From: a virus
Lineage: Duplodnaviria; Caudoviricetes
DNA length: 64,000 nt
Direction: 5' to 3' (one strand)
IMG/VR virus record: IMGVR_UViG_2926558313_000004
Coordinates: 1-64,000 of that record
Positions within the stretch are counted from its first letter, which is position 1; each line of letters starts with the position of its first letter. The notes beneath the pieces are model-generated. The model ran no database searches, was not told where the DNA came from, and saw nothing but the letters and a program-made list of their open reading frames with translations. Of this stretch, positions 1 through 64,000 are shown piece after piece. Position numbers and translations under genes: made by a program.

Positions 1-600
1 AAACAGCTTTAAGGTACAGAGAGCGGCTTTGCCTTCCCAATCTCCAAACACATCGAAAAACTCTGGAAAGTAGCGTTGAATCACATTTTGAATACGACCT
101 TCTGTGATCATAAGCTGTTCAACGAGCTGATCTCTTATTTTGGCGCCTTCCCTCAGTTCGGCATAAATGCCCTCTAAGAGATTCGGTACGGAGTATCGCC
201 CGTCTTTCATCAGCTGTGCGATCACTTTGGCATCCTTGGTATCATTTTTCGTCGGTGAATTGTCGTCGAGTTCTTTACTTTTCTTAACGTGCATTGGGTT
301 CACGACGACAAAGTCGTAACCTTTTGCCGTTAGATAGTAAGCAAGACTCTTCCAATAATGTCCTGTTGGTTCTACGCCAAAAATGACGTGATTCTTCTTG
401 TGTTTTTCTTGGTGTTGCTTTACCCACTCAACGAGGGCTTCAAAGCCAAAGATTCGATTTTCAAAGATCAAACGCTTTCCAAAGTCTAATCCACGATCAT
501 CTTGAGCACGTGCGACATGTTTGTCTTTGGCAATATCAATGCCAATAATGAGAGTTGATGGTGTGATTTGCGAGATTTTGTGATTTTGAGTATAATTCAT
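1..600 (-). CDS. IS110-family transposase/recombinase, N-terminal DEDD domain (runs off window start)
   Basis: Manual translation from ATG at 600: MNYTQNHKISQITPSTLIIGIDIAKDKH...FGVEPTGHYW...KNDTKDAKVIAQL, carrying the DEDD RuvC-like motifs; RBS AAGGAGG upstream. Confidence 0.92.
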   Translation of the reverse strand, partial: MNYTQNHKISQITPSTLIIGIDIAKDKHVARAQDDRGLDFGKRLIFENRIFGFEALVEWVKQHQEKHKKNHVIFGVEPTGHYWKSLAYYLTAKGYDFVVVNPMHVKKSKELDDNSPTKNDTKDAKVIAQLMKDGRYSVPNLLEGIYAELREGAKIRDQLVEQLMITEGRIQNVIQRYFPEFFDVFGDWEGKAALCTLKLF

Positions 601-664
601 TACGAGTCCTCCTTGGTTACTAATTTAAGGGTCCATTTTTGCTTCGAAGCTTTGGACACCTCGT

Positions 665-694
665 ATCATACCAAGGGGCTCTTTTTTTGATCAA
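665..694 (-). promoter_or_regulatory. sigmaA-like promoter of the IS110 transposase
   Basis: TTGATC-N18-TATGAT on the minus strand. Confidence 0.5.
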
Positions 695-797
695 TCCTCA
701 AATTTCTTCATTACAGGAATCCTCCTTTAAAATAAAAAGAGAAGCTTATTTAACTTCCCTCTTAACTTGTACCTCAATTATAATTATTTTTATTTTA

Positions 798-1019
798 TTA
801 GTCAATAGATTTATTTAATTTATTTTGTTTATTTTCTTCTCTATGTTTTTTCACTGCTTTATTGTACATATCCGAAATCTGCTGTGAGCTGTAATTAGAT
901 TTAACCTCTTCCCATTTCATCCCATAAAGCTCTTTTGTGTAATTTAAGATAATTTGTGCAGGAGATTCTGGGTGTGGTTGTTTATTTTCCTCTACTTTAA
1001 CTAGTTTCTTTTTAACCAA
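798..1019 (-). CDS. hypothetical phage protein
   Basis: ORF with GGAGG RBS. Confidence 0.6.
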   Translation of the reverse strand: MVKKKLVKVEENKQPHPESPAQIILNYTKELYGMKWEEVKSNYSSQQISDMYNKAVKKHREENKQNKLNKSID

Positions 1020-1126
1020 ATTGAACCTCCCTTAAAAGTTGGATTTTATTGAAATATTAGGTCTCAAAAACCCTTATATATCAACGTTTTTTTATGTGTG
1101 GTATTTTTCAATTTATCATTTATGTA

Positions 1127-2278
1127 TTAAATTAAACTACTTTTCTTCATTTCTTTGAAAATAGCTTCTGCAACATTTATTACAATGCTATTACCAGCTT
1201 GTTTATAAAGCTGTGAATCAGATCTATCTTTACCTTTATAGAATTCTTGATTTAATGATTCTTTAGCAGTATTAAAATCATTATCTGTGAATCCCATTAG
1301 TCTCCAACATTCTTTAGGTGTTAATTTTCTGATTGCAAAATTATTTTCTAAATATAACCCTGTTTTTCCACCTAACCCTCCTCCATTGGCGGTCTGAGAT
1401 GCTGCGATTCCATTTGAATCATATACACGATTTCCTTGGGGATAATTTCGACTTAAACCCTTACCATCACCAACCCAATCTTTTTCACCAATACCGCCAA
1501 CAAAATTTAATTTGTTTTCTTCTTTCTCAATTACTTTTGGTTGCCTATTTCCTCCTTGCATAGTTGTTAGAGTTGGAGATAAACCTTCCGATGAATAAAC
1601 TCGTTTAATTACATCTTGACCTTTGATATCTAACTCGCCAACAACTTCAATGATCTGTTTTGGTTGTTTATAATCCCTTGCCAATAATGTACCCATCACA
1701 CCTTCTGTACCATATACAATATCGCTTTGACCAATTGTTCTGAACTCTGGAGCAGTTGTGTCTACCGTATTCGGATTATATTTTTCATTAAATTTAAAAC
1801 GTTTTTGTACTTCTTCACTTAAATAGTATTTATCTCCAATCTGCTGCTCAAGTACATCTTTTAGGCGAATCCCCTCATCTTTTCCAACTGGGAAGGTAAA
1901 TTCATTTGCTTCAATATCTTTTCTAATACTGATAACAAAAACCCGTTCTCTATTTTGAGGAATACCAAAGTCTTTTGCATTTAGCACTTCATAATATGTA
2001 TTGTATCCTAACTCATCTAGCATATTGATCCACTTATCAAAATCATCTTTAAATTTCCTTCCTATTAAATTCTTAACATTCTCTGCAATCATATATTTTG
2101 GCTTCTTCGCTTTTGCTATTTTCATAGCTTCCCATAATAAGCTTGAACGAGTATCGCTATTCTCTGAGAAACCATTCTGTCTACCTGCAACTGATATATC
2201 CTGACATGGAAATCCGTAAGTCATTAAATTAAAATCAGCAATATCATTAGGGTTTACTTTAGATATGTCACCTAAATT
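1127..2278 (-). CDS. DNA (cytosine-5) methyltransferase, C-terminal part (motifs IV-X and TRD region), separated from its N-terminus by an inversion
   Basis: GFPCQ (IV), ENVKN (VI), PQNRERVF (VIII), RKLTPKECWRLMGF (IX), KQAGNSI (X); the open frame extends upstream as NLGDISKVNPNDIADFNL to 2278. Confidence 0.95.
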   Translation of the reverse strand, partial: NLGDISKVNPNDIADFNLMTYGFPCQDISVAGRQNGFSENSDTRSSLLWEAMKIAKAKKPKYMIAENVKNLIGRKFKDDFDKWINMLDELGYNTYYEVLNAKDFGIPQNRERVFVISIRKDIEANEFTFPVGKDEGIRLKDVLEQQIGDKYYLSEEVQKRFKFNEKYNPNTVDTTAPEFRTIGQSDIVYGTEGVMGTLLARDYKQPKQIIEVVGELDIKGQDVIKRVYSSEGLSPTLTTMQGGNRQPKVIEKEENKLNFVGGIGEKDWVGDGKGLSRNYPQGNRVYDSNGIAASQTANGGGLGGKTGLYLENNFAIRKLTPKECWRLMGFTDNDFNTAKESLNQEFYKGKDRSDSQLYKQAGNSIVINVAEAIFKEMKKSSLI

Positions 2279-2505
2279 AGAATTTTTATTGAAAAAGAAG
2301 TCTTATAAAACAAAAATAAAAATATAAGGAGTTGTTTATTATAGGAAATTTAAAAGTGTTGTCTTTGTTCAGTGGAATTGGCGCATTTGAAAAAGCTTTA
2401 TCCAATTTGGGAATTGATTTTGAATTAGTCGGATTCAGCGAAATAGATAAATATGCCATAGAATCTTATTGTGCCATACATAACACTAATAAAAATTCTA
2501 TTTTA
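2273..2505. other. Inverted DNA segment bounded by inverted repeats (intragenic inverton)
   Basis: Perfect 13-bp IR TAGAATTTTTATT (2278-2290) / AATAAAAATTCTA (2488-2500), 17/18 when extended; re-inversion fuses the two MTase halves in frame. Confidence 0.9.
2332..2499 (+). CDS. N-terminal fragment (motifs I-II) of the C5 methyltransferase, in inverted orientation
   Basis: LKVLSLFSGIGAFEKAL...VGFSEIDKYA gives SAM-binding motif I (FxGxG) and motif II; RBS AAGGAG at 2326-2331. Confidence 0.93.
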
Positions 2506-2513
2506 TTAATCTC

Positions 2514-2696
2514 TTATTTTTGCCTTTTGTTACTGTCATCCTTCACTCTGCTATAAATATCGGCTCGCCATCCCTTGGTTTCATATCCTTCTTTTACCAA
2601 CTCAGCACCAACAATATATCCACTATTAGTTAAAGCATTTACTAAATCTTCCTTATTGCTATAGCCCCTAATATTTAATGAAATTAACTTGTCCAT
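2514..2696 (-). CDS. hypothetical phage protein
   Basis: ORF with GAGGTG RBS. Confidence 0.6.
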   Translation of the reverse strand: MDKLISLNIRGYSNKEDLVNALTNSGYIVGAELVKEGYETKGWRADIYSRVKDDSNKRQK

Positions 2697-2803
2697 AAAA
2701 AATCACCTCTTTTATTTAAATTCATTTTAGGATCTATTATTTTACACTTACCTTTTTAAAGTGTAAAATAATAACAAGTCATATTCGACATATTTTTATT
2801 GAT

Positions 2804-2830
2804 GAGGGGAGTACTCCCCTCCTTTTTATT
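2804..2830 (+). terminator. Intrinsic terminator-like hairpin
   Basis: Perfect palindrome GAGGGGAGTACTCCCCTC followed by CTTTTTATT on the plus strand. Confidence 0.6.
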
Positions 2831-3048
2831 TTGTTTACTCAATTCCTAAAAAGTCAAACTCCCCATCTAAATTAATCACCTTATGTAATCCAAACCACTC
2901 TATTTCACTCTCCTGGACAAGATATGTATCTATATCCTTCCATTCAAATATCCTTTTAGCTATCATTTCAGCATGTTCATGACTAAAAGCTCTTATAAAT
3001 GTAGTATTTGAGTCGGATTTTACTTTATAATAGTTCATAATAGCTCCT

Positions 3049-3558
3049 TTATCTATATCTACTGTCAATATCACCACTTACCGTTGATACACTCCCTCTA
3101 ATATCGCCACACTCTACATCTCCAGAAACCGTAGATACACTTCCATTTACATTTCCACCAATTTCAACGTCGCCAGATGTAGTTTTCACAGAGCCAGCAT
3201 CACCGTTAACCATTAACGAGTTACACGAATCTATACTCAACATTTTAACATCACCTTGGATTTGAATATTAATTTCTTTTTGTTTGGTCGGCACTGCTTC
3301 TTTACCATCAATGATCACTCTTCCATTATTGACAACAATACTATTTCCTTGATATGTAACTCCGTTAATATTTACCGTTCCCATTGTATCACTCCTATCT
3401 ACCTTCGGATTTATTTTTTTAGGTGGCTTTACCACAAAGGGAATTTCAAGAGGCTTCCCATCTTCAACTCTTACTGCTTTGAATGGTTTAGAGTTTTTAT
3501 TTTTGCGATTAACGTATTTATCATACAAATATCGCCATCTTTCTTTTTTTGTCTTCAT
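3049..3558 (-). CDS. beta-solenoid repeat protein (DUF4097/adhesin-like)
   Basis: Repeated SVxTxSGDV units in the C-terminus. Confidence 0.6.
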   Translation of the reverse strand: MKTKKERWRYLYDKYVNRKNKNSKPFKAVRVEDGKPLEIPFVVKPPKKINPKVDRSDTMGTVNINGVTYQGNSIVVNNGRVIIDGKEAVPTKQKEINIQIQGDVKMLSIDSCNSLMVNGDAGSVKTTSGDVEIGGNVNGSVSTVSGDVECGDIRGSVSTVSGDIDSRYR

Positions 3559-3590
3559 TTAATTTCTCCTCTTTGAATAAAACAGGAATT

Positions 3591-4415
3591 TTATGTAGCC
3601 ATAATTCTACTGTCTTGAATTTTATGTAGATTTTTTTCATTTGTTATATATTTATTTTTAAACCATATTATACTTTTATTTTTGTTTTGTTTATTGAATT
3701 CATCCGTAATTTCTTTTTCTTCATATCCTAATTCATTTAAATGGTTAATAACTTTTCTATAATATTTTTCATCGTTTATACTTTCATACATTATTGCTAA
3801 TCTTACTAGTAAACCAATCGAATGATTATGTTTGACATATTCCAATCCTTTTTCATATTCTGGATAAGGAAGTTCTTTTAATTTAACTTTATGATTTTTA
3901 TCTATTTGATATATGTATCTATAAGTTTTAACGTAGAATGCTTTTAACTTATCGTCTAAGTATCTTCTGTTTTTTTTTAAAAATCCTTGAGGTCTATTCG
4001 TACATTCCAATGGAACCTTATGAAAAACTTCACCGTCATCCATGTCTTCGAAAAATAAGCTTTTTTCATGACCAAAATATTTAAAATTAGACGCTTTGTA
4101 GATTGTACCGCATCCTAATCTTCCATCAGCAAAACTCTGCACATATTTTATATGAGGATATTTCTTCTTGATTATTTTCAAAGATGAGGATATTAGAATT
4201 GACTCTGCATTCTTGACCAGTTCGTCATCAATCCACATCCTATTTAGTTCGATAACACTATCCATACCTAATTCTGTAATTTTTTTATGTGACTTGGTGT
4301 TCATTAAATTTCCAAACACAGCCCCGCCTAATAATCTATTATCCTTAAAAATGCCAATATTTATCTTCCCGAAAGCCGTATTCCATTTCTTTGAATAGTG
4401 ATTGTTTATCATCAT
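3591..4415 (-). CDS. mom: Mom-family (GNAT) adenine-modification enzyme; true start probably near 4490-4496
   Basis: NHYSKK, ELNRMW, NAESILIS, QSFADGRLGCGTIYKASNF resemble phage Mu Mom-like proteins; frame stays open to an AGGAGG RBS at ~4499-4504. Confidence 0.75.
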   Translation of the reverse strand: MMINNHYSKKWNTAFGKINIGIFKDNRLLGGAVFGNLMNTKSHKKITELGMDSVIELNRMWIDDELVKNAESILISSSLKIIKKKYPHIKYVQSFADGRLGCGTIYKASNFKYFGHEKSLFFEDMDDGEVFHKVPLECTNRPQGFLKKNRRYLDDKLKAFYVKTYRYIYQIDKNHKVKLKELPYPEYEKGLEYVKHNHSIGLLVRLAIMYESINDEKYYRKVINHLNELGYEEKEITDEFNKQNKNKSIIWFKNKYITNEKNLHKIQDSRIMAT

Positions 4416-4542
4416 TTCTTTAGCGACTTTATAATCAATTTCCTTAATTAATAACCTTCCATTTAGTTTAGTATTTTTAACTATCTCTACAACAATCTCC
4501 TCCTATTCTTTAAAATAAAACTTTTAATTAAATTTATTTTAA

Positions 4543-4752
4543 TTATTTTGATTGCTCAAGCAACTCTTCATAATCATCTTTATGTATTAACACATAATCA
4601 TCTGGTTTAATGGTTAATGTCGTATATCCGCTATTACTAACTAAGTTAAATTCATGTTCATTTATCTCTACTTCACTAGTCTTTATATCAATATCAAATG
4701 CAGAATCTAGATTGCAGTCTAATAGTTCAACTATTAATTCTTTTACTGTCAT
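4543..4752 (-). CDS. hypothetical phage protein
   Basis: ORF with RBS; MTVKELI N-terminus common in phage proteins. Confidence 0.6.
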   Translation of the reverse strand: MTVKELIVELLDCNLDSAFDIDIKTSEVEINEHEFNLVSNSGYTTLTIKPDDYVLIHKDDYEELLEQSK

Positions 4753-4992
4753 CTTAGCAGCTCCTTTTTATCTTAAATACTCTTTATTATTCACCTTTTT
4801 CACGTCCGCAAAAGTCTAGATAGTTTAAATAAGACAAACATCTTTCATCATTAGGAGTTAATTTAAATTCACTTTCCTCATCATAATGATCGTTAAAGCG
4901 TTCGCTAACGCACACCATGGACTCGTTATTGTTAAGCATTTCATGTTTAGGTGTCCACATATTCCAGTAACATTCTTTGAGATTACATTTCA

Positions 4993-5400
4993 TTAGATCA
5001 CTCCACATCCAATCAATACTGCGATAATGAAGATGCGAATATAATGTACTGTTTGGTCAATCTCAATCATTACAAAGAAAGGTAAGCTCTTAATGTTAAA
5101 GTCTTTCTGCTTAGCAACCTTAGTTTCTAAAAATGTCTTCCACCATACAATAGGCTTGCGTGAGTCGATAATGAAATGTTCAATCATAGTTAATAAGAAT
5201 ACAATTAAAGCTGTGTACCAACTAAAAAATGGAATCAGTAATAATGAAATCGTTAAAGAATAGACTATTACGTGTTTTAACCTTGCGTATGTATTAATTG
5301 CTTTATTTTGAGCTTGCCAATCAGTTTGCAGTAAATAATCACCAATTCGATGACCTACGAACATGACAATAAATGCTATAGCAAATAATAATAGATCCAT
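4993..5400 (-). CDS. DUF3307-family membrane protein
   Basis: HxxGDYxLQTxWxAxxK, HFIID and DQTVH motifs. Confidence 0.8.
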   Translation of the reverse strand: MDLLLFAIAFIVMFVGHRIGDYLLQTDWQAQNKAINTYARLKHVIVYSLTISLLLIPFFSWYTALIVFLLTMIEHFIIDSRKPIVWWKTFLETKVAKQKDFNIKSLPFFVMIEIDQTVHYIRIFIIAVLIGCGVI

Positions 5401-6233
5401 TTGATCACTCCTTGTATAAAATTTTATTTATTTACTTTTCATTATCTTTCTTCCATTCTAAGAACTTCTTCCTATTTTTAATGTAGGATATAAAGTAAGC
5501 TGAAGCTTCTGTTCTCCGATAAATAACTTTATTAAAAAGAAACCAAACAGGATATAAAAGTAAGCAAACTGTTACTAAGCATCCCATAAAAATAATGAGA
5601 GCTGCTGACAAGTAAGTGGAGTATGTGAGCATGTTTATAATAAAATTGGTCAAAATCTTAAACCTCCTTCCTTTATAAAATTGTTCTTTTATCTAAGATC
5701 ATATTTCTCATCTGATTTCCATATCACCGTATATCCAACTTCTTGAGTAACTGTTACTAATTCCTCACTATGCAGCTTTCTAAGGAAATCTCTTAGATCA
5801 CTAATGTCGCAGCAATACTTTGTATGAATGTATCTCATTTCTTCCTCCTTTCAGTTTATCGTTTATTTCACTAAGTTTTGAACTATTCATCAAAAGTAAC
5901 TGCCTCTGCTTTTCCTTTAACCACTTGGATAGCATCTTTAATACGTCGGATTAAAGGCTGCTTCAATGGCTTTGCTACAACATATCTTCCGTTCTTAATC
6001 CTAGTGTTATGAAATAATTCATTAGCTTTTAACATACAAACCTCCTCACTTCGCATTTTTATTCTTACGTTCAATAAAAACTAAATTTTATTGAATATTG
6101 ACCTTTTTTCATTAAATTTAATTTAAATTGACTAAATTAATAAAAATGGGCTAAAAACCAACATTTCTTCAATTAAACAAATATTAACCTTCAAAAAGCC
6201 TGTAATAAAAGGATTTTTTAGCTTTATTTACGC

Positions 6234-6710
6234 CTACCGAATTCTTAACGACTTTGTTTGTTTGATTGCTGCTCCTTCAACCTCTTTACCTTCTTTAAGA
6301 TCCTTTAAAAGAGTCGTTTTATCTAATTTAGATGGTTGAGGTTTGAAATAAATTTTAGGTATTTTCTTTTCATTTAATACCTCAACACTAGGAGGATTAT
6401 TTTGCATAGATGTAGTAAGGATAGCACCCTTAACTTTATCTAAATTTAATTTTTCTAACTCGTACTCTAAATAATTTTTTAATCCAGTAACTTTATTTTC
6501 AAGCGCCTTTCGACGTTCAGATAGTCGTTTTTCTTCGGCTTTAATAACTTCAGCTTCTCCATCTAACGTCTTAATGAGCTTTGCTGTATTCTCAATTTTT
6601 ACTTCAATTGCATCCTCAAGAGATTTCAAGGTGTCTAAAAATGATTCAGAATCATTCTCTGCCAATTCTAAAACTTGTTGATACGCATCCGTTAATTCGT
6701 AAAGCTTCAT
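6234..6710 (-). CDS. Siphovirus Gp157-family protein
   Basis: MKLYELT...NNPPSV...GAxxxQxxSLRIR signature. Confidence 0.88.
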   Translation of the reverse strand: MKLYELTDAYQQVLELAENDSESFLDTLKSLEDAIEVKIENTAKLIKTLDGEAEVIKAEEKRLSERRKALENKVTGLKNYLEYELEKLNLDKVKGAILTTSMQNNPPSVEVLNEKKIPKIYFKPQPSKLDKTTLLKDLKEGKEVEGAAIKQTKSLRIR

Positions 6711-7219
6711 TTAAAATCATCTCCAATATTATTTTTTATTTTATATATCCTTAATGCACTTTGTATTAATCGTGGATCTGTAGCTTTACTAAGAAAGTCA
6801 GGAGTTGAAATAGTTTCTTTAGTAATTTCAATTCCGTCAAACTTCATTCAAAATAATAGAATTAAATGCTTTTCATTTTTTATTTTATTTCCATGCTCTT
6901 CAATAAGCTGCTCAATTTTATCGATCATTTTGCTTATCTTTACTTCGTGCTAGAGTACAGAGAATAATGAATTTAATTGGAATAGTTATTACAGCCATTA
7001 TGATAGCAATTGGTATGAATATAACCATCATAACTACGAATATCACGACCATTATAGCTGAAAGAATTATTCCTAAAGGTATATAAACCAATACTATGAT
7101 AAACCTTAAAAATTTATCATGTATTTCCTTATCTAAGTAACTAATGCTGCTATCGCTCATTGCGACAAGTATCGAGAACACAATCCAAAGGGTTAACAAT
7201 ATACTTACTATTATCATAT

Positions 7220-7771
7220 CTATACATTTCCTTTGATTAATTCTTTAATTACTATCTGGTGTGCTTCAAGTTGAGCTTGCTTTAAATCATCATTAACAAT
7301 CACATAATCAGCATATTTTTCATTTTCAAGCTCTTCTGTCTGTCTTAAATGCTTAATTCTTTTAATAATAGCCTTGAGACTATCTCTTCTTTTTATCATT
7401 CTCCATATCAGCGTAATAATAGAAGGTGGTTTTATGTATATTGAAACCGCTCTTTTTCCTAATTTATTTTTCAAGTCAATAACACCATTAATGTCTTTGG
7501 TGCAGTGAAAAGGCTGCCCATCGTATAGCTTATTGATAGATTCAGTGGGCGTACCATAATATTCACCAGCATATTCTGTTGTTTCAAAGAAGAATCCCAT
7601 CTTCTGAAGATGTAGAAACTCCTCTTTAGTTACCTTTTGAATGTGATAACCATTCACTTCCCCTTCTCTTAGAGGGCGAGTTGTGCGATTAGTCATGAAG
7701 GGAATTGGTAGTGAATGCTGTATCGTTGACTTTCCACTACCACTAGCTCCCATAAAGATAAATAACTTCAG
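7220..7771 (-). CDS. gmk: guanylate kinase-like nucleotide kinase
   Basis: GASGSGKS P-loop, TTRPxRxGExxG and YYGT motifs; start extended to in-frame CTG at 7771 (AAGGAG RBS). Confidence 0.85.
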   Translation of the reverse strand: MKLFIFMGASGSGKSTIQHSLPIPFMTNRTTRPLREGEVNGYHIQKVTKEEFLHLQKMGFFFETTEYAGEYYGTPTESINKLYDGQPFHCTKDINGVIDLKNKLGKRAVSIYIKPPSIITLIWRMIKRRDSLKAIIKRIKHLRQTEELENEKYADYVIVNDDLKQAQLEAHQIVIKELIKGNV

Positions 7772-7992
7772 TTTGAATCAGCTCCTTTTGGAAGTTCGAT
7801 TATGTCTAATTCTTCCTCCTTAAACTTTCCTCCGTTCCTAAATCCATCATCAAACACAACAAAATAGTCGTAAAGGCGATTCGATAGGAGTTCTACTACA
7901 ATACCGACTTGACCAACATCATTTTTCATGAATGAAGCTGCTTTATCATTTATCCTGACTTTCGTTCCCAGAGGTATCTTATGGTTTTTCAT
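7768..7992 (-). CDS. YorP-like small SH3-fold phage protein
   Basis: GTKVRIN...VGxVxxxL...YDYFV...FKEEEL pattern, recalled from SPbeta YorP. Confidence 0.5.
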   Translation of the reverse strand: MKNHKIPLGTKVRINDKAASFMKNDVGQVGIVVELLSNRLYDYFVVFDDGFRNGGKFKEEELDIIELPKGADSN

Positions 7993-8012
7993 ATTTCACC
8001 TCATCATTTATT

Positions 8013-8711
8013 TTAATTTAATACTTTAACTTGTACGTTTTCTACTCCATTTTGAATTGCCTTTTCCTTGCTACCTACTAGCAAATCAATTTTATTACCT
8101 TTAATTGCTCCACCTGTGTCAACTGCTTTTGCAGTAAAAGTCTCTCCATTCTCTCTTTGAATCTGAACTGTTGAATTTAAAGGAATGACATTTGGATCTA
8201 CCGCAATAACTCTCTTGTTTTGATGATAAATTGTATTCCTCACGTCTACTCCAGTAGCTGTGATGCCAATACATCCAGTATCGCAAAAAGCTGTATAAGA
8301 AGTCATTTTAAAATTTCGATGACCACCTCCTCTACTCACATTATTAAAATTTTCGACTTTTGTTTCTAGTCTTTCAATTTCCTGCCTCTGATCCTGTAAA
8401 ATACTATCTTTGTTTTTTATTCGCTCTTCAAATTGCTGGATCTCATTCTTTAAGCTTTGATTTTCATTTTGTAATTTTTCATTGCGATCTTCTTCTTGCA
8501 GCAGTTTACCCTCTAACTCATATGTAAGATTTTCCATCATGGTTAATTCTTGATCGAGTTCTTGGATGTAAGTGGTTCTATGATTACTTGTTAATATTAA
8601 ATATGTACATGTCATTATTAGAAACACACTGGTTACAATATTAATTAATTTTTGTTTATTTTTCTTTGCCATTTTAAGGTACTTATCGTACCTCCTATAT
8701 AAAGACATCAA
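8013..8711 (-). CDS. 3D-domain cell-wall protein with TM helix and coiled coil (SPbeta YorM-like)
   Basis: ITATG, IAVDPNVIPL, AVDTGGAIKGNKIDL. Confidence 0.88.
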   Translation of the reverse strand: MMSLYRRYDKYLKMAKKNKQKLINIVTSVFLIMTCTYLILTSNHRTTYIQELDQELTMMENLTYELEGKLLQEEDRNEKLQNENQSLKNEIQQFEERIKNKDSILQDQRQEIERLETKVENFNNVSRGGGHRNFKMTSYTAFCDTGCIGITATGVDVRNTIYHQNKRVIAVDPNVIPLNSTVQIQRENGETFTAKAVDTGGAIKGNKIDLLVGSKEKAIQNGVENVQVKVLN

Positions 8712-8727
8712 AACACTCCTTATGTAA

Positions 8728-11700
8728 TTACCTCAGCACTTCCCATTCTGATAAATACTGTTCCTTTTCATCTAATACTGTCCACTGCCCATCTACTTTT
8801 CTTCTCTTATTTCTTTCAGAAATTTTCTTTAAGCTTAAAATTGAGTACATACCGAACTCATTCTTCTTCATGTCAGTCTTCTTACATTTCAGTGATAATA
8901 CCACCCCGTCTTGTAAACGATATAATCTTACCACTGGTGTATATTTTGTATTTATATCAGTGACAATATAGACTGATTTAGGCGACTTATCTATGATTGT
9001 TGTTTCATAGCCGTAGTATTCAATCTCCGCCTGTATCTGCTCTTTAATGTTTAATTTTTCGTTATCCATCTTTATTTCTTCATCTCTTAGCTCTAATAAG
9101 CGTTTTTCTTTTGTTTCTTCTTTCAATTTTTTATTTTTTAATTTTTTTTCATATCTCTCGATTAAATCTAACAATTTTTTATTGCCACCAAATTCTTCAA
9201 AAAAAATTAAACTAGCCAAAATTTTTAAGTGCTTAAATGTGGCAGAAGTTTTGTTATGAGCATCATAAACTAAATCAATAAAATAATTATAATTATTTTT
9301 ACTTAAATCATATAGCTCTTCAGCCACAACTTTATTTAAAAATTTAATTGACCCAATTCCTTTATAGATTGCATTCTCCTTTTTGTTCATTGTATAATCG
9401 GATTTTGATTTGCCATACTTTATTGGCTTTAAGGCAATCCCTCTTTGCTTTGCATATTGGATAATGTCTGAAGTTTTTTCTTGATCGTCAAAGTTAATGT
9501 TCATCATCTCGGTCAAAAATTCCAACGGATAGTAGTGACGGAGATAAGCACAAATATATCCTAAATAGCTATAAGGTTTAGAGTGATTTAAGCTAAATCC
9601 GTAATCACTAGCATTTTTTATAACTTTTATAAAATAATCTAAAATCTGCTCTGCTTCTTCATTTTTGAGATCATAATTTTCCTTCATACTTCTAACGAAC
9701 CCTTCTCTGATATTAGGAAGGAATTCTTCGGTTCCACTTTTCTTCGCTAATCCTCGTCTTACTGAATCGGAATCTGCAGGGTGAAATCCACAAAACTCAG
9801 TCAGCCATTGCATAATTTGTTCTTGATAGACAAGATATCCTAATGTATCGCTTAAAAACCGATTTAGAGCTTCGTGTCCATTATCATGAAAAATACCCTT
9901 TGCCAAATCATCTCTATAAGAAGCTCCTGATGGTCTAATTGCTCCATTTCCAACTGATAATAAATCAATCATACTTATATTGTAATCATTATTTTTTATG
10001 ATTTTTAATGTGTCTTTACTAAACAATCTTTCTATGTATGATTTAGCAGTAGCCGACTCCCATTGAAAAACTCCTAATGTACTTTCTCTGAGTGATTCCC
10101 AGACCTTCATGTCATCCTCATCTATATTATCCGGCGTCAATCTTTCTATGTTCGCTGATATACATGTATTATTTATAATTTCAATATTATCTAATCCCAA
10201 GATGTCAAGTTTGACGTAGTTTAAACTATCCAGTTCTTTCATATTTAATTGACTAACAGCATATTTACTTTCCTTCGTATAGCAAAGACCTATATTTTCA
10301 CTCAATTCGATTGGCGAGACTAAGAATCCCGAAGGATGAGATCCTATGCTCACAACAGTTCCGCTTAAAAGATCGACATACTTAAACAATTCTTCATACT
10401 TATCTCTGACGCTTTGATCGATATTTCCTTTTAAATCAACTTTTTTTGCTATCTCATCAACTTCAGAAAGAGGCATTTGCAAAGCCCTTCCGACTTCTCT
10501 GATCGCACCTTTTAAAGCAATTGTATTAAAAGTTATAATTTCACTAAAATAAACACCTTCTAAGTTTGCAACATAGTCAATAACTTCCTTTCTCCTCGAA
10601 GGAGGAAAGTCTATATCAATATCTGCAAGAGATACTCGATTAGGATTTAAAAACCGGAAGAAGTTTAATTTATGTTTTACGGAATCCATTTCTGTTATAC
10701 CTAATAAATATGCTATATAGCTTCCATTTACGCTACCTCTTCCGTATCCATGATAAATTCCATTCTCCTCACACCAATCAATAATGTTTTTTTGCAACAA
10801 CATATAGTCAATAGTGTTTAATTTTTTATATACTGGAAATTCTTCTTTTACAGCCTGAACTCTTTTTTCTTTTTCTTTTTTTGGGAGACTATTAATTCCT
10901 CTTTTTTCTATTCCTTCTTTAATTTTTTCTTTAAATATTTCTATCGGATTATCGTATAATTTTGGATATTTTGCACTTTTATCTAAGCTAAACTCTTCTA
11001 CCTTTTCTGCTAGAATATTTGTATTATTAATAGCTTCAAGATAAGCTTCTTTGGGAATTGCTGCTTGTTTTTTAAACATGTCAACTAACTCTTCATAAGA
11101 TTTAAAAGTTAAATCAAATAAGTCCTCGTCACCGTAAGAAGCCCCCTTAGCTTTCATCAATATTTTTCTAGCTTCTTGATGCTCCTTATTTAATGCATGA
11201 GTATCTGTTCCAGCAATTAATGGAACTCCTGACTCTTTTGAAAAATCATAAAGCCATTTATTAAATTCAATCTGTTCAGGATGATCGTGATATTGAATTT
11301 CTAAAAAAGCTCTATGTTTATTTTTCTCAAAAAAATCTTGAAACAATTTAATTTTTTCTTTATCACCCTTTTTTATATATCTCCAAAAGGGCGATGCTAA
11401 ACATGCACTTGTCATCAAAATATTATCGCTTGTACTAAAAAGCTCTTCGAATGTAATTCTTGGATTGTAATAAAAATGACCATCCTCACGATTAAACGAT
11501 TTAGAAGTTAACTTGTTTAACTCCTTAACTCCATCGAAGTTTTTTGCTAGTAGCATAAAATGAAAGTTATCCCTAATTAATCCTTTTTCTTTGTCATTAT
11601 GCTCTGTTAGATAAACTTCATTTGCATGAATGTATTTCATCCCTCTTTTTTCTATTGCTTCTTTTTTCTTTAGCCAGTTAAAGATATTACCATGTTCCGA

Positions 11701-11844
11701 AAAAGCAATAGCCTTCATTTCATACCTTTCAGCTAAATCTAAATAAGCTTCATAGCTTGTTGAACTATCTGCACCTGTACCTGCAGTCGGATTACTTAAC
11801 ATTGTATGTAAATGATATATTACAAGATTATCCATTTTTATCAC
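8728..11844 (-). CDS. dnaE: DNA polymerase III alpha subunit (SPbeta YorL-like)
   Basis: PHP domain (HLHT, SEHGN, GTDTH), GRGS, ADIDIDF, KLDILGL, YGFSLNHS. Confidence 0.95.
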   Translation of the reverse strand: MIKMDNLVIYHLHTMLSNPTAGTGADSSTSYEAYLDLAERYEMKAIAFSEHGNIFNWLKKKEAIEKRGMKYIHANEVYLTEHNDKEKGLIRDNFHFMLLAKNFDGVKELNKLTSKSFNREDGHFYYNPRITFEELFSTSDNILMTSACLASPFWRYIKKGDKEKIKLFQDFFEKNKHRAFLEIQYHDHPEQIEFNKWLYDFSKESGVPLIAGTDTHALNKEHQEARKILMKAKGASYGDEDLFDLTFKSYEELVDMFKKQAAIPKEAYLEAINNTNILAEKVEEFSLDKSAKYPKLYDNPIEIFKEKIKEGIEKRGINSLPKKEKEKRVQAVKEEFPVYKKLNTIDYMLLQKNIIDWCEENGIYHGYGRGSVNGSYIAYLLGITEMDSVKHKLNFFRFLNPNRVSLADIDIDFPPSRRKEVIDYVANLEGVYFSEIITFNTIALKGAIREVGRALQMPLSEVDEIAKKVDLKGNIDQSVRDKYEELFKYVDLLSGTVVSIGSHPSGFLVSPIELSENIGLCYTKESKYAVSQLNMKELDSLNYVKLDILGLDNIEIINNTCISANIERLTPDNIDEDDMKVWESLRESTLGVFQWESATAKSYIERLFSKDTLKIIKNNDYNISMIDLLSVGNGAIRPSGASYRDDLAKGIFHDNGHEALNRFLSDTLGYLVYQEQIMQWLTEFCGFHPADSDSVRRGLAKKSGTEEFLPNIREGFVRSMKENYDLKNEEAEQILDYFIKVIKNASDYGFSLNHSKPYSYLGYICAYLRHYYPLEFLTEMMNINFDDQEKTSDIIQYAKQRGIALKPIKYGKSKSDYTMNKKENAIYKGIGSIKFLNKVVAEELYDLSKNNYNYFIDLVYDAHNKTSATFKHLKILASLIFFEEFGGNKKLLDLIERYEKKLKNKKLKEETKEKRLLELRDEEIKMDNEKLNIKEQIQAEIEYYGYETTIIDKSPKSVYIVTDINTKYTPVVRLYRLQDGVVLSLKCKKTDMKKNEFGMYSILSLKKISERNKRRKVDGQWTVLDEKEQYLSEWEVLR

Positions 11845-11854
11845 CTACCTTATT

Positions 11855-12967
11855 TTATAGTCCCAACAGTTCATTTAAATCATTTAAGTCGATCTCTGCC
11901 ACCTCTTCCTCTTCTTTATTTTTATTTAAATAATCTTTATAGTAATTACAATGCTTCTTTACGCCACATAAAACATTGCAGTAATACTCTTCAGATTTTT
12001 CAATTTCTCCTCGGCTCCAATTTTCTCTTTCTTTTCCTTTATCTAGTATTTGTTTAACTAGATCAGTTAAATCACTAATCATATTACTAATAGTTTGCTC
12101 ATTAACATCGACTTCTACATATGAATCGCTTAAAGTATATTTGTCAGCTATTTCCGAATGAATACCCTCTAAAGAATTTTGTTCAATTAAATCTTCAACT
12201 CTCAATTGAGCCTGCCAATCCTCAAGACATTCAAATTGAATCAGATCTTTTTTTAATGGGGTTTTTATTTTTTCAACCCATTTATGCCTTTCTCCAGTGG
12301 TTGTTTTTGTTTTCCCGTTTTTTAATTTATAAGATATATCAACATATTTAAGAAATCCCCATCTACATTTAATCTTATGCAAAGGAATACCTGCAGCTTG
12401 ATGTAGCCCATAAGCATATAATAATAATTGATTTTGATTTTCTTCCACTTTTTTAGTTGAATATTTGGTTGATGTTTTATAATCAGTTATAATGATATTT
12501 CCTTCATCATCTTTATGTATAGCATCGACATAACCCATGAATACATGACCATTTAAATCAATCCATAATTCTTTTTCTGTTGCAACTTTTTCAGCCATTT
12601 TTTTATGTGTTCGTAGAAAGTGGCTTATGCATTTTTTATATTTATCACTCATAGAATCATGCTTTTTCTGATCACTACTAAATTTAAAATCTGATATTTC
12701 GATATTTAAAAAATCACTTTCGAACTTAGGGAGCATGTCTTTAAAGTCAATTCTATTATTATAGAAATCTTCTAAGATGTCATGAACCACTGTTCCACAT
12801 AAAGAATAGATATTATCTTCCTGTCTAACTTTCTCTATTCTTTCTAAATAATAACTATGAACACAATTATTTAAAGTATTCACCTTGCTAAAACTCCATA
12901 TTGGAAATTTATCACCATATTTCTTTTTAAACCTTTGCGGAATAACTCTCCTTTTTCTCTCTGACAA
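11855..12967 (-). CDS. PD-(D/E)xK nuclease (RecB/AddB/Cas4-like)
   Basis: WSFSK..C, GTVVHDILE, GYVDAI...DYKT, QLLLYA and C-terminal Cys cluster. Confidence 0.85.
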   Translation of the reverse strand: MSERKRRVIPQRFKKKYGDKFPIWSFSKVNTLNNCVHSYYLERIEKVRQEDNIYSLCGTVVHDILEDFYNNRIDFKDMLPKFESDFLNIEISDFKFSSDQKKHDSMSDKYKKCISHFLRTHKKMAEKVATEKELWIDLNGHVFMGYVDAIHKDDEGNIIITDYKTSTKYSTKKVEENQNQLLLYAYGLHQAAGIPLHKIKCRWGFLKYVDISYKLKNGKTKTTTGERHKWVEKIKTPLKKDLIQFECLEDWQAQLRVEDLIEQNSLEGIHSEIADKYTLSDSYVEVDVNEQTISNMISDLTDLVKQILDKGKERENWSRGEIEKSEEYYCNVLCGVKKHCNYYKDYLNKNKEEEEVAEIDLNDLNELLGL

Positions 12968-12979
12968 ATTACCACCTGC

Positions 12980-14008
12980 CTACATATATAATTTACGATT
13001 TCTTAGTAAAAAATGAAATTTTTTATATCCTCGATCAACTATAGCGTCTTTATCCTTTAATAACTCCCATTCATCTTCTGTGTAAGATACTCTCGAATAT
13101 AGAGAAAGCTCTGCGCATGTTTTTAGAATATGATCTTTATCAACATCTTTATCGAAGCATATAATGATTTCTACTCCTAATGATATTAACAATTTCTTTT
13201 GAAAGTCAGATAAGTCATGACTGCCAACAGAAACACTACAGGGAACCTTGAACATATCAGCCTTGATTGTGCTTTTTTCAGCTTCTTGAACTAGTACAAA
13301 ACCTTTATTTTTTATATATTCAATGTTATGACTAAACCCATATAGATTTTTGTTTTTCTCATACTTGATACCTTGCATTGAAAAATACTTTGGAATCTTT
13401 AATGAATCATACGATGGTATGACTGTTCTTCCAATTAGACCGACTATTTTATTTTTATCTTCATAGCTAAAATGAGGAAAAATTATTCTATGTGTATACG
13501 GATCAAATCTAACCTCATACTTCTTGAGAACATTTAGATCAATAATTCCGTCTTTTTTAATCAAGTCAATATGTGGGTATTTTGAATAAATATCTAATGA
13601 TTCTAATGTTAGATAGTCTTGGATGGCATAATTAGGTTTTACTACTTTTCTTTTCATACCTTTGAAAAAGGATAAATAATCTTCGGTGCTTTTATATTTT
13701 TTTTGCTTTGTTATTCCTAGTACCCCTAACAATTTTGTATACGCCCTATTAAAATCAGTTCCCTCAATAAATGAAATCAGATCAATAATACTGCCATAGA
13801 CTGTCTCTCCCTTGGTGAATATTCTGACCGACAAATTTTCATTTAAAAATATCGAGACTTTTGTTCTGTCTTCGTCTTCTGGCAAGGCACATCTGATTTC
13901 ATTAGTTCCGTAATTGAAGCTATGAAATTCAAATTTTTCAAGTGTACTTTCAACTAAATCATTTTCAAATATGTATTTCTTCAGACTATTTGCATCCATT
14001 GTATACAC
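12980..14008 (-). CDS. dnaG: DNA primase (TOPRIM; SPbeta YorJ-like)
   Basis: RIIFP, GRT, LYG, EAEKS, IIICFDKD; adjacent to the helicase. Confidence 0.85.
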   Translation of the reverse strand: MYTMDANSLKKYIFENDLVESTLEKFEFHSFNYGTNEIRCALPEDEDRTKVSIFLNENLSVRIFTKGETVYGSIIDLISFIEGTDFNRAYTKLLGVLGITKQKKYKSTEDYLSFFKGMKRKVVKPNYAIQDYLTLESLDIYSKYPHIDLIKKDGIIDLNVLKKYEVRFDPYTHRIIFPHFSYEDKNKIVGLIGRTVIPSYDSLKIPKYFSMQGIKYEKNKNLYGFSHNIEYIKNKGFVLVQEAEKSTIKADMFKVPCSVSVGSHDLSDFQKKLLISLGVEIIICFDKDVDKDHILKTCAELSLYSRVSYTEDEWELLKDKDAIVDRGYKKFHFLLRNRKLYM

Positions 14009-14012
14009 CTAC

Positions 14013-15509
14013 TTATGTATCAAAAGGTATATCAGTAATTCCCACTTCTTTATAAACTAAATGACTTAAATCTTGCTCAGCTACAATTTGATAGGATTGT
14101 GATTCACCGTTTCTGTTTTTTTCTAAGAATAGAATTACATACTTTTTATTTGGATTTAGCTCTATTGGCTTCCCTGATTTCAAACTACCTCCAATTGGCT
14201 GAATTACTTTAATTTCATTTTTTTCTCCGGCGTACTCATCATTACGAACTCTTCTCATAAGTATTGTTACAGAAGCAGTATCAAGTACATTCTTACCAAG
14301 ACCAATATTATCGCCAGTCAAATATCTCTTTAAAACACTTCCCTTTTGAAGCTGAAGAGTCATCCATAAATTCACATTTAGGTTAGATGGCTTAACAAGA
14401 TCATCAAATTTACGAACATCCTCCTGCAAAGAAAGCCAAGTCTGTTCATTGTCATTCCTGTCTGATGATAGTTTAAAAGTATCTAAGATAAATTTCTTAA
14501 CACCTAGAGAAGAATATTTTCTAATCACTCTCTCTGCTTGCTTACGACTATATGACTTAAAATGAATCAATATGATTTTATTATTCTTCATTTTTTCTTG
14601 TAGATACTCTTTTGCTTGATTTAAAAGAGATCTTTCTTCTTCGGTAAAGCCACCTGTTCTCCATCTCTTTTTTGCAAACATTTTTTCGTCATTCTGAACT
14701 AATTTGTTATTGATTATATATGTAAGCAATTCTCTTTTCCAAAGCTTTTCATCCTGTTCATTTAGCATAACTACTAAAGGCTCTTCCTCTTCAAAACAAG
14801 CAGCTAAGAGAAGTTGAATTGTAATTGTAGTCTTCCCTGTTCCAGATAATCCACCAAACAAGATAATTTGTCCATCAATTACACCACCAATTTCCGAACT
14901 TAAAATTTTGCTCGGTATTGGCATTCCTACATTTACTCCTTTATCTGCTTCGTCAATAACTTCGTCAAGACCATCTTGGATTTCGAATGACTCGATGCCA
15001 TCGTCTGAATTAATAAAGATATTGTTTATATGAGCCATAACAAAATCATAAAGTTCGTTTGAGTTTAAATCGGAAAATTGATTTAAATCATTTACGTCAT
15101 CAAGATAAACTTTATCAATTATGTCATAAAGAGCAGACCACTTCTTTAATTCACCAATGTATGACTCGGCATTATCAACAGTAACAAAAAATTCTAGCTT
15201 TTCAATAGTATTATATTCACCAAATTCAACGTATTTTTCGAGTGATTTTTTACTATCTTTCAATAAGGTTTTTATTGCAACGTCATCAATCTCTTTTATA
15301 TTCTTGTTTGCCAGTTTCTTTCCAATATCAAAATAAAATTGCCAAACTTGATTTTTGAAGGTGTGGCGAGTCATATCGGAATAATCAAAATAGAGATTTA
15401 TATTCTTCCAAAAGCAACCAACTACATTTGCTTCAATTGGCTTCATCTTATTCTTAATTTCAAGCTTTAATCTATCCTTGTCAGAGATATTCTCGACATT
15501 CAATCGCAC
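14013..15509 (-). CDS. dnaB: replicative DnaB-like helicase (SPbeta YorI-like)
   Basis: GGLSGTGKT Walker A, ILDTFK, TLQL, EKNRNG. Confidence 0.88.
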   Translation of the reverse strand: MRLNVENISDKDRLKLEIKNKMKPIEANVVGCFWKNINLYFDYSDMTRHTFKNQVWQFYFDIGKKLANKNIKEIDDVAIKTLLKDSKKSLEKYVEFGEYNTIEKLEFFVTVDNAESYIGELKKWSALYDIIDKVYLDDVNDLNQFSDLNSNELYDFVMAHINNIFINSDDGIESFEIQDGLDEVIDEADKGVNVGMPIPSKILSSEIGGVIDGQIILFGGLSGTGKTTITIQLLLAACFEEEEPLVVMLNEQDEKLWKRELLTYIINNKLVQNDEKMFAKKRWRTGGFTEEERSLLNQAKEYLQEKMKNNKIILIHFKSYSRKQAERVIRKYSSLGVKKFILDTFKLSSDRNDNEQTWLSLQEDVRKFDDLVKPSNLNVNLWMTLQLQKGSVLKRYLTGDNIGLGKNVLDTASVTILMRRVRNDEYAGEKNEIKVIQPIGGSLKSGKPIELNPNKKYVILFLEKNRNGESQSYQIVAEQDLSHLVYKEVGITDIPFDT

Positions 15510-15523
15510 TCATTATCATCCCC

Positions 15524-16138
15524 CTACCAAATATCACGAAGCTTATTAGCAACTTTATTATCATTAATTTTATTTCTTTTATAATTCTTTTCATCGCTAA
15601 AGTCTAAGTTAATTTCATTAAGTCGTTTATCACTGCTTTTCTTAGCTTCAATTCTCTCCAAAATATCATTGATATTGTTAATAATGACAACCATTATATA
15701 ATCTATTTTATGGGTATCATTTTTAAATTTACTTTTATCTTTAATCCCTCTGATAATATCAAACTTTTTAGCTTTAAAAGTTTTTAGTATGATCTCATAA
15801 GAATATCCACTTTCATTTCCATAAACCTTGCTATTCCTTGAGACTCCATATTCTTGTCCTGATTTCAATGCCTGTATCCGTCTAACTAAATGAGTAGGAA
15901 CCCTTTGATTGCTCTTATATTGAAGAATTTCTTCTTTGACATATTGACAAATTCGATCCAGTTCTTCTTTTTCTTTTCGATTATTCAGAAACTCATTATA
16001 GCAATCGTCATGAAAATATTTATTTATAATCTTACCGTCTTTATTAATAATAGAATCTTTTTTTGATTCAATTTTTAGTACAGGATTTTTACACTGGAAA
16101 CAAGTATAGTGATCTTTACTTTTTCTCAAATCTATCAC
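15524..16138 (-). CDS. replication-associated protein (SPbeta YorH-like)
   Basis: CxxC...HxxC zinc motif; position in the replication operon. Confidence 0.55.
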   Translation of the reverse strand: MIDLRKSKDHYTCFQCKNPVLKIESKKDSIINKDGKIINKYFHDDCYNEFLNNRKEKEELDRICQYVKEEILQYKSNQRVPTHLVRRIQALKSGQEYGVSRNSKVYGNESGYSYEIILKTFKAKKFDIIRGIKDKSKFKNDTHKIDYIMVVIINNINDILERIEAKKSSDKRLNEINLDFSDEKNYKRNKINDNKVANKLRDIW

Positions 16139-16145
16139 CTTTTAA

Positions 16146-16176
16146 AATAGGTGGGAGTTTAATCCCACCTATTAAA
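16146..16176. terminator. Intrinsic terminator
   Basis: AATAGGTGGGA-gtttaa-TCCCACCTATT hairpin downstream of the AAA gene. Confidence 0.7.
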
Positions 16177-16183
16177 TTTAACA

Positions 16184-17152
16184 TTAAGCCAATCCTTTAA
16201 TAAATTCGATTACTTCTTTAAGCTCAGTAGTTTTCGTAGGATCTGTGTATTTGACTACACCTTTCTCCTTCATAACGTTTGCAATTACTTCTTTATTCGA
16301 AGAATCTTTTTTAGTCGCTTCGGCAAATAGAGTTTTAAATTCTGCTACTACTTGATCATGAGACTCCTGCTCTTGTTCCATTGAATTAATATTTGATTCG
16401 ACTTGCTTATCATACTTTGTCTCAAGAGTCTTGCCTTTATTATTTTTTTCAATATAATCCTTGAAAAGTTCATATGTAGCATTTTCAATTTTCGTTCCGA
16501 TTTTATGCGTTTTTGTAGTATCTTTCTCTACTTCTACATAAAATTTATATTCATTAGTTGCAATATCTTTTTCTTTAAAGAAACGTAACACTACATCAAA
16601 GGTATGTTCTGCATTCTTCCTAAGCGAAGGTTTTTCACCAATTTTAACCTGCTTACCATTTACTTCTTTGTTGATGTCATCTTTATGGGCTACAGCGATA
16701 ACTGTAATGCCTTTAGCCGATGCTTGAGCAATATATCCATCAAAACGGATAGTGTTTAATTTAACCTTACCCCATCCTCGCTGCGAAACTGTAGCATCAT
16801 CAACATTTCCACCTTTTTTTCTTGCACGATTCTCTTCATTCTCCATAGCTGCAACTTGCATCCCGTTATAAATATTGGTATATGAATCAATAGTAAATGT
16901 TTTATATGTATCAGGGTTGCTAACTACATCCTCAGCTAGATTAAGTGTTTCGAAGTAGTCTGATGTATCAGCGATACCAGCAATATTATCTTTATATTCT
17001 GGATCGTTTTCATAAACCCCAATTTTTGATTCAGAATCAATAATCCCGTTACTAGGAAATGATAAAGCAAATAAAGATTTACCTGCATTATTTTCGCCAT
17101 AGGCTAAAATTTTTAATCCTTGCTTTCGTTCTTCTGGTTTTCTAAATCCCAT
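16184..17152 (-). CDS. AAA_24/Sak4-like ATPase (SPbeta YorG-like)
   Basis: YGENNAGKS Walker A, IDS, AHKDD. Confidence 0.8.
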   Translation of the reverse strand: MGFRKPEERKQGLKILAYGENNAGKSLFALSFPSNGIIDSESKIGVYENDPEYKDNIAGIADTSDYFETLNLAEDVVSNPDTYKTFTIDSYTNIYNGMQVAAMENEENRARKKGGNVDDATVSQRGWGKVKLNTIRFDGYIAQASAKGITVIAVAHKDDINKEVNGKQVKIGEKPSLRKNAEHTFDVVLRFFKEKDIATNEYKFYVEVEKDTTKTHKIGTKIENATYELFKDYIEKNNKGKTLETKYDKQVESNINSMEQEQESHDQVVAEFKTLFAEATKKDSSNKEVIANVMKEKGVVKYTDPTKTTELKEVIEFIKGLA

Positions 17153-17207
17153 TAAATAACCTCCACTATGTTTATTATTTTATAATTGAGTAAGTGATAA
17201 CTTTATC

Positions 17208-18326
17208 TTAAAGATCGTCTAAAAACGTTAGATCTTCTTCTTCAACTTTAATCTCAACTTCTTCTACTTCAGGAGGCAGGCTGTTGAGGTCAGACTCTTC
17301 AAATTCGTTGTCATCCATATCTACTTTAGGTAAATCACCTTCTTCTTTTCTGATGATGACAGGACGTACAACGACCATTTCATCTACTCGATTTCGATTA
17401 GCATAAATCTTCTGAACTTCTTCTTCCGTATAAATACCATCTTCAATAAGTTCGAGTGCTTCCGGTGGCAAATCTTCCAATTTAACATTGCCTTGAGCAT
17501 ATCCAGAATTATAATAACCCTCAACCTGAATACGACGAACTTTACTTCCTTCTACCTTTAAGAATTTATCAATCATCTTTTTAATTACTTCTTTTTTATC
17601 ATCCGTTGCTCGTACAACAAGCGGTAAAACTAGAATGTTTGGCTCTTTTGATTGTGTTTCTTTATTATATTTTGTATAGTAAAGCTTTGATTTTATGTAT
17701 GCGACATTTTCTTTTTCCCATTGTGTAGTATCAACTGAATCTTTATCAAGAAGAATTTGTTGATTAAATTTAAAGCCTAATTCATGCTCCTCTTCTGCCG
17801 GAAGAACTAGAAAAGTTTTAACTGTTAAATCCTTATTTAGATTGTCATTATACTTACTAAATCGTTGTTGTCCTCTCACATAGACAATCATATCCGATTT
17901 TAAATTTTCCTTTAAGAACTCGATGGCATCATACATTGTTAGGAAGTGCTTATAATCAAAAACTTTCTTCCCATTTTCATCTTCAATTCGATCAACTGCA
18001 ACACGAATAAATGCTCTATCGTCAATATTCTTTAAAATTTCAGGGTTATGTCTATCAGCAAAACTAACTTCAAGATTATCATCAAAATTTCCATCTTTAA
18101 TTTGAGCGAAAATCTTTTTACCTTTAACTGAATCATAACCATCCATAACATTTAAAAAGAAATTGCCACCTTTACCATCATCCATTCTTAGATTCATCCG
18201 ATGGTAAATAAAGTTTTTATTATTACTCCCTTTTTGATTTAAAAAGAAAGAATCTTCTCCAACTGTAATTTTCCCTCTCAGTTCGAAATTACCATATGTC
18301 TGTCTTTTTAGATTATTTTCACTCAA
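17208..18326 (-). CDS. putative single-stranded DNA-binding protein (SPbeta YorF-like)
   Basis: beta-rich body, very acidic C-terminal tail, first gene of the replication operon. Confidence 0.6.
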   Translation of the reverse strand: MSENNLKRQTYGNFELRGKITVGEDSFFLNQKGSNNKNFIYHRMNLRMDDGKGGNFFLNVMDGYDSVKGKKIFAQIKDGNFDDNLEVSFADRHNPEILKNIDDRAFIRVAVDRIEDENGKKVFDYKHFLTMYDAIEFLKENLKSDMIVYVRGQQRFSKYNDNLNKDLTVKTFLVLPAEEEHELGFKFNQQILLDKDSVDTTQWEKENVAYIKSKLYYTKYNKETQSKEPNILVLPLVVRATDDKKEVIKKMIDKFLKVEGSKVRRIQVEGYYNSGYAQGNVKLEDLPPEALELIEDGIYTEEEVQKIYANRNRVDEMVVVRPVIIRKEEGDLPKVDMDDNEFEESDLNSLPPEVEEVEIKVEEEDLTFLDDL

Positions 18327-18455
18327 AATAACATCTCCCTTTTAATTTACAATTATTTTATATTTGTTTGTATTAGCTGTAAGATTAAAGGGGTGGTGCT
18401 CGTTCACTTTTTGTAAATTCTATTATTATCACCTTCAATATATTATAATTAAATT

Positions 18456-19175
18456 CTATTTATATATTACTTTTCCATTATCTAAAATTTCAAACGTGAA
18501 TAAATTCTTTTCCTGAAAATCTTTAAATGTATCAATAAGACCTTTTCCTATACCTACTCCATCAATAATTACTCGATCCGGTTTATAGCTTAGAATTTTC
18601 TCGGCTATATCTAGTGTTATACTTCTAAAGTTCCCATTGATAGTATAAGGTCTATTTCTAACTCCATTTTCTTCAACTAAACTGATTTTTGTAACATAGT
18701 TGGAATCGTTATTTTTTATGAAATCTACCATAAGAATTTTTACCCCAGTAACATTAGCTCTTCCTTGATCGCTATTTAAAGCCCTTATGAAGCAATGTTT
18801 CCCAACATCAGGTGGTGCTTGAGTTTTATACTGTGGACTGCTACATGATTTCTCCAAAGACTCAATCATCAAAGATAATTTTTCATATGCTACGCTCCAC
18901 ATATGATGAGACTTGAAATCCCCTTTACTCAAACTTAATTTTACATTTCTAGTGAGACTAATAATTAAATTTAACATCATTTTTTTAACTTCAAGAATAT
19001 CTTGATGAATATCTTCAGGTAAAGGTCGGCTTGACAGGATTAAATTCAAGTATCTACTAGAGGTGTCAATTAACGTTTTAAATTCTTTTTCATTTTCCAA
19101 AGATAATTGACTCACTGCTTTCTCTAAACTCGACTGTAAATGGATTTTGGTTTCATCTAATAATTCTTTATTCAT
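18456..19175 (-). CDS. hypothetical protein with terminase-RNaseH-like C-terminal segment
   Basis: DRVIIDGVGIGKGLIDTF motif. Confidence 0.45.
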   Translation of the reverse strand: MNKELLDETKIHLQSSLEKAVSQLSLENEKEFKTLIDTSSRYLNLILSSRPLPEDIHQDILEVKKMMLNLIISLTRNVKLSLSKGDFKSHHMWSVAYEKLSLMIESLEKSCSSPQYKTQAPPDVGKHCFIRALNSDQGRANVTGVKILMVDFIKNNDSNYVTKISLVEENGVRNRPYTINGNFRSITLDIAEKILSYKPDRVIIDGVGIGKGLIDTFKDFQEKNLFTFEILDNGKVIYK

Positions 19176-19479
19176 TATATTCCTCTCATTTTCACGATTG
19201 GTCGTGACCCTTTTATGTTACAAGATTAATATTTTTTACTTGACTCATTACTTAAACTTATTCATTAGAGCAGTAAAGTTATTTTTCACATTCACCGTTC
19301 TCACCCCCCTTTCATAAAATCACAATTTTATATAATTTAATTTATTTTATTTATAAAGCATGTAAATTATCAATCTATTAAGAACTATGAATATTTTTTG
19401 ATTCTAATTTCACTATCCTAGTAACTGTAGACCTAGAATGACCCTCCTTCAAGATACATATTTATTATTTCTTTTCGCC

Positions 19480-20070
19480 TTACTTTCGGTAGTGATTACT
19501 TTTCCTTTTTATTCCTGTTTTATAATCTGATGATTTGGTTGACATCTCATATTTTTTGCACCATTTTCTAATTGTGTTACTTGATACTTCCAGTAATCGT
19601 CCAACTTCTTCAAACGTATTATGTATCAATAAATTATGTAGTTCTTCCTTTTCTATAATTGAGGACTTGCTAATATGTTTTAACTCCTGACGGAAGCACT
19701 CTTTAGAGCAGTATATTCTATTTTCCTTAGTTGAGTTAATAGGAGATCCACAATGCTTGCATAATTTAAATCTAAGTAGCTCACATCTAAAAGTGCCATC
19801 TCCGTTATAAATCAGCTCATAAGGTAATCCACAATGTAAAATTCTATGATCTGACCCTGAACTCAAAACAAGAAGGTTTTCAATATTATTATTATTTCTG
19901 TTTCCATCTATATGATGAACAACTTCAGTTTGCGATAAATCTCTTCCTATTATTTTTGATGCTATGTATCTATGCTCGTATATATAGCCTTTCCAGTTCT
20001 CACTTTTCATTGCCATTTTTGATTTAGGCATATAAATTAGTTTGTATCCATTTATAAACCTATCTTCCAA
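19480..20070 (-). CDS. free-standing HNH homing endonuclease with Zn ribbon and HTH
   Basis: YEHR...VHHIDGNRNNNNIENL...H; CKHC...YCSKEC; C-terminal HTH. Confidence 0.88.
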   Translation of the reverse strand: MEDRFINGYKLIYMPKSKMAMKSENWKGYIYEHRYIASKIIGRDLSQTEVVHHIDGNRNNNNIENLLVLSSGSDHRILHCGLPYELIYNGDGTFRCELLRFKLCKHCGSPINSTKENRIYCSKECFRQELKHISKSSIIEKEELHNLLIHNTFEEVGRLLEVSSNTIRKWCKKYEMSTKSSDYKTGIKRKSNHYRK

Positions 20071-20242
20071 TATTTAAATTCCCCCTTCAATCATTCAATC
20101 CTTTAGCTGAATTAACTACTGTTACAATTTCATGGAATAATCCTGATTCATTATACGCAAACTCTCCAGCTTCATACGCTTCTTTAGGTGTACTAAATGT
20201 CTCCATCAACATTATCTAATTTAATTCCATATTTCATCTTAA

Positions 20243-20533
20243 TCATTCTCCTTTATTGTTTTCTCTAATCTCTTTCCACTCTTTATCTGTAATAATTTCT
20301 CCTGTGTACTTGTCAGCTAATTCTTCGTCGATAAGCACTTTCTTCTCATAATCAAATTCAACTTCTTTGCTGGCAAGGTCAATTAATTTGAATGCTTTAT
20401 CGACAAGCCATTGTTTCATATATTCCTTATCATCTGCTTGCTCTTTTGTCACCAACCCCATAAGATCATTGCAACTAATATTAAAACTTACGCTACCTTG
20501 CACAAAAACTCTCTCAACTTTATTTCCACTCAT
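20243..20533 (-). CDS. hypothetical phage protein
   Basis: ORF with RBS, downstream of a strong promoter. Confidence 0.6.
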   Translation of the reverse strand: MSGNKVERVFVQGSVSFNISCNDLMGLVTKEQADDKEYMKQWLVDKAFKLIDLASKEVEFDYEKKVLIDEELADKYTGEIITDKEWKEIRENNKGE

Positions 20534-20611
20534 AACTCCACCTCTATTTATGTATATTATTTAATTAAATTTATTTAATTTGTATTGTGATAATTTCTTA
20601 TTACAATTACT

Positions 20612-20640
20612 ATAATACAACACATTAAATTTAAAGTCAA
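20612..20640 (-). promoter_or_regulatory. sigmaA promoter
   Basis: TTGACT-N17-TATTAT, with AT-rich operator-like repeat upstream. Confidence 0.7.
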
Positions 20641-20663
20641 CTATATAATTTAATTTATTTTAT

Positions 20664-22589
20664 TTAATTAATTAGCTCAATAAACGTTTCTTCATCAATT
20701 ATTTTTACACCTAAATCTTTTGCTTTTTTATTCTTTCCGCTTGTTGAGTTAATATCATTATTAATTAAAAAATCTGTCTTTGCACTAATTGAACTGGACA
20801 CTTTCCCACCCAGACTTTCAATCTTAGCTTGTAGCTCTTTTCTATTCTTAAAAATACTAACTGATCCTGTAACTACAAAAATCTTTCCACTAATTGAACT
20901 GTCTTCAATTGCTTCATTAGTTCGATGAAAAGATAAGCCAACTTCATTCAATTCATCATATAGCATTCTATTCTCTTTCTTTTTAAACCACCAAACAATG
21001 CTGTCAGCCACTACATTTCCAATATCACTTAGTTTCATTAAATCATCCTTTGTTGCCGTGGAAAAGTCTGAAACTCTATAATTAGCTGCTAATGTTTTAG
21101 CTGTAGATTTACCTACATTTGGAATACCTAAAGCATAAATAAAATTTTCAAATTTTGTTTGCTTGGAGTCGTCAATTGATTTTATTAATTTATTGTATGA
21201 CTTCTGACCAAAGCCATCTAAGTTAATAATCTGATTAGCGTATTGCTCTAAATAATAAATATCTGGAATTGATTTAATAAATCCTTGATCAATAAATTTA
21301 TTTATTGTTGCTTCTGAAAACCCTTGAATATTCATTGCATCACGAGAAACAAAATGCTCCAATCTCTTACCGATTAACGATGTACATTGTTCATTACTGC
21401 AATATAAAAAACGAGCCTCTTTTGCTGTTTTAATAACTGTAGAAGATCCACAAGCTGGACATTTATCAGGTAGCTCAATTGAATTACTACGTGTTAAATT
21501 GCTCATAATTTGTGGAATAACCATATTTGCACGTCTAACTGTAATTCTATCTCCTACACCTAGCTTCAATTCCTCAAATATATCTACATTATGAAGTGAA
21601 GCACGACTAACCGTTATTCCGTCAATGTCAACAGGTTCAAATAATCCAGTTAATGAAATCATTCCAGTTCTAGTTGTATTAGCTTCTACACCTAAAAACT
21701 TTGTTATATATACTGCATCGTCAAACTTAAAAGCAATTGAATGCCTTGGATATTTAGAAGTGTGACCTAGTGATTTAGCATATTCTATATCATTATAGGT
21801 ACAAACTAAGCCATCAATTGGAATATCCTCTAATTCAGCAATTCCACGAAGTGCTTCAATTGCAAATTCAAGGTTGTCTTTATTAACTTTAATATAAGTA
21901 GCTACTTTAAACCCGTTCAGCGTTAAAAAGTGCAGCTCTTCCTCTCTAGTTTTAAATTTAGAAGTAGAATCCAACAATCCAAAAGCTAAAAATTTAACAT
22001 TTCTATCTTTGCATATTTTACTATCTAGTTGTCTGACTGATCCACTTGCTAAATTACGTGCAGATTTATACTTTTCTTCTTCTTCAAGCTTAGTGTTAAT
22101 CTTCTCGAAATCTTTATATGTAATAATGGACTCTCCTACAACCGATAAATCCTCTGTAACGGATATAGGGATATAATGTAATGTCTTAACATTATGAGTG
22201 ATATTTTCTCCAATATATCCTGAACCACGAGTTGCACCTAATTTAACCTTATTATTTTCATAAACAATACGAGTTGTTAACCCATCACATTTTAAACTAA
22301 GTATACATTCCCGATTACCGACAAATGACTTTAATTCCTCGATTACTTTAGTTTTATCTAATGACAATAAAGGTTCAGGGTGCTCAACTTTATCTAATTT
22401 AGACTTAACTTCATATCCTACATTCTGAGTAGGGGTATTAGAATAGATTATTCCTGTTTCTCTTTCTAATTGTAGCAATTCATCATACAGTTGATCATAT
22501 TCCGAATCATTTAGTGAAGAATCATTTTTATTATAATAAGCATCATTGGCTTCATTAAGTATTTTAATTAATTCCCTTATTTTCTCCAA
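20664..22589 (-). CDS. ligA: NAD-dependent DNA ligase
   Basis: LLSLDK, KCDG adenylation motif, TRGSG..GE, RNLASGS, AFKF, Zn finger, HhH repeats, BRCT. Confidence 0.95.
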   Translation of the reverse strand: MEKIRELIKILNEANDAYYNKNDSSLNDSEYDQLYDELLQLERETGIIYSNTPTQNVGYEVKSKLDKVEHPEPLLSLDKTKVIEELKSFVGNRECILSLKCDGLTTRIVYENNKVKLGATRGSGYIGENITHNVKTLHYIPISVTEDLSVVGESIITYKDFEKINTKLEEEEKYKSARNLASGSVRQLDSKICKDRNVKFLAFGLLDSTSKFKTREEELHFLTLNGFKVATYIKVNKDNLEFAIEALRGIAELEDIPIDGLVCTYNDIEYAKSLGHTSKYPRHSIAFKFDDAVYITKFLGVEANTTRTGMISLTGLFEPVDIDGITVSRASLHNVDIFEELKLGVGDRITVRRANMVIPQIMSNLTRSNSIELPDKCPACGSSTVIKTAKEARFLYCSNEQCTSLIGKRLEHFVSRDAMNIQGFSEATINKFIDQGFIKSIPDIYYLEQYANQIINLDGFGQKSYNKLIKSIDDSKQTKFENFIYALGIPNVGKSTAKTLAANYRVSDFSTATKDDLMKLSDIGNVVADSIVWWFKKKENRMLYDELNEVGLSFHRTNEAIEDSSISGKIFVVTGSVSIFKNRKELQAKIESLGGKVSSSISAKTDFLINNDINSTSGKNKKAKDLGVKIIDEETFIELIN

Positions 22590-22653
22590 TAATTACAGCC
22601 TCCTTCGAATGAACTTACAACGAACCACACTATTAAATATAGTTGTATTATTG

Positions 22654-23391
22654 TTACCATCCAATGCCCTCTTTATTTGACTCGACAAAATATGTTTTAT
22701 AGCCTTCCCCGCTAATCTCAAGACAATTTAATTGAAATCCATAAGCACAAGCTCCGTCAACTCCAATTTTCTTGTCTCCAAAATAGATATCTTCTGTATC
22801 ATGTAGATGTAAGCACGGTGTATGACCGTGCACTACTGTTTTATTTTGCTTGTGGTCTCCATCTAGGAACTCATCACGAATCCAAATAAACTCTTCTCTA
22901 CTTGTTTGCTTCCAGTCTTGCAGCATGGGATTGATCCCTGCATGAACATAGATATGCTTATCATCTTCATGATAGTAAGGTAAGCTTGATAAAAACTCCG
23001 TGTGTTCATTAAATTCTGTCCAAAACATATTAGCCCATTTCACGTATGTATCAAGATACCAAACATCTTCTTCTGCAGTAGGGATGTATGACTTAATTGT
23101 CTCAAAACCCCCATTACGAAAATACCATTCAGTTAACTTTGCAGGTTTTCTAATCCAATCTTGAACCATTTGATCATGATTACCCCTAAGAGCAATAGCT
23201 CCGTATACTTCAACTAACTCCTTAACGAATTCAACGACCTTTTTGCTATCCTTCCCTCTATCAATATAATCACCCAATAAAATCAGTTGATCATTGACTG
23301 AATTATATTTTACTTTTCCTAATAACTTTTTGAATTCATTATAGCAACCATGAATATCGCTAATCACTAATGTACGCTTAATATGTATCAT
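22654..23391 (-). CDS. Ser/Thr protein phosphatase-type metallophosphoesterase
   Basis: SDIHG, GDYIDRG, RGNHD, HAG, GHTP. Confidence 0.9.
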   Translation of the reverse strand: MIHIKRTLVISDIHGCYNEFKKLLGKVKYNSVNDQLILLGDYIDRGKDSKKVVEFVKELVEVYGAIALRGNHDQMVQDWIRKPAKLTEWYFRNGGFETIKSYIPTAEEDVWYLDTYVKWANMFWTEFNEHTEFLSSLPYYHEDDKHIYVHAGINPMLQDWKQTSREEFIWIRDEFLDGDHKQNKTVVHGHTPCLHLHDTEDIYFGDKKIGVDGACAYGFQLNCLEISGEGYKTYFVESNKEGIGW

Positions 23392-24145
23392 CTCCTCAAA
23401 TAGCTATTTTAATTTTCCTTTATTGAACTTGCCCTCAATCTTTCTTATTGAATAGCCAATTATAAACATGAGAATAGTGACTATAAAAACAGGATAATAA
23501 ATTATCCACAATATCTTATTCTTCAGTGTCATATCTTTAAAGCCATTAAATTTTAAAAAGTTTTTTATAATATCTTCGTCTCCAAAGAACATGTTTCACC
23601 TTCTCCCTACTTCTACTTAAAAGCTGTGTTTTATTTTATTTAATTAAATTTACTATCTTATAGAATTTTAATTACCTTAAAAGTAATGCAATCTGGCAAC
23701 CCAATCATTGCTCCGCTTTCTAATCCTCGTTGAAGCTGCTTGAAGCAATCGCTTGCACTCTCCATAGTTAGATTTTCAGGATATTGCATAATAAGTGTAT
23801 CACCATCATAAATTTTAATTTCTGTCTCTTCAATAATATCTCCGTTGACATCAATTAATTGCACTCTGCATTGTTTCATACTATCACTCCTAAATTAATT
23901 TTTTGGATAAAAGGTAATTTTTAATTAATTTTAGAAACTCATATAAAAACTCTCGATCATATTTATTACATCTTGAGGAATTCCCTCATTAAATGTAATT
24001 GTAAAATTACCTTGATCTGTAAAAACATACACTTCAGATAGCTCCTTATTAAAGTCAATCAAAGTGAGGTTTTTATCTTCCAGTACGCTTAAACCATCTA
24101 CAATCATGTCCATAATGTTTCTCATTTCATATCCTCCTATTTTAT

Positions 24146-24418
24146 TCAATCTTCAACTTTCTCATATGTAGCCGCAAAAATATCAGTCTTGCATGGATAA
24201 AATTCCCCTGAAATACCTTTGATGATATAGTCACCATCCCTTACTGTCATTTCGCCCTCTAATGTATGAATATAATAACGTCCATCTTCTGCGGTTTTAT
24301 TACTCCACATTTCAGATAACATTGCCCTATCTTGGATGCCAGGAATATCATTGCTGAATGTCTTCTCATTAAACTTCCATGCTTCAATTACTACTGGTTT
24401 CTTACGATATTTACCCAA
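24146..24418 (-). CDS. conserved phage protein (KYRKKPVVIEA family)
   Basis: KYRKKPVVIEA...TLEG...GDYIIKG..GEFYPCK.DIF. Confidence 0.75.
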   Translation of the reverse strand: MGKYRKKPVVIEAWKFNEKTFSNDIPGIQDRAMLSEMWSNKTAEDGRYYIHTLEGEMTVRDGDYIIKGISGEFYPCKTDIFAATYEKVED

Positions 24419-26616
24419 ATCTAAAGCTCCTTATGTTTTATTTTTCTATGGACACTATGTATGTTTTTTTGTAATTCTCGATGCCTTCCCATCTGAAATT
24501 CTGAATTTCCTCTGTTATTTTAATGCCTTTCACTGTTCTCAACTTTTCGATTACTAATTCTTGCATTTCAATATCCCAACGGAACTTATTTAATGCGATC
24601 CTTTCTCTACCTTTTTTAAGATATTGGGTATTATAGCATCCAATTTTATAATATCCACTTAGATGATCATCGTTAAACCAATCACATATTAAAATATAAA
24701 TTGAATCCTTTGGAAACCTTATTAATTCTCTTTGAATCCCTTTTGCTAGATATGCAACAGCTTCATCTTTAGTGATCGAATTTTTAATTCGCTGATACTT
24801 TTTGTTGTCTCGCTCGGTTAAGTAATTTGCCAATGGCTTCATTAATTCATACCATTTGTTGCGAGCGTTGCGTTTTTTCTGCTGCAACCATAGTTTTAAT
24901 TTAAACATTTAATTCCTCCTTTAAATAATACGAATATTTCATCTAGATTTAACGTTCTTCATAACCTTCACATTCTTTTATTTCATACTCATCATAAAAG
25001 CGGTCTTGAATATCTTTATCATCACTATAGCAATACTCTGCACAACCATAATCATCATTCCCCAAATGCTCATTGCACTCATGCCAAAAATGCTTGCACG
25101 TTGCACATATACTATCTTGGACTTTCATTAATACCCCTCACTTTCCATAAAACAAACATATTAAAGAACTTCTTTTACTTTTTGCAGTAGATTGATTAAC
25201 TCATTGACTTGCGCTTCATCAAAATACATATATTCTTCTGTATTTCCGTTTCGGCTTTCTAATATGTATTGATTAAGTTGTCTTTCCCAACTATCCGAAC
25301 TTGTGATCGTTCCACTTCGCTTAATTGAAAAGTTATCACTGCCGATAATACTCAACATGTCTCATTCTCCTTTCATTTAAAAAAGCATTTCAATTAAACT
25401 ATTCTGACCTCAGTGAGTCTAATAATCTTGGTATTTCTTCAGGTAATATAGGCTTGAAATCTTCGTCGTATTTAATAAATAGTTCGTCAACTTGTTCATC
25501 ATCTAATTCACTATTGCTCTCATATATACCCACTAGCACACAAATATGTTTCATGATAACGTATGATTTTAATCTTGATTCTAGATCTGCTTCACGATTA
25601 CCCCATATCCTATTCCATCTATCATATATTTCTTTAACTTGTTTATTTTCAATCATTCTCCTGCCTCCAATAAAACATTTCATACCATTACTTGGAAGTT
25701 CACATAATGATAATTACTACTTCTGTCACTTACTAAAACCTTTAATTCATTATTCAGTGAATCTAAGACATCGTTATTATTTACATATAAGCTACCAGAA
25801 AAAGTTCCTTGATCATCTTTTATTACTTCATAGATATTATCATCTAGTTTTTCTAAAACTAGATACGCCTGTTCCTTTGCTTTTTTCTCATAATAACTAT
25901 CTAATTTTGGCATATACTAACTCTCCTCAAAATATAATCCAATTTCTTATTAACACTTACCATCCCACTCATTAAATAACTCAATATTACTTTCTAATTT
26001 TTCGTTCCGTTCTCTTTTCTCTTTGAGACTACTTTCATATTTTTCTACGGCATGTTTTGCCATGCCCTTAAAATCATAGCCCCATTCAGGATAAATATAA
26101 TAGCCACTCTTAAACACATTAATAAATTTAATTTTATTCTTACCAAATAAGGTATTAACTTGCTTTTCTTTAAATATTTCTACTAAATAATCCCAACCAT
26201 CATTATAAACATCTACTTTGTATGTGTTCCCATTTTTACTTGTGACAGGATGCTTAGAAAGTTGCACTTATTTCACCTCATAATTTATTTCATTTCTTCA
26301 AAGAGCAAAAAATTGCATTTTATATATCATAATAACCCAAACTATTTTTTAGCTTAAATAAGATTAATTCATATTCATCAATCTTTTTACTTATTCTAGT
26401 ATTCATTTCTTCCGCTACTCTCGAAGAGAATCTAACTGTTGGCTCTTTAATTTTTTCTCTTTTCATATCAATTTCCTCATATAAAATTTTTATTAAAACT
26501 TCCTTTTCGGTATCAGTTAATTTCTCTAAATTCATTCTTACACTCCCTTAACATTCCTCAATTAACTTCAAAATCCTAATGATTATCATCTCGTTATCTT
26601 CTAATATTAAAGTGAG

Positions 26617-27459
26617 GTGAATTATATGTTTGTATCTCCCATGCTTCTACATTCAATTAAGGAGCCACTATTAGAAGATAATGACTATATTACTGAGCTA
26701 AAACTAGATGGAATACGTCTAATTATGAGCAAGTTTAATAATAAAACTAAGCTATATACACGCCATAATAACGAAGTAACTTCACTATTTCCTGAGCTGC
26801 TGCAGTTTGATATTCCTGATGGAACTGTACTCGATGGTGAATTAATCGCATTAGATGATTCCGGTAAGCCAGATTTTGAATTAATGATGAGTAGATTCAA
26901 GTCCAAAAAGTTAATTAGTCAAGTAAACATACAGTTTGCAGTATTTGATATTATCTATTACGACAATGAAAAGATTGCTCATTTACCTTTGCTTGATCGC
27001 AAGCAATATGTACAAAAAGCTATTTCTACTGATCAACAAATAATAATTGAGACTCAATATATACAAGGAAATTCAGCGGCTTATTTTGAAGCTGTTAAGC
27101 AACAAGATCTCGAAGGTATTGTAGTCAAAAGTATTAATTCAAAGTATCAAATTAATAAAAGAAGTCATGACTGGCTGAAGTTAATTAATTATAAATATCA
27201 AAACGTTTATGTAGCTGGATTGCGTAAAGGTGAGTTCGGAGTGGCATTATCTGATAATGAAGGTAAATATCTTGGTGTGATGGAATTTATGCCACCTCAA
27301 GCTCGAAAGTATCTATATAAAACTTTTGGTGATCATGTTACAAATGAGACTGACAAATTTATTTATTTAGAGCCTTATTTGAAATGCAAAGTTAAATATC
27401 GCAATTTAACTAAAAACAACTTATTGAGGATTTCTTCATTTGTAGAGTGGGTTAGCTAA
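26617..27459 (+). CDS. ligB: ATP-dependent DNA ligase (SPbeta LigB-like)
   Basis: SPML, ELKLDG, LDGE, VFD, EGIVVK, RSHDWLK. Confidence 0.9.
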   Translation: MNYMFVSPMLLHSIKEPLLEDNDYITELKLDGIRLIMSKFNNKTKLYTRHNNEVTSLFPELLQFDIPDGTVLDGELIALDDSGKPDFELMMSRFKSKKLISQVNIQFAVFDIIYYDNEKIAHLPLLDRKQYVQKAISTDQQIIIETQYIQGNSAAYFEAVKQQDLEGIVVKSINSKYQINKRSHDWLKLINYKYQNVYVAGLRKGEFGVALSDNEGKYLGVMEFMPPQARKYLYKTFGDHVTNETDKFIYLEPYLKCKVKYRNLTKNNLLRISSFVEWVS

Positions 27460-27473
27460 CCCACTCTTTTTTC
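27444..27473 (+). terminator. Intrinsic terminator of ligB
   Basis: Perfect 24-bp palindrome AGAGTGGGTTAGCTAACCCACTCT followed by a T-run. Confidence 0.8.
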
Positions 27474-27509
27474 ATTCAAATATTAGTTCTAATTTAATTT
27501 ATAAACCTG

Positions 27510-28055
27510 CTATCTAACAAATTCAACAAACTCGCTTCCTCTTTCGGAAAATTCCTTAATCATAGCGCACACCAACCCAAATGACATTCCCGAATGACCC
27601 TGATTATCAATCGCTACCTTTGCTTCTTCAAAAGTTCCATTGTTGTTGAGGATTTCTACTATCTCTAAACAAGCACCTAATTCCATACCTTGATATAAGT
27701 CACTCAATCTAATTGGAACAATCTCATCCCAAAAGTCTAGCTTGTCCTCAGCGATAATTCCTCTAGCTTTTTCCATCCAAACTTTTGATTGCTCTGGAAT
27801 GTTTTCTCTATGTTCTTTTTTACGTCTATCATAATCTTCTTGCCATTCTTGTTGTTGCTTGTCAAATTCTGCTTTCGTCTTACCAGTGATTCCTTTGTAG
27901 GCACTATCCATAGTCACTGTGTCAGAATATAACATGACACCGTTAAAATCACCGCAAACTAACTCTCCTTTTTCTCTGTATCCCATTAATTCATTAACAG
28001 CATCTTCAATAGTATTCCCTGCAAAAAACCCAATTTCTTTGTAATTCTTATCCAT
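27510..28055 (-). CDS. conserved hypothetical phage protein
   Basis: 181-aa ORF with GGAGG RBS; QGHSGMS motif. Confidence 0.7.
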   Translation of the reverse strand: MDKNYKEIGFFAGNTIEDAVNELMGYREKGELVCGDFNGVMLYSDTVTMDSAYKGITGKTKAEFDKQQQEWQEDYDRRKKEHRENIPEQSKVWMEKARGIIAEDKLDFWDEIVPIRLSDLYQGMELGACLEIVEILNNNGTFEEAKVAIDNQGHSGMSFGLVCAMIKEFSERGSEFVEFVR

Positions 28056-29545
28056 TTCTTACTCCTCCGCTTCTAATTAAAAGATTAGTTTTAAAATAAA
28101 TGTTTAAAGCTTACCCAGTGCGATATTCTACTATTATTAACAGGTTCAATTAACATTTTTTTGTTGCCTAAATCAATATCTATAATAGTTACTTCAATAC
28201 CTTTGTAATCGAATTCTTTTCCGTTTAATTCCCACATGATATCTGATAATTGACTTTCTAGGTTGCTAATTTGCTCATTCAATTCATTTGCCATTTTTAA
28301 TAATTTCATTTATTTACTCCTTTATATTAAGTTAAAATCGCTCTTTTAAACAACCTTCCCATATCTCTGCTCAACAACTTCATCAATCCACTTTCTAACA
28401 GTAGACCAAGTTGAACCAATTTCATTACTCATTGACAAAATACTACCACCATTCAAATATCTGTCTGTTAGTAGTTCTTTAAATGCCTGATTGACAGCTC
28501 TTCCTGATTTATTGTTGTTCTTAATGCTTTCAATGAGCTTTAATGTTTCCGCTCTATCGTAGCCTCTCATTTCACAAATTTTATGTAGTTGTTCTCCGTT
28601 GCGATAATCGCTGATGAAAGTATTGATATTCATACAAAACACCTCTAATTTAATCAACTTTATGTTATATCACTTCCAACGTGTCCCACTTCAACCAAAT
28701 ATATATTCAATTTTAATTGGAATTTTCACAGTATCTTTTGAACCTGTAAAATGTTTTACTGGTACCCCAAATTCAGTTTCTAATGTCATATTTCCAATCC
28801 TATATCTAATATCTTTTAGCTTCTTAATATCATCATTTGACAATTTATTTCTTTCTACTATCTTCTTGTTTATCAATGTCAAAAGTACGTCCTCAATCAA
28901 TGAATCAGTAAAGTAAAAAGTTCCATCATGCTTTAGAGAGCGACTAAATTCTAACGCATTATTTTTTGTCAGGTTAGAATCATATACGATATAATCTGCC
29001 TTGCCAAAGATTCCATTTTTTTCTAAAATAAAATTAATTCTATCCATTGGATTGAAGGTCGTTGATCTCATTTCGACTCACTCCTTTAAAATTTCTACTT
29101 TAAACAATCTACCATTTAACAGTGTTCTTAGTCTTCTTCATGTTTAAAGAATCATAGGTCTTTTTGGCATATAATACTGCTCTCATCCAACATAAAGGAT
29201 TATTCATAATCATTCCTTTATGTTGAAATTGAATTATTGAAGCACCAAATTTAGAGCCATCTCTCATATCCCACAATGCAAAATTCGCTATTGTTTTACC
29301 ATGATACCCCTGAATTTCCCATCTACACTTATCAAATTCTTTTTTAAACTTTTTAAACGTTGCATAACCATACTCTTCTGGTTGCTCCTTTACCATTGAA
29401 ATATGTACTGACCAACTTATTATTGATACGATCAGAGCTACTGAAAATACCACACTTATAAAAAACATAGTTTACACCTCGTTTTTATTTAGCTTAATTC
29501 ATTTGTTCACATATAATTCTAAATACTCCTTTTAGTCAATCAATA

Positions 29546-29800
29546 TTAAAGATATTTATTTTTATATTCTTCTTCTAGCTCCATCATCTTTACTTTGAGC
29601 GACGAATCTCGCTTCAATTCTTCCCACAATTTCCTATAATCCACAATCTTGTACGGTTTTAAAGTAACTTCTTTATTTTCTGAATCAACAAATATTTCGA
29701 CTGGATCTCCTTCTTGAAATCCTAAGATTCTTCTTATTTCCTTTGGGATTGCAACTCTTCCCAAATCATCAATTCTTCTTACGACACCTACCTGTCTCAA
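29546..29800 (-). CDS. AbrB/SpoVT-family transcription regulator
   Basis: GVVRRIDDLGRVAIPKEIRR. Confidence 0.9.
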   Translation of the reverse strand: MRQVGVVRRIDDLGRVAIPKEIRRILGFQEGDPVEIFVDSENKEVTLKPYKIVDYRKLWEELKRDSSLKVKMMELEEEYKNKYL

Positions 29801-30946
29801 ACGAATTCAACCCTCTCTGAAAATGTTGTTTTAAATAGAATTTCGGCTATTCTTTTTCGATTTTCATGTCAATTTTTCCGGTTCCGTTCATATCAACCTT
29901 TATATTAAAAAATTCTTCGTCTTCTGTTGGTGTTGGTAATACAGCATTTAGTACATTAGTCAAATTAATCATCATTCGTACATTGTCATAATCATCTTGT
30001 GTCAGTAAATTACCTCCACATTTAGGACAAGGTTTATTAAGCCATTCTGAATATTCTTCTACCTTGACCGAATCATCATTATAATCACAATCTTTTGTGT
30101 CGCATTTAATACCAGTGATATTTAATCTAATTGCTTGATCCACTTAATCCCCCCCTGTATCAAAGAAGAATTAGATAGATAATCAATATTTATCTCTTCT
30201 TATTTGATTATTTTTATATTATTGTGTCTTATTCTGCTTATTTATTAAAATAATGAACCTCTACACCATGTTTACAAACGACTTCGTAATCTCCTTTAGT
30301 ATCTTCATCAATTAAAACTGGTAAAGCTGAGGATAAGCCACTAAAAAATTGACTAAGTTCCTCTGGACTTAATGTTGTTTTGTTTGGAAATTTGATACTT
30401 TCACTTTTACCGCACATTTCGTTGATCTTTGCTGATGTGAACTTAAGTAATACAGCTTCACCAACTTTTCCATGATTATTCATAATTATCACTCTTTCTA
30501 AATTGTTATTTTATTTATTTTTATTAAGTCCGAGCCATTTTATATTGTTGCTTCTTTTCACTCTTGTGTTGTTCTCACTATTTACTATTTTTTAATGCAC
30601 TTCCATTTTTAATTCTATTTTCATTCTATGTCCTCCCACTGACATTCATACCCATGTGAATAAAAATCACCTAGCCCCGAACTATCAATAACTACTCTCT
30701 TCGCATAAGCCGGATGTCTAATGTAAATTTGCGTTCCATGATCTTCTTCTACGGAATCTTCATGGATGCCAACACATTCAACAAAATAACTTAGCGATTG
30801 AATATTATCCATATCAAACCCTTCAGTGTAATCGATTATGTGATAGCTCATGCTACCACTATTCCTTTCTACATCATTAAATAACTCGTCTGGATCGCTT
30901 GGAATAGCATATTCTTGACGTGACATGATTGACTTCCCTTCTGTAA

Positions 30947-31876
30947 TTACTTTTCTTTAAACAAGCCATCAATAAATCCATTTAGTAATTCCTCATCAAA
31001 CTCACTTCCTGCAGCTCGTGAATGTCCACCACCACCAAACTTGGCAGTTACTTCTTTTCCTAGATCGATATCCTCATTAATTCCTCGATAACTAATTTTT
31101 CTTTGCTGTGGATTGATAATTACAATGAAGTCATATTGAGGGTTTTTCTTAGCAAGCTCATTGCCAAGTTGTGAGGTGTATTGTTCTGCAAATACAACAC
31201 CAGCATTATATCCAAGGACATTAGTTTGCATTACATTCTCGCTTGCCATTTCAATATATTTATTAATTTTATTTTGTTCCATTTTTAAAACCTGTTCTTC
31301 ATTTTTCGTGAAATCAACCGAAATGTTGTTTGAAAAACGATTAAAAAATAAATCTCTACCTAAGATAAAAAATAAATCATTGAGTTGTTTAGCATGAATG
31401 TCATTATATTTTGTAGACCACTCCCAAGAATCATAACGCCTTACTTTTTCTACATAATTTGACAGTTCAAAATCATAACAATCATACTTTTCACAAAGAT
31501 AATCAAATAACATCGAAGTTCCACTTGATTTTACATTAGTATAGCTATCTTCAGAGATAATTTGTGTTTCCATATCGTCAACTGTTGCCCACTTGTACTC
31601 ATTTAACCATTCTGCCGTAGCGTGATGATCCAATAAGACAGTTTTATCTGCTATGTATTGGTTAATTTCTTTAGCTACATGTTCGTTAACTGAAATGTCG
31701 GTGATTAAAATTAAATCATATAGAAGATATGCTTTCTCAGCAATAAACTCACTCACTTTATTATCGATATCATCATAGTTACAATATGTGATATCCAAGT
31801 CATTAAATTGGTAAGAAGCTACGATTCCACAAGATACTCCATCTAAATCGGTATGGGTAAATAATTTAACTTTCAT
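30947..31876 (-). CDS. DHH/DHHA1 phosphoesterase (NrnB-like)
   Basis: THTDLDG, ITD, LDHH, GGGGH..AAG. Confidence 0.9.
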   Translation of the reverse strand: MKVKLFTHTDLDGVSCGIVASYQFNDLDITYCNYDDIDNKVSEFIAEKAYLLYDLILITDISVNEHVAKEINQYIADKTVLLDHHATAEWLNEYKWATVDDMETQIISEDSYTNVKSSGTSMLFDYLCEKYDCYDFELSNYVEKVRRYDSWEWSTKYNDIHAKQLNDLFFILGRDLFFNRFSNNISVDFTKNEEQVLKMEQNKINKYIEMASENVMQTNVLGYNAGVVFAEQYTSQLGNELAKKNPQYDFIVIINPQQRKISYRGINEDIDLGKEVTAKFGGGGHSRAAGSEFDEELLNGFIDGLFKEK

Positions 31877-32183
31877 AATCTATTCCTCCTTTTACTATTT
31901 AACTTATAATCATAGTACCATAACATTCAATGAATGTATATAATTATTTTTATTTTATTTATTTAAAAGTCACCTTTTATTAAATGGTCTTTACTATCAC
32001 AATAAATTTCTTCAGCCCAATGCTCGATGGAATACTCTGTAACTTGATTTGGATACTTCTTTATTAAAGTTATCAAACTTGAATCGTAAACCATTTTCTC
32101 AGCCTGTCGTTTAGGCACACCGAACATTTCTTGAATATCTAATACAACACAATCTATAAACTTGCTTACGCTTTCTTGTTGCT

Positions 32184-32738
32184 TCATAACATCAATTTTT
32201 CAATTTCATATTTAAACATTGACTTCACAATATCAATTTCCATTTCGCAAAACCAATCTCTAGGAGCCACATAATCTTCATTATCCAAAATTAATTCCTC
32301 AATCCATCCATCTACGTTATTCGTTAAATATTTACCCTCATAATACAATACCAAATTATCTATGTATTTTATAATTAACTTTTCATCTTCGGTTGGTGGT
32401 TCCAGCCCTACAAATTCATACATTTTATTTTGTACTTTATGTTCAATCGCCTTATAATCCGGAAGAAGCGCTTTTAGAGGACGTGGAATATCAACAATAT
32501 ATGCTTCGCTAAAATCATGCGATAGTGCGTACAATTCAATTTTCTTACTACACCCTAGCTCTCTCGCTACTAGTGCACAAATCATTGAATGCTGCGCCAC
32601 TGAAAAATGAATAGGCAGGTGATTACCAAACCTACATGCTTTTGCTAATGAATGCACAATATCTTCTAAACAAATTTCTTCTAAACTGGGATTTAGGGGA
32701 TGAAACTTCTTACCGCTGTATGTCTCCATCCAAGTCAT
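32184..32738 (-). CDS. HD-domain 5'-deoxynucleotidase-like (YfbR-like)
   Basis: CRF, SVAQHS, HDFSEAY..DIP.PLK. Confidence 0.85.
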   Translation of the reverse strand: MTWMETYSGKKFHPLNPSLEEICLEDIVHSLAKACRFGNHLPIHFSVAQHSMICALVARELGCSKKIELYALSHDFSEAYIVDIPRPLKALLPDYKAIEHKVQNKMYEFVGLEPPTEDEKLIIKYIDNLVLYYEGKYLTNNVDGWIEELILDNEDYVAPRDWFCEMEIDIVKSMFKYEIEKLML

Positions 32739-32917
32739 ATTATCATCTCGTTTCTATATTAGTGTTTCTTCGTTTCTCTTTTTTGTATACTGAATAAGAG
32801 CAATTATCAAGCAACCCAATATCAGCGTTATAAAACTTTCTATAATGGTGATTAAATTTAACTGTCACAATAGCATATTTTATGTATTCTATTATATTAT
32901 TTTTAATTTGTTTATAC

Positions 32918-33475
32918 TTACTTAATTTCATACGGTCTTACTCCCTTTGCTACATCACTGTAAATTTGATCTACGTGAATGGGAGTATAATTAATATTTT
33001 CTACGCTAACACAGTAATGTAGATCCTTATCTAAGCCTTGTACTTGCTCATGAACATGTCCATGAGCGTTTGCAATAATATCAGTATTATTGTATAAGCT
33101 TCTCAGGGGTGTAATCTGCTGAGGATAATGACTCAATAGCAGTTCTTCAAATACATAATAATTGTATGGCTCAAATCCTAATTTACGATACTTTGTATTA
33201 CTACTTTTATCATGATTACCTTTTATTAGAGTCTTGCGCCCGTTCAATCTATCACTTATGTATTTCATTTTCTGTGCACCACAGAAGAAAACGTCGCCTA
33301 GGTGAAAGATTAAGTCATTAGGCTTGACCACTTTATTCCAATTTTCAATAAGAATCTCATTCATTTCGTCAGCATCCTTAAATGGACGTGAAGAGAATTC
33401 AATTATTCGTGAATGATCCCAATGTGTATCGCTAATTAACCAAATGTCCTGAAAACCAATCATATAACACCTCAC
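32918..33475 (-). CDS. calcineurin-like metallophosphoesterase
   Basis: SDTH, HLGD, GNHD, SHYP, HGHVH. Confidence 0.9.
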   Translation of the reverse strand: MRCYMIGFQDIWLISDTHWDHSRIIEFSSRPFKDADEMNEILIENWNKVVKPNDLIFHLGDVFFCGAQKMKYISDRLNGRKTLIKGNHDKSSNTKYRKLGFEPYNYYVFEELLLSHYPQQITPLRSLYNNTDIIANAHGHVHEQVQGLDKDLHYCVSVENINYTPIHVDQIYSDVAKGVRPYEIK

Positions 33476-34360
33476 AATTTATTTATAACACCTCATATTT
33501 ATGAATAGTATCTAATAATACTTGTTACTACGTCTTCCCTTAATCATAATAAATTTCAAACGCGTTCGTATCTGATAATATCTCAAAATTGCTTTTTGCC
33601 ACGGATTTAACTCAAGACCACTATATTTTTCAATAAAATAAAATATGTTATTTTTACATTTAATTAATTCCTCTTCATTCATGTGATTTTCCTTTCTGTA
33701 TTTTTCTATGCTCATCCTTCAAAATGATGCTTTTATTTCACTACACTCAAAATTAACTGCTTAACTTTATCAAATTCACTATCCTTTATTAAAATTTTGT
33801 CATCTGGATTAGTAGCAAAAAACCCAATTGTCACGTAAACGTACTCTCTCACACACTCATCGAAATCCTCCTCGAATTCAATGACTTCTTTCCACTCTGT
33901 CCACTCTAGAACAACGTTTGCAGTGAATTTAAATTGTTTTAAATCACTTGTTTTCACGTTAGGAAGCTTTTGATTGCAACAGTGACAGTAGGCTTTAAGT
34001 GTTTTATATTCCAGTATTACGAAGTTACTCTCTTTTTTCACAATATTCACACCTTAATATAATTTTTATTTTCACCCTTTACTTATTTTTCTTTGAAATT
34101 TTAACTACATAATCCTTTTGTGAGAATACTTCAATGATATTATTGCGTCGTTTAAGCATGTCTTCCATAGTTTCATAAAACCTAAGTTGTGTTTTCTTTC
34201 CAGTTAAACTTAACATGAAATAACCTTCCAGTTGCGAATGGCAAACCATATAAAAATTATGCTCCCTATGACCACCTGAGCCAAATTGAATGATATCCCC
34301 AACTTTTATATTATTTAATTTACTGTTATCTACTGTAACATTCATTTGCAAATTCTCCTT

Positions 34361-34555
34361 TTATTTTAATTTATTTTTACTCATATCAAATACACATCGA
34401 ATAAATTCATCTTCTGATATTTCTCCCTCTATTACCTTTCGGATCAATCCTTCTTCGGCTTGGTTGAGCTTTTTACCTTCAATTTCTAAAGATGCTATGG
34501 CATTGCGAAATGAGTATGCTTGCTTATCCTCTTTATGCTTTTTGAATACAATCAA
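34361..34555 (-). CDS. VbhA/FicA-like antitoxin
   Basis: NAIASLEIEG matches (S/T)xxxE(G/N); GEISEDEF C-terminus; 64 aa. Confidence 0.65.
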   Translation of the reverse strand: MIVFKKHKEDKQAYSFRNAIASLEIEGKKLNQAEEGLIRKVIEGEISEDEFIRCVFDMSKNKLK

Positions 34556-37500
34556 CCCCTATATCATTCTTCTTATTAATTTATTTAACTTCACTCTCTT
34601 TTTAAAATAAGCGATTTCTTCTTCGGTAGAGCTATAATTAATTTATTTCTTTTATTTAGATTTCTTCAAACTTAACTTCATTCACCTGCTCCACTGGTGT
34701 CATCTCTGTGATAGTAGTACTTCTAACAAATAATTCAATTGTCTCATAAAATTCCGATTCTACATTATATGTAACCAAATTTAAAATTGCATATCCTCGA
34801 TCCCTATCATAAATAACTGTATGTAACTCTTCATGTGAATTAATCAGAAAACAACCTTCTCTAAAAAGATCTTTATTCGTTGAGTCATTTCTCAAGATTG
34901 AATATTTCATTTGTAACAACTCCTTAAAACTCTTCTTTTATTCAATGAATACTTCTGGAAATAGCTCTTTAACTGACACCTTCGTTGATGCGCCATCATC
35001 ATCCGTTATATAAATACCAGTCTCCCCTTTTGGAACATTAGTTTTTACTTTTATTCCATAGGACTCTGCAGATTTCAACATATCTTCCTTGATAATTTTA
35101 AAATCATTCATATGAATTATTCCCTTCTCAAATACTCCTTTTAAATTGAGTCTAAATCAAAGTCTGCATATTCACCAATCAACTTCCCATTTAAATAAAG
35201 TTCTGTTGTAAATAACATCTGTTTAAGTTGAATATCATTTTCTCCTTTTATGACTACTAACTCGAAGTTAGAAGGTTTGTCACTAATTGAAACTCCATTT
35301 ACTCTCAACGTTTGAATAAACCATTTATCTTTTGAATTTAATTCTGCTGTCATTTAATCACCACTCCATTCTCCATATACACCAATTTCTTCTCCCGCTG
35401 ATCCTTTTGCCACGCTGATTGATTTGTGTATTCTGGCTTAATTGGCTGCGCTTTTTCATATTGTGAATGTCCGACTTCTAAGTGATTAAAACTTAATTTA
35501 TTTTCTTTTGTTTTACGATACCACAGTGTTACTGGCTCCATTGGTCATCACTCTCCTTATTCAAATTGATTAAAGCGTTTGATAAAGAATGGATGTTTTT
35601 CCTTCATCATTTTTTCTTTTTCAAATTTTATAATCAAAGGTTTCCATTCTTTAAAATAAGCAAATAAAAACACAGCAATACCAATGACTAAGAATATTGG
35701 TGATACTACATATTTCATAAATGTTAAATCTAATAATGGTTCGTCATATAATCTAACTGTCAAGATTAAAAATGAAATTATTGACATTAGAAATCCCGCT
35801 CCGACTATTTTCAATAATGCTTTTTTTAGAACGATCATATCTCGAATAAATTTACTCATTTCCAACCCCCGCTCAATTAAAAAATATATTTTAATCAACT
35901 TTATTTTCAATTTACAAGAATACGCAATTCTTCCAGACTCATCTGATTCACTTTCTTATGCGCTTGCTCAAGCATCTCTTTCATTTCTTTCTTATAAGAA
36001 ACATTCTTTTCATATTCTTCTTTAGATAACCACAAACGATATGAACATCCGTCTGGAATTCCATATTGAACTTGGTGTGTCTTTTGATCAACTTTATAAC
36101 GCACTTTAGACTTTTCATAATACCAAATATATGCGCTCGTTTTATTCGCTTCTAATACGATCATTTCTTCAAGTTTCTGCTCGTGATCAATATCTCCCCA
36201 AAATTTACTCACTGTTTCGAGCCATACTTTTTGTCCAACCTGTAGAGGTACTTTTTTAGACATTTTGTATTATCCTTTCTCAATTATTTGAATGTTGCTT
36301 TTTAATTCTCTTACCATAAAACTTCACAAAGTCCTCAACGCTCATTTTTTGCGTTACGAGTTTACCACCCATATATAACTCTTCAAAGTCAATATAAATT
36401 TCCCCATTCTGAATATATGGTAAGGTTTGAGCGACTATTTCATCTTGACAATCTACCTCCTCCAAGATCAAATCATATAAAGTAGATAACATTACTTTTA
36501 TAGTCTCATCATATTTTTCTAGCAGATCATTTATATCTTTTGTGACTTCTTGAATATTCAATAATATCCCTCCAAAGTTTCACAGATTATTTTATTTGTG
36601 GAATAACCTTGTCTAAAACTTTCTGTAGCACCTTATCAAGATAATCCAGCAAATCCTCTAATTTATATGCGGCTATTGTTAGCAGAAATAAAGGCAGCCA
36701 TATGGGACTCGTTAGTATCAAAACAAACAATCTCACTTTAAGCATAAGTCTATGTGATTTTTCCGTATAAAATCTACTTACACCTTTTAGATCGTGCCTA
36801 CTCCTCATTCCTTCAATTCACCTCATTTCAATTTTAATTTTTTTAATAAATAATCACCAAAACTTCCACCATTTTTTATTGTGAGTTTTAACTTGAGATA
36901 TTTCATTATGCTTTTCATGACGCATCATAGAAATAAATTCATCAATAGCATCTTCTTTCGCATTTAAATTTATTTCTTTAATTATTTTGTCTGTATGATA
37001 TGTAATTGTATTATCTAGTCCGTACATAACATCTTCAATAACCACCTCATCATTATTAATGTTAACTTTGTTTCCCTTTCTAAATTTAATGGTCATATCC
37101 TCTTCATGAAAAACTAACCTTCCTTTTAACCTGTAGTATTCCATAGGAAACTTCATTGTAGATCCCACTGGTCTAGAAATGTTAAGATATTCTTCACGAA
37201 GTCCAAAATCATCAGTTGTAAACGTCGCTCTATTTCCCATCATCCATTTATTCTCAATTACTTTACCTGTAAAATATGATTTTATTTTAAATACACCTCA
37301 ATTCAGATTCTAATAAAACAGGCATTTTACACAATAACTAAAAGTTTTTTCAGATTTTAAAATCATCAACAATACCTATTCTCGAACTCCCTGACATCAT
37401 TGAAAATTCTTTTCCATGATGGTGACGTTGGCTCAAAACATTTCTCTAGTCGTCTAACATTACTTTCTTGCCTTCTTAGCTCATCTTTCGCTGGTATTAA

Positions 37501-40393
37501 ATCGCCAAACGAGGCATTTAAAATAGCTGTGATACAATTTGCTTCATGTTCATTTAATTCTTGCTTGTTATTAAATTTTTCTATTGCACGATGTGCCAAA
37601 TTATAATCAACATTCACTTTCATATTAGATCCTCCTCAATGAACATTTAGTCAGAATATTGATCAATCTTCGTGATATTCGTATGCTCGTTGTACTTCAT
37701 CGAACTCTTCTTTTGGCAATACATCTTTAGCAACCTGACACCAATAACCTAAATCCTGTGCTGCTTCAATTAATTCATTAATTGCTTGCTCTTGTGAGAT
37801 TCTTTTCTCATCAATAAACAACTCGCCCTCTGTGTTTTTTGTTAGCATATGTGCTCCTTTTTTATGTAAACATACTTTTACTTCTTCCATTTTCAATTCC
37901 TCCTAATTTAATATAATTTAATTAATTTTATTTACTGGTTAATAACTTTCTTTGAATTCAGATTACCACAATGCGTCTTTTGTTTCAATAGTTATTTTTA
38001 TTTTATTTATTAAATTCACTTTAAATCACTATGTCGTATTTTAGATAGTACTATGATACAGCTTAAGAAATAACTCTTCATTAATTTTAATGACCTCTTC
38101 ATTTTCACTGCCACATTTCGTTTGAATAATATCAATTACATTTAAGCCATGTATTCTAAACATAATACTTTCATCAATGTTATAAACCTTTTCGTGAGTT
38201 GGGGTGAAAGGATTTTCCCAATGCAATCTCTCTTCCCAATTTGGATTTTTATATGCGAATAAGCACTCATACATCTCATGCAATTGATCATCAGTTAAGA
38301 CTACTGAATTAGATTCCTGGGTTTTATAGAAAGTCTGAGTTATTTTTAGTGTTTCGTTCTCACTGCTCATTATCAATCTCTGATTCTTATTATCCTTTAT
38401 CGTTAACAACCTTTCCACCCCAATTCAGCTCACTCATATTATTGACATTGATTTTTATTATATCATAGTCCACTTGGTTGTAGATAATGGCGACAACAAC
38501 CATTTTCTTTATGTATTAGATTGTATTTATTCATTGTTTCAACTTTCTTCTCTGCCTCTTCAAGTGTTAGCCCCGTTTCCACTGTCCACCAATAATCCGC
38601 AAATGGACATGTAAAAACAATTTCATATAAGTCATTATTCATTTAGAATCTCCTTAAAGGAAAAATTATTCGCTTTCATAATTTAAAGTAATCCCTATGC
38701 CATCTGTTTTAGCTTTATCAATGAACTTGAAAGTCCCATCTTTAAAATAAATGTTAACTCCATTTTTATAATTCTCTACTTTATTAATGCTATCAGGCGT
38801 TATTGTTATAATATCAACTTCATCTTCACTGAGAACCCTATGGGTTCCGTCTTTATTATAAATTCTCACCATATTTTTCACCTTCGCCCTTCATATAATG
38901 GAAAATTTATCTATTTTAGTTGCTTAAAATGTTTCGCTACCAATCGAAAAGATTTATATAATTCAATTTCTTCTGGAGTTGCTTCTCTTATTTCTTCTAC
39001 TCCGTTAAACCGATAATCACTTTCTACAATATATCCATTTCTGATCCATCTATCTTTATCTCCTAAAATATTCGCCAGCTCTGCTTCGATAATACTGCCG
39101 ATATTCCATGAGTTAATTTTTGCTTTCGACCACAGCGAGACACTTGTTTCAAATTCCGCCATTCATCTTACCCCTTTCACAATTTAATATTATAATTAAA
39201 CTTTACTTGTTTTCATTTAAAAGAAAGATTTCAATTAATCTTCATCCTCAGTTAACTTTTTATATGTATCATTCAGTAGCTCATATAACCCACCATCTTG
39301 TTGCATACTACTACTAACTTCTTCCCTATCAATGATCCTTAATTTAATTAAAATTGTTAGTGACGCTGCTAAACAGTCCTTTAACTCATCTTTCTCCATT
39401 AGTTTACTTCCCCTTTCTATTTTATTTAATATAATTTCCACCAAAAATCAAATATCTTGTTAGTCATATTACCTTTAAGAGAGATGTCTCCCTTATATCT
39501 TCTTATCTTTCTGTGCGATTGTTTTTTAAAGTGTCTACTTCGCTTTCCACGATAGGATCTTTGTTTCCACCCTTCTCTGTTATTAACATTCATCCATGAA
39601 ATTTCACTTAACTTTTTAAGTCTCTCTTTTTCTTTTTTCTTATAATCCCGTTTATGCAATCTCTTTTTCTTTTTACGTTTGGACTTTGAATTATCAATAT
39701 GTAAAAACTCCATCTTTTCCATCAGTGCCTGTATGTACATTTTATAATAGGCATCTTCACTACCCATAGACATCTCATTCACAATTAAGCCTGTCCCAAA
39801 ATCAAAATCCTCTCCTTCCAATTCTGCGTAGGCTAGAAGATCATTCAGTTGGTCGATGTAATCTTGTTTAGTTATTAATTCTTTATTGTTGTAAGTCACC
39901 AATACCACCCCGAAAATTAATAATGATTATTTTATTTTTTTAATTGTTATTTTCAACTTCCCTTCTTCAATTTCAATTTTTTCATAAGTGTTATTATAAT
40001 CATCTTCTTCGCTCCAAGGTGGATAGATTAATTTAATTCTACTCTCCACTTCATTCAATAAATCAATACAAACAATGTCGCTATGATTTAAAATTCTTCC
40101 TAAAATATTTGGTCTGTCTTCAACTTTATTGCTCATGGGATTACTAACAAACATACCTAATGGCTCATCATAATCAAAAGGATTATACACAAGATCGGAT
40201 TCTTCTTGGTATAGCACTTCCAACTCAACACCTTCGGCAAGATAGGCATTCTCTTCATAAAAATCATTAGTGAATGGTTTTAAATCTCCATATTCAAATT
40301 TTAAAATACGTTCAACAGGAATTATGATTGACTCACAATTTTCAAAGATTAATTCAATATATTTAACTTCCACTAACTAATCTCTCCTTTTTA

Positions 40394-40750
40394 TTAATTA
40401 TATAATTTTAATTCTTTAATCCAATCAGGTAGCATATTCGAAGTCATAATTCCATAGTTAACACATGTTAGCGTGTCCGGCTTTAATTGAGTTAACCCAT
40501 TATCTCTAATTACACAATAATTACCTGTTTGCTCAAGCTCCTCTAGTCTCCATTGTGGACATTTGAGAATTATTTTCTTCTGGGCAATCATGTAATCCTC
40601 AAGCGGTTCAATCTTCTTCCCTTCTTGTAATGGTTTGATAGCGTTATAGTAAAGATGACTCATTACTGCATGACCGACTTGCCCTGCTAGCTTACCCTTA
40701 CCAATCTTGATGTTTTCATTAACTAAAATATACATTCTATAATCGTTCAT
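40394..40750 (-). CDS. peptidyl-tRNA hydrolase, PTH2 family
   Basis: GKLAGQVGHA, KKIILK, IRDNGLTQL.P.TLTC. Confidence 0.85.
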   Translation of the reverse strand: MNDYRMYILVNENIKIGKGKLAGQVGHAVMSHLYYNAIKPLQEGKKIEPLEDYMIAQKKIILKCPQWRLEELEQTGNYCVIRDNGLTQLKPDTLTCVNYGIMTSNMLPDWIKELKLYN

Positions 40751-42230
40751 TCTTTACTTCCTCTCTTCAACTTTTTAAAAGTCTTTTCATTTATTTAATC
40801 ATCCCAAAATTTATTTCCTTTAATGATGTGCTCCACAATAATTTTCACAATAATCGGAAACCAAAACAAGGTCACAAATGAGTAAACAGTTGCTAATATT
40901 TTTTTATCCCCAATCAATTTCACTAATAAATTCAAACTATCCAAGAGGTTTGATTCGAGTTTATCTAATTCTTTGCCATTCTCATACTTAATTATAGTGT
41001 GATCCATTACTTTTACTATACATTCTGACATTACAATCCCAAAGAAAAAATATCCACCATATATAATACTGATCATGTGACAACCTCCTCCGTATTCATC
41101 TATATAGGGTATTCATTCTAATTAAGAATTATTAATAGTTGTAAGGAATGGTCGCATTTAAAGAAAATAGTGAATAACAGAAACATTTTTTAATTTTCTA
41201 TCCCTTACTTCTCCTTTCATTAAAAGACCGTTTTTAATTAAATATATTCCCCTGCCGTATAGTTTTCAACGATTCCTTTCTCAGTCAAATCCAACATAAT
41301 TTTTTCAACTTTGTCTTTTACCGTCAGAGCGAATTTAAAATTTGGGTCTTGTGATAAGTAATATTGATAATCATAAGGTTGTAAAAAGTTTTCATCTAAT
41401 ACGTCAATTTTAAAACTACTATCTTCTTTTTTAACTGTGAGATTGAATGTAATATCCTCTTCAACTGTTTTACAATAATGCCAATATCCTTTTCTATACT
41501 CTGTGAAGGACAATTCTCTCATTTGCATATCATTTAATATGTTTACTTTCATAATTTTACTCTCCTTTAGAAAATTATTTAAATTGTAATTCCCCTTTAA
41601 AATAATTGGATAAAGCTTCATGAATATCAATACAGCTTACTTCTCTGCTCTTTTGTTCTACTTTTAAATTACCTGTTATCATTTGTTCATCATCATAAAG
41701 AATTTTAAAGTTAACCATATCTCTATATTTACCAGTAACATCACATAAAACAGTATTCACCTGATTGATAGTAATATAACCTTTCATATTCCCTCCTATG
41801 ATTTTTTTGATTAAAATGAGAATATTATATTATTTAATTTATTTCTTTACTTCTTCTCTGTTTACTTCTATTCTCCACGCTTTATTCAGATCGCTAAAAT
41901 TTCTAGTGATCATTTCTCCAAATATAAGATGTCTGTCGCTCCACCCCTTATTAACTTCATTATGTAACTGTTCTTTGATAACTGTGGCATCATTATAACC
42001 TTTATGTAAATTCGCTTTAGGATTCCATTCTTTATACCAATACCTTAATTCAGAAAGAGAATTTTTATTCCCTATACGTTCTAATGCATCACATAACAAT
42101 TTTTTAAGCGCTCTTTCTTTTCTAGTCAAACCAATCATGTTTATTTTATTTTTATTATTTATTTTATTTAAATTCTTTTTCTGTTTTTCAGTTAAATTAA
42201 ACTCTTTAGATGTAGGAGAGATTACATTAT

Positions 42231-42400
42231 TTGAACTACTCACCACTTAACACCCTTCGGGTTGTTTGAAGTGGGAGATTCTTGGGAATAGAGCGTACTT
42301 GTTAGCGTATTTCTTTGCCAACAGAGGTTTCTCTTATTGACCAAGCTATCCCCGTAGATTCCTACGGTTCTATATTTTTTGTTTAAGCCAAAACTAAGGC
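42231..42400 (-). ncRNA. TnpB omega/reRNA (right end)
   Basis: Structured non-coding region overlapping the tnpB 3' end through the element right end; 5' boundary approximate. Confidence 0.65.
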
Positions 42401-43525
42401 TCTTAAACCTTCGGCTAGGATATTTTTGCTGGCATTTATATCTCTATCGTGATGTTCGTGGCAAACAGGACAAGTCCAATCCCTTATTTCAAGAGATTTC
42501 TTGCCATCTTGATGTCCACAATCGGAACATATTTGACTAGACGGAAACCATCTGCTTATTTTCACGATTGTTTTACCATACCATTTCGCTTTGTATTCTA
42601 ATTTAGTTACAAAGGCAGACCATGATACATCAGAGATTGATTTTGCTAACTTATGATTGCGTAACATTCCTTTGGTGTTCAAGTCTTCGATACAGACAAT
42701 ATCGTGGTTTTTGATGATTTCTGTACTTAACTTGTTAAGAAAATCGTCACGTTGGTTCATTACTCTCTCATGCAATCTAGCAACTTTACGCTTTTGTTTC
42801 TGATAGTTTTTTGCATCAAGAAGGTTAATACCATTGTTTTTAGCATTTAACGCACGTCTTGAGAGTTTTCGCTGTTCACGTTTTAGTTTCTTTTCCATTT
42901 TTGATGTGAATTTCTTATTATCAATCTTGCGACCATCAGAAAGAATGGCAAAGTCAGTAATGCCTAAGTCTATACCAATAGATGATTCAGTTTTCTCCAA
43001 TGGCTGTACTTCTATTTCTGCAAGAATGGATACAAAGTATTTACCACTAGGATTTCGTCTAACAGTAGCATTAAGGAGACGACCATGTACTTCACGACTT
43101 TTGGCAAAGCGAACAAGACCAAGTTTCGGCAATTTGATTTTGCTGGCTACAATGGCAATGTTATTGTTTGTTCCTTTAGTCGTGTAGGATTGTACTTTAT
43201 TCTTTTTAGACTTGAAGCGCGGTGCTTTATTTTGTTTCTTGAAGAATCGAGTATACGAATCAGCAAGGTTTTTCAGTGATGATTGAAGGGCAATGCTATC
43301 AACTTCTTTTAACCATACTAATTCTTTTTTTAATTGTGTTAACTGAGCAGAACAAGAATTATAAGTTAATCCTTTGCCAGTTTCTTTGTATGTATCGTTC
43401 CATTGACCTAAAAAGCGATTAAATACAAAACGACTACATCCTATTGTTTTAGCAATTAAGATTTCCTGTTCTTTGGTTGGATAGATACGGAATTTGTACG
43501 CTTTGTTGACTAACATTGTTTCCAC
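42383..43525 (-). CDS. tnpB: RNA-guided endonuclease TnpB
   Basis: KAYKFRIYP HTH, RuvC GIDLG / IEDL / DRDINA intact, Zn ribbon. Confidence 0.95.
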   Translation of the reverse strand: METMLVNKAYKFRIYPTKEQEILIAKTIGCSRFVFNRFLGQWNDTYKETGKGLTYNSCSAQLTQLKKELVWLKEVDSIALQSSLKNLADSYTRFFKKQNKAPRFKSKKNKVQSYTTKGTNNNIAIVASKIKLPKLGLVRFAKSREVHGRLLNATVRRNPSGKYFVSILAEIEVQPLEKTESSIGIDLGITDFAILSDGRKIDNKKFTSKMEKKLKREQRKLSRRALNAKNNGINLLDAKNYQKQKRKVARLHERVMNQRDDFLNKLSTEIIKNHDIVCIEDLNTKGMLRNHKLAKSISDVSWSAFVTKLEYKAKWYGKTIVKISRWFPSSQICSDCGHQDGKKSLEIRDWTCPVCHEHHDRDINASKNILAEGLRALVLA

Positions 43526-43526
43526 C

Positions 43527-43925
43527 TCACTTTAGACCTTGATTTTCAATGTACTTTTTAACTACGTTGATTGGAGATCCACCAGTAGTTAGTAAGCAAA
43601 AACTTCTCGACCAAAACATTTCTTTCCATAGCTTTTTTCTTATTTGTGGGAAGTCACGTTTTATCAGACGAGAACTTGCACTTTTATAAGCATTTATGAA
43701 CTTTGACAATTCTGTATTAGGGTGTGCTTTGAACAAGATGTGAACATGGTCTTTATCATGATTCCATTCGACTAGGGAGATATTATATTTCTCGCCTAGC
43801 TTTACAAACATATCCTCAGCATAGTCAGATACTTTATCATCAAAGACTTCTCTACGATATTTTACAACTAGTACAAGATGGTAATACATTAAGAATACTG
43901 AATGATTATTACTGTCCAATTTCAT
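43527..43925 (-). CDS. tnpA: IS200-type HUH (Y1) transposase
   Basis: YHLVLVVKYRR, DHVH, KYIENQ. Confidence 0.95.
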   Translation of the reverse strand: MKLDSNNHSVFLMYYHLVLVVKYRREVFDDKVSDYAEDMFVKLGEKYNISLVEWNHDKDHVHILFKAHPNTELSKFINAYKSASSRLIKRDFPQIRKKLWKEMFWSRSFCLLTTGGSPINVVKKYIENQGLK

Positions 43926-44117
43926 TACAATATCAGCCTTTCTCTTATATAAGACTGATTATATCAATAAGGTATGAAGTGGGCAACAAAAAGCCTTTAG
44001 GCTATCGCCTAACCGACATTCATCTCCCCCTTATCGTTGGGCTTCGCCCTTCACACGATTGAAGAGGGAGTCTTCTGTCGGAATACAGATAAAATAATTC
44101 CTTTGTTCTTTTTGATT

Positions 44118-44166
44118 AAAAAGACAGGCCTTAGTTTGTCTAATTTAACGAAATGCCTGTCTTTTT
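44118..44166. terminator. Bidirectional terminator-like hairpin
   Basis: AAAAAGACAGGC...GCCTGTCTTTTT inverted repeat. Confidence 0.6.
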
Positions 44167-44251
44167 AGGGTTCACAAGGGTTTATACTTTGCAATGAGAA
44201 CTTTTCTTGTTATACTTGCTCTTGGGTATAAATTTAGAGACTACTGTTGGC

Positions 44252-44485
44252 TCAGTGGTCTTTCTTTTTATCATCTTCTACTTCTTCTACTTGCAAATCA
44301 TCTATAGACCAATCAAACACATCTAAATCTTCATCCTCTCCATTAATATTGCTAATTTTTAAACTTTTTAAAACACTAACCTCATTACTTACTTTTTTTA
44401 AAAGTCTATGCAATGCTTCTTCCTCCGTCTCACCTCCTAACTCTAAAGCAAAATTAATAGTTAGAATCCCATTACCAATATACAT
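44252..44485 (-). CDS. hypothetical acidic protein (start likely MYIGNG)
   Basis: ORF with GAGGGG RBS before the ATG, preceded by a promoter with an SOS-box-like site. Confidence 0.55.
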   Translation of the reverse strand: MYIGNGILTINFALELGGETEEEALHRLLKKVSNEVSVLKSLKISNINGEDEDLDVFDWSIDDLQVEEVEDDKKKDH

Positions 44486-44548
44486 TTTTATTTCCCCCTC
44501 ACTGTTGTGTTTTAATCTGTGCCTTTTGGCGGTTTTAGCGAACACCTA

Positions 44549-44562
44549 CAAACAAATGTTCT
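44549..44562. promoter_or_regulatory. putative LexA (Cheo) box
   Basis: AGAACATTTGTTTG on the minus strand, just downstream of TGTATAAT. Confidence 0.5.
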
Positions 44563-44710
44563 TATTTCTATTATACAATAGAAATATGGTAAAATCTATA
44601 TTGCTAACCCAAATTGTTTTCTCCTTATTTTAAGCACTATACTATTTTAACAATTTTTGTTATCATATTTGTTATTATAGTGATTAGAACTTTTGTAGGA
44701 GGACTTTCTT

Positions 44711-44935
44711 ATGATACGCAAAAAGCGTAAGAAATGTCTACTCCGATATAGGTTAGCCGAAAAACGCATGTCTCACACTGAGTTAGCTCAAATTACTGGA
44801 ATATCAGTCACCCAGATATCAGAATATATCAGCAATAAGCGTGGAATGTCTTTAGATAATGCTGCAACGATTGCTTATGTATTAAACACTCAGATAGATG
44901 ACTTGTATGATTGGGACATTACCATATCCGAGTAG
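44711..44935 (+). CDS. XRE-family HTH regulator (SPbeta YopS-like)
   Basis: MSHTELAQITGISVTQISEY...IDDLY HTH; position next to the MrpR-like gene. Confidence 0.85.
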   Translation: MIRKKRKKCLLRYRLAEKRMSHTELAQITGISVTQISEYISNKRGMSLDNAATIAYVLNTQIDDLYDWDITISE

Positions 44936-45204
44936 ACGCTAAAGGACTAGTCCTTTAGTACGATAGACTTTACTATATAGTAAAGTTGCGGATAGTAAGA
45001 AAGTTCGGGTTGCTATTATTTTACTACAAAAGGTAAGTAATAGCATCATCATATTTTGTCGATAACACAATATGATTGTCGAATCATCCAGAAATTTATA
45101 GTTTATTATCAAATTATTGACAAATAACTCGACAATCACATCGAACATTTTATTTTAATAATTATTTTTATTTTATATGTAAAATTCAGTCCATAAATAC
45201 TGGA

Positions 45205-46179
45205 CTAAATTTCGTATAACTTCTTGATGTTTTCTATGTTGACATCCTCTTTGATGCCAATAAGGTTGTAATCCATCTTGCCTTGCAGTTTTGATTTTTT
45301 ATGCCCGAAATTTTGAACAATTGTTCTCAAGTCGTTATTTGTTAGCTCCCCTGTTTCTTCATATATATCCTTTCCCACTTTTATCATGCCACTTCTTGCG
45401 ATATTTGTCGGCGTGAGATAAGGATAGTCAAAAAACTTTTTAAGCATTTTTACTCTAGTATAAAGTGTCATATTTCCGACTGGTGCATTTTCATCTAATA
45501 CCCGACCATTATCAATAGATCGGATAATAAAATCATTGCGTATTAATTTCTTTTCTGGATTTGCTCGTTGAAAAACGGATTCTCCGTTATTAACAATGTA
45601 TACAGATTCTTTATAAGCTTCCGTAATTATTCTTAAACACCTATCACTTACTTTTACCTCCCTTTCCATCTCTCCTCTAACTTTTATAATATTATTATCA
45701 AAGTCTATGTCTTTATAATGTAAATTTCTAATCTCACTCAGTTGTGATCCTTTCAATCCTTCAAATAGCAACCGGAAAACAACCTTGTCTTGTCCATTAA
45801 CTAACTTCTTATCTTCTAGTTCTGCCAACTCTTCTTCAGTAAGAAACTGCTTTTTGCTATGGTCAATTAAACGGAACAAGGAATCTCTAGTTAAATTTGC
45901 AATTGGATTAATGGAGCTATTAGAATATCCATGAGCACTAGCCCAGTCTATATAATTTTTAAACACATTTGCTGCCATAGCTATAGAGCCTAATGATGGC
46001 TGAGCCATGTCTCTTAAGGTATCTTCAATTTCTGCTCTAGTAAAAGAATATAGGTCTTTCTGGAGCGCTCTTTCATTTCTTTCAGCCCCTCTTAGCTTGT
46101 ATCTATAAATAACTGCAGTATCTGCATCATAATTTTTTAAAAAAGCTTCTTTGATTTTTTCGTTGTACAAATTAGACAC
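45205..46179 (-). CDS. catalytically degenerate tyrosine-recombinase-fold master repressor (SPbeta YopR/MrpR-like)
   Basis: MYNEKIKEAFL N-terminus, LLFEGLKG..LSEI, PTNIARSG lacking R-HxxR; synteny with yopP/yopQ-like genes. Confidence 0.8.
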   Translation of the reverse strand: MSNLYNEKIKEAFLKNYDADTAVIYRYKLRGAERNERALQKDLYSFTRAEIEDTLRDMAQPSLGSIAMAANVFKNYIDWASAHGYSNSSINPIANLTRDSLFRLIDHSKKQFLTEEELAELEDKKLVNGQDKVVFRLLFEGLKGSQLSEIRNLHYKDIDFDNNIIKVRGEMEREVKVSDRCLRIITEAYKESVYIVNNGESVFQRANPEKKLIRNDFIIRSIDNGRVLDENAPVGNMTLYTRVKMLKKFFDYPYLTPTNIARSGMIKVGKDIYEETGELTNNDLRTIVQNFGHKKSKLQGKMDYNLIGIKEDVNIENIKKLYEI

Positions 46180-47551
46180 CTACCTTGTATTTACTCAAAT
46201 CAATATTTTCAAACACTTCTTTTATGTGTTTCCGTATCCCTGCTGGAGATTTACCTTTCAACTCTTGCCAATTCTCCTTATTAAAGTCGATATCTTTTAC
46301 AATATCAGATAGTAACTCAATTTCAATACCCTCATCTTGCATTCGTTTAGCTAAGCAGACAAAACCATAAAACATAGTTGGTCTGTTAATTTCACTTTTA
46401 TATCTTATCTCTTTAATATCGCTGATGAATTCATCAGGAAACGAGTAACAAAGATTATTGAAATACTTAGTCAAATACTGACCAGTTTTAATAGCTTGAC
46501 CTCTATTTTCCATTTCAAAAAATTCTTCTACGGCATCCACTAAAATTCCGAAAGTAGTTAATTCATCAGACTTAACAGTATTCTCAGACGTAATCTTTTC
46601 TTTTAATTCACTACCTGACTTTTTAAGAAATTCTACAGCTACAGTAGATAACTTTTCTTGATCCATCTCCTTCATTCGAGAAGTAGTGATATCATTAAAT
46701 GTATTAATTTCAACAAACACTTCTTTTGCTTCGGCATCAGTGAGATTCTGTATCTTTATGATAAACTCCATGTCTTTATTTGGATTTTCATGCTGCCCTT
46801 CAACTGTTGCTGTAAAACGGTGAAATCCGTCAATGCAGTCAAATAAAGTCCCTTTTGTAATGGTTAATTCTTTTGTATCTTCATCGTAGGAGATTTCTTC
46901 CCCATCATCTGAACTTCCCAGGCGGGCATTAAAAGTTAATGTCGTACTTGATAATTTCCCTTTTAAAAATCTGTTTTTGATTCCTTCGATGCTTCTTCTA
47001 AATATTTTTGGGACGGGAATAAAGGTTTCATCATCAACCTGTTTGACTTTGCCACTTCTTTGTACGTTAGGATTATATTGAATCTGTTTTCCATTGCTTA
47101 ATAATCGCATTTCTGTTACGGATATTTTACCCGTATAGCCATCGTGCAACTTTTCGAAACTACTCTTGAAAGTATATGGAAATTTGATTTCTTCCGCCTG
47201 ATAACCCGTAAAAGTTGTTTCAATTTCCTTCTTCTCTCTTTCATTATAAAAATGGTCTGGATTCAGTCTTTGATTACCCGTTGTCATGTAAAGCTGCACT
47301 GAAAAAACATACAGCTCTTTATCGTCTAGTTGTGGAACTTCCTTTTCGGGATCATTTAATACAGATTGAACTCTGCCTCCCAGCACTTTAAACTCTGCCA
47401 TCAGATCCTTGTATTTACTAACCATATCTTTTTTTGTTTTTATTGTGGGAAGTATTTCAATCAATACACTCTCTAATTCTTTTCTTTCTACTTTCACAAT
47501 GTGACACCTCTCTTCAAAAGACATTTCAATTAATTTTGTTATTAAATTCAA
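46172..47551 (-). CDS. ParB/DndB-like DGxHR protein (SPbeta YopQ-like)
   Basis: YNPNVQR, CIDGFHR, FVEIN; synteny. Confidence 0.8.
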   Translation of the reverse strand: MNLITKLIEMSFEERCHIVKVERKELESVLIEILPTIKTKKDMVSKYKDLMAEFKVLGGRVQSVLNDPEKEVPQLDDKELYVFSVQLYMTTGNQRLNPDHFYNEREKKEIETTFTGYQAEEIKFPYTFKSSFEKLHDGYTGKISVTEMRLLSNGKQIQYNPNVQRSGKVKQVDDETFIPVPKIFRRSIEGIKNRFLKGKLSSTTLTFNARLGSSDDGEEISYDEDTKELTITKGTLFDCIDGFHRFTATVEGQHENPNKDMEFIIKIQNLTDAEAKEVFVEINTFNDITTSRMKEMDQEKLSTVAVEFLKKSGSELKEKITSENTVKSDELTTFGILVDAVEEFFEMENRGQAIKTGQYLTKYFNNLCYSFPDEFISDIKEIRYKSEINRPTMFYGFVCLAKRMQDEGIEIELLSDIVKDIDFNKENWQELKGKSPAGIRKHIKEVFENIDLSKYKVGV

Positions 47552-47608
47552 TAATTAATACACTTCCCTTCTATTATACACAATATAAACAAAAAATAAA
47601 ACAAAAAA

Positions 47609-48682
47609 TTATAAATTCGAATTGAGGTTTCTTAGTAATATAATTTTCGCAACTTTATTACTATTAATTAAGTCCAATAACTCTTCTTTACTTAGCGATT
47701 CTAGAGCATCGCTGTTAAGAAATTTATCGAAATCTAACACACCTATTCTCTTGTATTTATTTTCTTTTATATATCTTTTTGTGACATTGAAATCTGAGTG
47801 ACCTGCGAATTCCATTGTCGCATGAGGATCTTTTGAGTTTTCATAAAAAATAGTAATCGCAGTTCCACGTATGCTATGGAAAGAGACATTTCTTTTTTCT
47901 GAAATATTCATTTTGATTTTAAGTTGATTCATTAGTTTCGATATATGATTCTTGTTAAACGGAAATACTACCTCGTCATTAACTTTATTATCAATTAATT
48001 CTTGAAAAAAGTCTTCATCTACATAATGAATTTTCCTCCGCTGCCCTTTTCCTCTTAATTCGATTTCATAATCTCCTTCTCTTGTGAGAATAAAATCGCT
48101 CCACTTCAACTTTAAAATTTCTTGCTGTCTCAGTCCGGTGTGTAAAGCGAACTTAATCAGCAATCCTTGAATAATTCGATTTTTAAATCTAGGCATTCCC
48201 TCTTTGACCATTGGGGCAATCTTTATCATTTCTTCTACTTCTTCCTTATGGAGTAAGCCGTAATTTACTTCTACGCTCTTAAGCTTTTGCATTTTACTAA
48301 TGAAGCTAATGTCTATATCGGCTAATAAACCAAATTCTATCTTCCTGCTATTTATATAGCTAAACAATCCAGTTATTGTCGTTAACTTTCGTTTTATTGT
48401 TTTATTAACCGAACCTTCATCCTGTAAATGAGCAATAAATTTATCAATATCGCTAACAGTAACTTTAAAATCATGTTCGATTAAATTTTCCAGCTCTTTT
48501 CCTTTTGTGATTTTAAAGAAATGTCTTATGTCACCCAAGTAGTTTTTAATTGTATTTTCGGATCTTCCGTTGCTCTTTAAATACATCATAATTATCTCTA
48601 AACAATTAACTTTATTTATATGGACTAATTGTAAGCTCATCTCTTTCATCCTCCTCAAAATTATATTAGGTTTATTATACAA
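47609..48682 (-). CDS. tyrosine recombinase/integrase with intact catalytic residues (SPbeta YopP-like)
   Basis: SENTIKNY SAM-like domain; TGLRQQE (R), RGKG (K), HSIR, AGHS, TKRY. Confidence 0.9.
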   Translation of the reverse strand: MYNKPNIILRRMKEMSLQLVHINKVNCLEIIMMYLKSNGRSENTIKNYLGDIRHFFKITKGKELENLIEHDFKVTVSDIDKFIAHLQDEGSVNKTIKRKLTTITGLFSYINSRKIEFGLLADIDISFISKMQKLKSVEVNYGLLHKEEVEEMIKIAPMVKEGMPRFKNRIIQGLLIKFALHTGLRQQEILKLKWSDFILTREGDYEIELRGKGQRRKIHYVDEDFFQELIDNKVNDEVVFPFNKNHISKLMNQLKIKMNISEKRNVSFHSIRGTAITIFYENSKDPHATMEFAGHSDFNVTKRYIKENKYKRIGVLDFDKFLNSDALESLSKEELLDLINSNKVAKIILLRNLNSNL

Positions 48683-48702
48683 TTACATCAACATTTAATC
48701 AA
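48674..48702 (-). promoter_or_regulatory. sigmaA promoter of the recombinase/lysogeny operon
   Basis: TTGATT-N17-TATAAT. Confidence 0.7.
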
Positions 48703-50565
48703 TACAATAATTTAATTATATTTGTTTACTTAGTAAATTCATATACCCTTTTATCATATTTCTTCTCGCTTCGCTTTTATCGATATTTCTTTCTTTTATG
48801 TTTCTCTCCGTATTTCTCCAGTACATCCCCTCATTCCCCGAATTAACAACGCCCTTCATAGAAATTTCCTGATATTGTTTTTCAATTTTTTTATGTACTA
48901 AATTAACTACTTTATTTTCCATTTTATTTACCTCCACTACTATATATACCTTATTATATTTGTTTTAAACATAAATATTACTTTTTTTCGTTTGACTATT
49001 TCTGACCTTTATCTGATTATAATATAACATATTGGATAGTGGAAAGTAAATAAAAATATATGACAAATAGCCTTATTTTTAATATTTTTTAAAAAAATAA
49101 GGCTCAATTACTTATTATTTTTTTATTTTTTATTCAGTAACTCGTTTTCTATATTCATAAGTAATTAGTTTGTCATTATGATCTATATCTATTTTTACTT
49201 TATTTCTAAACTCTTCTTTAATATCTTTTATAATTATTTTCATTTCCTTTTTGTTTTTATATGGCTGTGCTCCCATGTATATTAGTTTTCTTTTATTCAT
49301 CTACCATCATCCTTTCTTAAAATGTGTAATTTATTGAATTAATTTATTTTTCTATTATTTCTCTAGATACTCTCTTGCTTCTCTTATTATCTCTTCATAT
49401 TCTTCGTCCGAATACACTCCAGATTCTCCAATTTCTTCATTTGCTAAAATTTCTATTAATTTATTTTGATACTTAGCGGGTAAATACTTTAAAACATATT
49501 CACGAAAAAGTTCATCAACCTCAGCACCATCAAATGCTCCAGAAAGTCTTTTTAATATTTCTTTTCGTTTTCTACTCATTTACTCCCCTTTACTCTTCCT
49601 ATTGGTTAGCTTTGTCTTTTAAATCTTCATAACATAAGATGTGTACCCACTGTTCAAATCCATCATATATTCCGGCTTGATCGATCATCTTATCTGTTGA
49701 ATCTTCTTTGCTACAAAATGCACATACCTTTTTATTCATTGCAAGTCCTCCTATTTCAGTTTTAAATCTCAGCTAAATTATGATTATCGACAATCCATCT
49801 TTTTTCGCCTTCAAATTCTTCCCCATCCACACGCTCAATGATCATCCTATTATCAAAAGCACTAGCAGAGCCGACAATATAATATTCTGATTCCGTGTCT
49901 ATTTGAGGCTGTTTGTTTGTCATAATCCCATAACCTAATGATCTGTTACATTTATATTTTCTTTTCTCCATTTTCGCCACCCTTTCTCAGTGAACTACAT
50001 GACCGAGAAGCTTATTAAGAACTTTCTCGTTCCCAAAGTAAATCTTTTAAGACTTTTCCTTTTTCGTCAAGCTCGTACTCAAATTCACTTTTGCATTTAC
50101 TACATTCAAGATAATCCATCGTAGTATCGTACTCTGAACCCATAGTGTGAATTTTTCTTTTAGATAAGGTGTTTTTTGATGTCAAAGGTATTCTATATAC
50201 TTTTTCAGTTACCTTATAAAGACTTAGCTCTCCATCTTTACATTTAGGACACTTCATTCCATCCCTCTCCTTTCTATATCACATTATCACTCTTTAATTC
50301 ATTAAAACTAAAATTTTAAACACAATTATTATCCTAGCTCTTTTAAATTTCTCATTCCAATTCATACATACTTCTAATATCTATACAGATTTCATGTGCC
50401 TTATTTAATTGTTTTTGCGCCTGCTCAATTGAATTAATATCCTGATCATTCATGATATTTTGGTTCGCATACCCAATTAGAAATTGAATTTCTTCGACTT
50501 TCTTTAATATGATCTTTGTATTCCCTCTAGCTTTCATTCTCCCCCACCTTTACTCTTAGCTTCTA

Positions 50566-51339
50566 TTAACCATGTTTCCAGATAACTTTAACTTGATGCT
50601 CATTGCCTTTTAGACATGCTACGTCTATCACAGATCCATCTGCTAGCTCAAACTGTCTTACATCTTCATCACTTAACACAGCGGCATGTGGAGCTTCACC
50701 AAGCTTTATTTTACCCAGCTCTAAACTTTCTTCTATTACAAACATTGCGCCTTGTTTTTGAACAACGCATTTATTCCATTGAATCCGATCATCATTCTCT
50801 CCATTTCCTCTTTCTGCAAGAGAATAATTAAATTTCCGACTGTCCTTTTGATATGGCTCAGCAAATACATAGTCACCATGCTTTAAATCTAGCTGTCTGA
50901 CAATTGATTCTGGGATAAACGCTTCAATTTCTGGAATGAAAGCTCCTCTAATCTTTCTTTCTATTTTGTACTTTTGAGTTTCTGAATCGGTTTCGTCTAC
51001 TGCATCTTCATGTTGTTCTTTTATAACAAATCCAGAAAAATCTTCGTTATTACTATTTAATAGAAAATCCATTTCCTTATCAGTAACAAAATCTTTGCAG
51101 GTTGTTCCTAAATCACAAGGTCTTGAAGTATTTTTTGATGCCTTTTTATGGTCTGCATATTTTTTGATTGCAGTAAGCAACTCTATCTGATGTTCTAATT
51201 GCTGACTGGGATTTTCATCCGCTATATTTATTAGATCAATCGAATCTTTCATTTCCTTTTTAAGCAAATCTAACATTTCTAAATATATTTCCGTCATTAT
51301 TTCCACTCCTATAATCGCATCTCTTGGTGATTTATTCAT
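50566..51339 (-). CDS. hypothetical protein
   Basis: 257-aa ORF with normal codon usage. Confidence 0.65.
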   Translation of the reverse strand: MNKSPRDAIIGVEIMTEIYLEMLDLLKKEMKDSIDLINIADENPSQQLEHQIELLTAIKKYADHKKASKNTSRPCDLGTTCKDFVTDKEMDFLLNSNNEDFSGFVIKEQHEDAVDETDSETQKYKIERKIRGAFIPEIEAFIPESIVRQLDLKHGDYVFAEPYQKDSRKFNYSLAERGNGENDDRIQWNKCVVQKQGAMFVIEESLELGKIKLGEAPHAAVLSDEDVRQFELADGSVIDVACLKGNEHQVKVIWKHG

Positions 51340-51884
51340 GTAGTATTGTACACGATTTATGGAGTTTATAGTATAGTTTTGTTTACGTTGTTATGAAACG
51401 ATGCTTTTATTTGACTTTCTTTACTTTAACTCTACTGTTCATGCCCTGCACTTCTAAATAAAAAACACTGCCCTCTTGGAACACTTTTACATTTGGACGA
51501 TATTGGTAATTGTATTGATATTTATACTCATCTTGTTGAAATATTCTCCCGTTAGTTAATTCAAAAAAAGTATCACGGTTTTTATATCCTCTACAAGCAC
51601 CTTTAATTTGAGCTTCACAAAATAACATTTTAATCCCTCTCCTCACATAAAATGATTATTTCATCTTATAATTTCCAATTCGGTAGCCTTAGTCCAAAAT
51701 CCATTCAAGCTTGCTGGCATTATCAAATAATAGCCATCCACTGTCATACCCTTAACTACACCTTCGATATCTTGATAATATCCAGTCGTTACTTTTACCC
51801 TTCTATCCATTAGGTTCATTTTTTCAGCTCCAGTCAATAACTAATAATTCCAATCTCTTTCAGACTTGAAATATCATTATCGAC

Positions 51885-52598
51885 TTAATCATATTTCTTT
51901 TCAGGATTTTTAAAGCTTTCTGAAGAAGAAAGTGTTGTTCCAGTAACTCTTCCTCTCTTTTTCCAAGTATCCCCTTCTTTAAGCTTATACTCTCTGTACC
52001 TCTTGGTTTCTTTTTGGAATACAAACTTTTTTGGATCATGAAGGAGATTGTACATCTTATCGACAAACTTGATATCTAACTCCTTTTCTTTTTCTTCTGT
52101 CTTTATGCAATATGCTTTAATAACTTCTTCAATTCCTTCGCGACTATCTAGTAGTGACAATTGTCCTCTCAACTCTAAGAGAGTTTTTAGGGCTTTAATG
52201 TAATATGTAGTCTCCCTCTTAGTTGGTATCCCTTTGACTATTTCAGGAAAATCATTTCTAATCTTTAATATTAAACTCAATTCTTTTTCCGCATTCGAGA
52301 AAAACACTTGACTATCTTCTAAAGTTTCCGTCCCATTTAAAACTACAAATCTTTTTATGCATTCTGTGCCTACTTTTAGAATAGCGTTGGTATTTCGATT
52401 TACAATAGCCCAATTCCCCCTGTAATTACGAGCACCACACAACTCACAATGTTCAGAGAAATCTGCCGAATCAGAAGGGACAGATCCTTCAAGATCCCAT
52501 TCTGTTTTTGCTTCCTCGAAGTCATTGGAAAGACTGTGTTGCAAAATATTAGAAATAACTAAAGGTCTTGGATCTGATTTAGGTTCACTTTGATTCAT
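51885..52598 (-). CDS. hypothetical protein with Zn-binding CELCG...GTEC motif
   Basis: 237-aa ORF with its own RBS and upstream -10 box. Confidence 0.65.
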   Translation of the reverse strand: MNQSEPKSDPRPLVISNILQHSLSNDFEEAKTEWDLEGSVPSDSADFSEHCELCGARNYRGNWAIVNRNTNAILKVGTECIKRFVVLNGTETLEDSQVFFSNAEKELSLILKIRNDFPEIVKGIPTKRETTYYIKALKTLLELRGQLSLLDSREGIEEVIKAYCIKTEEKEKELDIKFVDKMYNLLHDPKKFVFQKETKRYREYKLKEGDTWKKRGRVTGTTLSSSESFKNPEKKYD

Positions 52599-55500
52599 GA
52601 CTATCCCTCATTTCAATTGAGTATATAGTATATTATACTCAAAATTTCCATTGTTTGAAATATTAAGAGGGGTGAAACACTCCTTATTTTTGAATCATGA
52701 TTACCTTTAATCAAACTGACATTTCAACTAGATTTATGACTGTCTTTATATTCACTAACTGACATTTCTTTTAACTTTAATATATTGTATTTGTCCAATA
52801 AACCAAGCAATTCTCTCGGTTCTAAATGATCAATTGAACCAATATCAACCTTATCGATAATTAATCTCTCGTCAATTCCTCTATTAACCCACGTAACTTC
52901 TTTCATATTATCACACTCCTTCAAATAGATATTTTATTCAGCTTTTTTATTCACAAAGTAGAGAAATAATTCTTCAATTTCTAGAATGTTCTCTTCAATA
53001 TTACCTTCATTGTTATTAATAAAAGCTAAAGCCTCTGTATAAGGTTCTCCATCAAACGGGGGAGACACTGCTGTTAAATTGTCAATTGGTACTCCATAAG
53101 CTCGTATAGCTTCATCAACCTCCCTTGATAACCTGTGAGCTTTCGCTTGTGCTTTTGCATATTGCCGCAGCTTCTGTTTAATTTCATATGGCATTGCTTT
53201 CATATTTAAATTTCACCTACTTTATAAGTTTGCGTTCAATTTTTACTTTCTAGCATATGATCCCATCTATACTCATAAGGAAAACCAATAAAAGAACTTT
53301 CAAACTTCTTTACTCCTGCCTCTTTTAGTTTTTCTTTTGTCCACACAGGCTTATTATTTAAGAAATGTCCTAATGTACTGAATCCATCATTATCGCCCAT
53401 GTAAAACATTTGATTTAAGTACTGAGAGTTTTTTACATCTTTAACTAAGATTGCAGTTTCAATTTGAAATACTCTTCCTACACCACTAGAAATGTCATCT
53501 TCTTCTAATGGATAGCCAGTTAAGTTAGCGAAAACCACAACTTCTTCATTTTCATACATCTCAAAATAGTAATCGAAATTATTATCATTGAATTTATTCT
53601 CTATGATTAACTGGTCAATGTCATTAATTTTCATCTCACTAAGCTTTTCTATATATTCAACTTCAATCTCTGGCAGTTTCATATGAGTTTACTCTCTCCT
53701 TTTCGCATTAGAGCTTTCCTCTATAGTGTCTATTCTAAATTCGTATTCATTCACACGTTTATAATACATAAATCTGTTGTAGTCATCTCCCCAGTAATAT
53801 CTACCTAAGACTTTTCCATTTTCCCAAACTTCTACATAGTAATCATCTATACTATGATTGTCATCATGTATAGAGGCTATTGCTTTTTCGAGATCAGTTC
53901 CTGCATAGATTGTTCTAGTTGGCTCATGCATATCCACTTCAAAAATTCCCAAATACACCTTCGTCATTTTATATCCTTCTCCTTAAAACTCTGATATTAT
54001 CTGGCTAAAATCGATAGAGCGTTTAACTCATTTCCAATCCATTCATATTGAAATTTACTAAACAGTTGAATAGTTAACTCATAACCCTCTTCGACTTCTA
54101 CAGCATCACTTATAACACCGATAGTTTTTGTTTCAAAGGTATTAGAAAGGTCTACTCTGTCTAATACAGGTTTATTTAGATAGGAAGATAGTTCACCATC
54201 TTTTGGAACTATCGTTTTAAACTTGACAAAGCTCATATTCTCCCCTCCCTCCTTTTCTTTAAAAGTGAAATTTTATTAAATATACTGCACCACCGCTATC
54301 TGCCTTGATTCCTTGAGGCACTACTGCTTCACTCTTTACTTTAGTCTTACTAATGCTAAATTCTACAATTGCTGTTTACATTTCTTCATCTCTCTGAAGT
54401 GAGCCTCATCTGAATTTATCATACTTACCCTCTTTCCATTTTTCTTTTGAAACCTGTAGTACGATTAACCATCCATTGCGAAATCTACATTTTTCATATA
54501 CTTGGATATATTCCTCTGACTCAGAAATGAATCTTTCCATCAAAGTGCTCCTCCTCTCACTGTAAAATCATACTTTTAAATAGTTATTTCTTTCTTTTGC
54601 TTACTACTTCACTAACCCCTAATACGCCCTCTTTATCGCAAAAGATATTTGTAAAAGAAGCTTCAGTTACAGCTTCAAAAAGGTCGCTATCTATTAGCTT
54701 ATTGGCGTAGTCAGCATTTTCAGATGAAATAGCCATTCCAATCCTATCATCTGTTTTACTTAATGACAGATATACTTTAAATACATAGTTCAACTTTTCT
54801 AAAGGATGCATCTCCCTCAATGTATCTGAGCTAACTGTATTAAAGCCTTTACTTTTGAAATACGGATCTGACAATAGAATCACCCTCCAAATTTAAAAAT
54901 GGGAAATCAGATTTTATTCTTCATTACCTTCATAAAATTCATATTTTACCAAAAGTTATTCACTAAGAAACCTTTCAAAGTCTTCCATCATAGTATGTAA
55001 ATATGAATGTCCACCGTCCCATCCAACGCTATTCAATTCCTCTTCAAGAGCACGAAGGTTTTCTAGAAATGCCTCCGCTTCGGCTTTTTGACCATCTAAG
55101 AATCCCTTATCATACTGTTTTAACTTTGCCATTGTTCCCCTCCTTCGCTTTAGTGTCGAATTGTGTATTAAAGTTCTTCAAATTCCCTCTCCTTATCAGC
55201 AAGAAATTCTTTGTGATGCTGTAAAATAACGTCCCTCACTTCATCTTTTTTCTCTCCAATTAAATACATTTTTTGCGGCTTTGTTGCTGAGGATAAGGTG
55301 ATTTCATCAGATTTAAATAACTCTTCCCAGTTTTTTATATTTAATCGTTCGGTTCTGATTATCGACTCCAGAACTTTAGCCCTTTGTAACGTTTCCATGT
55401 CCATTTTCTCTCACCTTCCTTCACAAAATCACTCTGAAATACACCAGTTCGATTTTTACTTTGCTGTTATACATAATTATACCATTTCAGCCATTCGCTC

Positions 55501-58500
55501 AGTTAGCCCTTTATTCAAATTAACGCCCTCTAAATTCATCTTTTTTGTATATGTAAATCCTTCTTCTAAGTCTGCTTCTACGCATTCTTTATATTTCAAT
55601 CCTCTATAGCTTTCATCATTAAACGGTATCTTATATAAATAACCCTCTACAAAATCATAAGCTCGTTCCTCAGTTTTAAATGACTCTACTGGCATGGATG
55701 AGAACTCCATATAGACATCATAATATCCATGTGCCTCTACAACCTTAGTATTATTAATATTAGCAATTTGCTCTCCTTTCATTATTATCACCTCTCCGAA
55801 TAAGTCTTTTCTTCTTTCTTGAATTAGCCACTTTTACGAAGTGGTCAATTTCATTTTGATCATTTGCTTCAATAGCATTATTATATAATTCAATTTGTTT
55901 ATCTGTTAAATATTCGACCACTTCTTCACTCATATTTATCACCTAATTATTTTATATTTGTTTATTCATCCGCACACTCGAAATGATTTTCTTGCTTCAG
56001 CTACTTCCATCATACGCATTAAGACATCTACAAAATCACTATCTGACCTTGAATGATCTTCATAAGCCATAGCAAGTTCTAACTGCTCTTTTGGTGTCAA
56101 ATAAAACATTAATCCGTTAAACTTTTCATAAGTTTCAATATATTCATTATACGCATCGATTTCAATTTTCATCTCATCAACACTCATCTTCTCTCCCCCT
56201 TGCAATTTATTTCCTTAAGTTAATAATAACATGGTTTCCACATCCTAACAATAAAAATCTTAACATAATTTAATTTATTTTATTTACAAAATTCCAGTTC
56301 GAATTTTCGTTCGCTGTTATACGGTTTCGCGCTGTCTAATATCATTCAAAATTTCGTCTTTAGATCTTCTTACTCCAATTTCATTTATAACTTGAATTCC
56401 CAGAGAAGTAAAAACTTCTTCGAGAATAGGGAAGTCAACTTCATCATACGAAAACTTTCCATCGGTCGATGCATTTTGAATGTTGCTTAATAAACGTTTC
56501 AATAAATCATCCTTACTAATTCGACCGTCAACCATCCAAGCACTATAGAAGATATTACCAATAAATTTTCTTAATTTTATTTCTTCCATAAGCTTCAAAT
56601 CGATCATTTTTTGATAAATATCAACTACCATACTCAGGATATTATATTTATCAATATGATTTACTGGAATGTCATATAATTCAGAAGCAAAATACTTTAA
56701 GTCTTGATCATAGTTAATTCGTCCGAAGTGTCCTTTGGTGTATAATATAAGCTGCTTTTCAAAATGATTAAGTTCTGTTTTCATGTTACACCACCCTTTA
56801 ACTATATTTATTTTTAATTTCTACCATAACTAACATTGCATAGGTGAAATAGGATTTATCACCGAACATTTTATACAGCGTCATATAATCATTATATTTA
56901 TCAAGAAGATCATCAATGCAGTGATTGTTAGATAGTTCAAGTTTAATTATCATATCAGCATTCACCAGCCTCATAATTTTATTAATTTGCTCCTGAGAAA
57001 AAGCTTCTGGTTTATTATAGTTATTCATTTTTAAGCTCCTATCTGCCTTCTTAAAATCAGCATTTTATTAAGTTTCATAGTCTCCACCTAAAATTTCATC
57101 TTTGGTGAATATAGGCAAAATCCATAGCAACCAATATGTAGTACTTTTTCTTTTCTGTTTTCCATAATATCCAACCTTTTTAAAATAATATTTTTCAGTC
57201 TTTCTTATCATGTTATCAACTCCTTTAAAGTTTTTTAATGCCAATAAATTCATCTGGATAAATATATTCACTTAAATATCTTTCTTTATCCCATACATCC
57301 AATCTGTCATAACCCAGCCCTTCATTCTCTACTTCTCTAACTTCCACTATGTCACCGTTAGACCATAGCATCTCTCCCTGTCTAATTGCATTCACATTAA
57401 TAATTTTTATTTTTTCTCCTTTTTTGAAATTAGTAATTAACATTTTTGTCATCCCCATTATTAAATTTAATTGAAATTACATTTTTATTTAAAGCTGTTC
57501 AATAAGTTAACTTTTCTTTCCGCTTCTTCACTGCTCGCATAGCTATAAGGAGAATGACCACTTTCAGTATGATAGATATGATAGGCTCCGGTTTCATCTT
57601 CAAACTCATAATACCATTCTCCAATTTTCAATTGCTCTTCTGTTAATTTCATTAGATCTCCTCCTCTAAAATCCCTATTTTATGTAGCTGCTGTTATTCA
57701 ATCTCACTTACTGATTCAGTCCAAAAACAAGACCCTGTATTGTTGAAATAAATGTCAACCTTTTCATTCTTAAAGAATTGTATTAGTAAATCATAAAAAT
57801 CTGTCGTTGGGTTAATAATCTGGTCTTCCATATTCAAATATCTATCTTTAACCAACTTAATATCTACACTACTATGATTGGGGATCAGTCTTATACTACT
57901 TCCTGACTGTTCCATTAAATTGTTAAATTCATTAATCATTTCTTTTGAAATAACGCTCATCATTATTCCCTCCTGTTTTATCCAATCATTTTGATTATAC
58001 TATGTCTTGAATATGTTCACATCGATAATTTCAGCAATAGTATGTAGCTGCTGTTATACACTTAATGATCGAACTATTCATTAACCTTTTTAAACCTTCC
58101 ATTAATGTACATTTCTTCTCTTACATATCTTCTTGCTGATTGATACGAGGGAAACCAAAGGGCGTTTGTTGTTGAATCACTCCAATGGTTAGTGCAGATT
58201 GTAAAAAAGTCTTTTCTTACTTCTGTTATCGTGACAGTTTCTCTATCAGTTTCAATTCTCCATTTATTCAATTTTTACACCCTTTCTTAATGAACATAAT
58301 CACTCTTATGTTCAATTACTATAAAATGATTCTTTTAATTAAATTGCTCAGACTTCTTTTTAACTGTTAAAATAAACTCTCCTGCAACTCCTTGCTCGTA
58401 AAAATAATTTTCAAAATCATCTAAGGTGTCAATTAATGTCATAATCATATGTTGTTCAGGCAACATTTCTATTTCAAATTTTACATGTCCTTCATCATTC

Positions 58501-58820
58501 ATTTCAATATAATATACACTTCCCGAAGCTTTATAATGCATCATGGTATATTCTACTTCAGGAAAACGTTGCTCGATAATGTCTTTTGTTCTAAAATCAA
58601 AAGTATGAATACAAGCAACCATTGCTTGCTCTAAAATGTCATTAAAAGTGACTTTTTCTTTATCTATTTCCAAGAATCCTATTACATCTGCAACTTGTTC
58701 ATAAACCCCATCACTTAGATTATAGATGTAGTTTTCCTCAAAATTATTTCTAGCATATTTTTGAATCATTTCTTCACGGCTCATTAGTTTATTCATTAAT
58801 ACCCCTCCTGATTTTAGATG

Positions 58821-59057
58821 CTATTCACCCGAAAACCAATCGTCTTCATCAACTATTTTAAAAACTCTGTCTACATCTGTTATTTCTAATGCCGTGATTA
58901 TTGTATTGAGCGTATCTATCTTGATTGTCGTTCTTTTCATGTTCACAAGCTCACTAATCTTGGGCTGCGTAATGCCTGTTAACTGACTTAGTTGAGCTTG
59001 TGTCATGTTTTTCTCATAAAGTATTTCTTTGAGGCGCAATTTAACTTTTAAGTTCAA
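58821..59057 (-). CDS. XRE/Cro-like HTH regulator
   Basis: MTQAQLSQLTGITQPKISEL. Confidence 0.88.
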   Translation of the reverse strand: MNLKVKLRLKEILYEKNMTQAQLSQLTGITQPKISELVNMKRTTIKIDTLNTIITALEITDVDRVFKIVDEDDWFSGE

Positions 59058-59931
59058 TAATTGTCACTCCCCTTCGAAATATCTCTTAGCTGCTTCGAAA
59101 AAGAATTTTTCTGGCAGGGCATATAAAGGAAAGTCAAATCCTTGTAAATTATATTGCTCATGAATTTTTCTAGTTAAGCCGTCGTTTAAAATTCCGGTCT
59201 TTTTCCATTCCACTAATTCGTCGTAAGCCGCTTTTAGTTGCTTGTCTGTTAATGCTGCAATAAACTCCTCTAAATGTTTCATTATTATAATTCCTCCTTA
59301 AATTCCAGCGATTAAAAGACTTCGCTGTTATATGATTAATCATTAAGGTAGTCTGTATCCAATTCAGCATAGCAAGGGTTGACATCTTCTATATTTTTTC
59401 CTTCCGGTACTTTCCAGCATATAAAAGCCGGATGTCCGTCGATTGTTTCTGCTTTTGCTACATGTGTGAAACCTCTTGGACTGCTTATTTTGATTGGCTT
59501 ATCAGTCATTATATATTCATCTTCTGCAATTGTATAAACTTCCATATTAAATCCCTCCCCTTTTGAGTTATATTATACCATTGTTGGAATAGAGGGCAAT
59601 TGAAGAAAACATATTTTAGTTTTTTCTCAATGACCTACTTTTATATCGAAAAATTTTAGAAAGTCATCCGTTACAAAAATATCATCCTTTGTGATCTCTG
59701 CCTGTATGTCCTTGTTATAACCTTCGGCTGCACTGTAAATAGCGTAAATTTTTGCTTTATCGTATGTGCGCCCATTTAGTTTTACAATTCTTAGAATAGC
59801 CCCATGACAAATCACCAGTCGGTTGAATTCGTCATTACCTTGTATGGATATATCATTTATTTTACCTCCCTCAAAAATTATTGTTGCCGTAGCCCCTGAA
59901 TTTTTATGAGTTAATACTATTATTTTCATTT

Positions 59932-60693
59932 CTAATTCCTCCTTTCTATTATAAACGTAATCTCATGATCGTTTGACAGATCACCTTGTAATACCTCGAT
60001 TAAGTATTGCGGATTACGAATAAACTTTTTAATGAGTGTAACGCTTGTGTATATCATGATGTTTCTATAAATTTTATCGTGGTCACTTACAACATCGTTA
60101 GAGTTGAATGCCCCGCTAAGATCAAAGTAGACATATGCTTCTCTATCTCCTTCTGTGAACGATTCATCACCGTTATTAGATATATCCACCTTTATTTTTG
60201 TTTGGTAGAATAATCCGTGTTTTAATTTTTGGATAATCGTCACGCCCTCTAATAAAGCTTTTTCCAGTTGATCGCTTGTCATCTCAACTGTTTTGTAATC
60301 AATTGTCTTTTTTAGTGACGGGCGCTGCAATCTATCCCATTCTTTTATTAGAGTCTCTTCCAGTTTCCTTTCTTTTTCGGGAGGAGACTCTTTATTATTT
60401 TTTGAGTTTATTTCCATTTCTACATAGTCGAAAATTATATCGACGTGTACATATCCCGCCCAATATGGATCGTAACCTGGATCAATCGACTCTACTGTCC
60501 TAGATTTAAAAAACAGGATCGCTTGCTCGTCACTTTTTAGATTATGACATAGAGACGAAGGGATTACTGTGTAGTGCATGTTGGTATTTTTGTCAAGTAC
60601 TGTGTAATCGGTCAAAATATCTTTCAGATGATAGTCTGATCGAGAAAAATCCTTACCTGTTACCTTTAACATATCTTTGTGTAATTGTTCCAT
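59932..60693 (-). CDS. hypothetical protein
   Basis: 253-aa ORF with RBS. Confidence 0.65.
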   Translation of the reverse strand: MEQLHKDMLKVTGKDFSRSDYHLKDILTDYTVLDKNTNMHYTVIPSSLCHNLKSDEQAILFFKSRTVESIDPGYDPYWAGYVHVDIIFDYVEMEINSKNNKESPPEKERKLEETLIKEWDRLQRPSLKKTIDYKTVEMTSDQLEKALLEGVTIIQKLKHGLFYQTKIKVDISNNGDESFTEGDREAYVYFDLSGAFNSNDVVSDHDKIYRNIMIYTSVTLIKKFIRNPQYLIEVLQGDLSNDHEITFIIERRN

Positions 60694-60803
60694 ATCATCC
60701 TACCTCCATTTATTTTATTTTTATTAATTTCGTTTTTAATCTTTCCAGCAATCCTTCGATCAAGCTGTTATACACTATAACTAGTCGAAGGATTAAGCAA
60801 AAA

Positions 60804-61370
60804 TTAAATATCTAACTCTTTAACTTTGATCGGATTACTTGCGACAACTAACCGCTCACTAAGAGCTACGTCTGTTAAGTCGCCATCTTTTTTATAATCA
60901 AAATCTTTAATTGTAACAGCCGTATACATATCGCACTCAGTAATCAAGTGTGGAGGCAGTGTGCCGACAACGTGCTTGCCTTTAATATCCTCTGCTGTTA
61001 CATTCTCAAAAACGGGCGCTAACCACCAGTCTTTTTTAAGAATATCAATCGTGCCTTTATGACGGCTTGCGATCACTGTTTTATCTGGATTGGAATACTT
61101 AATAAGATCAAGCTTATCTACAACCTCAATTTGATATTTGCGTACTGGTAAATCAGCATCAAAAATCTCTTGAGATGTGTTAAATATTGTGCCTCTCGGC
61201 AGTTGCAGTGCATAAAACTCTGTTACTCCTTGCTCTGCTAAAATAGCAGGTGATAGCGACGATAAAACAACCTCTTCTGTTCCTTGACTGAAATCAGATA
61301 ATCCCTTAATAGCTTCAAATCCACTTGCTACAACCTTTTTTTCTGATAATAATTGTTTAATAGTTTTCAT
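60804..61370 (-). CDS. Csx16-like putative ring nuclease
   Basis: VIASRHKGT...VVGTLPPHL...DGDLT resembles the Csx16 SRHxG / GTLPxHL motifs. Confidence 0.6.
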   Translation of the reverse strand: MKTIKQLLSEKKVVASGFEAIKGLSDFSQGTEEVVLSSLSPAILAEQGVTEFYALQLPRGTIFNTSQEIFDADLPVRKYQIEVVDKLDLIKYSNPDKTVIASRHKGTIDILKKDWWLAPVFENVTAEDIKGKHVVGTLPPHLITECDMYTAVTIKDFDYKKDGDLTDVALSERLVVASNPIKVKELDI

Positions 61371-61744
61371 TTTAAATTCTCCTTTTTTTATATTTTTAAT
61401 TTTATTTTTCCAGTGATTCTCTTAGCTGCCTGTTAATCAACTAAGAGAATCTGACAAGTATGAATTAGATATTCTCTACTCTGATTGGATTATCCCAATC
61501 ACAAGCTTCTGACTCGTCTGAAGTATCAAAATTAATTGTTTCCCAGTAGATCATATATTCCTTATCATTTTCATCGACAGCATGAGCTTTATACTCACTA
61601 CCATCATCTGAAACATATGCATCTTGCAATGTGCGATACTCTTTACCCTCAAATTCTACAATGGTTGAATTTCCGCTATTTAATTCTTCAAACTTTTTCA
61701 TAATGACTTCCTCCTTTTGTTTTTGTTTCCTTATCTTTAACTTA

Positions 61745-61773
61745 ATTTTATACTAAAAGTAGTATAAAGTCAA
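61745..61773 (-). promoter_or_regulatory. sigmaA early promoter
   Basis: TTGACT-N17-TAAAAT. Confidence 0.7.
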
Positions 61774-63364
61774 TAAATTATTATAATTATTTTTATTTTA
61801 TTTATAGGAAATGTGTTTTAATAATGCCTGTTCCAGCCATGTAAAATAATCCTGCTAAAACAATACCTGTCAATATAATAATAGACCAATCAGTTTTATC
61901 TTTATTTTTAATTTGTTTATGTAGCACAATTATCAACCCCATATCATTATTTTAGTTTTATATTGTGAATGAAAAACCTTCCCTCTTACGTTCAGATAAA
62001 ATAGTCATTAATACCGAATCTTTCTTTATAACCCACTACGTTCAGATAATAAAGTCACCTATTTACTTTTTAAAGATCGGAAAGTAACTATGAGATGCGA
62101 ACCCGCAACGTCCAACCTCTAAAACATATCCATTGTTATTTTCCGTTACACAGATCTCCTTATAAGATGAGACATATTCCATTTTCTCTTGTACTTGCTT
62201 AGATATAAAATACAATCCTTTTGAATTCAAATAATTACAAGCGTCCTCTGCTCTTTCAAAATAAAGTTCTCTCCCCCAGTCTTTTTTAAATACGCCAACA
62301 TTCATACCGTTAATTATTTCTCTCATTTTTTACCTCCTGTTATTTAATGATTTAATTATCGCTCATTAAATCAGATATATCAATAGTATCCTCTAAATTC
62401 ATCAACCTGTCAGACATAGCACCCTCTAAATCGTGTTCATTAATCCCAGCTTTGAGTAGTCTTTTTTTTGATTACCTTTTGTTTTTCGAGGGATAATTGA
62501 GATATAAAGATTGTTTTGTTATACTCCATCTATTATAACTCCTTATATAATTAACTTTAAAAGATTGAATTTATCCGAATACAGTATTTATTATTTCCCC
62601 AGTTTTTACATTTAGGAATTTTTCGTTTTTATAATAATCTAAGTAAAACATTTTAATAAAACTTATACCTGTTTCCAAAAGCCCGAAATCATACACCAGA
62701 TTATCCACTTCAATTTTAATCTGATGATTATCTAAGTTGTAATTTATAAGCTTAATGTCTGAAGCCTCTACAAGTTTTTTAATAAACATTTTTATTCCTC
62801 CTTCCAACTTAAAATATTACTTTTATCCTAATTAGTTTTTAGGTGTATTTCTCCATTGTCACTAACCTTCAAAGTTGTAATTCCAACATACTCTAAAACT
62901 TCTACCTCTAACACTTGAAACATTTCTCCATTTGGATTACAAAATTTATCATTTACAATTCTCTCAAAATGTCTAATACTTCCGTTTTTCATTTCAACTT
63001 TAAACCTAACCTTATGTCCCTCAAATTCTTTTTGTCTGTTAACAAATTCATCTATGCTCATTTTCATTTCAATTCCTCCAATTTTTTTCATAAAAGGTTT
63101 ATTTTATTATAGCTTCCTATGCTTCTTGTTCTGTCCGAAAAACTGTAAATTCATTCCTAGTCTACTTTTATCTTTCTTCTTTTTTAAAAAATCTTTTGCA
63201 AGCTCAATTTGAGAAGGCTTTAACGCTTTAATAATTGGACTTTATTCATCTTTGATCGTCCGGCAATTCCTTTTTCCTTCGCTAGTTCATAAAGCTCTTT
63301 CATTGTCATATTAGATAGTTTTTTGTTATTCATTTTTATTTCCTCCCTGTTTATCTTTAATTTT

Positions 63365-63393
63365 ATTTTATATCATTACTAGTATAATGTCAA
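63365..63393 (-). promoter_or_regulatory. sigmaA early promoter
   Basis: TTGACA-N17-TAAAAT; flanks similar to the 61745 promoter. Confidence 0.7.
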
Positions 63394-64000
63394 TATATAA
63401 TTTAATTAATTTTATTAAAATGCCAGTGATAATTTAAAGATGCTGTTATAGAAATGTTAATTACGAACCAATCTAACAAAATTGATCAATTGCTCCTGTG
63501 AATAGTTTTCTCGTTTAAATCTTGGTAAATTAATTTCGTTCAAATCAAATTCTTTCAAGCCTAATTCTTTTAGGCGTCTAAAATAACTTTTCAGGCTAAT
63601 CCATTTTAAAGCTGTTATACTTGTTTCCCATTCGCTAAAACGAACGAGTGAACCGTCTACAATATTATAATTATATTTAAAAATATTTCCCGTGTTCGTA
63701 TTAACTTCTACGACTTCATAGGAACATGAGCCATTGTTGTATTTTCTGAATGCCTTGATATTTTTCATATTAAAAACCTCCAGTATTATTTATACTTTGC
63801 TGTTATAAGCTTATTTGTTCGGCTTCAATATTTAATTCATTCACCCATCTATTATGTGCTTCTATTCCTGCTCCTACGTTACGGCAGCACTGAGGGCGCA
63901 AAGGACATTGCCCGCAATTATTTTTATAGTTCTGTTTGCAAATATCCTTTACTTTTTGTTTTAATTCTTCATACATGCTTAAAACCTCCACCAGTTCGAT

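Follow-up and report, generated by a model that had tools for sequence, protein, structure and literature searches.

A strict palindrome dispersed along gene borders as a candidate recombination core site in SPbeta-like and related large phages

A strict palindrome, TAAAA-N6-TTTTA, recurs along the gene borders of a 64,000-nt stretch of viral DNA (hereafter the window; about 31% G+C). On balance, we think that it probably serves SPbeta-like phages and related large Firmicute siphophages as the core site of a common site-specific recombination system. Perfect copies number 26 in the window, two more than a preliminary description had counted; 100 dinucleotide shuffles gave 1.63 on average and at most 5, none reaching 26. 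That description had called for a comparison of spacer lengths. When spacers from N0 to N15 were scanned, only N6 was enriched (26 versus 1.58 expected); N5 and N7 stood at background level in the window, and N13 (6 versus 1.59 expected) equalled the shuffle maximum.

The motif is restricted to phage DNA. Forty-three perfect copies are found in about 173 kb of prophage (C5 plus C35), spread over about 140 kb, versus 19 in the remaining 4.35 Mb. Enrichment of this palindrome extends to SPbeta (34 sites), phi3T, Geobacillus E3, a Staphylococcus SPbeta-like phage, C. difficile LIBA6276 and the B. anthracis phage Nate (22 copies versus 2 for a reversed control pattern), with 20-45 sites per genome in the enriched phages. 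One might suppose that DNA as AT-rich as that of the window would produce such a motif by chance between genes. This is refuted by the shuffles, by the spacing scan, by the rarity of the reversed control in motif-bearing genomes and by SPO1, SPP1, phage K and pW4, which have no motif enrichment even though phage K and SPO1 are also AT-rich; we regard the probability of a chance origin as negligible. We found no published description of the motif in the literature, and no close relative of the window phage; exchange of flanks is therefore known from the SPbeta group.

Twenty-four of the 26 perfect sites in the window lie outside predicted genes, and at 17 of the 26 an RBS-like word begins 0-16 nt past the site (Table 1). 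A stop TAA is common to the site and to the ORFs ending at 3591, 5689, 28091, 28346, 34938 and 58335 (perfect sites) and at 33733, 35141, 52934 and 62571 (one-mismatch sites). Perfect sites are absent between 6321 and 19315, among the replication genes, and between 41236 and 50303, in the lysogeny operon. The preliminary description had reported the placement at gene boundaries, all ten shared stops, the following RBS and the two empty blocks, and the coordinates bear it out on each. No site lies within 1.6 kb of the recombinase gene at 47609-48682.

Table 1. Motif sites and associated features of the window
Feature	Position	Strand	Remark
Perfect site, spacer GTTGGA (+ strand)	1033..1048		13 nt before start of ORF 798-1019(-)
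C5 DNA methyltransferase remainder	1130..2302	-	PF00145 profile positions 42-324, E 7.9e-66
One-mismatch site TAAATTAGAATTTTTA	2273..2288		within methyltransferase reading frame; inverted partner of 2490
Inverted segment between two same-spacer sites	2289..2489		holds methyltransferase gene 5' end, + strand
C5 DNA methyltransferase N-terminal piece	2332..2556	+	PF00145 profile positions 1-50, E 6.7e-9
Perfect site, spacer ATTCTA	2490..2505		inverted partner of 2273
Perfect site	3578..3593		TAA shared with stop of Mom-family gene 3591-4415(-)
Perfect site	4511..4526		upstream of Mom-family gene 3591-4415(-)
Perfect site	5676..5691		TAA shared with stop of ORF 5689-5838(-)
Perfect site	6075..6090		intergenic
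Perfect site	6306..6321		within predicted ORF 6234-6710(-)
Perfect site	19315..19330		directly downstream (sense) of A-tract repeat element
Perfect site	23618..23633		gene junction
Perfect site	23908..23923		gene junction; with 23618 flanks single ORF 23658-23879(-)
Perfect site	28078..28093		TAA shared with stop of ORF 28091-28309(-)
Perfect site	28333..28348		TAA shared with stop of ORF 28346-28657(-)
Perfect site	31964..31979		intergenic
Perfect site	34925..34940		occupies entire gap from stop codon to next RBS
Perfect site	35878..35893		gene junction
Perfect site	37314..37329		intergenic
Perfect site	41221..41236		1 nt past stop of ORF 41238-41630(-)
MrpR/YopR/SroF-family repressor, recombinase fold	45205..46179	-	PF22823, PF22822; PDB 9rd5 E 2e-43; context only
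YopP-family (Xer-like) tyrosine recombinase, candidate enzyme	47609..48682	-	PF00589 E 6e-18, PF02899
Perfect site	50303..50318		upstream of first small ORF of repressor operon
Perfect site	54260..54275		gene junction
Perfect site	54563..54578		gene junction
Perfect site	54933..54948		gene junction
Perfect site	57052..57067		gene junction
Perfect site	57667..57682		gene junction
Perfect site	58322..58337		TAA shared with stop of ORF 58335-58796(-)
Perfect site	62810..62825		gene junction
Perfect site	63091..63106		gene junction; with 62810 flanks single ORF 62828-63091(-)

The position matrix confines conservation to the 16 bp of the 5-6-5 element (TAAAA, six free bases, TTTTA); the flanks, outer arms included, are not conserved, and the matrix contains no -35/-10 promoter pattern. 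Sites with at most one mismatch number 59 in the window versus 30.8 expected. The one-mismatch copies listed earlier survive in part: individual copies at the ends of genes still appear to be real, while the class as a whole (33 versus roughly 29 expected) is not above chance. Enrichment of the perfect N6 sites next to one-mismatch copies near chance suggests an enzyme-like strictness. Among the 43 perfect prophage sites, position 6 is T or G in 34 and position 11 is A or C in 33, with no base-pair covariation between the two (complementary in 12 of 43 versus about 15 expected) and no compensatory changes supporting RNA pairing. The symmetry of the motif is two-fold at the DNA level. Were the motif to act at the RNA level, folding into a small AU hairpin or binding a protein upstream of the Shine-Dalgarno and thereby controlling intercistronic translation or mRNA processing, its fixed position between stop codon and RBS at many junctions of the window phage and of Nate would be accounted for. 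However, the hairpin is weak (MFE of 0 to -1.9 kcal/mol in 8/8 sites folded) with positions 6 and 11 unpaired, the motif is also found in a Geobacillus phage, and some copies, such as those upstream of SPbeta aimR and yorE, lie between terminator and promoter. The inversion and the reassortment of flanks described below would remain unexplained by an RNA role, which we consider very unlikely.

All 43 perfect prophage sites differ in their spacers. Uniqueness of the centre is uninformative by itself, as 43 sites would yield an estimated 0.2-0.5 collisions by chance. The single exception mentioned in the preliminary description holds up: sites 2273 and 2490 share a centre, and no other pair in 150 kb of prophage does. 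Site 2273 carries one mismatch; together the two form an inverted repeat of 18 nt (94% complementary, centre identical) and bound an inverted gene segment. PF00145 positions 1-50 are encoded on the + strand between the two sites, and positions 42-324 then follow on the - strand. Inverting 2289-2489 in silico restores a single 443-codon frame running through FSGIGAF...EID...GFPCQ. Both end points of the inverted 5' part of this C5 DNA methyltransferase gene lie in two motif copies. The inversion is likely an on/off switch, and it may be reversible.

Do gene exchanges between phages also end at the motif? The preliminary description had proposed looking for breakpoints in relatives, and in the SPbeta group (SPbeta, phi3T, Goe14 and SPR) homology blocks do begin and stop at motif edges. 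Homology breakpoints occur at 32 of 43 junctions with a perfect site versus 62 of 206 without one; for same-strand gaps of 20-90 nt the counts are 9/13 versus 13/60 (p=0.0016, p-values here being overstated when pooled because the four genomes are kin). Motif positions -1 to +1 coincide with 19 of 26 block starts and positions 14-18 with 10 of 31 block ends, and in eight further records homology to SPbeta stops 1 nt beyond the site at 116415-116430. Sixteen of 24 centres recur across genomes of the group. Among the 44 same-centre pairs, drawn from about 1001 cross-genome site pairs, the flanks differ on both sides in 18, on the left only in 11, on the right only in 6 and on neither side in 9. 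Identical sites therefore keep their spacer while the flanks on both sides reassort. Two observations count against recombination at the motif. The centre is included in 23 block starts, and in 15 block ends while left out of 16, so that it stays with the downstream gene oftener than with the upstream gene; together with the location just before the RBS, this fits a gene-linked regulatory element. In addition, 15 of the 16 recombination sites described for laboratory phi3Ts-SPbeta hybrids lie in ordinary homology (bioRxiv 10.1101/2020.05.06.055103).

The motif could instead be the binding site of a dimeric phage regulator, a silencer or roadblock between genes comparable to stoperators or KorB operators, with the recombination signature as a by-product. 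Stoperators are asymmetric, follow the direction of transcription and bind the phage repressor; the motif is symmetric. A catalytically idle YopP is one conceivable binder and the DndB/ParB-like YopQ another, and the short conserved patches at gene borders would guide relaxed homologous recombination, as proposed for the PeSLs of T4-type phages; SPbeta YorG is annotated as a Sak4-like annealing protein. Besides the tie between centre and downstream gene, such a regulator would fit the intergenic sites with their closely following RBS and the absence of the motif from the conserved replication and lysogeny operons. It would also fit the reported transcription in lysogens of yopP and yopQ, both in the repressor operon (bioRxiv 10.1101/2021.11.22.469490), the lysine that replaces the second catalytic arginine in SPbeta YopP, and the precedent of MrpR, described as a recombinase fold turned repressor (PMC10516654). 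Yet the inversion end points lie exactly in two 16-bp copies, which homologous recombination on 18 bp would rarely achieve. The strict keeping of 10/10 positions with almost no degenerate class is unusual for operators, and Nate has the motif but no YopQ match. The ten ChAP-seq peaks reported for MrpR all lie at SPBRE, which excludes MrpR only (PMC10516654). We consider a regulator of this kind unlikely, if still worth serious attention.

Alternatively, the motif could be the form taken in the window phage by SPBRE, to which the master repressor MrpR/YopR/SroF binds as its operator. An MrpR homologue is encoded in the window, and SPBRE, like the motif, is a dispersed intergenic repeat of SPbeta-like phages; its reader, like the candidate enzyme of the motif, has a tyrosine-recombinase fold. 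As described, SPBRE differs in being another sequence, asymmetric, monomer-bound and specific to each repressor type (PMC10516654; bioRxiv 10.1101/2025.11.27.690993). In SPbeta it is CAAATACAAAWAATATGTATA, read upstream of yonP, yonT, yonX, yopK, yopM, yopV and yorE, and in phi3T a monomer is reported to bind an asymmetric A-tract box of 26 bp (bioRxiv 10.1101/2025.11.27.690993). The palindrome, on the other hand, is identical across phages that share only 27-37% identity in MrpR, and SPbeta has both elements next to each other upstream of aimR and yorE. In the window phage, SPBRE has a better counterpart in a separate A-tract repeat adjoining sigma-A-like promoters. With a different sequence and a motif invariant across repressor types, identity with SPBRE is rejected as extremely improbable, and the repressor encoded at 45205-46179 is not the reader of TAAAA-N6-TTTTA.

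If the motif is a recombination core site, its enzyme may be a tyrosine recombinase, and possibly YopP. The inverted arms around a 6-8 bp centre expected of a core site are present as a 5-6-5 element, enriched at N6 only and symmetric at positions 6/11, and rearrangements end in same-centre sites both at the 2273/2490 inversion and in the reassorting flanks of the SPbeta group. The catalytic set R, K, H, R, H/W, Y is present in a co-encoded tyrosine recombinase, whose link to the site we infer. The ORF at 47609-48682, in the repressor operon, which the preliminary description had called a recombinase, encodes a YopP-family tyrosine recombinase with its catalytic residues (R, K, HxxR, H, Y) in place. 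Its only sequence match in the PDB is XerH (E 2.3e-8); this match covers the catalytic domain without the base-reading N-terminal domain, which counts against the assignment. We found a YopP-like gene in the window phage, the SPbeta group, E3, the Staphylococcus phage, Nate and PMBT69, and none in phage K or SPO1, both without motif enrichment. Also counting against YopP, LIBA6276 has no clear orthologue (its best match is the other recombinase type), and YopP of SPbeta, Goe14 and the Staphylococcus phage carries Lys in place of the second catalytic Arg, although SPbeta still has its 34 sites. A second tyrosine recombinase is encoded at C5:107841-108863.

Integrons consist of a tyrosine recombinase, IntI, with attI and attC sites, the latter being long imperfect palindromes that recombine in a folded single-stranded form. 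The phage sites resemble them in combining a tyrosine recombinase with arrays of small accessory genes and sites that abut stop codons; they differ as simple duplex core sites over the whole early region. The 16-bp element, with its weak hairpin and unconserved flanks, is not an attC-like folded site, and there is no single intI/attI/Pc platform, the sites being distributed over about 140 kb. Nor did circular cassettes show up in the fragmentary contigs of the one sequencing run that contains the DNA. Hence, of the original proposal, recombination sites are backed by the inversion and the SPbeta-group reassortment, whereas the integron-like label does not hold. Invertible DNA switches and shufflons use tyrosine recombinases, and heterospecific lox/FRT sites serve for cassette exchange. 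As in the former, inverted same-centre sites here flip a gene 5' end; as in the latter, differing centres would prevent cross-reaction. These are, however, single loci or laboratory designs, while the motif forms a genome-wide natural set.

The dif-like architecture suggested earlier matches that of difH (TGAAAA-N6-TTTTCA), the site of the single-recombinase Xer system XerH of Helicobacter and Campylobacter, which has the same palindromic A4/T4 arms and free 6-bp centre and in which an A4 to T4 change is reported to abolish recombination (PMC3325230). In the published account, XerH reads bases only in the inner 5 bp of each arm and leaves the 6-bp centre uncontacted (PMC5241119). The base next to A4 is G in difH and T in the motif; difH occurs once per chromosome and acts with FtsK in dimer resolution, whereas the motif occurs 20-45 times per genome, at gene borders and with individual centres. 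The pdif sites of Acinetobacter plasmids are likewise described as many Xer-type sites in accessory regions, flanking adaptive gene modules in varied contexts, but they are 28-bp plasmid sites used by host XerC/XerD, while the phages have recombinase candidates of their own and a 16-bp core (PMC6449649); unlike pdif modules, the motif sites keep a colinear order between relatives. PeSLs, too, are short repeats between small non-essential genes, and relatives differ there by insertion, deletion and replacement; they are described as promoter-plus-terminator cassettes acting through homologous recombination (PMC2839356), whereas the motif is a strict 5-6-5 palindrome and contains neither a sigma-70-type promoter nor a terminator stem-loop.

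Collectively, we favor a model in which two monomers of a phage Xer-type tyrosine recombinase, the YopP-like protein being the best candidate and the protein of C5:107841-108863 the second, would each bind one 5-bp arm. Strand exchange would proceed across the 6-bp centre and would require matching centres; because each site has its own centre, the genome would not scramble itself. Two same-centre sites in inverted orientation would flip the DNA between them, here the methyltransferase 5' end, and same-centre sites of a related co-resident phage would recombine, swapping the flanking genes while keeping gene order.

Perfect copies of TAAAA-N6-TTTTA occur 26 times in the window, as against a mean of 1.63 and a maximum of 5 in 100 dinucleotide-preserving shuffles. 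When spacers from N0 to N15 were scanned, N6 alone was enriched (26 vs 1.58 in shuffles), with two copies at N5 and none at N7, so the preference for N6 over its neighbours expected in the preliminary description holds. The 6 copies of TAAAA-N13-TTTTA (1.6 expected) equal the shuffle maximum of 6 and may reflect a weak secondary spacing or chance. With up to one mismatch allowed, the window contains 59 sites where 30.8 are expected, and the 33 one-mismatch copies are thus near chance as a class; the motif is strict. Given these counts, the view that the perfect copies are a product of chance is scarcely credible. All but two of them (24/26) lie outside predicted genes, as called by a crude ORF caller at a coding fraction of 0.81, and in 17/26 an RBS-like word begins 0-16 nt downstream. 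The ten stop codons first described as sharing the TAA of a site were all confirmed by coordinates, and the replication block and lysogeny region, said to be free of sites, indeed contain no perfect copy (6321-19315 and 41236-50303).

The window corresponds to G000:C5:3-64002 in the host genome assembly, where low-GC prophage DNA (~31%, vs 47% G+C for the host) occupies positions 1 to ~150,000 of contig C5 together with contig C35. This prophage DNA holds 43 perfect sites, compared with 19 in the other 4.35 Mb of the host genome, and their centres are distinct in 43/43. With one mismatch permitted, a single same-centre pair appears in 150 kb, 2273-2288 and 2490-2505, mutually inverted; the earlier observation that every spacer differs except in the pair bounding an inversion is therefore correct, with one mismatch needed for that pair.

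The motif is also abundant in other phages. In loci of ~40 kb, N6-specific local enrichment was seen in Geobacillus virus E3 (14 observed vs 1.6 expected), phi3T (9 vs 0.7), a Staphylococcus phage SPbeta-like locus (7 vs 0.9), C. difficile phage LIBA6276 (9 vs 1.9) and B. anthracis phage Nate (13 vs 0.6). Over whole records, counts of the motif and of a reversed control pattern were 34 and 2 in SPbeta, 30 and 7 in E3, 22 and 2 in Nate, 19 and 6 in LIBA6276, 17 and 8 in the Staphylococcus phage, and 8 and 1 in Lactococcus phage PMBT69; the corresponding values were 0 and 0 in SPO1, 0 and 2 in SPP1, 4 and 4 in phage K, and 2 and 1 in pW4.

The 2273/2490 pair makes up an inverted repeat of 18 nt whose arms are 94% complementary and lie 197 nt apart. 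Between the two sites, a plus-strand ORF aligns with positions 1-50 of PF00145, the profile for C5 DNA methylases (E 6.7e-9), and directly beyond the segment a minus-strand open frame matches positions 42-324 (E 7.9e-66). When the segment is flipped in silico, with the midpoints of the two centres as its ends, a single frame of 443 codons is restored, in which FSGIGAF, EID, six site-encoded residues, GDISK and GFPCQ follow in order. As the family match is split and the flip restores the frame, the sequence indicates that DNA inversion, at end points that both lie in copies of the motif, cut the 5' end of the methyltransferase gene off from the rest of it. Neither piece has lost its open frame, as would be expected if the event were recent or reversible. 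Nearby, a Mom-family protein (3591-4415, minus strand; PF25680, E 1.3e-52) is flanked by sites at 3578 and 4511, and its gene and the adjoining, candidate-switchable C5 methyltransferase make up a DNA-modification gene cluster. Elsewhere in the window, a 28-nt stretch at 62024-62051, with a partial copy at about 61985-62003, is one base off the CRISPR repeat of a ~100-repeat array in a genome of the same genus (G025:C135); it also matches a second genome (G047) and has no other occurrence in G000. One possibility is a solitary CRISPR repeat carried by the phage, perhaps as an RNA anti-CRISPR.

Megablast of window positions 1-20000 against phages gave no match, a DNA search of 49 genomes of the same family found short repeats only and no related prophage, and the window's MrpR homologue, searched against genome contigs and viral contigs, brought up no relative. 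Among the sequencing runs listed, none of RNA contained the sequence, and one of DNA (X1, 0.16 of words) yielded, over 44001-64000, only short contigs that were 100% identical and jointless. As these searches had found no close relative of the window phage, we used four public Spbetavirus records instead, comparing SPbeta 63-100 kb with the regions 20 kb either side of yopQ in phi3T, Goe14 and SPR. HSPs shorter than 120 bp, on the opposite strand or contained in others were excluded, as were HSP ends within 60 bp of a locus end or continued within 40 bp in both genomes; gene junctions were taken from a crude ORF caller and not from record annotations. Blocks of homology end at 32 of 43 junctions with a perfect site, compared with 62 of 206 without (genome by genome, 9/11 vs 17/48, 5/8 vs 19/63, 10/11 vs 12/47 and 8/13 vs 14/48). 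Restricting the comparison to same-strand gaps of 20-90 nt gives 9/13 vs 13/60 (p=0.0016, pooled over genomes that are kin and not independent). Of the 26 block starts in the neighbourhood of sites, 19 lie at motif positions -1 to +1; the 31 block ends comprise 10 at positions 14-18, 12 before the motif, 4 at positions 5-6 and 5 beyond these.

Two-thirds of the distinct centres (16/24) recur across genomes, in the same order. Same-centre pairs number 44 among ~1001 possible cross pairs, where by our own arithmetic chance would yield well under one; both flanks differ in 18, the left only in 11, the right only in 6 and neither in 9. The centre AGACTG has three different left and three different right flanks across the four genomes. 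In eight further records, homology to SPbeta breaks off exactly 1 nt beyond the site at 116415-116430. This perfect site (NC_001884; 16415-16430 in our locus record L021) stands at the yorZ stop and adjoins the terminator shared with yosA. Recombination in phi3Ts-SPbeta laboratory hybrids is reported to have taken place mostly in long homology (15 of 16 sites), which weighs against exchange at the motif; the one non-homologous junction is described as "following yosA" (bioRxiv 10.1101/2020.05.06.055103, Suppl. Table 1), which would lie near the site at 116415. Hyb2 and Hyb3 are 100% SPbeta over 115900-117000. Conservation of addresses between distant phage groups was considered and rejected, as 8 of 5020 centre pairs are shared, near the chance level (~2.4 on uniform odds). 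In these comparisons, shared addresses are confined to close relatives.

A different reading is that the motif is a gene-linked regulatory protein-binding site at which recombination is a by-product of short homology, as has been proposed for PeSLs in the portion of that work available (PMC2839356). Consistent with this, the centre more often goes with the gene downstream than with the one upstream, and the site hugs the RBS. Regulation accords poorly, however, with an inversion that has exact end points and with the near absence of degenerate copies, and we regard it as rather unlikely.

At the DNA level the site has two-fold symmetry: T or G occupies position 6 in 34/43 sites, and A or C occupies position 11 in 33/43. 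The two positions are complementary in 12/43, where ~15 are expected by chance, so there is no excess of pairing. If the motif were an RNA element, its arms should pair, but all eight folded sites gave only 0 to -1.9 kcal/mol and some copies are found in the space separating a terminator from a promoter, which makes that explanation very improbable. Together, these features point to a reader that is a dimer on duplex DNA.

In SPbeta, MrpR is reported to bind SPBRE, with ten peaks in ChAP-seq and a motif of 15 bp (PMC10516654, in part). The box that phi3T SroF binds is reported to be an asymmetric A-tract sequence of 26 bp, occupied by a monomer (bioRxiv 10.1101/2025.11.27.690993, in part). Read directly upstream of seven named SPbeta genes, SPBRE is CAAATACAAAWAATATGTATA, unlike the palindrome, of which the same 50 kb holds 16 perfect copies (1.05 expected); the two stand side by side upstream of aimR and upstream of yorE. 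The MrpR proteins of motif-bearing phages are only 27-37% identical to that of the window, and the motif therefore does not vary with the type of repressor. That the motif is SPBRE itself is thus most improbable. A separate repeat, AAAYAAAATAAATTAAATTA, lies on the sense (minus) strand 2-10 nt upstream of many TTGACA..ATACTAC..TATAAT promoters, with 77 sense and 27 antisense matches at up to 4 mismatches (raw counts). It is a better SPBRE analogue of the window phage than the palindrome, and it is probably an early-promoter family plus SPBRE/SroF-box analogue, or a UP element. Other candidates for the palindrome were rejected: a ComK-type box (A4-N5-T4), as N5 spacing is at background; a sigma-A promoter, as the -35 pattern is absent 17 bp upstream; and a host Xer/dif site, as the outer arms are not conserved. 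A promoter of the YonO RNA polymerase, for which one start site is reported upstream of yonK (PMC5467207, in part), was likewise set aside, no perfect site being found between yonK and yonN in SPbeta.

Features of the lysogeny operon and recombinase genes, and copies of the promoter-linked repeat
Feature	Coordinates	Strand	Remarks
YopP-like tyrosine recombinase	47609-48682	-	candidate enzyme
YopQ-like protein	46172-47551		34% identical to SPbeta YopQ; motif DGFHR
MrpR/YopR/SroF-family protein	45205-46179		PF22823, PF22822; PDB 9rd5, E 2e-43
Second intact tyrosine recombinase	G000:C5:107841-108863	+	late region; sole PDB match XerA
Large serine recombinase, 553 aa	G000:C35:21341-21784		end of C35
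IS200/IS605 element	42383-43925	-	TnpA 43527-43925, TnpB 42383-43525; just downstream of repressor gene
AAAYAAAATAAATTAAATTA repeat copies	811-830, 19333-19352, 20646-20665, 48708-48727, 56266-56285, 61784-61803, 63398-63417	-	also C5 66250-71341

The lysogeny operon has the SPbeta layout, and Geobacillus virus E3 has similar IS insertions near the homologous operon. The serine recombinase of C35 is probably the prophage integrase. Naming the binder by gene conservation failed, primase, helicase and YopP/Q/R-like genes alone recurring across the phage loci compared. YopP-like genes are present in the window phage, the SPbeta group, E3, the Staphylococcus phage, Nate and PMBT69, and searches of phage K and SPO1 found none. 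The window protein has a single PDB sequence match, XerH (5jjv, E 2.3e-8, catalytic domain), and R, K, H, H and Y are kept in 6/6 aligned family members, with the second Arg present in the window phage, phi3T and E3 and replaced by Lys in SPbeta, Goe14 and the Staphylococcus phage. Homologues of the second tyrosine recombinase were found in LIBA6276 and, weakly, in Nate, and in no other phage compared. The assignment of YopP as the enzyme is weakened by these Lys variants and by the want of a clear YopP orthologue in LIBA6276. XerH is reported to contact bases specifically only in the five inner base pairs of either difH arm and hardly to touch the 6-bp centre (PMC5241119); difH reads TGAAAA-N6-TTTTCA, and recombination is reported to be abolished when its four A are replaced by T (PMC3325230, in part). 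In each arm, a single base sets the phage motif apart from difH.

On balance, we lean towards the motif being a site-specific recombination site. A fuller model, possible rather than probable, is that SPbeta-like and related large Firmicute phages carry genome-wide "addressed" Xer-type sites, with arms identical everywhere and a 6-bp centre particular to each position, on which a phage-encoded, XerH-like YopP-family recombinase would act. Co-resident phages would then exchange accessory and anti-defence genes position by position, leaving gene order unscrambled, and inverted same-address pairs would serve as gene switches, here of a DNA methyltransferase. The integron-like cassette system first suggested is not borne out; the sites are better placed with Xer/dif-type multi-site systems such as the pdif modules (PMC6449649).

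A literature search for the motif (TAAAA-N6-TTTTA, TAAAANNNNNNTTTTA), its scope ending short of the original SPBRE description (reference 31 of PMC10516654) and the 1999 genome paper, returned one unrelated archaeal paper; the words palindrome and motif do not occur in the preprint on SPbeta relatives, and the site goes unmentioned in the SPbeta-phage literature consulted on MrpR, SroF and YopP/YopQ. New here are the inversion in the window, the negative-control phages and the separation of the motif from SPBRE, with which it might be confused. With a defined 16-bp site, YopP as candidate enzyme and a visible inversion, the proposal is testable in Bacillus subtilis with SPbeta and phi3T. It bears on the long-standing question of how phage genomes become mosaic at exact gene borders. 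If confirmed, it would provide a natural set of heterospecific recombination sites, give a function to YopP, which is conserved in a model phage family, and account for the movement of accessory genes between SPbeta-like phages.

Follow-up and report, generated by a model that had tools for sequence, protein, structure and literature searches.

At this locus the start of a C5 cytosine methyltransferase gene lies on one strand and its remainder on the other, and the question is whether the split records a single accident or one state of a switch. We studied a window of 64,000 nt, i.e. the whole stretch of DNA that was analysed, together with relatives of the gene. We consider it likely that a conserved invertible gene start (a 'partial intergenic' inverton) controls this orphan methyltransferase of an SPbeta-like prophage. 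The arrangement is probably a conserved switch rather than a one-off accident.

Layout of the split methyltransferase gene

The C5 cytosine methyltransferase gene of the SPbeta-like prophage is split across both strands. The RBS and the first ~50 codons are found on the plus strand (2326-2499) and the remaining 383 codons on the minus strand (2278-1130). The features of the locus are listed below, with ON and OFF referring to the two proposed orientations.

1127..2278, minus strand: methyltransferase C-terminal piece, 383 codons and stop; PF00145 profile positions 42-324
2273..2290: left inverted-repeat arm, TAAATTAGAATTTTTATT; holds the intragenic site TAAAT-TAGAAT-TTTTA (2273-2288)
2291..2487, plus strand: interior of the putative invertible segment in OFF orientation, with a 35-nt leader, the RBS and the first ~46-49 methyltransferase codons
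2326..2331, plus strand: methyltransferase RBS AAGGAG; the leader is homologous to the SPbeta mtbP leader
2341..2499, plus strand: methyltransferase N-terminal piece with motif I FSGIGAF; PF00145 profile positions 1-50
2488..2505: right inverted-repeat arm, AATAAAAATTCTATTTTA; holds the exact junction palindrome TAAAA-ATTCTA-TTTTA (2490-2505)
2514..2696, minus strand: 60-aa gene, family unassigned, directly upstream of the methyltransferase in the ON arrangement
2739..2767, minus strand: promoter-like site TTTACA-17-TAAAAT, 10 of 12, a consensus match only

As now oriented, the frame of the N-terminal piece runs into 18 unrelated codons and stops at 2554-2556. The C-terminal piece spans NLGD and motif IV (GFPCQ) up to motif X in an open frame. 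Pfam placed the plus-strand ORF 2332-2556 at profile positions 1-50 of PF00145 (E 6.7e-9) and the minus-strand frame 2296-1127 at positions 42-324 (E 6.7e-66). Read in order, the two pieces make up the full domain, motif I to motif X, and both are collinear with eight intact homologues in the alignment. The sequence, the Pfam matches and the alignment thus bear out an earlier note, made from the sequence alone, which had described a gene split over both strands. The N-terminal piece ends with ...AIHNTNKNS and the C-terminal piece starts with (NKNS)NLGDISKV, where the codons for NKNS are the repeat itself and are present in both pieces. There are six residues from H to NLGD, the same count as in the intact homologues, and hence no base was gained or lost. 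As the two halves have opposite orientations and join in frame through the repeat, this is not a chance pattern.

A TTG at 2332 directly abuts the RBS AAGGAG. The 56 codons and ~439 aa given in the earlier note hold when counting from this TTG, whereas the start aligned to SPbeta mtbP gives 436-437 aa: the TTG start of mtbP aligns with ATA 2341, and ATT 2338 adjoins it. Relatives have ATG or TTG at the start position, and the ATA/ATT found here counts against a live switch. It could reflect decay in this particular prophage. The promoter-like site precedes the 60-aa gene, lies beyond the invertible segment and, going by its consensus match, is likely to be the promoter of a two-gene unit formed by the 60-aa gene and the methyltransferase.

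The sequence belongs to a draft assembly of 66 contigs, in which an IS110 transposase adjoins the locus and a contig end is 2 kb away. We discounted this transposase (1-600): its base composition is different, it is located at the contig end, and nothing links it to the sites.

Inverted repeats and the TAAAA-N6-TTTTA palindrome

In the repeat search the two arms were found to be 18 nt long and 94% complementary, with 197 nt between them. The lone mismatch is at 2277, and the perfect core comprises 13 nt (2278-2290 and 2488-2500). On the coding (minus) strand the left arm reads AAT AAA AAT TCT AAT TTA, i.e. NKNSNL, and 8 nt separate the right arm from the stop of the upstream 60-aa gene. At no more than one mismatch the 13-mer core occurs 7 times in the window compared to 1.66 expected occurrences. 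The 16-base sites within the arms read exactly as first described, and their six-base centres, TAGAAT and ATTCTA, are exact reverse complements (6/6). The flipped piece between the two sites measures 215 bases. Reasoning from the sequence, a crossover in the centre would leave both sites reading alike in either orientation. The repeats and the alignment free of indels show what had been claimed, namely an inversion that is precise and conservative and has taken place between two sites of the TAAAA-N6-TTTTA type whose centres are complementary.

We counted 26 copies of TAAAA-N6-TTTTA in the window with 1.63 expected. Spacers of other lengths in the range 0 to 14 gave 0-6 copies each, so the enrichment is specific for the spacer of six. 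On contig C5 there are 38 exact palindromes, all before 143 kb, and SPbeta has 34 compared to 2 in the control. One of the SPbeta copies lies between the yorT stop and the mtbP start, which is the position of the upstream site here. One arm of the palindrome usually doubles as a stop codon, and outside the 5 invariant bases per arm we observed only a preference for T at -5 and -4 (0.64-0.67 T across the 38 sites). Among the 38 exact and 59 one-mismatch sites of C5:1-145000 a single pair shares its centre in direct or inverted orientation, counting pairs with at least one exact member, and this is the pair that flanks the flipped segment. Given the copy number, the spacer specificity and this sole matching pair of the prophage, which is inverted, it is reasonable to regard the motif as recombinogenic, as had been suggested.

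The literature searched gave no description of the palindrome; in the available part of the review PMC8270828 the word 'palindrome' is used once, for GGCC. We also considered SPBRE, the MrpR operator of SPbeta, which the available text of PMC10516654 describes as a 15-bp element found in promoter regions of about 10 genes, yorM and yorZ among them. None of the 34 exact SPbeta palindromes falls within ~150 nt ahead of yorM, which starts at 110881, or between the end of yorY at 116138 and the start of yorZ at 116205. The palindrome and SPBRE therefore look different, and on this comparison of locations we disfavour their identity.

Broken and intact relatives

Among the best 120 short homologues of the N-terminal fragment (320 matches in all) 16 are stand-alone N-terminal fragments with the same break codon. 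All 16 continue with I-L or I-S past the break (K-x-x-I-L/S), the encoding expected from TAAAA-N6-TTTTA (TAA stop arm) or TGAAA (TGA stop arm). Three C-terminal fragments lacking the N-terminus were found (P0012, P0016 and P0029). The C-terminal fragment P0012 and the N-terminal fragment P0127 are each recorded on one contig, and both contigs are 149840 nt long. The intact protein P0245 (421 aa) and the fragment P0016 (375 aa, beginning LNINKKSNLGD) are identical at 370 of 374 residues; the N-terminal fragment P0126 matches P0245 at 53 of 55 residues and breaks after KKS. KKS is present in both fragments, P0126 and P0016, just as NKNS is in the gene studied here. A second intact protein, P0249 (349 aa), agrees over its first 54 residues with the N-terminal fragments P0144, P0246, P0247, P0170 and P0248, for which at least 14 contigs are on record. 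Both the ON and the OFF state are thus seen, at the protein level only, in two near-identical lineages. The N- and C-terminal pieces keep open, conserved frames in diverged lineages, and the broken form is present in unrelated Logan, ENA, JGI and NCBI assemblies. A frameshift or stop behind the relatives' fragments was rejected: the frame-shifted own sequence stops at once (by eye), and KKS or NKNS occurs in both fragments.

The genome, viral and metagenome contig scans returned none of the contigs of P0012, P0016, P0126, P0127, P0144, P0245 and P0249, and the best identities in these scans were about 58-64%. The genome-contig scan with P0001 gave 17 loci, the metagenome-contig scan was queried with P0016, and the viral-contig scan with P0170 found no relative. 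A degenerate pattern for the OFF junction had 9 matches in IMG/VR, of which 0 were methyltransferases.

At the DNA level we examined the strand of the two pieces in 443 fetched non-self loci. In 388 of them both pieces were on the same strand, 19 were without the N-terminal piece and 36 had no or only a partial C-terminal piece; opposite strands were observed in 0 of 443. Of the check on orientation in relatives that had been proposed, the protein level thus yields intact and broken forms, whereas these loci yield no inverted one. The N-terminal piece matched 44 GenBank phage records, none of which was seen to be split; the strand of both pieces was cross-checked in two of them (BCP01 and PK16), and in both the pieces share one strand. 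A DNA search of 61 kin genomes gave weak partial matches only, and at the thresholds used the N-terminal piece was not found in 48 other genomes of the family or in 400 other genomes of the order.

The intact loci were then compared for their repeats. Across 378 of them, inverted repeats of at least 11 nt between the upstream region and the junction were not more common than direct ones (9 versus 13), and there was no excess over the direct-repeat controls in the first 143 intact loci either. The informative test was the one restricted to loci with an intragenic site, not the general test for inverted repeats. An intragenic site at the breakpoint codon, with no more than one arm mismatch, occurs in 5 of 293 distinct intact loci. 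Two of these five have an upstream site with the exact reverse-complement centre. In L368 CTCGAA is paired with TTCGAG at -62, and the left arm TGAAA is the stop of the upstream gene; in L113 CTAATA is paired with TATTAG at -463, just before the longer N-terminal extension of that gene. These centres differ in sequence from those studied here. In the non-self controls, 0 of 102-104 upstream sites matched for each of the six centres. The records of both loci are rich in palindromes (43 versus 11 and 11 versus 2). A matching upstream centre is absent in the other three of the five loci, which counts against a switch, and in L009, the closest DNA relative, the centre matches at 1 of 6 positions. 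Taken together, the recurring breakpoint, the near-identical intact and broken lineages and the two relatives with matched centres lend indirect support to the reversibility that the earlier note had put forward.

Candidate recombinase

Two genes with a recombinase fold lie elsewhere in the window:

45205..46179, minus strand: MrpR (YopR)-like repressor, recombinase fold; marks the prophage as SPbeta-like
47609..48682, minus strand: YopP-like Xer-type tyrosine recombinase, 357 aa, with R, K, HxxR, H and Y in place

The YopP-like protein has 30% identity to SPbeta 78805-79710 and matches PF00589 and PF02899. Its best solved relative is XerH (5jjv, E 2.3e-8), with which the catalytic residues align. 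The MrpR-like gene shows a weak PF00589 match of 27 bits. These two are the PF00589 genes nearest to the switch on C5 and start 43-45 kb away; a third is found at 106 kb. There is no recombinase beside the switch, the nearest tyrosine recombinase being 45 kb off, and this counts against the proposal. The YopP-like query had no match in the L113 and L368 records; G435 has two other PF00589 genes, and G436 is a 37% fragment. From its sequence the YopP-like enzyme, acting in trans, is nevertheless a candidate invertase. In the available part of PMC10516654 yopP is a core SPbeta-like gene that is probably expressed in lysogeny. A serine invertase was rejected as the enzyme: contig C5 has no gene of the resolvase family (PF00239), and all six matches in the genome are on other contigs.

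Alternative explanations

A search of sequencing runs identified one run with the stretch, X1, at a share of 0.37; next to none of the sequence was present in two further runs from that study. X1 provided five short Logan contigs with a depth of 2-3.5, which showed no joints and none of which bridges an arm. A 199-nt X1 unitig (2277-2475) reaches one base past the perfect core, and this base agrees with the OFF state.

The first alternative, which we regard as unlikely, is a one-off inactivation. A chance 13-nt repeat would have led to a rare illegitimate or template-switch inversion, the gene would be dead, and the other fragments would be independent accidents at an AT-rich, repeat-prone codon run. 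In line with this, the intragenic half of the repeat follows from the conserved D/N-K-x-L/S-N-L in AT-rich codons, ATA/ATT stands at the start position, L009 as the closest relative in DNA is without a matching centre and the ON form appears in no reads (X1 contigs, depth 2-3.5). However, independent accidents would have to hit the same codon in 16 of the best 120 short relatives and each time leave the arm-encoded I-L or I-S continuation, and both pieces would have to keep open, conserved frames in diverged lineages. In one lineage the intact and the broken form differ at only 4 of 374 residues. Matched centres that differ in sequence between relatives, as in two of the five intact loci compared to 0 of about 100 non-self sites per centre, are not the product of accidents. 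On the sequences compared, the inversion, its precision, the matching centres, the recurring breakpoint of the relatives and the co-variation of the centres are established.

Co-variation of the centres would likewise be expected if the sites were kept as a long-range stem in the ON transcript that encloses the RBS and the start and sets translation, with the inversion as an occasional by-product. The ON arrangement does place both arms in one transcript, downstream of the promoter-like site 2767-2739. RNA pairing of this kind leaves unexplained why both arms fit the phage-wide palindrome and why broken forms are so frequent among the relatives, and the L113 arms, with about 600 nt and an entire extra domain between them, fit a translational stem poorly; we think it quite improbable. 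That the segment is truly ON and was flipped by the assembler is hardly credible: the draft state (66 contigs) and the position 2 kb from a contig end by the IS110 transposase would allow it, but the repeat, with 18 nt in total and a perfect core of 13 nt, falls short of the k-mer lengths usual in assembly, the X1 unitig joins T2277 to the segment interior as in OFF (by one base, in a run that is maybe the source sample), and the same broken form occurs in unrelated Logan, ENA, JGI and NCBI assemblies.

Proposed switch

The invertible gene start that we favour would work as follows. In the ON state the promoter would be followed by the 60-aa gene, the junction palindrome, a short leader with the RBS and the methyltransferase, all on the minus strand. 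Codons 47-52 of the methyltransferase (N-K-N-S-N-L) hold the second, slightly imperfect copy of the palindrome, and the centres of this copy and of the upstream one are reverse complements. A conservative exchange at these two sites would flip the ~215-bp piece with the RBS and the first ~50 codons, and in this assembly the piece has the OFF orientation. In OFF, the SAM-binding motif I is parted from the rest and thus no active enzyme can be made. Both sites emerge from the exchange unaltered, which makes the reaction reversible. The flip would be performed by a tyrosine recombinase, with the YopP-like Xer-type enzyme as first and a host Xer as second candidate. The sites would be read like lox or dif sites, and the centre would set both the partner and the direction. 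The switch may serve an anti-restriction purpose, with the phage hedging between methylated and unmethylated DNA.

A broader idea is offered tentatively and with more doubt than belief. The TAAAA-N6-TTTTA sites might be live substrates of a phage-wide recombination in which the centre acts as address and a YopP-type Xer-like protein as enzyme. The methyltransferase switch would be its first natural product: an inverted pair with the same centre would give a programmed ON/OFF, and the unique centres elsewhere would give ordered gene exchange between phages without scrambling.

For the palindromes the locus is a test case, having two sites 217 bp apart, one matched centre and an orientation that can be read by PCR. 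The palindromes are also abundant in SPbeta itself (34 copies), a 50-year-old model phage. Should the switch be real, temperate phages are able to change how their own DNA is methylated, possibly as bet-hedging: type II restriction would spare the methylated progeny, and methyl-directed restriction the unmethylated progeny. The lysogen's own methylome would then vary too. A possible function is also suggested for yopP, a core SPbeta-like gene without a known role.

Comparison with known systems

The N-terminal piece is 69-75% identical to the methyltransferases of the SPbeta group (MtbP of SPbeta, phi3T, rho11s, SPR and H2). According to the available part of PMC8270828, the methylation of GGCC by MtbP takes place ahead of packaging and shields the phage when it next infects. 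In SPbeta mtbP the leader and the upstream palindrome are placed as here; mtbP is without the intragenic site and reads ...HNVSETLNVGD.

In partial intergenic invertons, or gene-start inversions, a short segment between inverted repeats reaches from the upstream region into the 5' end of a gene, and its flip breaks or rewires the gene (Chanin et al. 2023, PMC10028968, and Milman et al. 2023 as cited there). The layout of the segment is the same here. In its main text PMC10028968 does not use the word 'methyltransferase' (0 occurrences). In contrast to those invertons, the repeats here belong to a palindrome with about 40 copies in the phage, every copy having a centre of its own; the segment has no invertase gene next to it, and the target is an orphan C5 methyltransferase of a phage.

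Our locus shares with the Hin/Gin/Cin systems a phage-borne invertible segment and two phenotypes. Hin, Gin and Cin are serine invertases that operate the switches of Salmonella and of the phages Mu and P1. Here there is no resolvase-family gene on C5, the sites are unlike hix and gix, and the target is a modification enzyme and not tail fibres. In C. difficile the tyrosine recombinase RecV flips several distant switches, each with its own repeats. A recombinase encoded far from the switch would similarly act in trans here; unlike in the RecV system, there is one matched pair among about 40 sites.

The sites of Cre/lox, Flp/FRT, Xer/dif and XerH/difH consist of inverted arms around an asymmetric 6-bp centre that is common to both partners, the exchange is conservative, and sites in inverted orientation lead to inversion. 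Our sites resemble these core sites in their inverted arms, matching centres (6/6), specificity for a 6-nt spacer and conservative exchange. They differ in that known tyrosine-recombinase sites have 11-13 bases per arm, compared to only 5 invariant bases per arm in the putative site described here.

Phase-variable methyltransferases are known from type I hsdS shufflons, which depend on tyrosine recombinases, and from type III mod phasevarions with repeat tracts. In these host restriction-modification genes specificity domains are swapped or repeat tracts slip. The proposed switch is similar in that a heritable and reversible change of the DNA turns methylation ON or OFF or alters its specificity; here, unlike in those systems, it is the start of a phage-borne monomeric C5 enzyme that would flip.

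The split methyltransferase gene

A single C5 cytosine methyltransferase gene spans positions 1127-2556 of the window, split in two with one piece on each strand. The features were as follows (the first three from reading the sequence):

2326-2331, + strand: ribosome binding site (RBS) AAGGAG
up to 2499, + strand: N piece, ~50 codons, with motif I LSLFSGIGAF and ending ...AIHNTNKNS
2278 to stop 1127-1129, - strand: C piece, 383 codons, starting NLGDISKV
2273-2290 and 2488-2505: inverted repeats of 18 nt, one mismatch at 2277, 13-nt perfect core

Past 2499 the frame of the N piece continues with 18 unrelated codons, and the frame of the C piece is open for six codons further upstream (FFNKNS). 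NKNS occurs in both pieces because the repeat core encodes it. The N piece matches positions 1-50 of the PF00145 profile (Pfam) and the C piece positions 42-324. Aligned together, the pieces are collinear with eight intact homologues, with zero residues missing or extra. The earlier note had described a split gene and a precise inversion between matching sites, and the repeats, the Pfam match and the alignment bear out every detail. We regard it as nearly certain that the inversion is real and precise. The gene structure claimed there also holds, apart from the start: TTG 2332, which abuts the RBS, is unlikely, and the likely start is ATA 2341 or ATT 2338, aligned with the TTG start of mtbP, the C5 methyltransferase gene of SPbeta. 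The window reads ATT ATA at 2338-2343, where mtbP has TTG and relatives have ATG. The ATT ATA could be a weak non-canonical start or else a first sign of decay, and this particular gene copy may be decaying.

Junction palindromes and the matched pair of sites

The sites within the repeats belong to a phage-wide family of junction palindromes, TAAAA-N6-TTTTA. We counted 26 copies in the window compared to 1.63 expected from shuffles, and 0-6 copies for each of the other spacer lengths between 0 and 14. The whole genome has 62 copies; 38 exact ones are on contig C5, none of them beyond 143 kb. The copies occupy short stretches between genes of the same direction. Relative to the coding strand, the usual position is just past the upstream stop codon, or across it, and a few bases 5' of the next RBS. 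In the window, C5:1-143000 and SPbeta (NC_001884.1) the first three arm bases often are the upstream gene's stop (TAA, or TGA in the TGAAA variant), and the next RBS follows 4-10 nt after the palindrome. The six-base centres of the exact prophage copies are all different (38/38). SPbeta contains 34 copies compared to 2 for a reversed-pattern control. One of them is placed between the stop of yorT and the start of mtbP, which is the position of the right-hand site here, and a homologous leader follows. The yorM and yorZ regions are reported to carry SPBRE, the MrpR operator of SPbeta (PMC10516654). An exact palindrome was absent both from the ~150 nt upstream of yorM and from the 66-nt gap preceding yorZ, so the palindrome is probably a different element, set apart from SPBRE by its locations.

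The right-hand site (2490-2505) is an ordinary family member, 8 nt past the stop of a 60-aa gene, and the left-hand site is a one-mismatch look-alike formed by the codons N-K-N-S-N-L. We compared the centres of 38 exact and 59 one-mismatch sites across C5:1-145000, both direct and inverted. The sole centre-sharing pair with at least one exact member was the one flanking the flipped segment, 217 bp apart. We estimate that ~1.4 such pairs would be expected in 145 kb and that the chance of one within 300 bp is roughly 0.006.

Homologous loci

We examined 445 homologous loci, some fetched twice. Opposite-strand pieces were seen only in two copies of our own window; in the other loci the pieces lay on the same strand (388), the N piece was absent (19) or the C piece was absent or partial (36). 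These relatives are distant, with at most ~58% identity to the fetching query over the whole protein, and showed no general enrichment of inverted repeats at the junction position. An intragenic site with at most one arm mismatch was present at the homologous codon in 5 of 293 distinct intact loci, and in two of the five an upstream site had the exact reverse-complement centre:

L368: in gene TAAAA-CTCGAA-ATTTA; upstream TGAAA-TTCGAG-TTTTA at -62, its TGA being the upstream gene's stop
L113: in gene TAAAA-CTAATA-CTTTA; upstream TAAAA-TATTAG-TTTTA at -463, just ahead of a longer N-terminal extension

Both records are palindrome-rich phages. Six centres tested against 102-104 upstream sites of other loci gave zero matches. 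Judged from sequence, three loci with three different centres, each matched within its locus, are the signature of a selected partner-site pair. In L009, L149 and L288 the intragenic site had no upstream match, and thus the switch appears to be a trait of some lineages and not of the whole family.

In L113 (a 218-kb IMG/VR record) the would-be invertible segment is ~600 nt long and contains an extra N-terminal domain (IDNFIEIHKDHIRVREATKQGY...), also fused in the homologous proteins P0073 and P0109. Four loci (L014, L068, L146, L204) have N and C parts on the same strand 1.0-1.4 kb apart; the gap in L014 starts directly after the catalytic PC of motif IV, a typical intron or intein location.

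Homologous proteins

Closer relatives were examined as proteins. The 74-aa N fragment, used as query, matched 320 short proteins. For 16 of the best 120 of these the homology ends at exactly the same codon as here and the protein continues with I-L or I-S (K-x-x-I-L/S). The outer arm codes for just this continuation: TTTTA reads (A)TT TTA, and TTTCA, the TGA-stop variant, reads (A)TT TCA. Three C fragments lack motif I (P0012, P0016, P0029); P0012 and the N fragment P0127 are each recorded on one 149840-nt contig. Two lineages showed both intact and broken states at the protein level. In the first, intact P0245 (421 aa) is identical at 370/374 residues to P0016, whose frame opens LNINKKSNLGD, and at 53/55 to P0126, an N fragment broken after KKS; both fragments thus contain KKS, as both pieces here contain NKNS. 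In the second, 54 residues of intact P0249 (349 aa) are shared without change by the N fragments P0144, P0246, P0247, P0170 and P0248, found on at least 14 contigs.

Open frames are conserved in lineages as distant as SPbeta from this phage, which would not be so had the broken genes simply been inherited. We consider a conserved, recurrent invertible element to be the probable explanation.

Upstream of the common KKS, broken P0016 has N-I-N and intact P0245 N-V-D, one base per codon; the repeat of that lineage may reach ~20 nt with two mismatches, as it would if its arms were being homogenised. Another broken class (P0185, P0193, P0221; up to 155 contigs each) has a frame shift inside motif IV, reading ...DFMTWRFSLSR instead of ...TWGFPCQDIS. 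It resembles slippage in a run of G and might act as a second, unrelated switch for these methyltransferase genes. In seven full-length relatives (P0031, P0032, P0044, P0046, P0065, P0091, P0095) MNKNKNLDKKNWKLI takes the place of motif I, with the join at NFSEIDKY; this is another kind of rearrangement at the same gene start.

Prophage context

The window (G000:C5:3-64002) is the beginning of a contig of 197 kb; the draft assembly comprises 66 contigs. The GC content of the window is 31% compared to 46% for the genome. Because it carries genes for homologues of YopP and MrpR/YopR of SPbeta, it is part of a large SPbeta-like prophage. An IS110-family transposase (1-600, - strand; PF01548, E 3.8e-34), with G+C far above the prophage level, is truncated by the contig end and is probably the reason for the assembly break. 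A Mom-family protein (3591-4415, - strand; PF25680, E 1.3e-52) is encoded 1.1 kb away from the methyltransferase, which gives this part of the prophage the look of a DNA-modification module.

Proposed mechanism and enzyme

Outside the segment lie a promoter-like site (2767-2739, - strand) and a hairpin resembling a bidirectional terminator (2804-2821). In the ON orientation the methyltransferase would share a single unit with the 60-aa gene on the - strand, where all their neighbours also lie. The flip strips the RBS, start and motif I from the methyltransferase gene; the remaining C-piece frame has no evident RBS ahead of its first ATG (2224). At 2735-2773, upstream of the 60-aa gene, there is a perfect 15-nt palindrome interrupted by a gap of 9 nt, overlapping promoter-like hexamers on both strands, which may be an operator. 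The hairpin beside it is G+C-rich.

Each site consists of two inverted arms and a six-base asymmetric centre, and partners would need matching centres; conservative exchange between inverted centres would then lead to inversion. Inverted arms around an asymmetric centre and conservative exchange are the site architecture of tyrosine recombinases (Cre/lox, Xer/dif). The window encodes a YopP-like Xer-type tyrosine recombinase (47609-48682) whose catalytic residues (R, K, HxxR, H and Y) align with those of XerH (5jjv), the sole solved structure that it matches at E <= 0.001. In SPbeta-like phages yopP is described as a core gene, probably expressed in lysogeny (PMC10516654). We infer that this recombinase is a candidate for the enzyme of the switch. 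Two observations count against the assignment: only five bases per palindrome arm are invariant, and the YopP-like query found no homologue in the L113 and L368 records; one record encodes two other tyrosine recombinases, and the second is a 37% fragment. Host Xer enzymes are possible agents. Overall we lean slightly towards the view that a tyrosine recombinase reads the palindromes and makes the inversion. The locus offers a candidate product of recombination at the palindromes. That the switch serves anti-restriction bet-hedging is a more tentative proposal.

Comparison with known systems

Phase-variable methyltransferases are well known. Inversions that include the 5' end of a gene are a described class, termed 'partial intergenic invertons' (PMC10028968), and the switch here is like them in that the inverted segment includes a gene's 5' end. 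The SPbeta homologue of this methyltransferase is reported to protect phage DNA against restriction (PMC8270828). What is new is that the target of the inversion is an orphan C5 methyltransferase of a temperate phage, that both flanking repeats are copies of a junction palindrome found genome-wide, and that the one pair of sites whose centres match is also the one found recombined.
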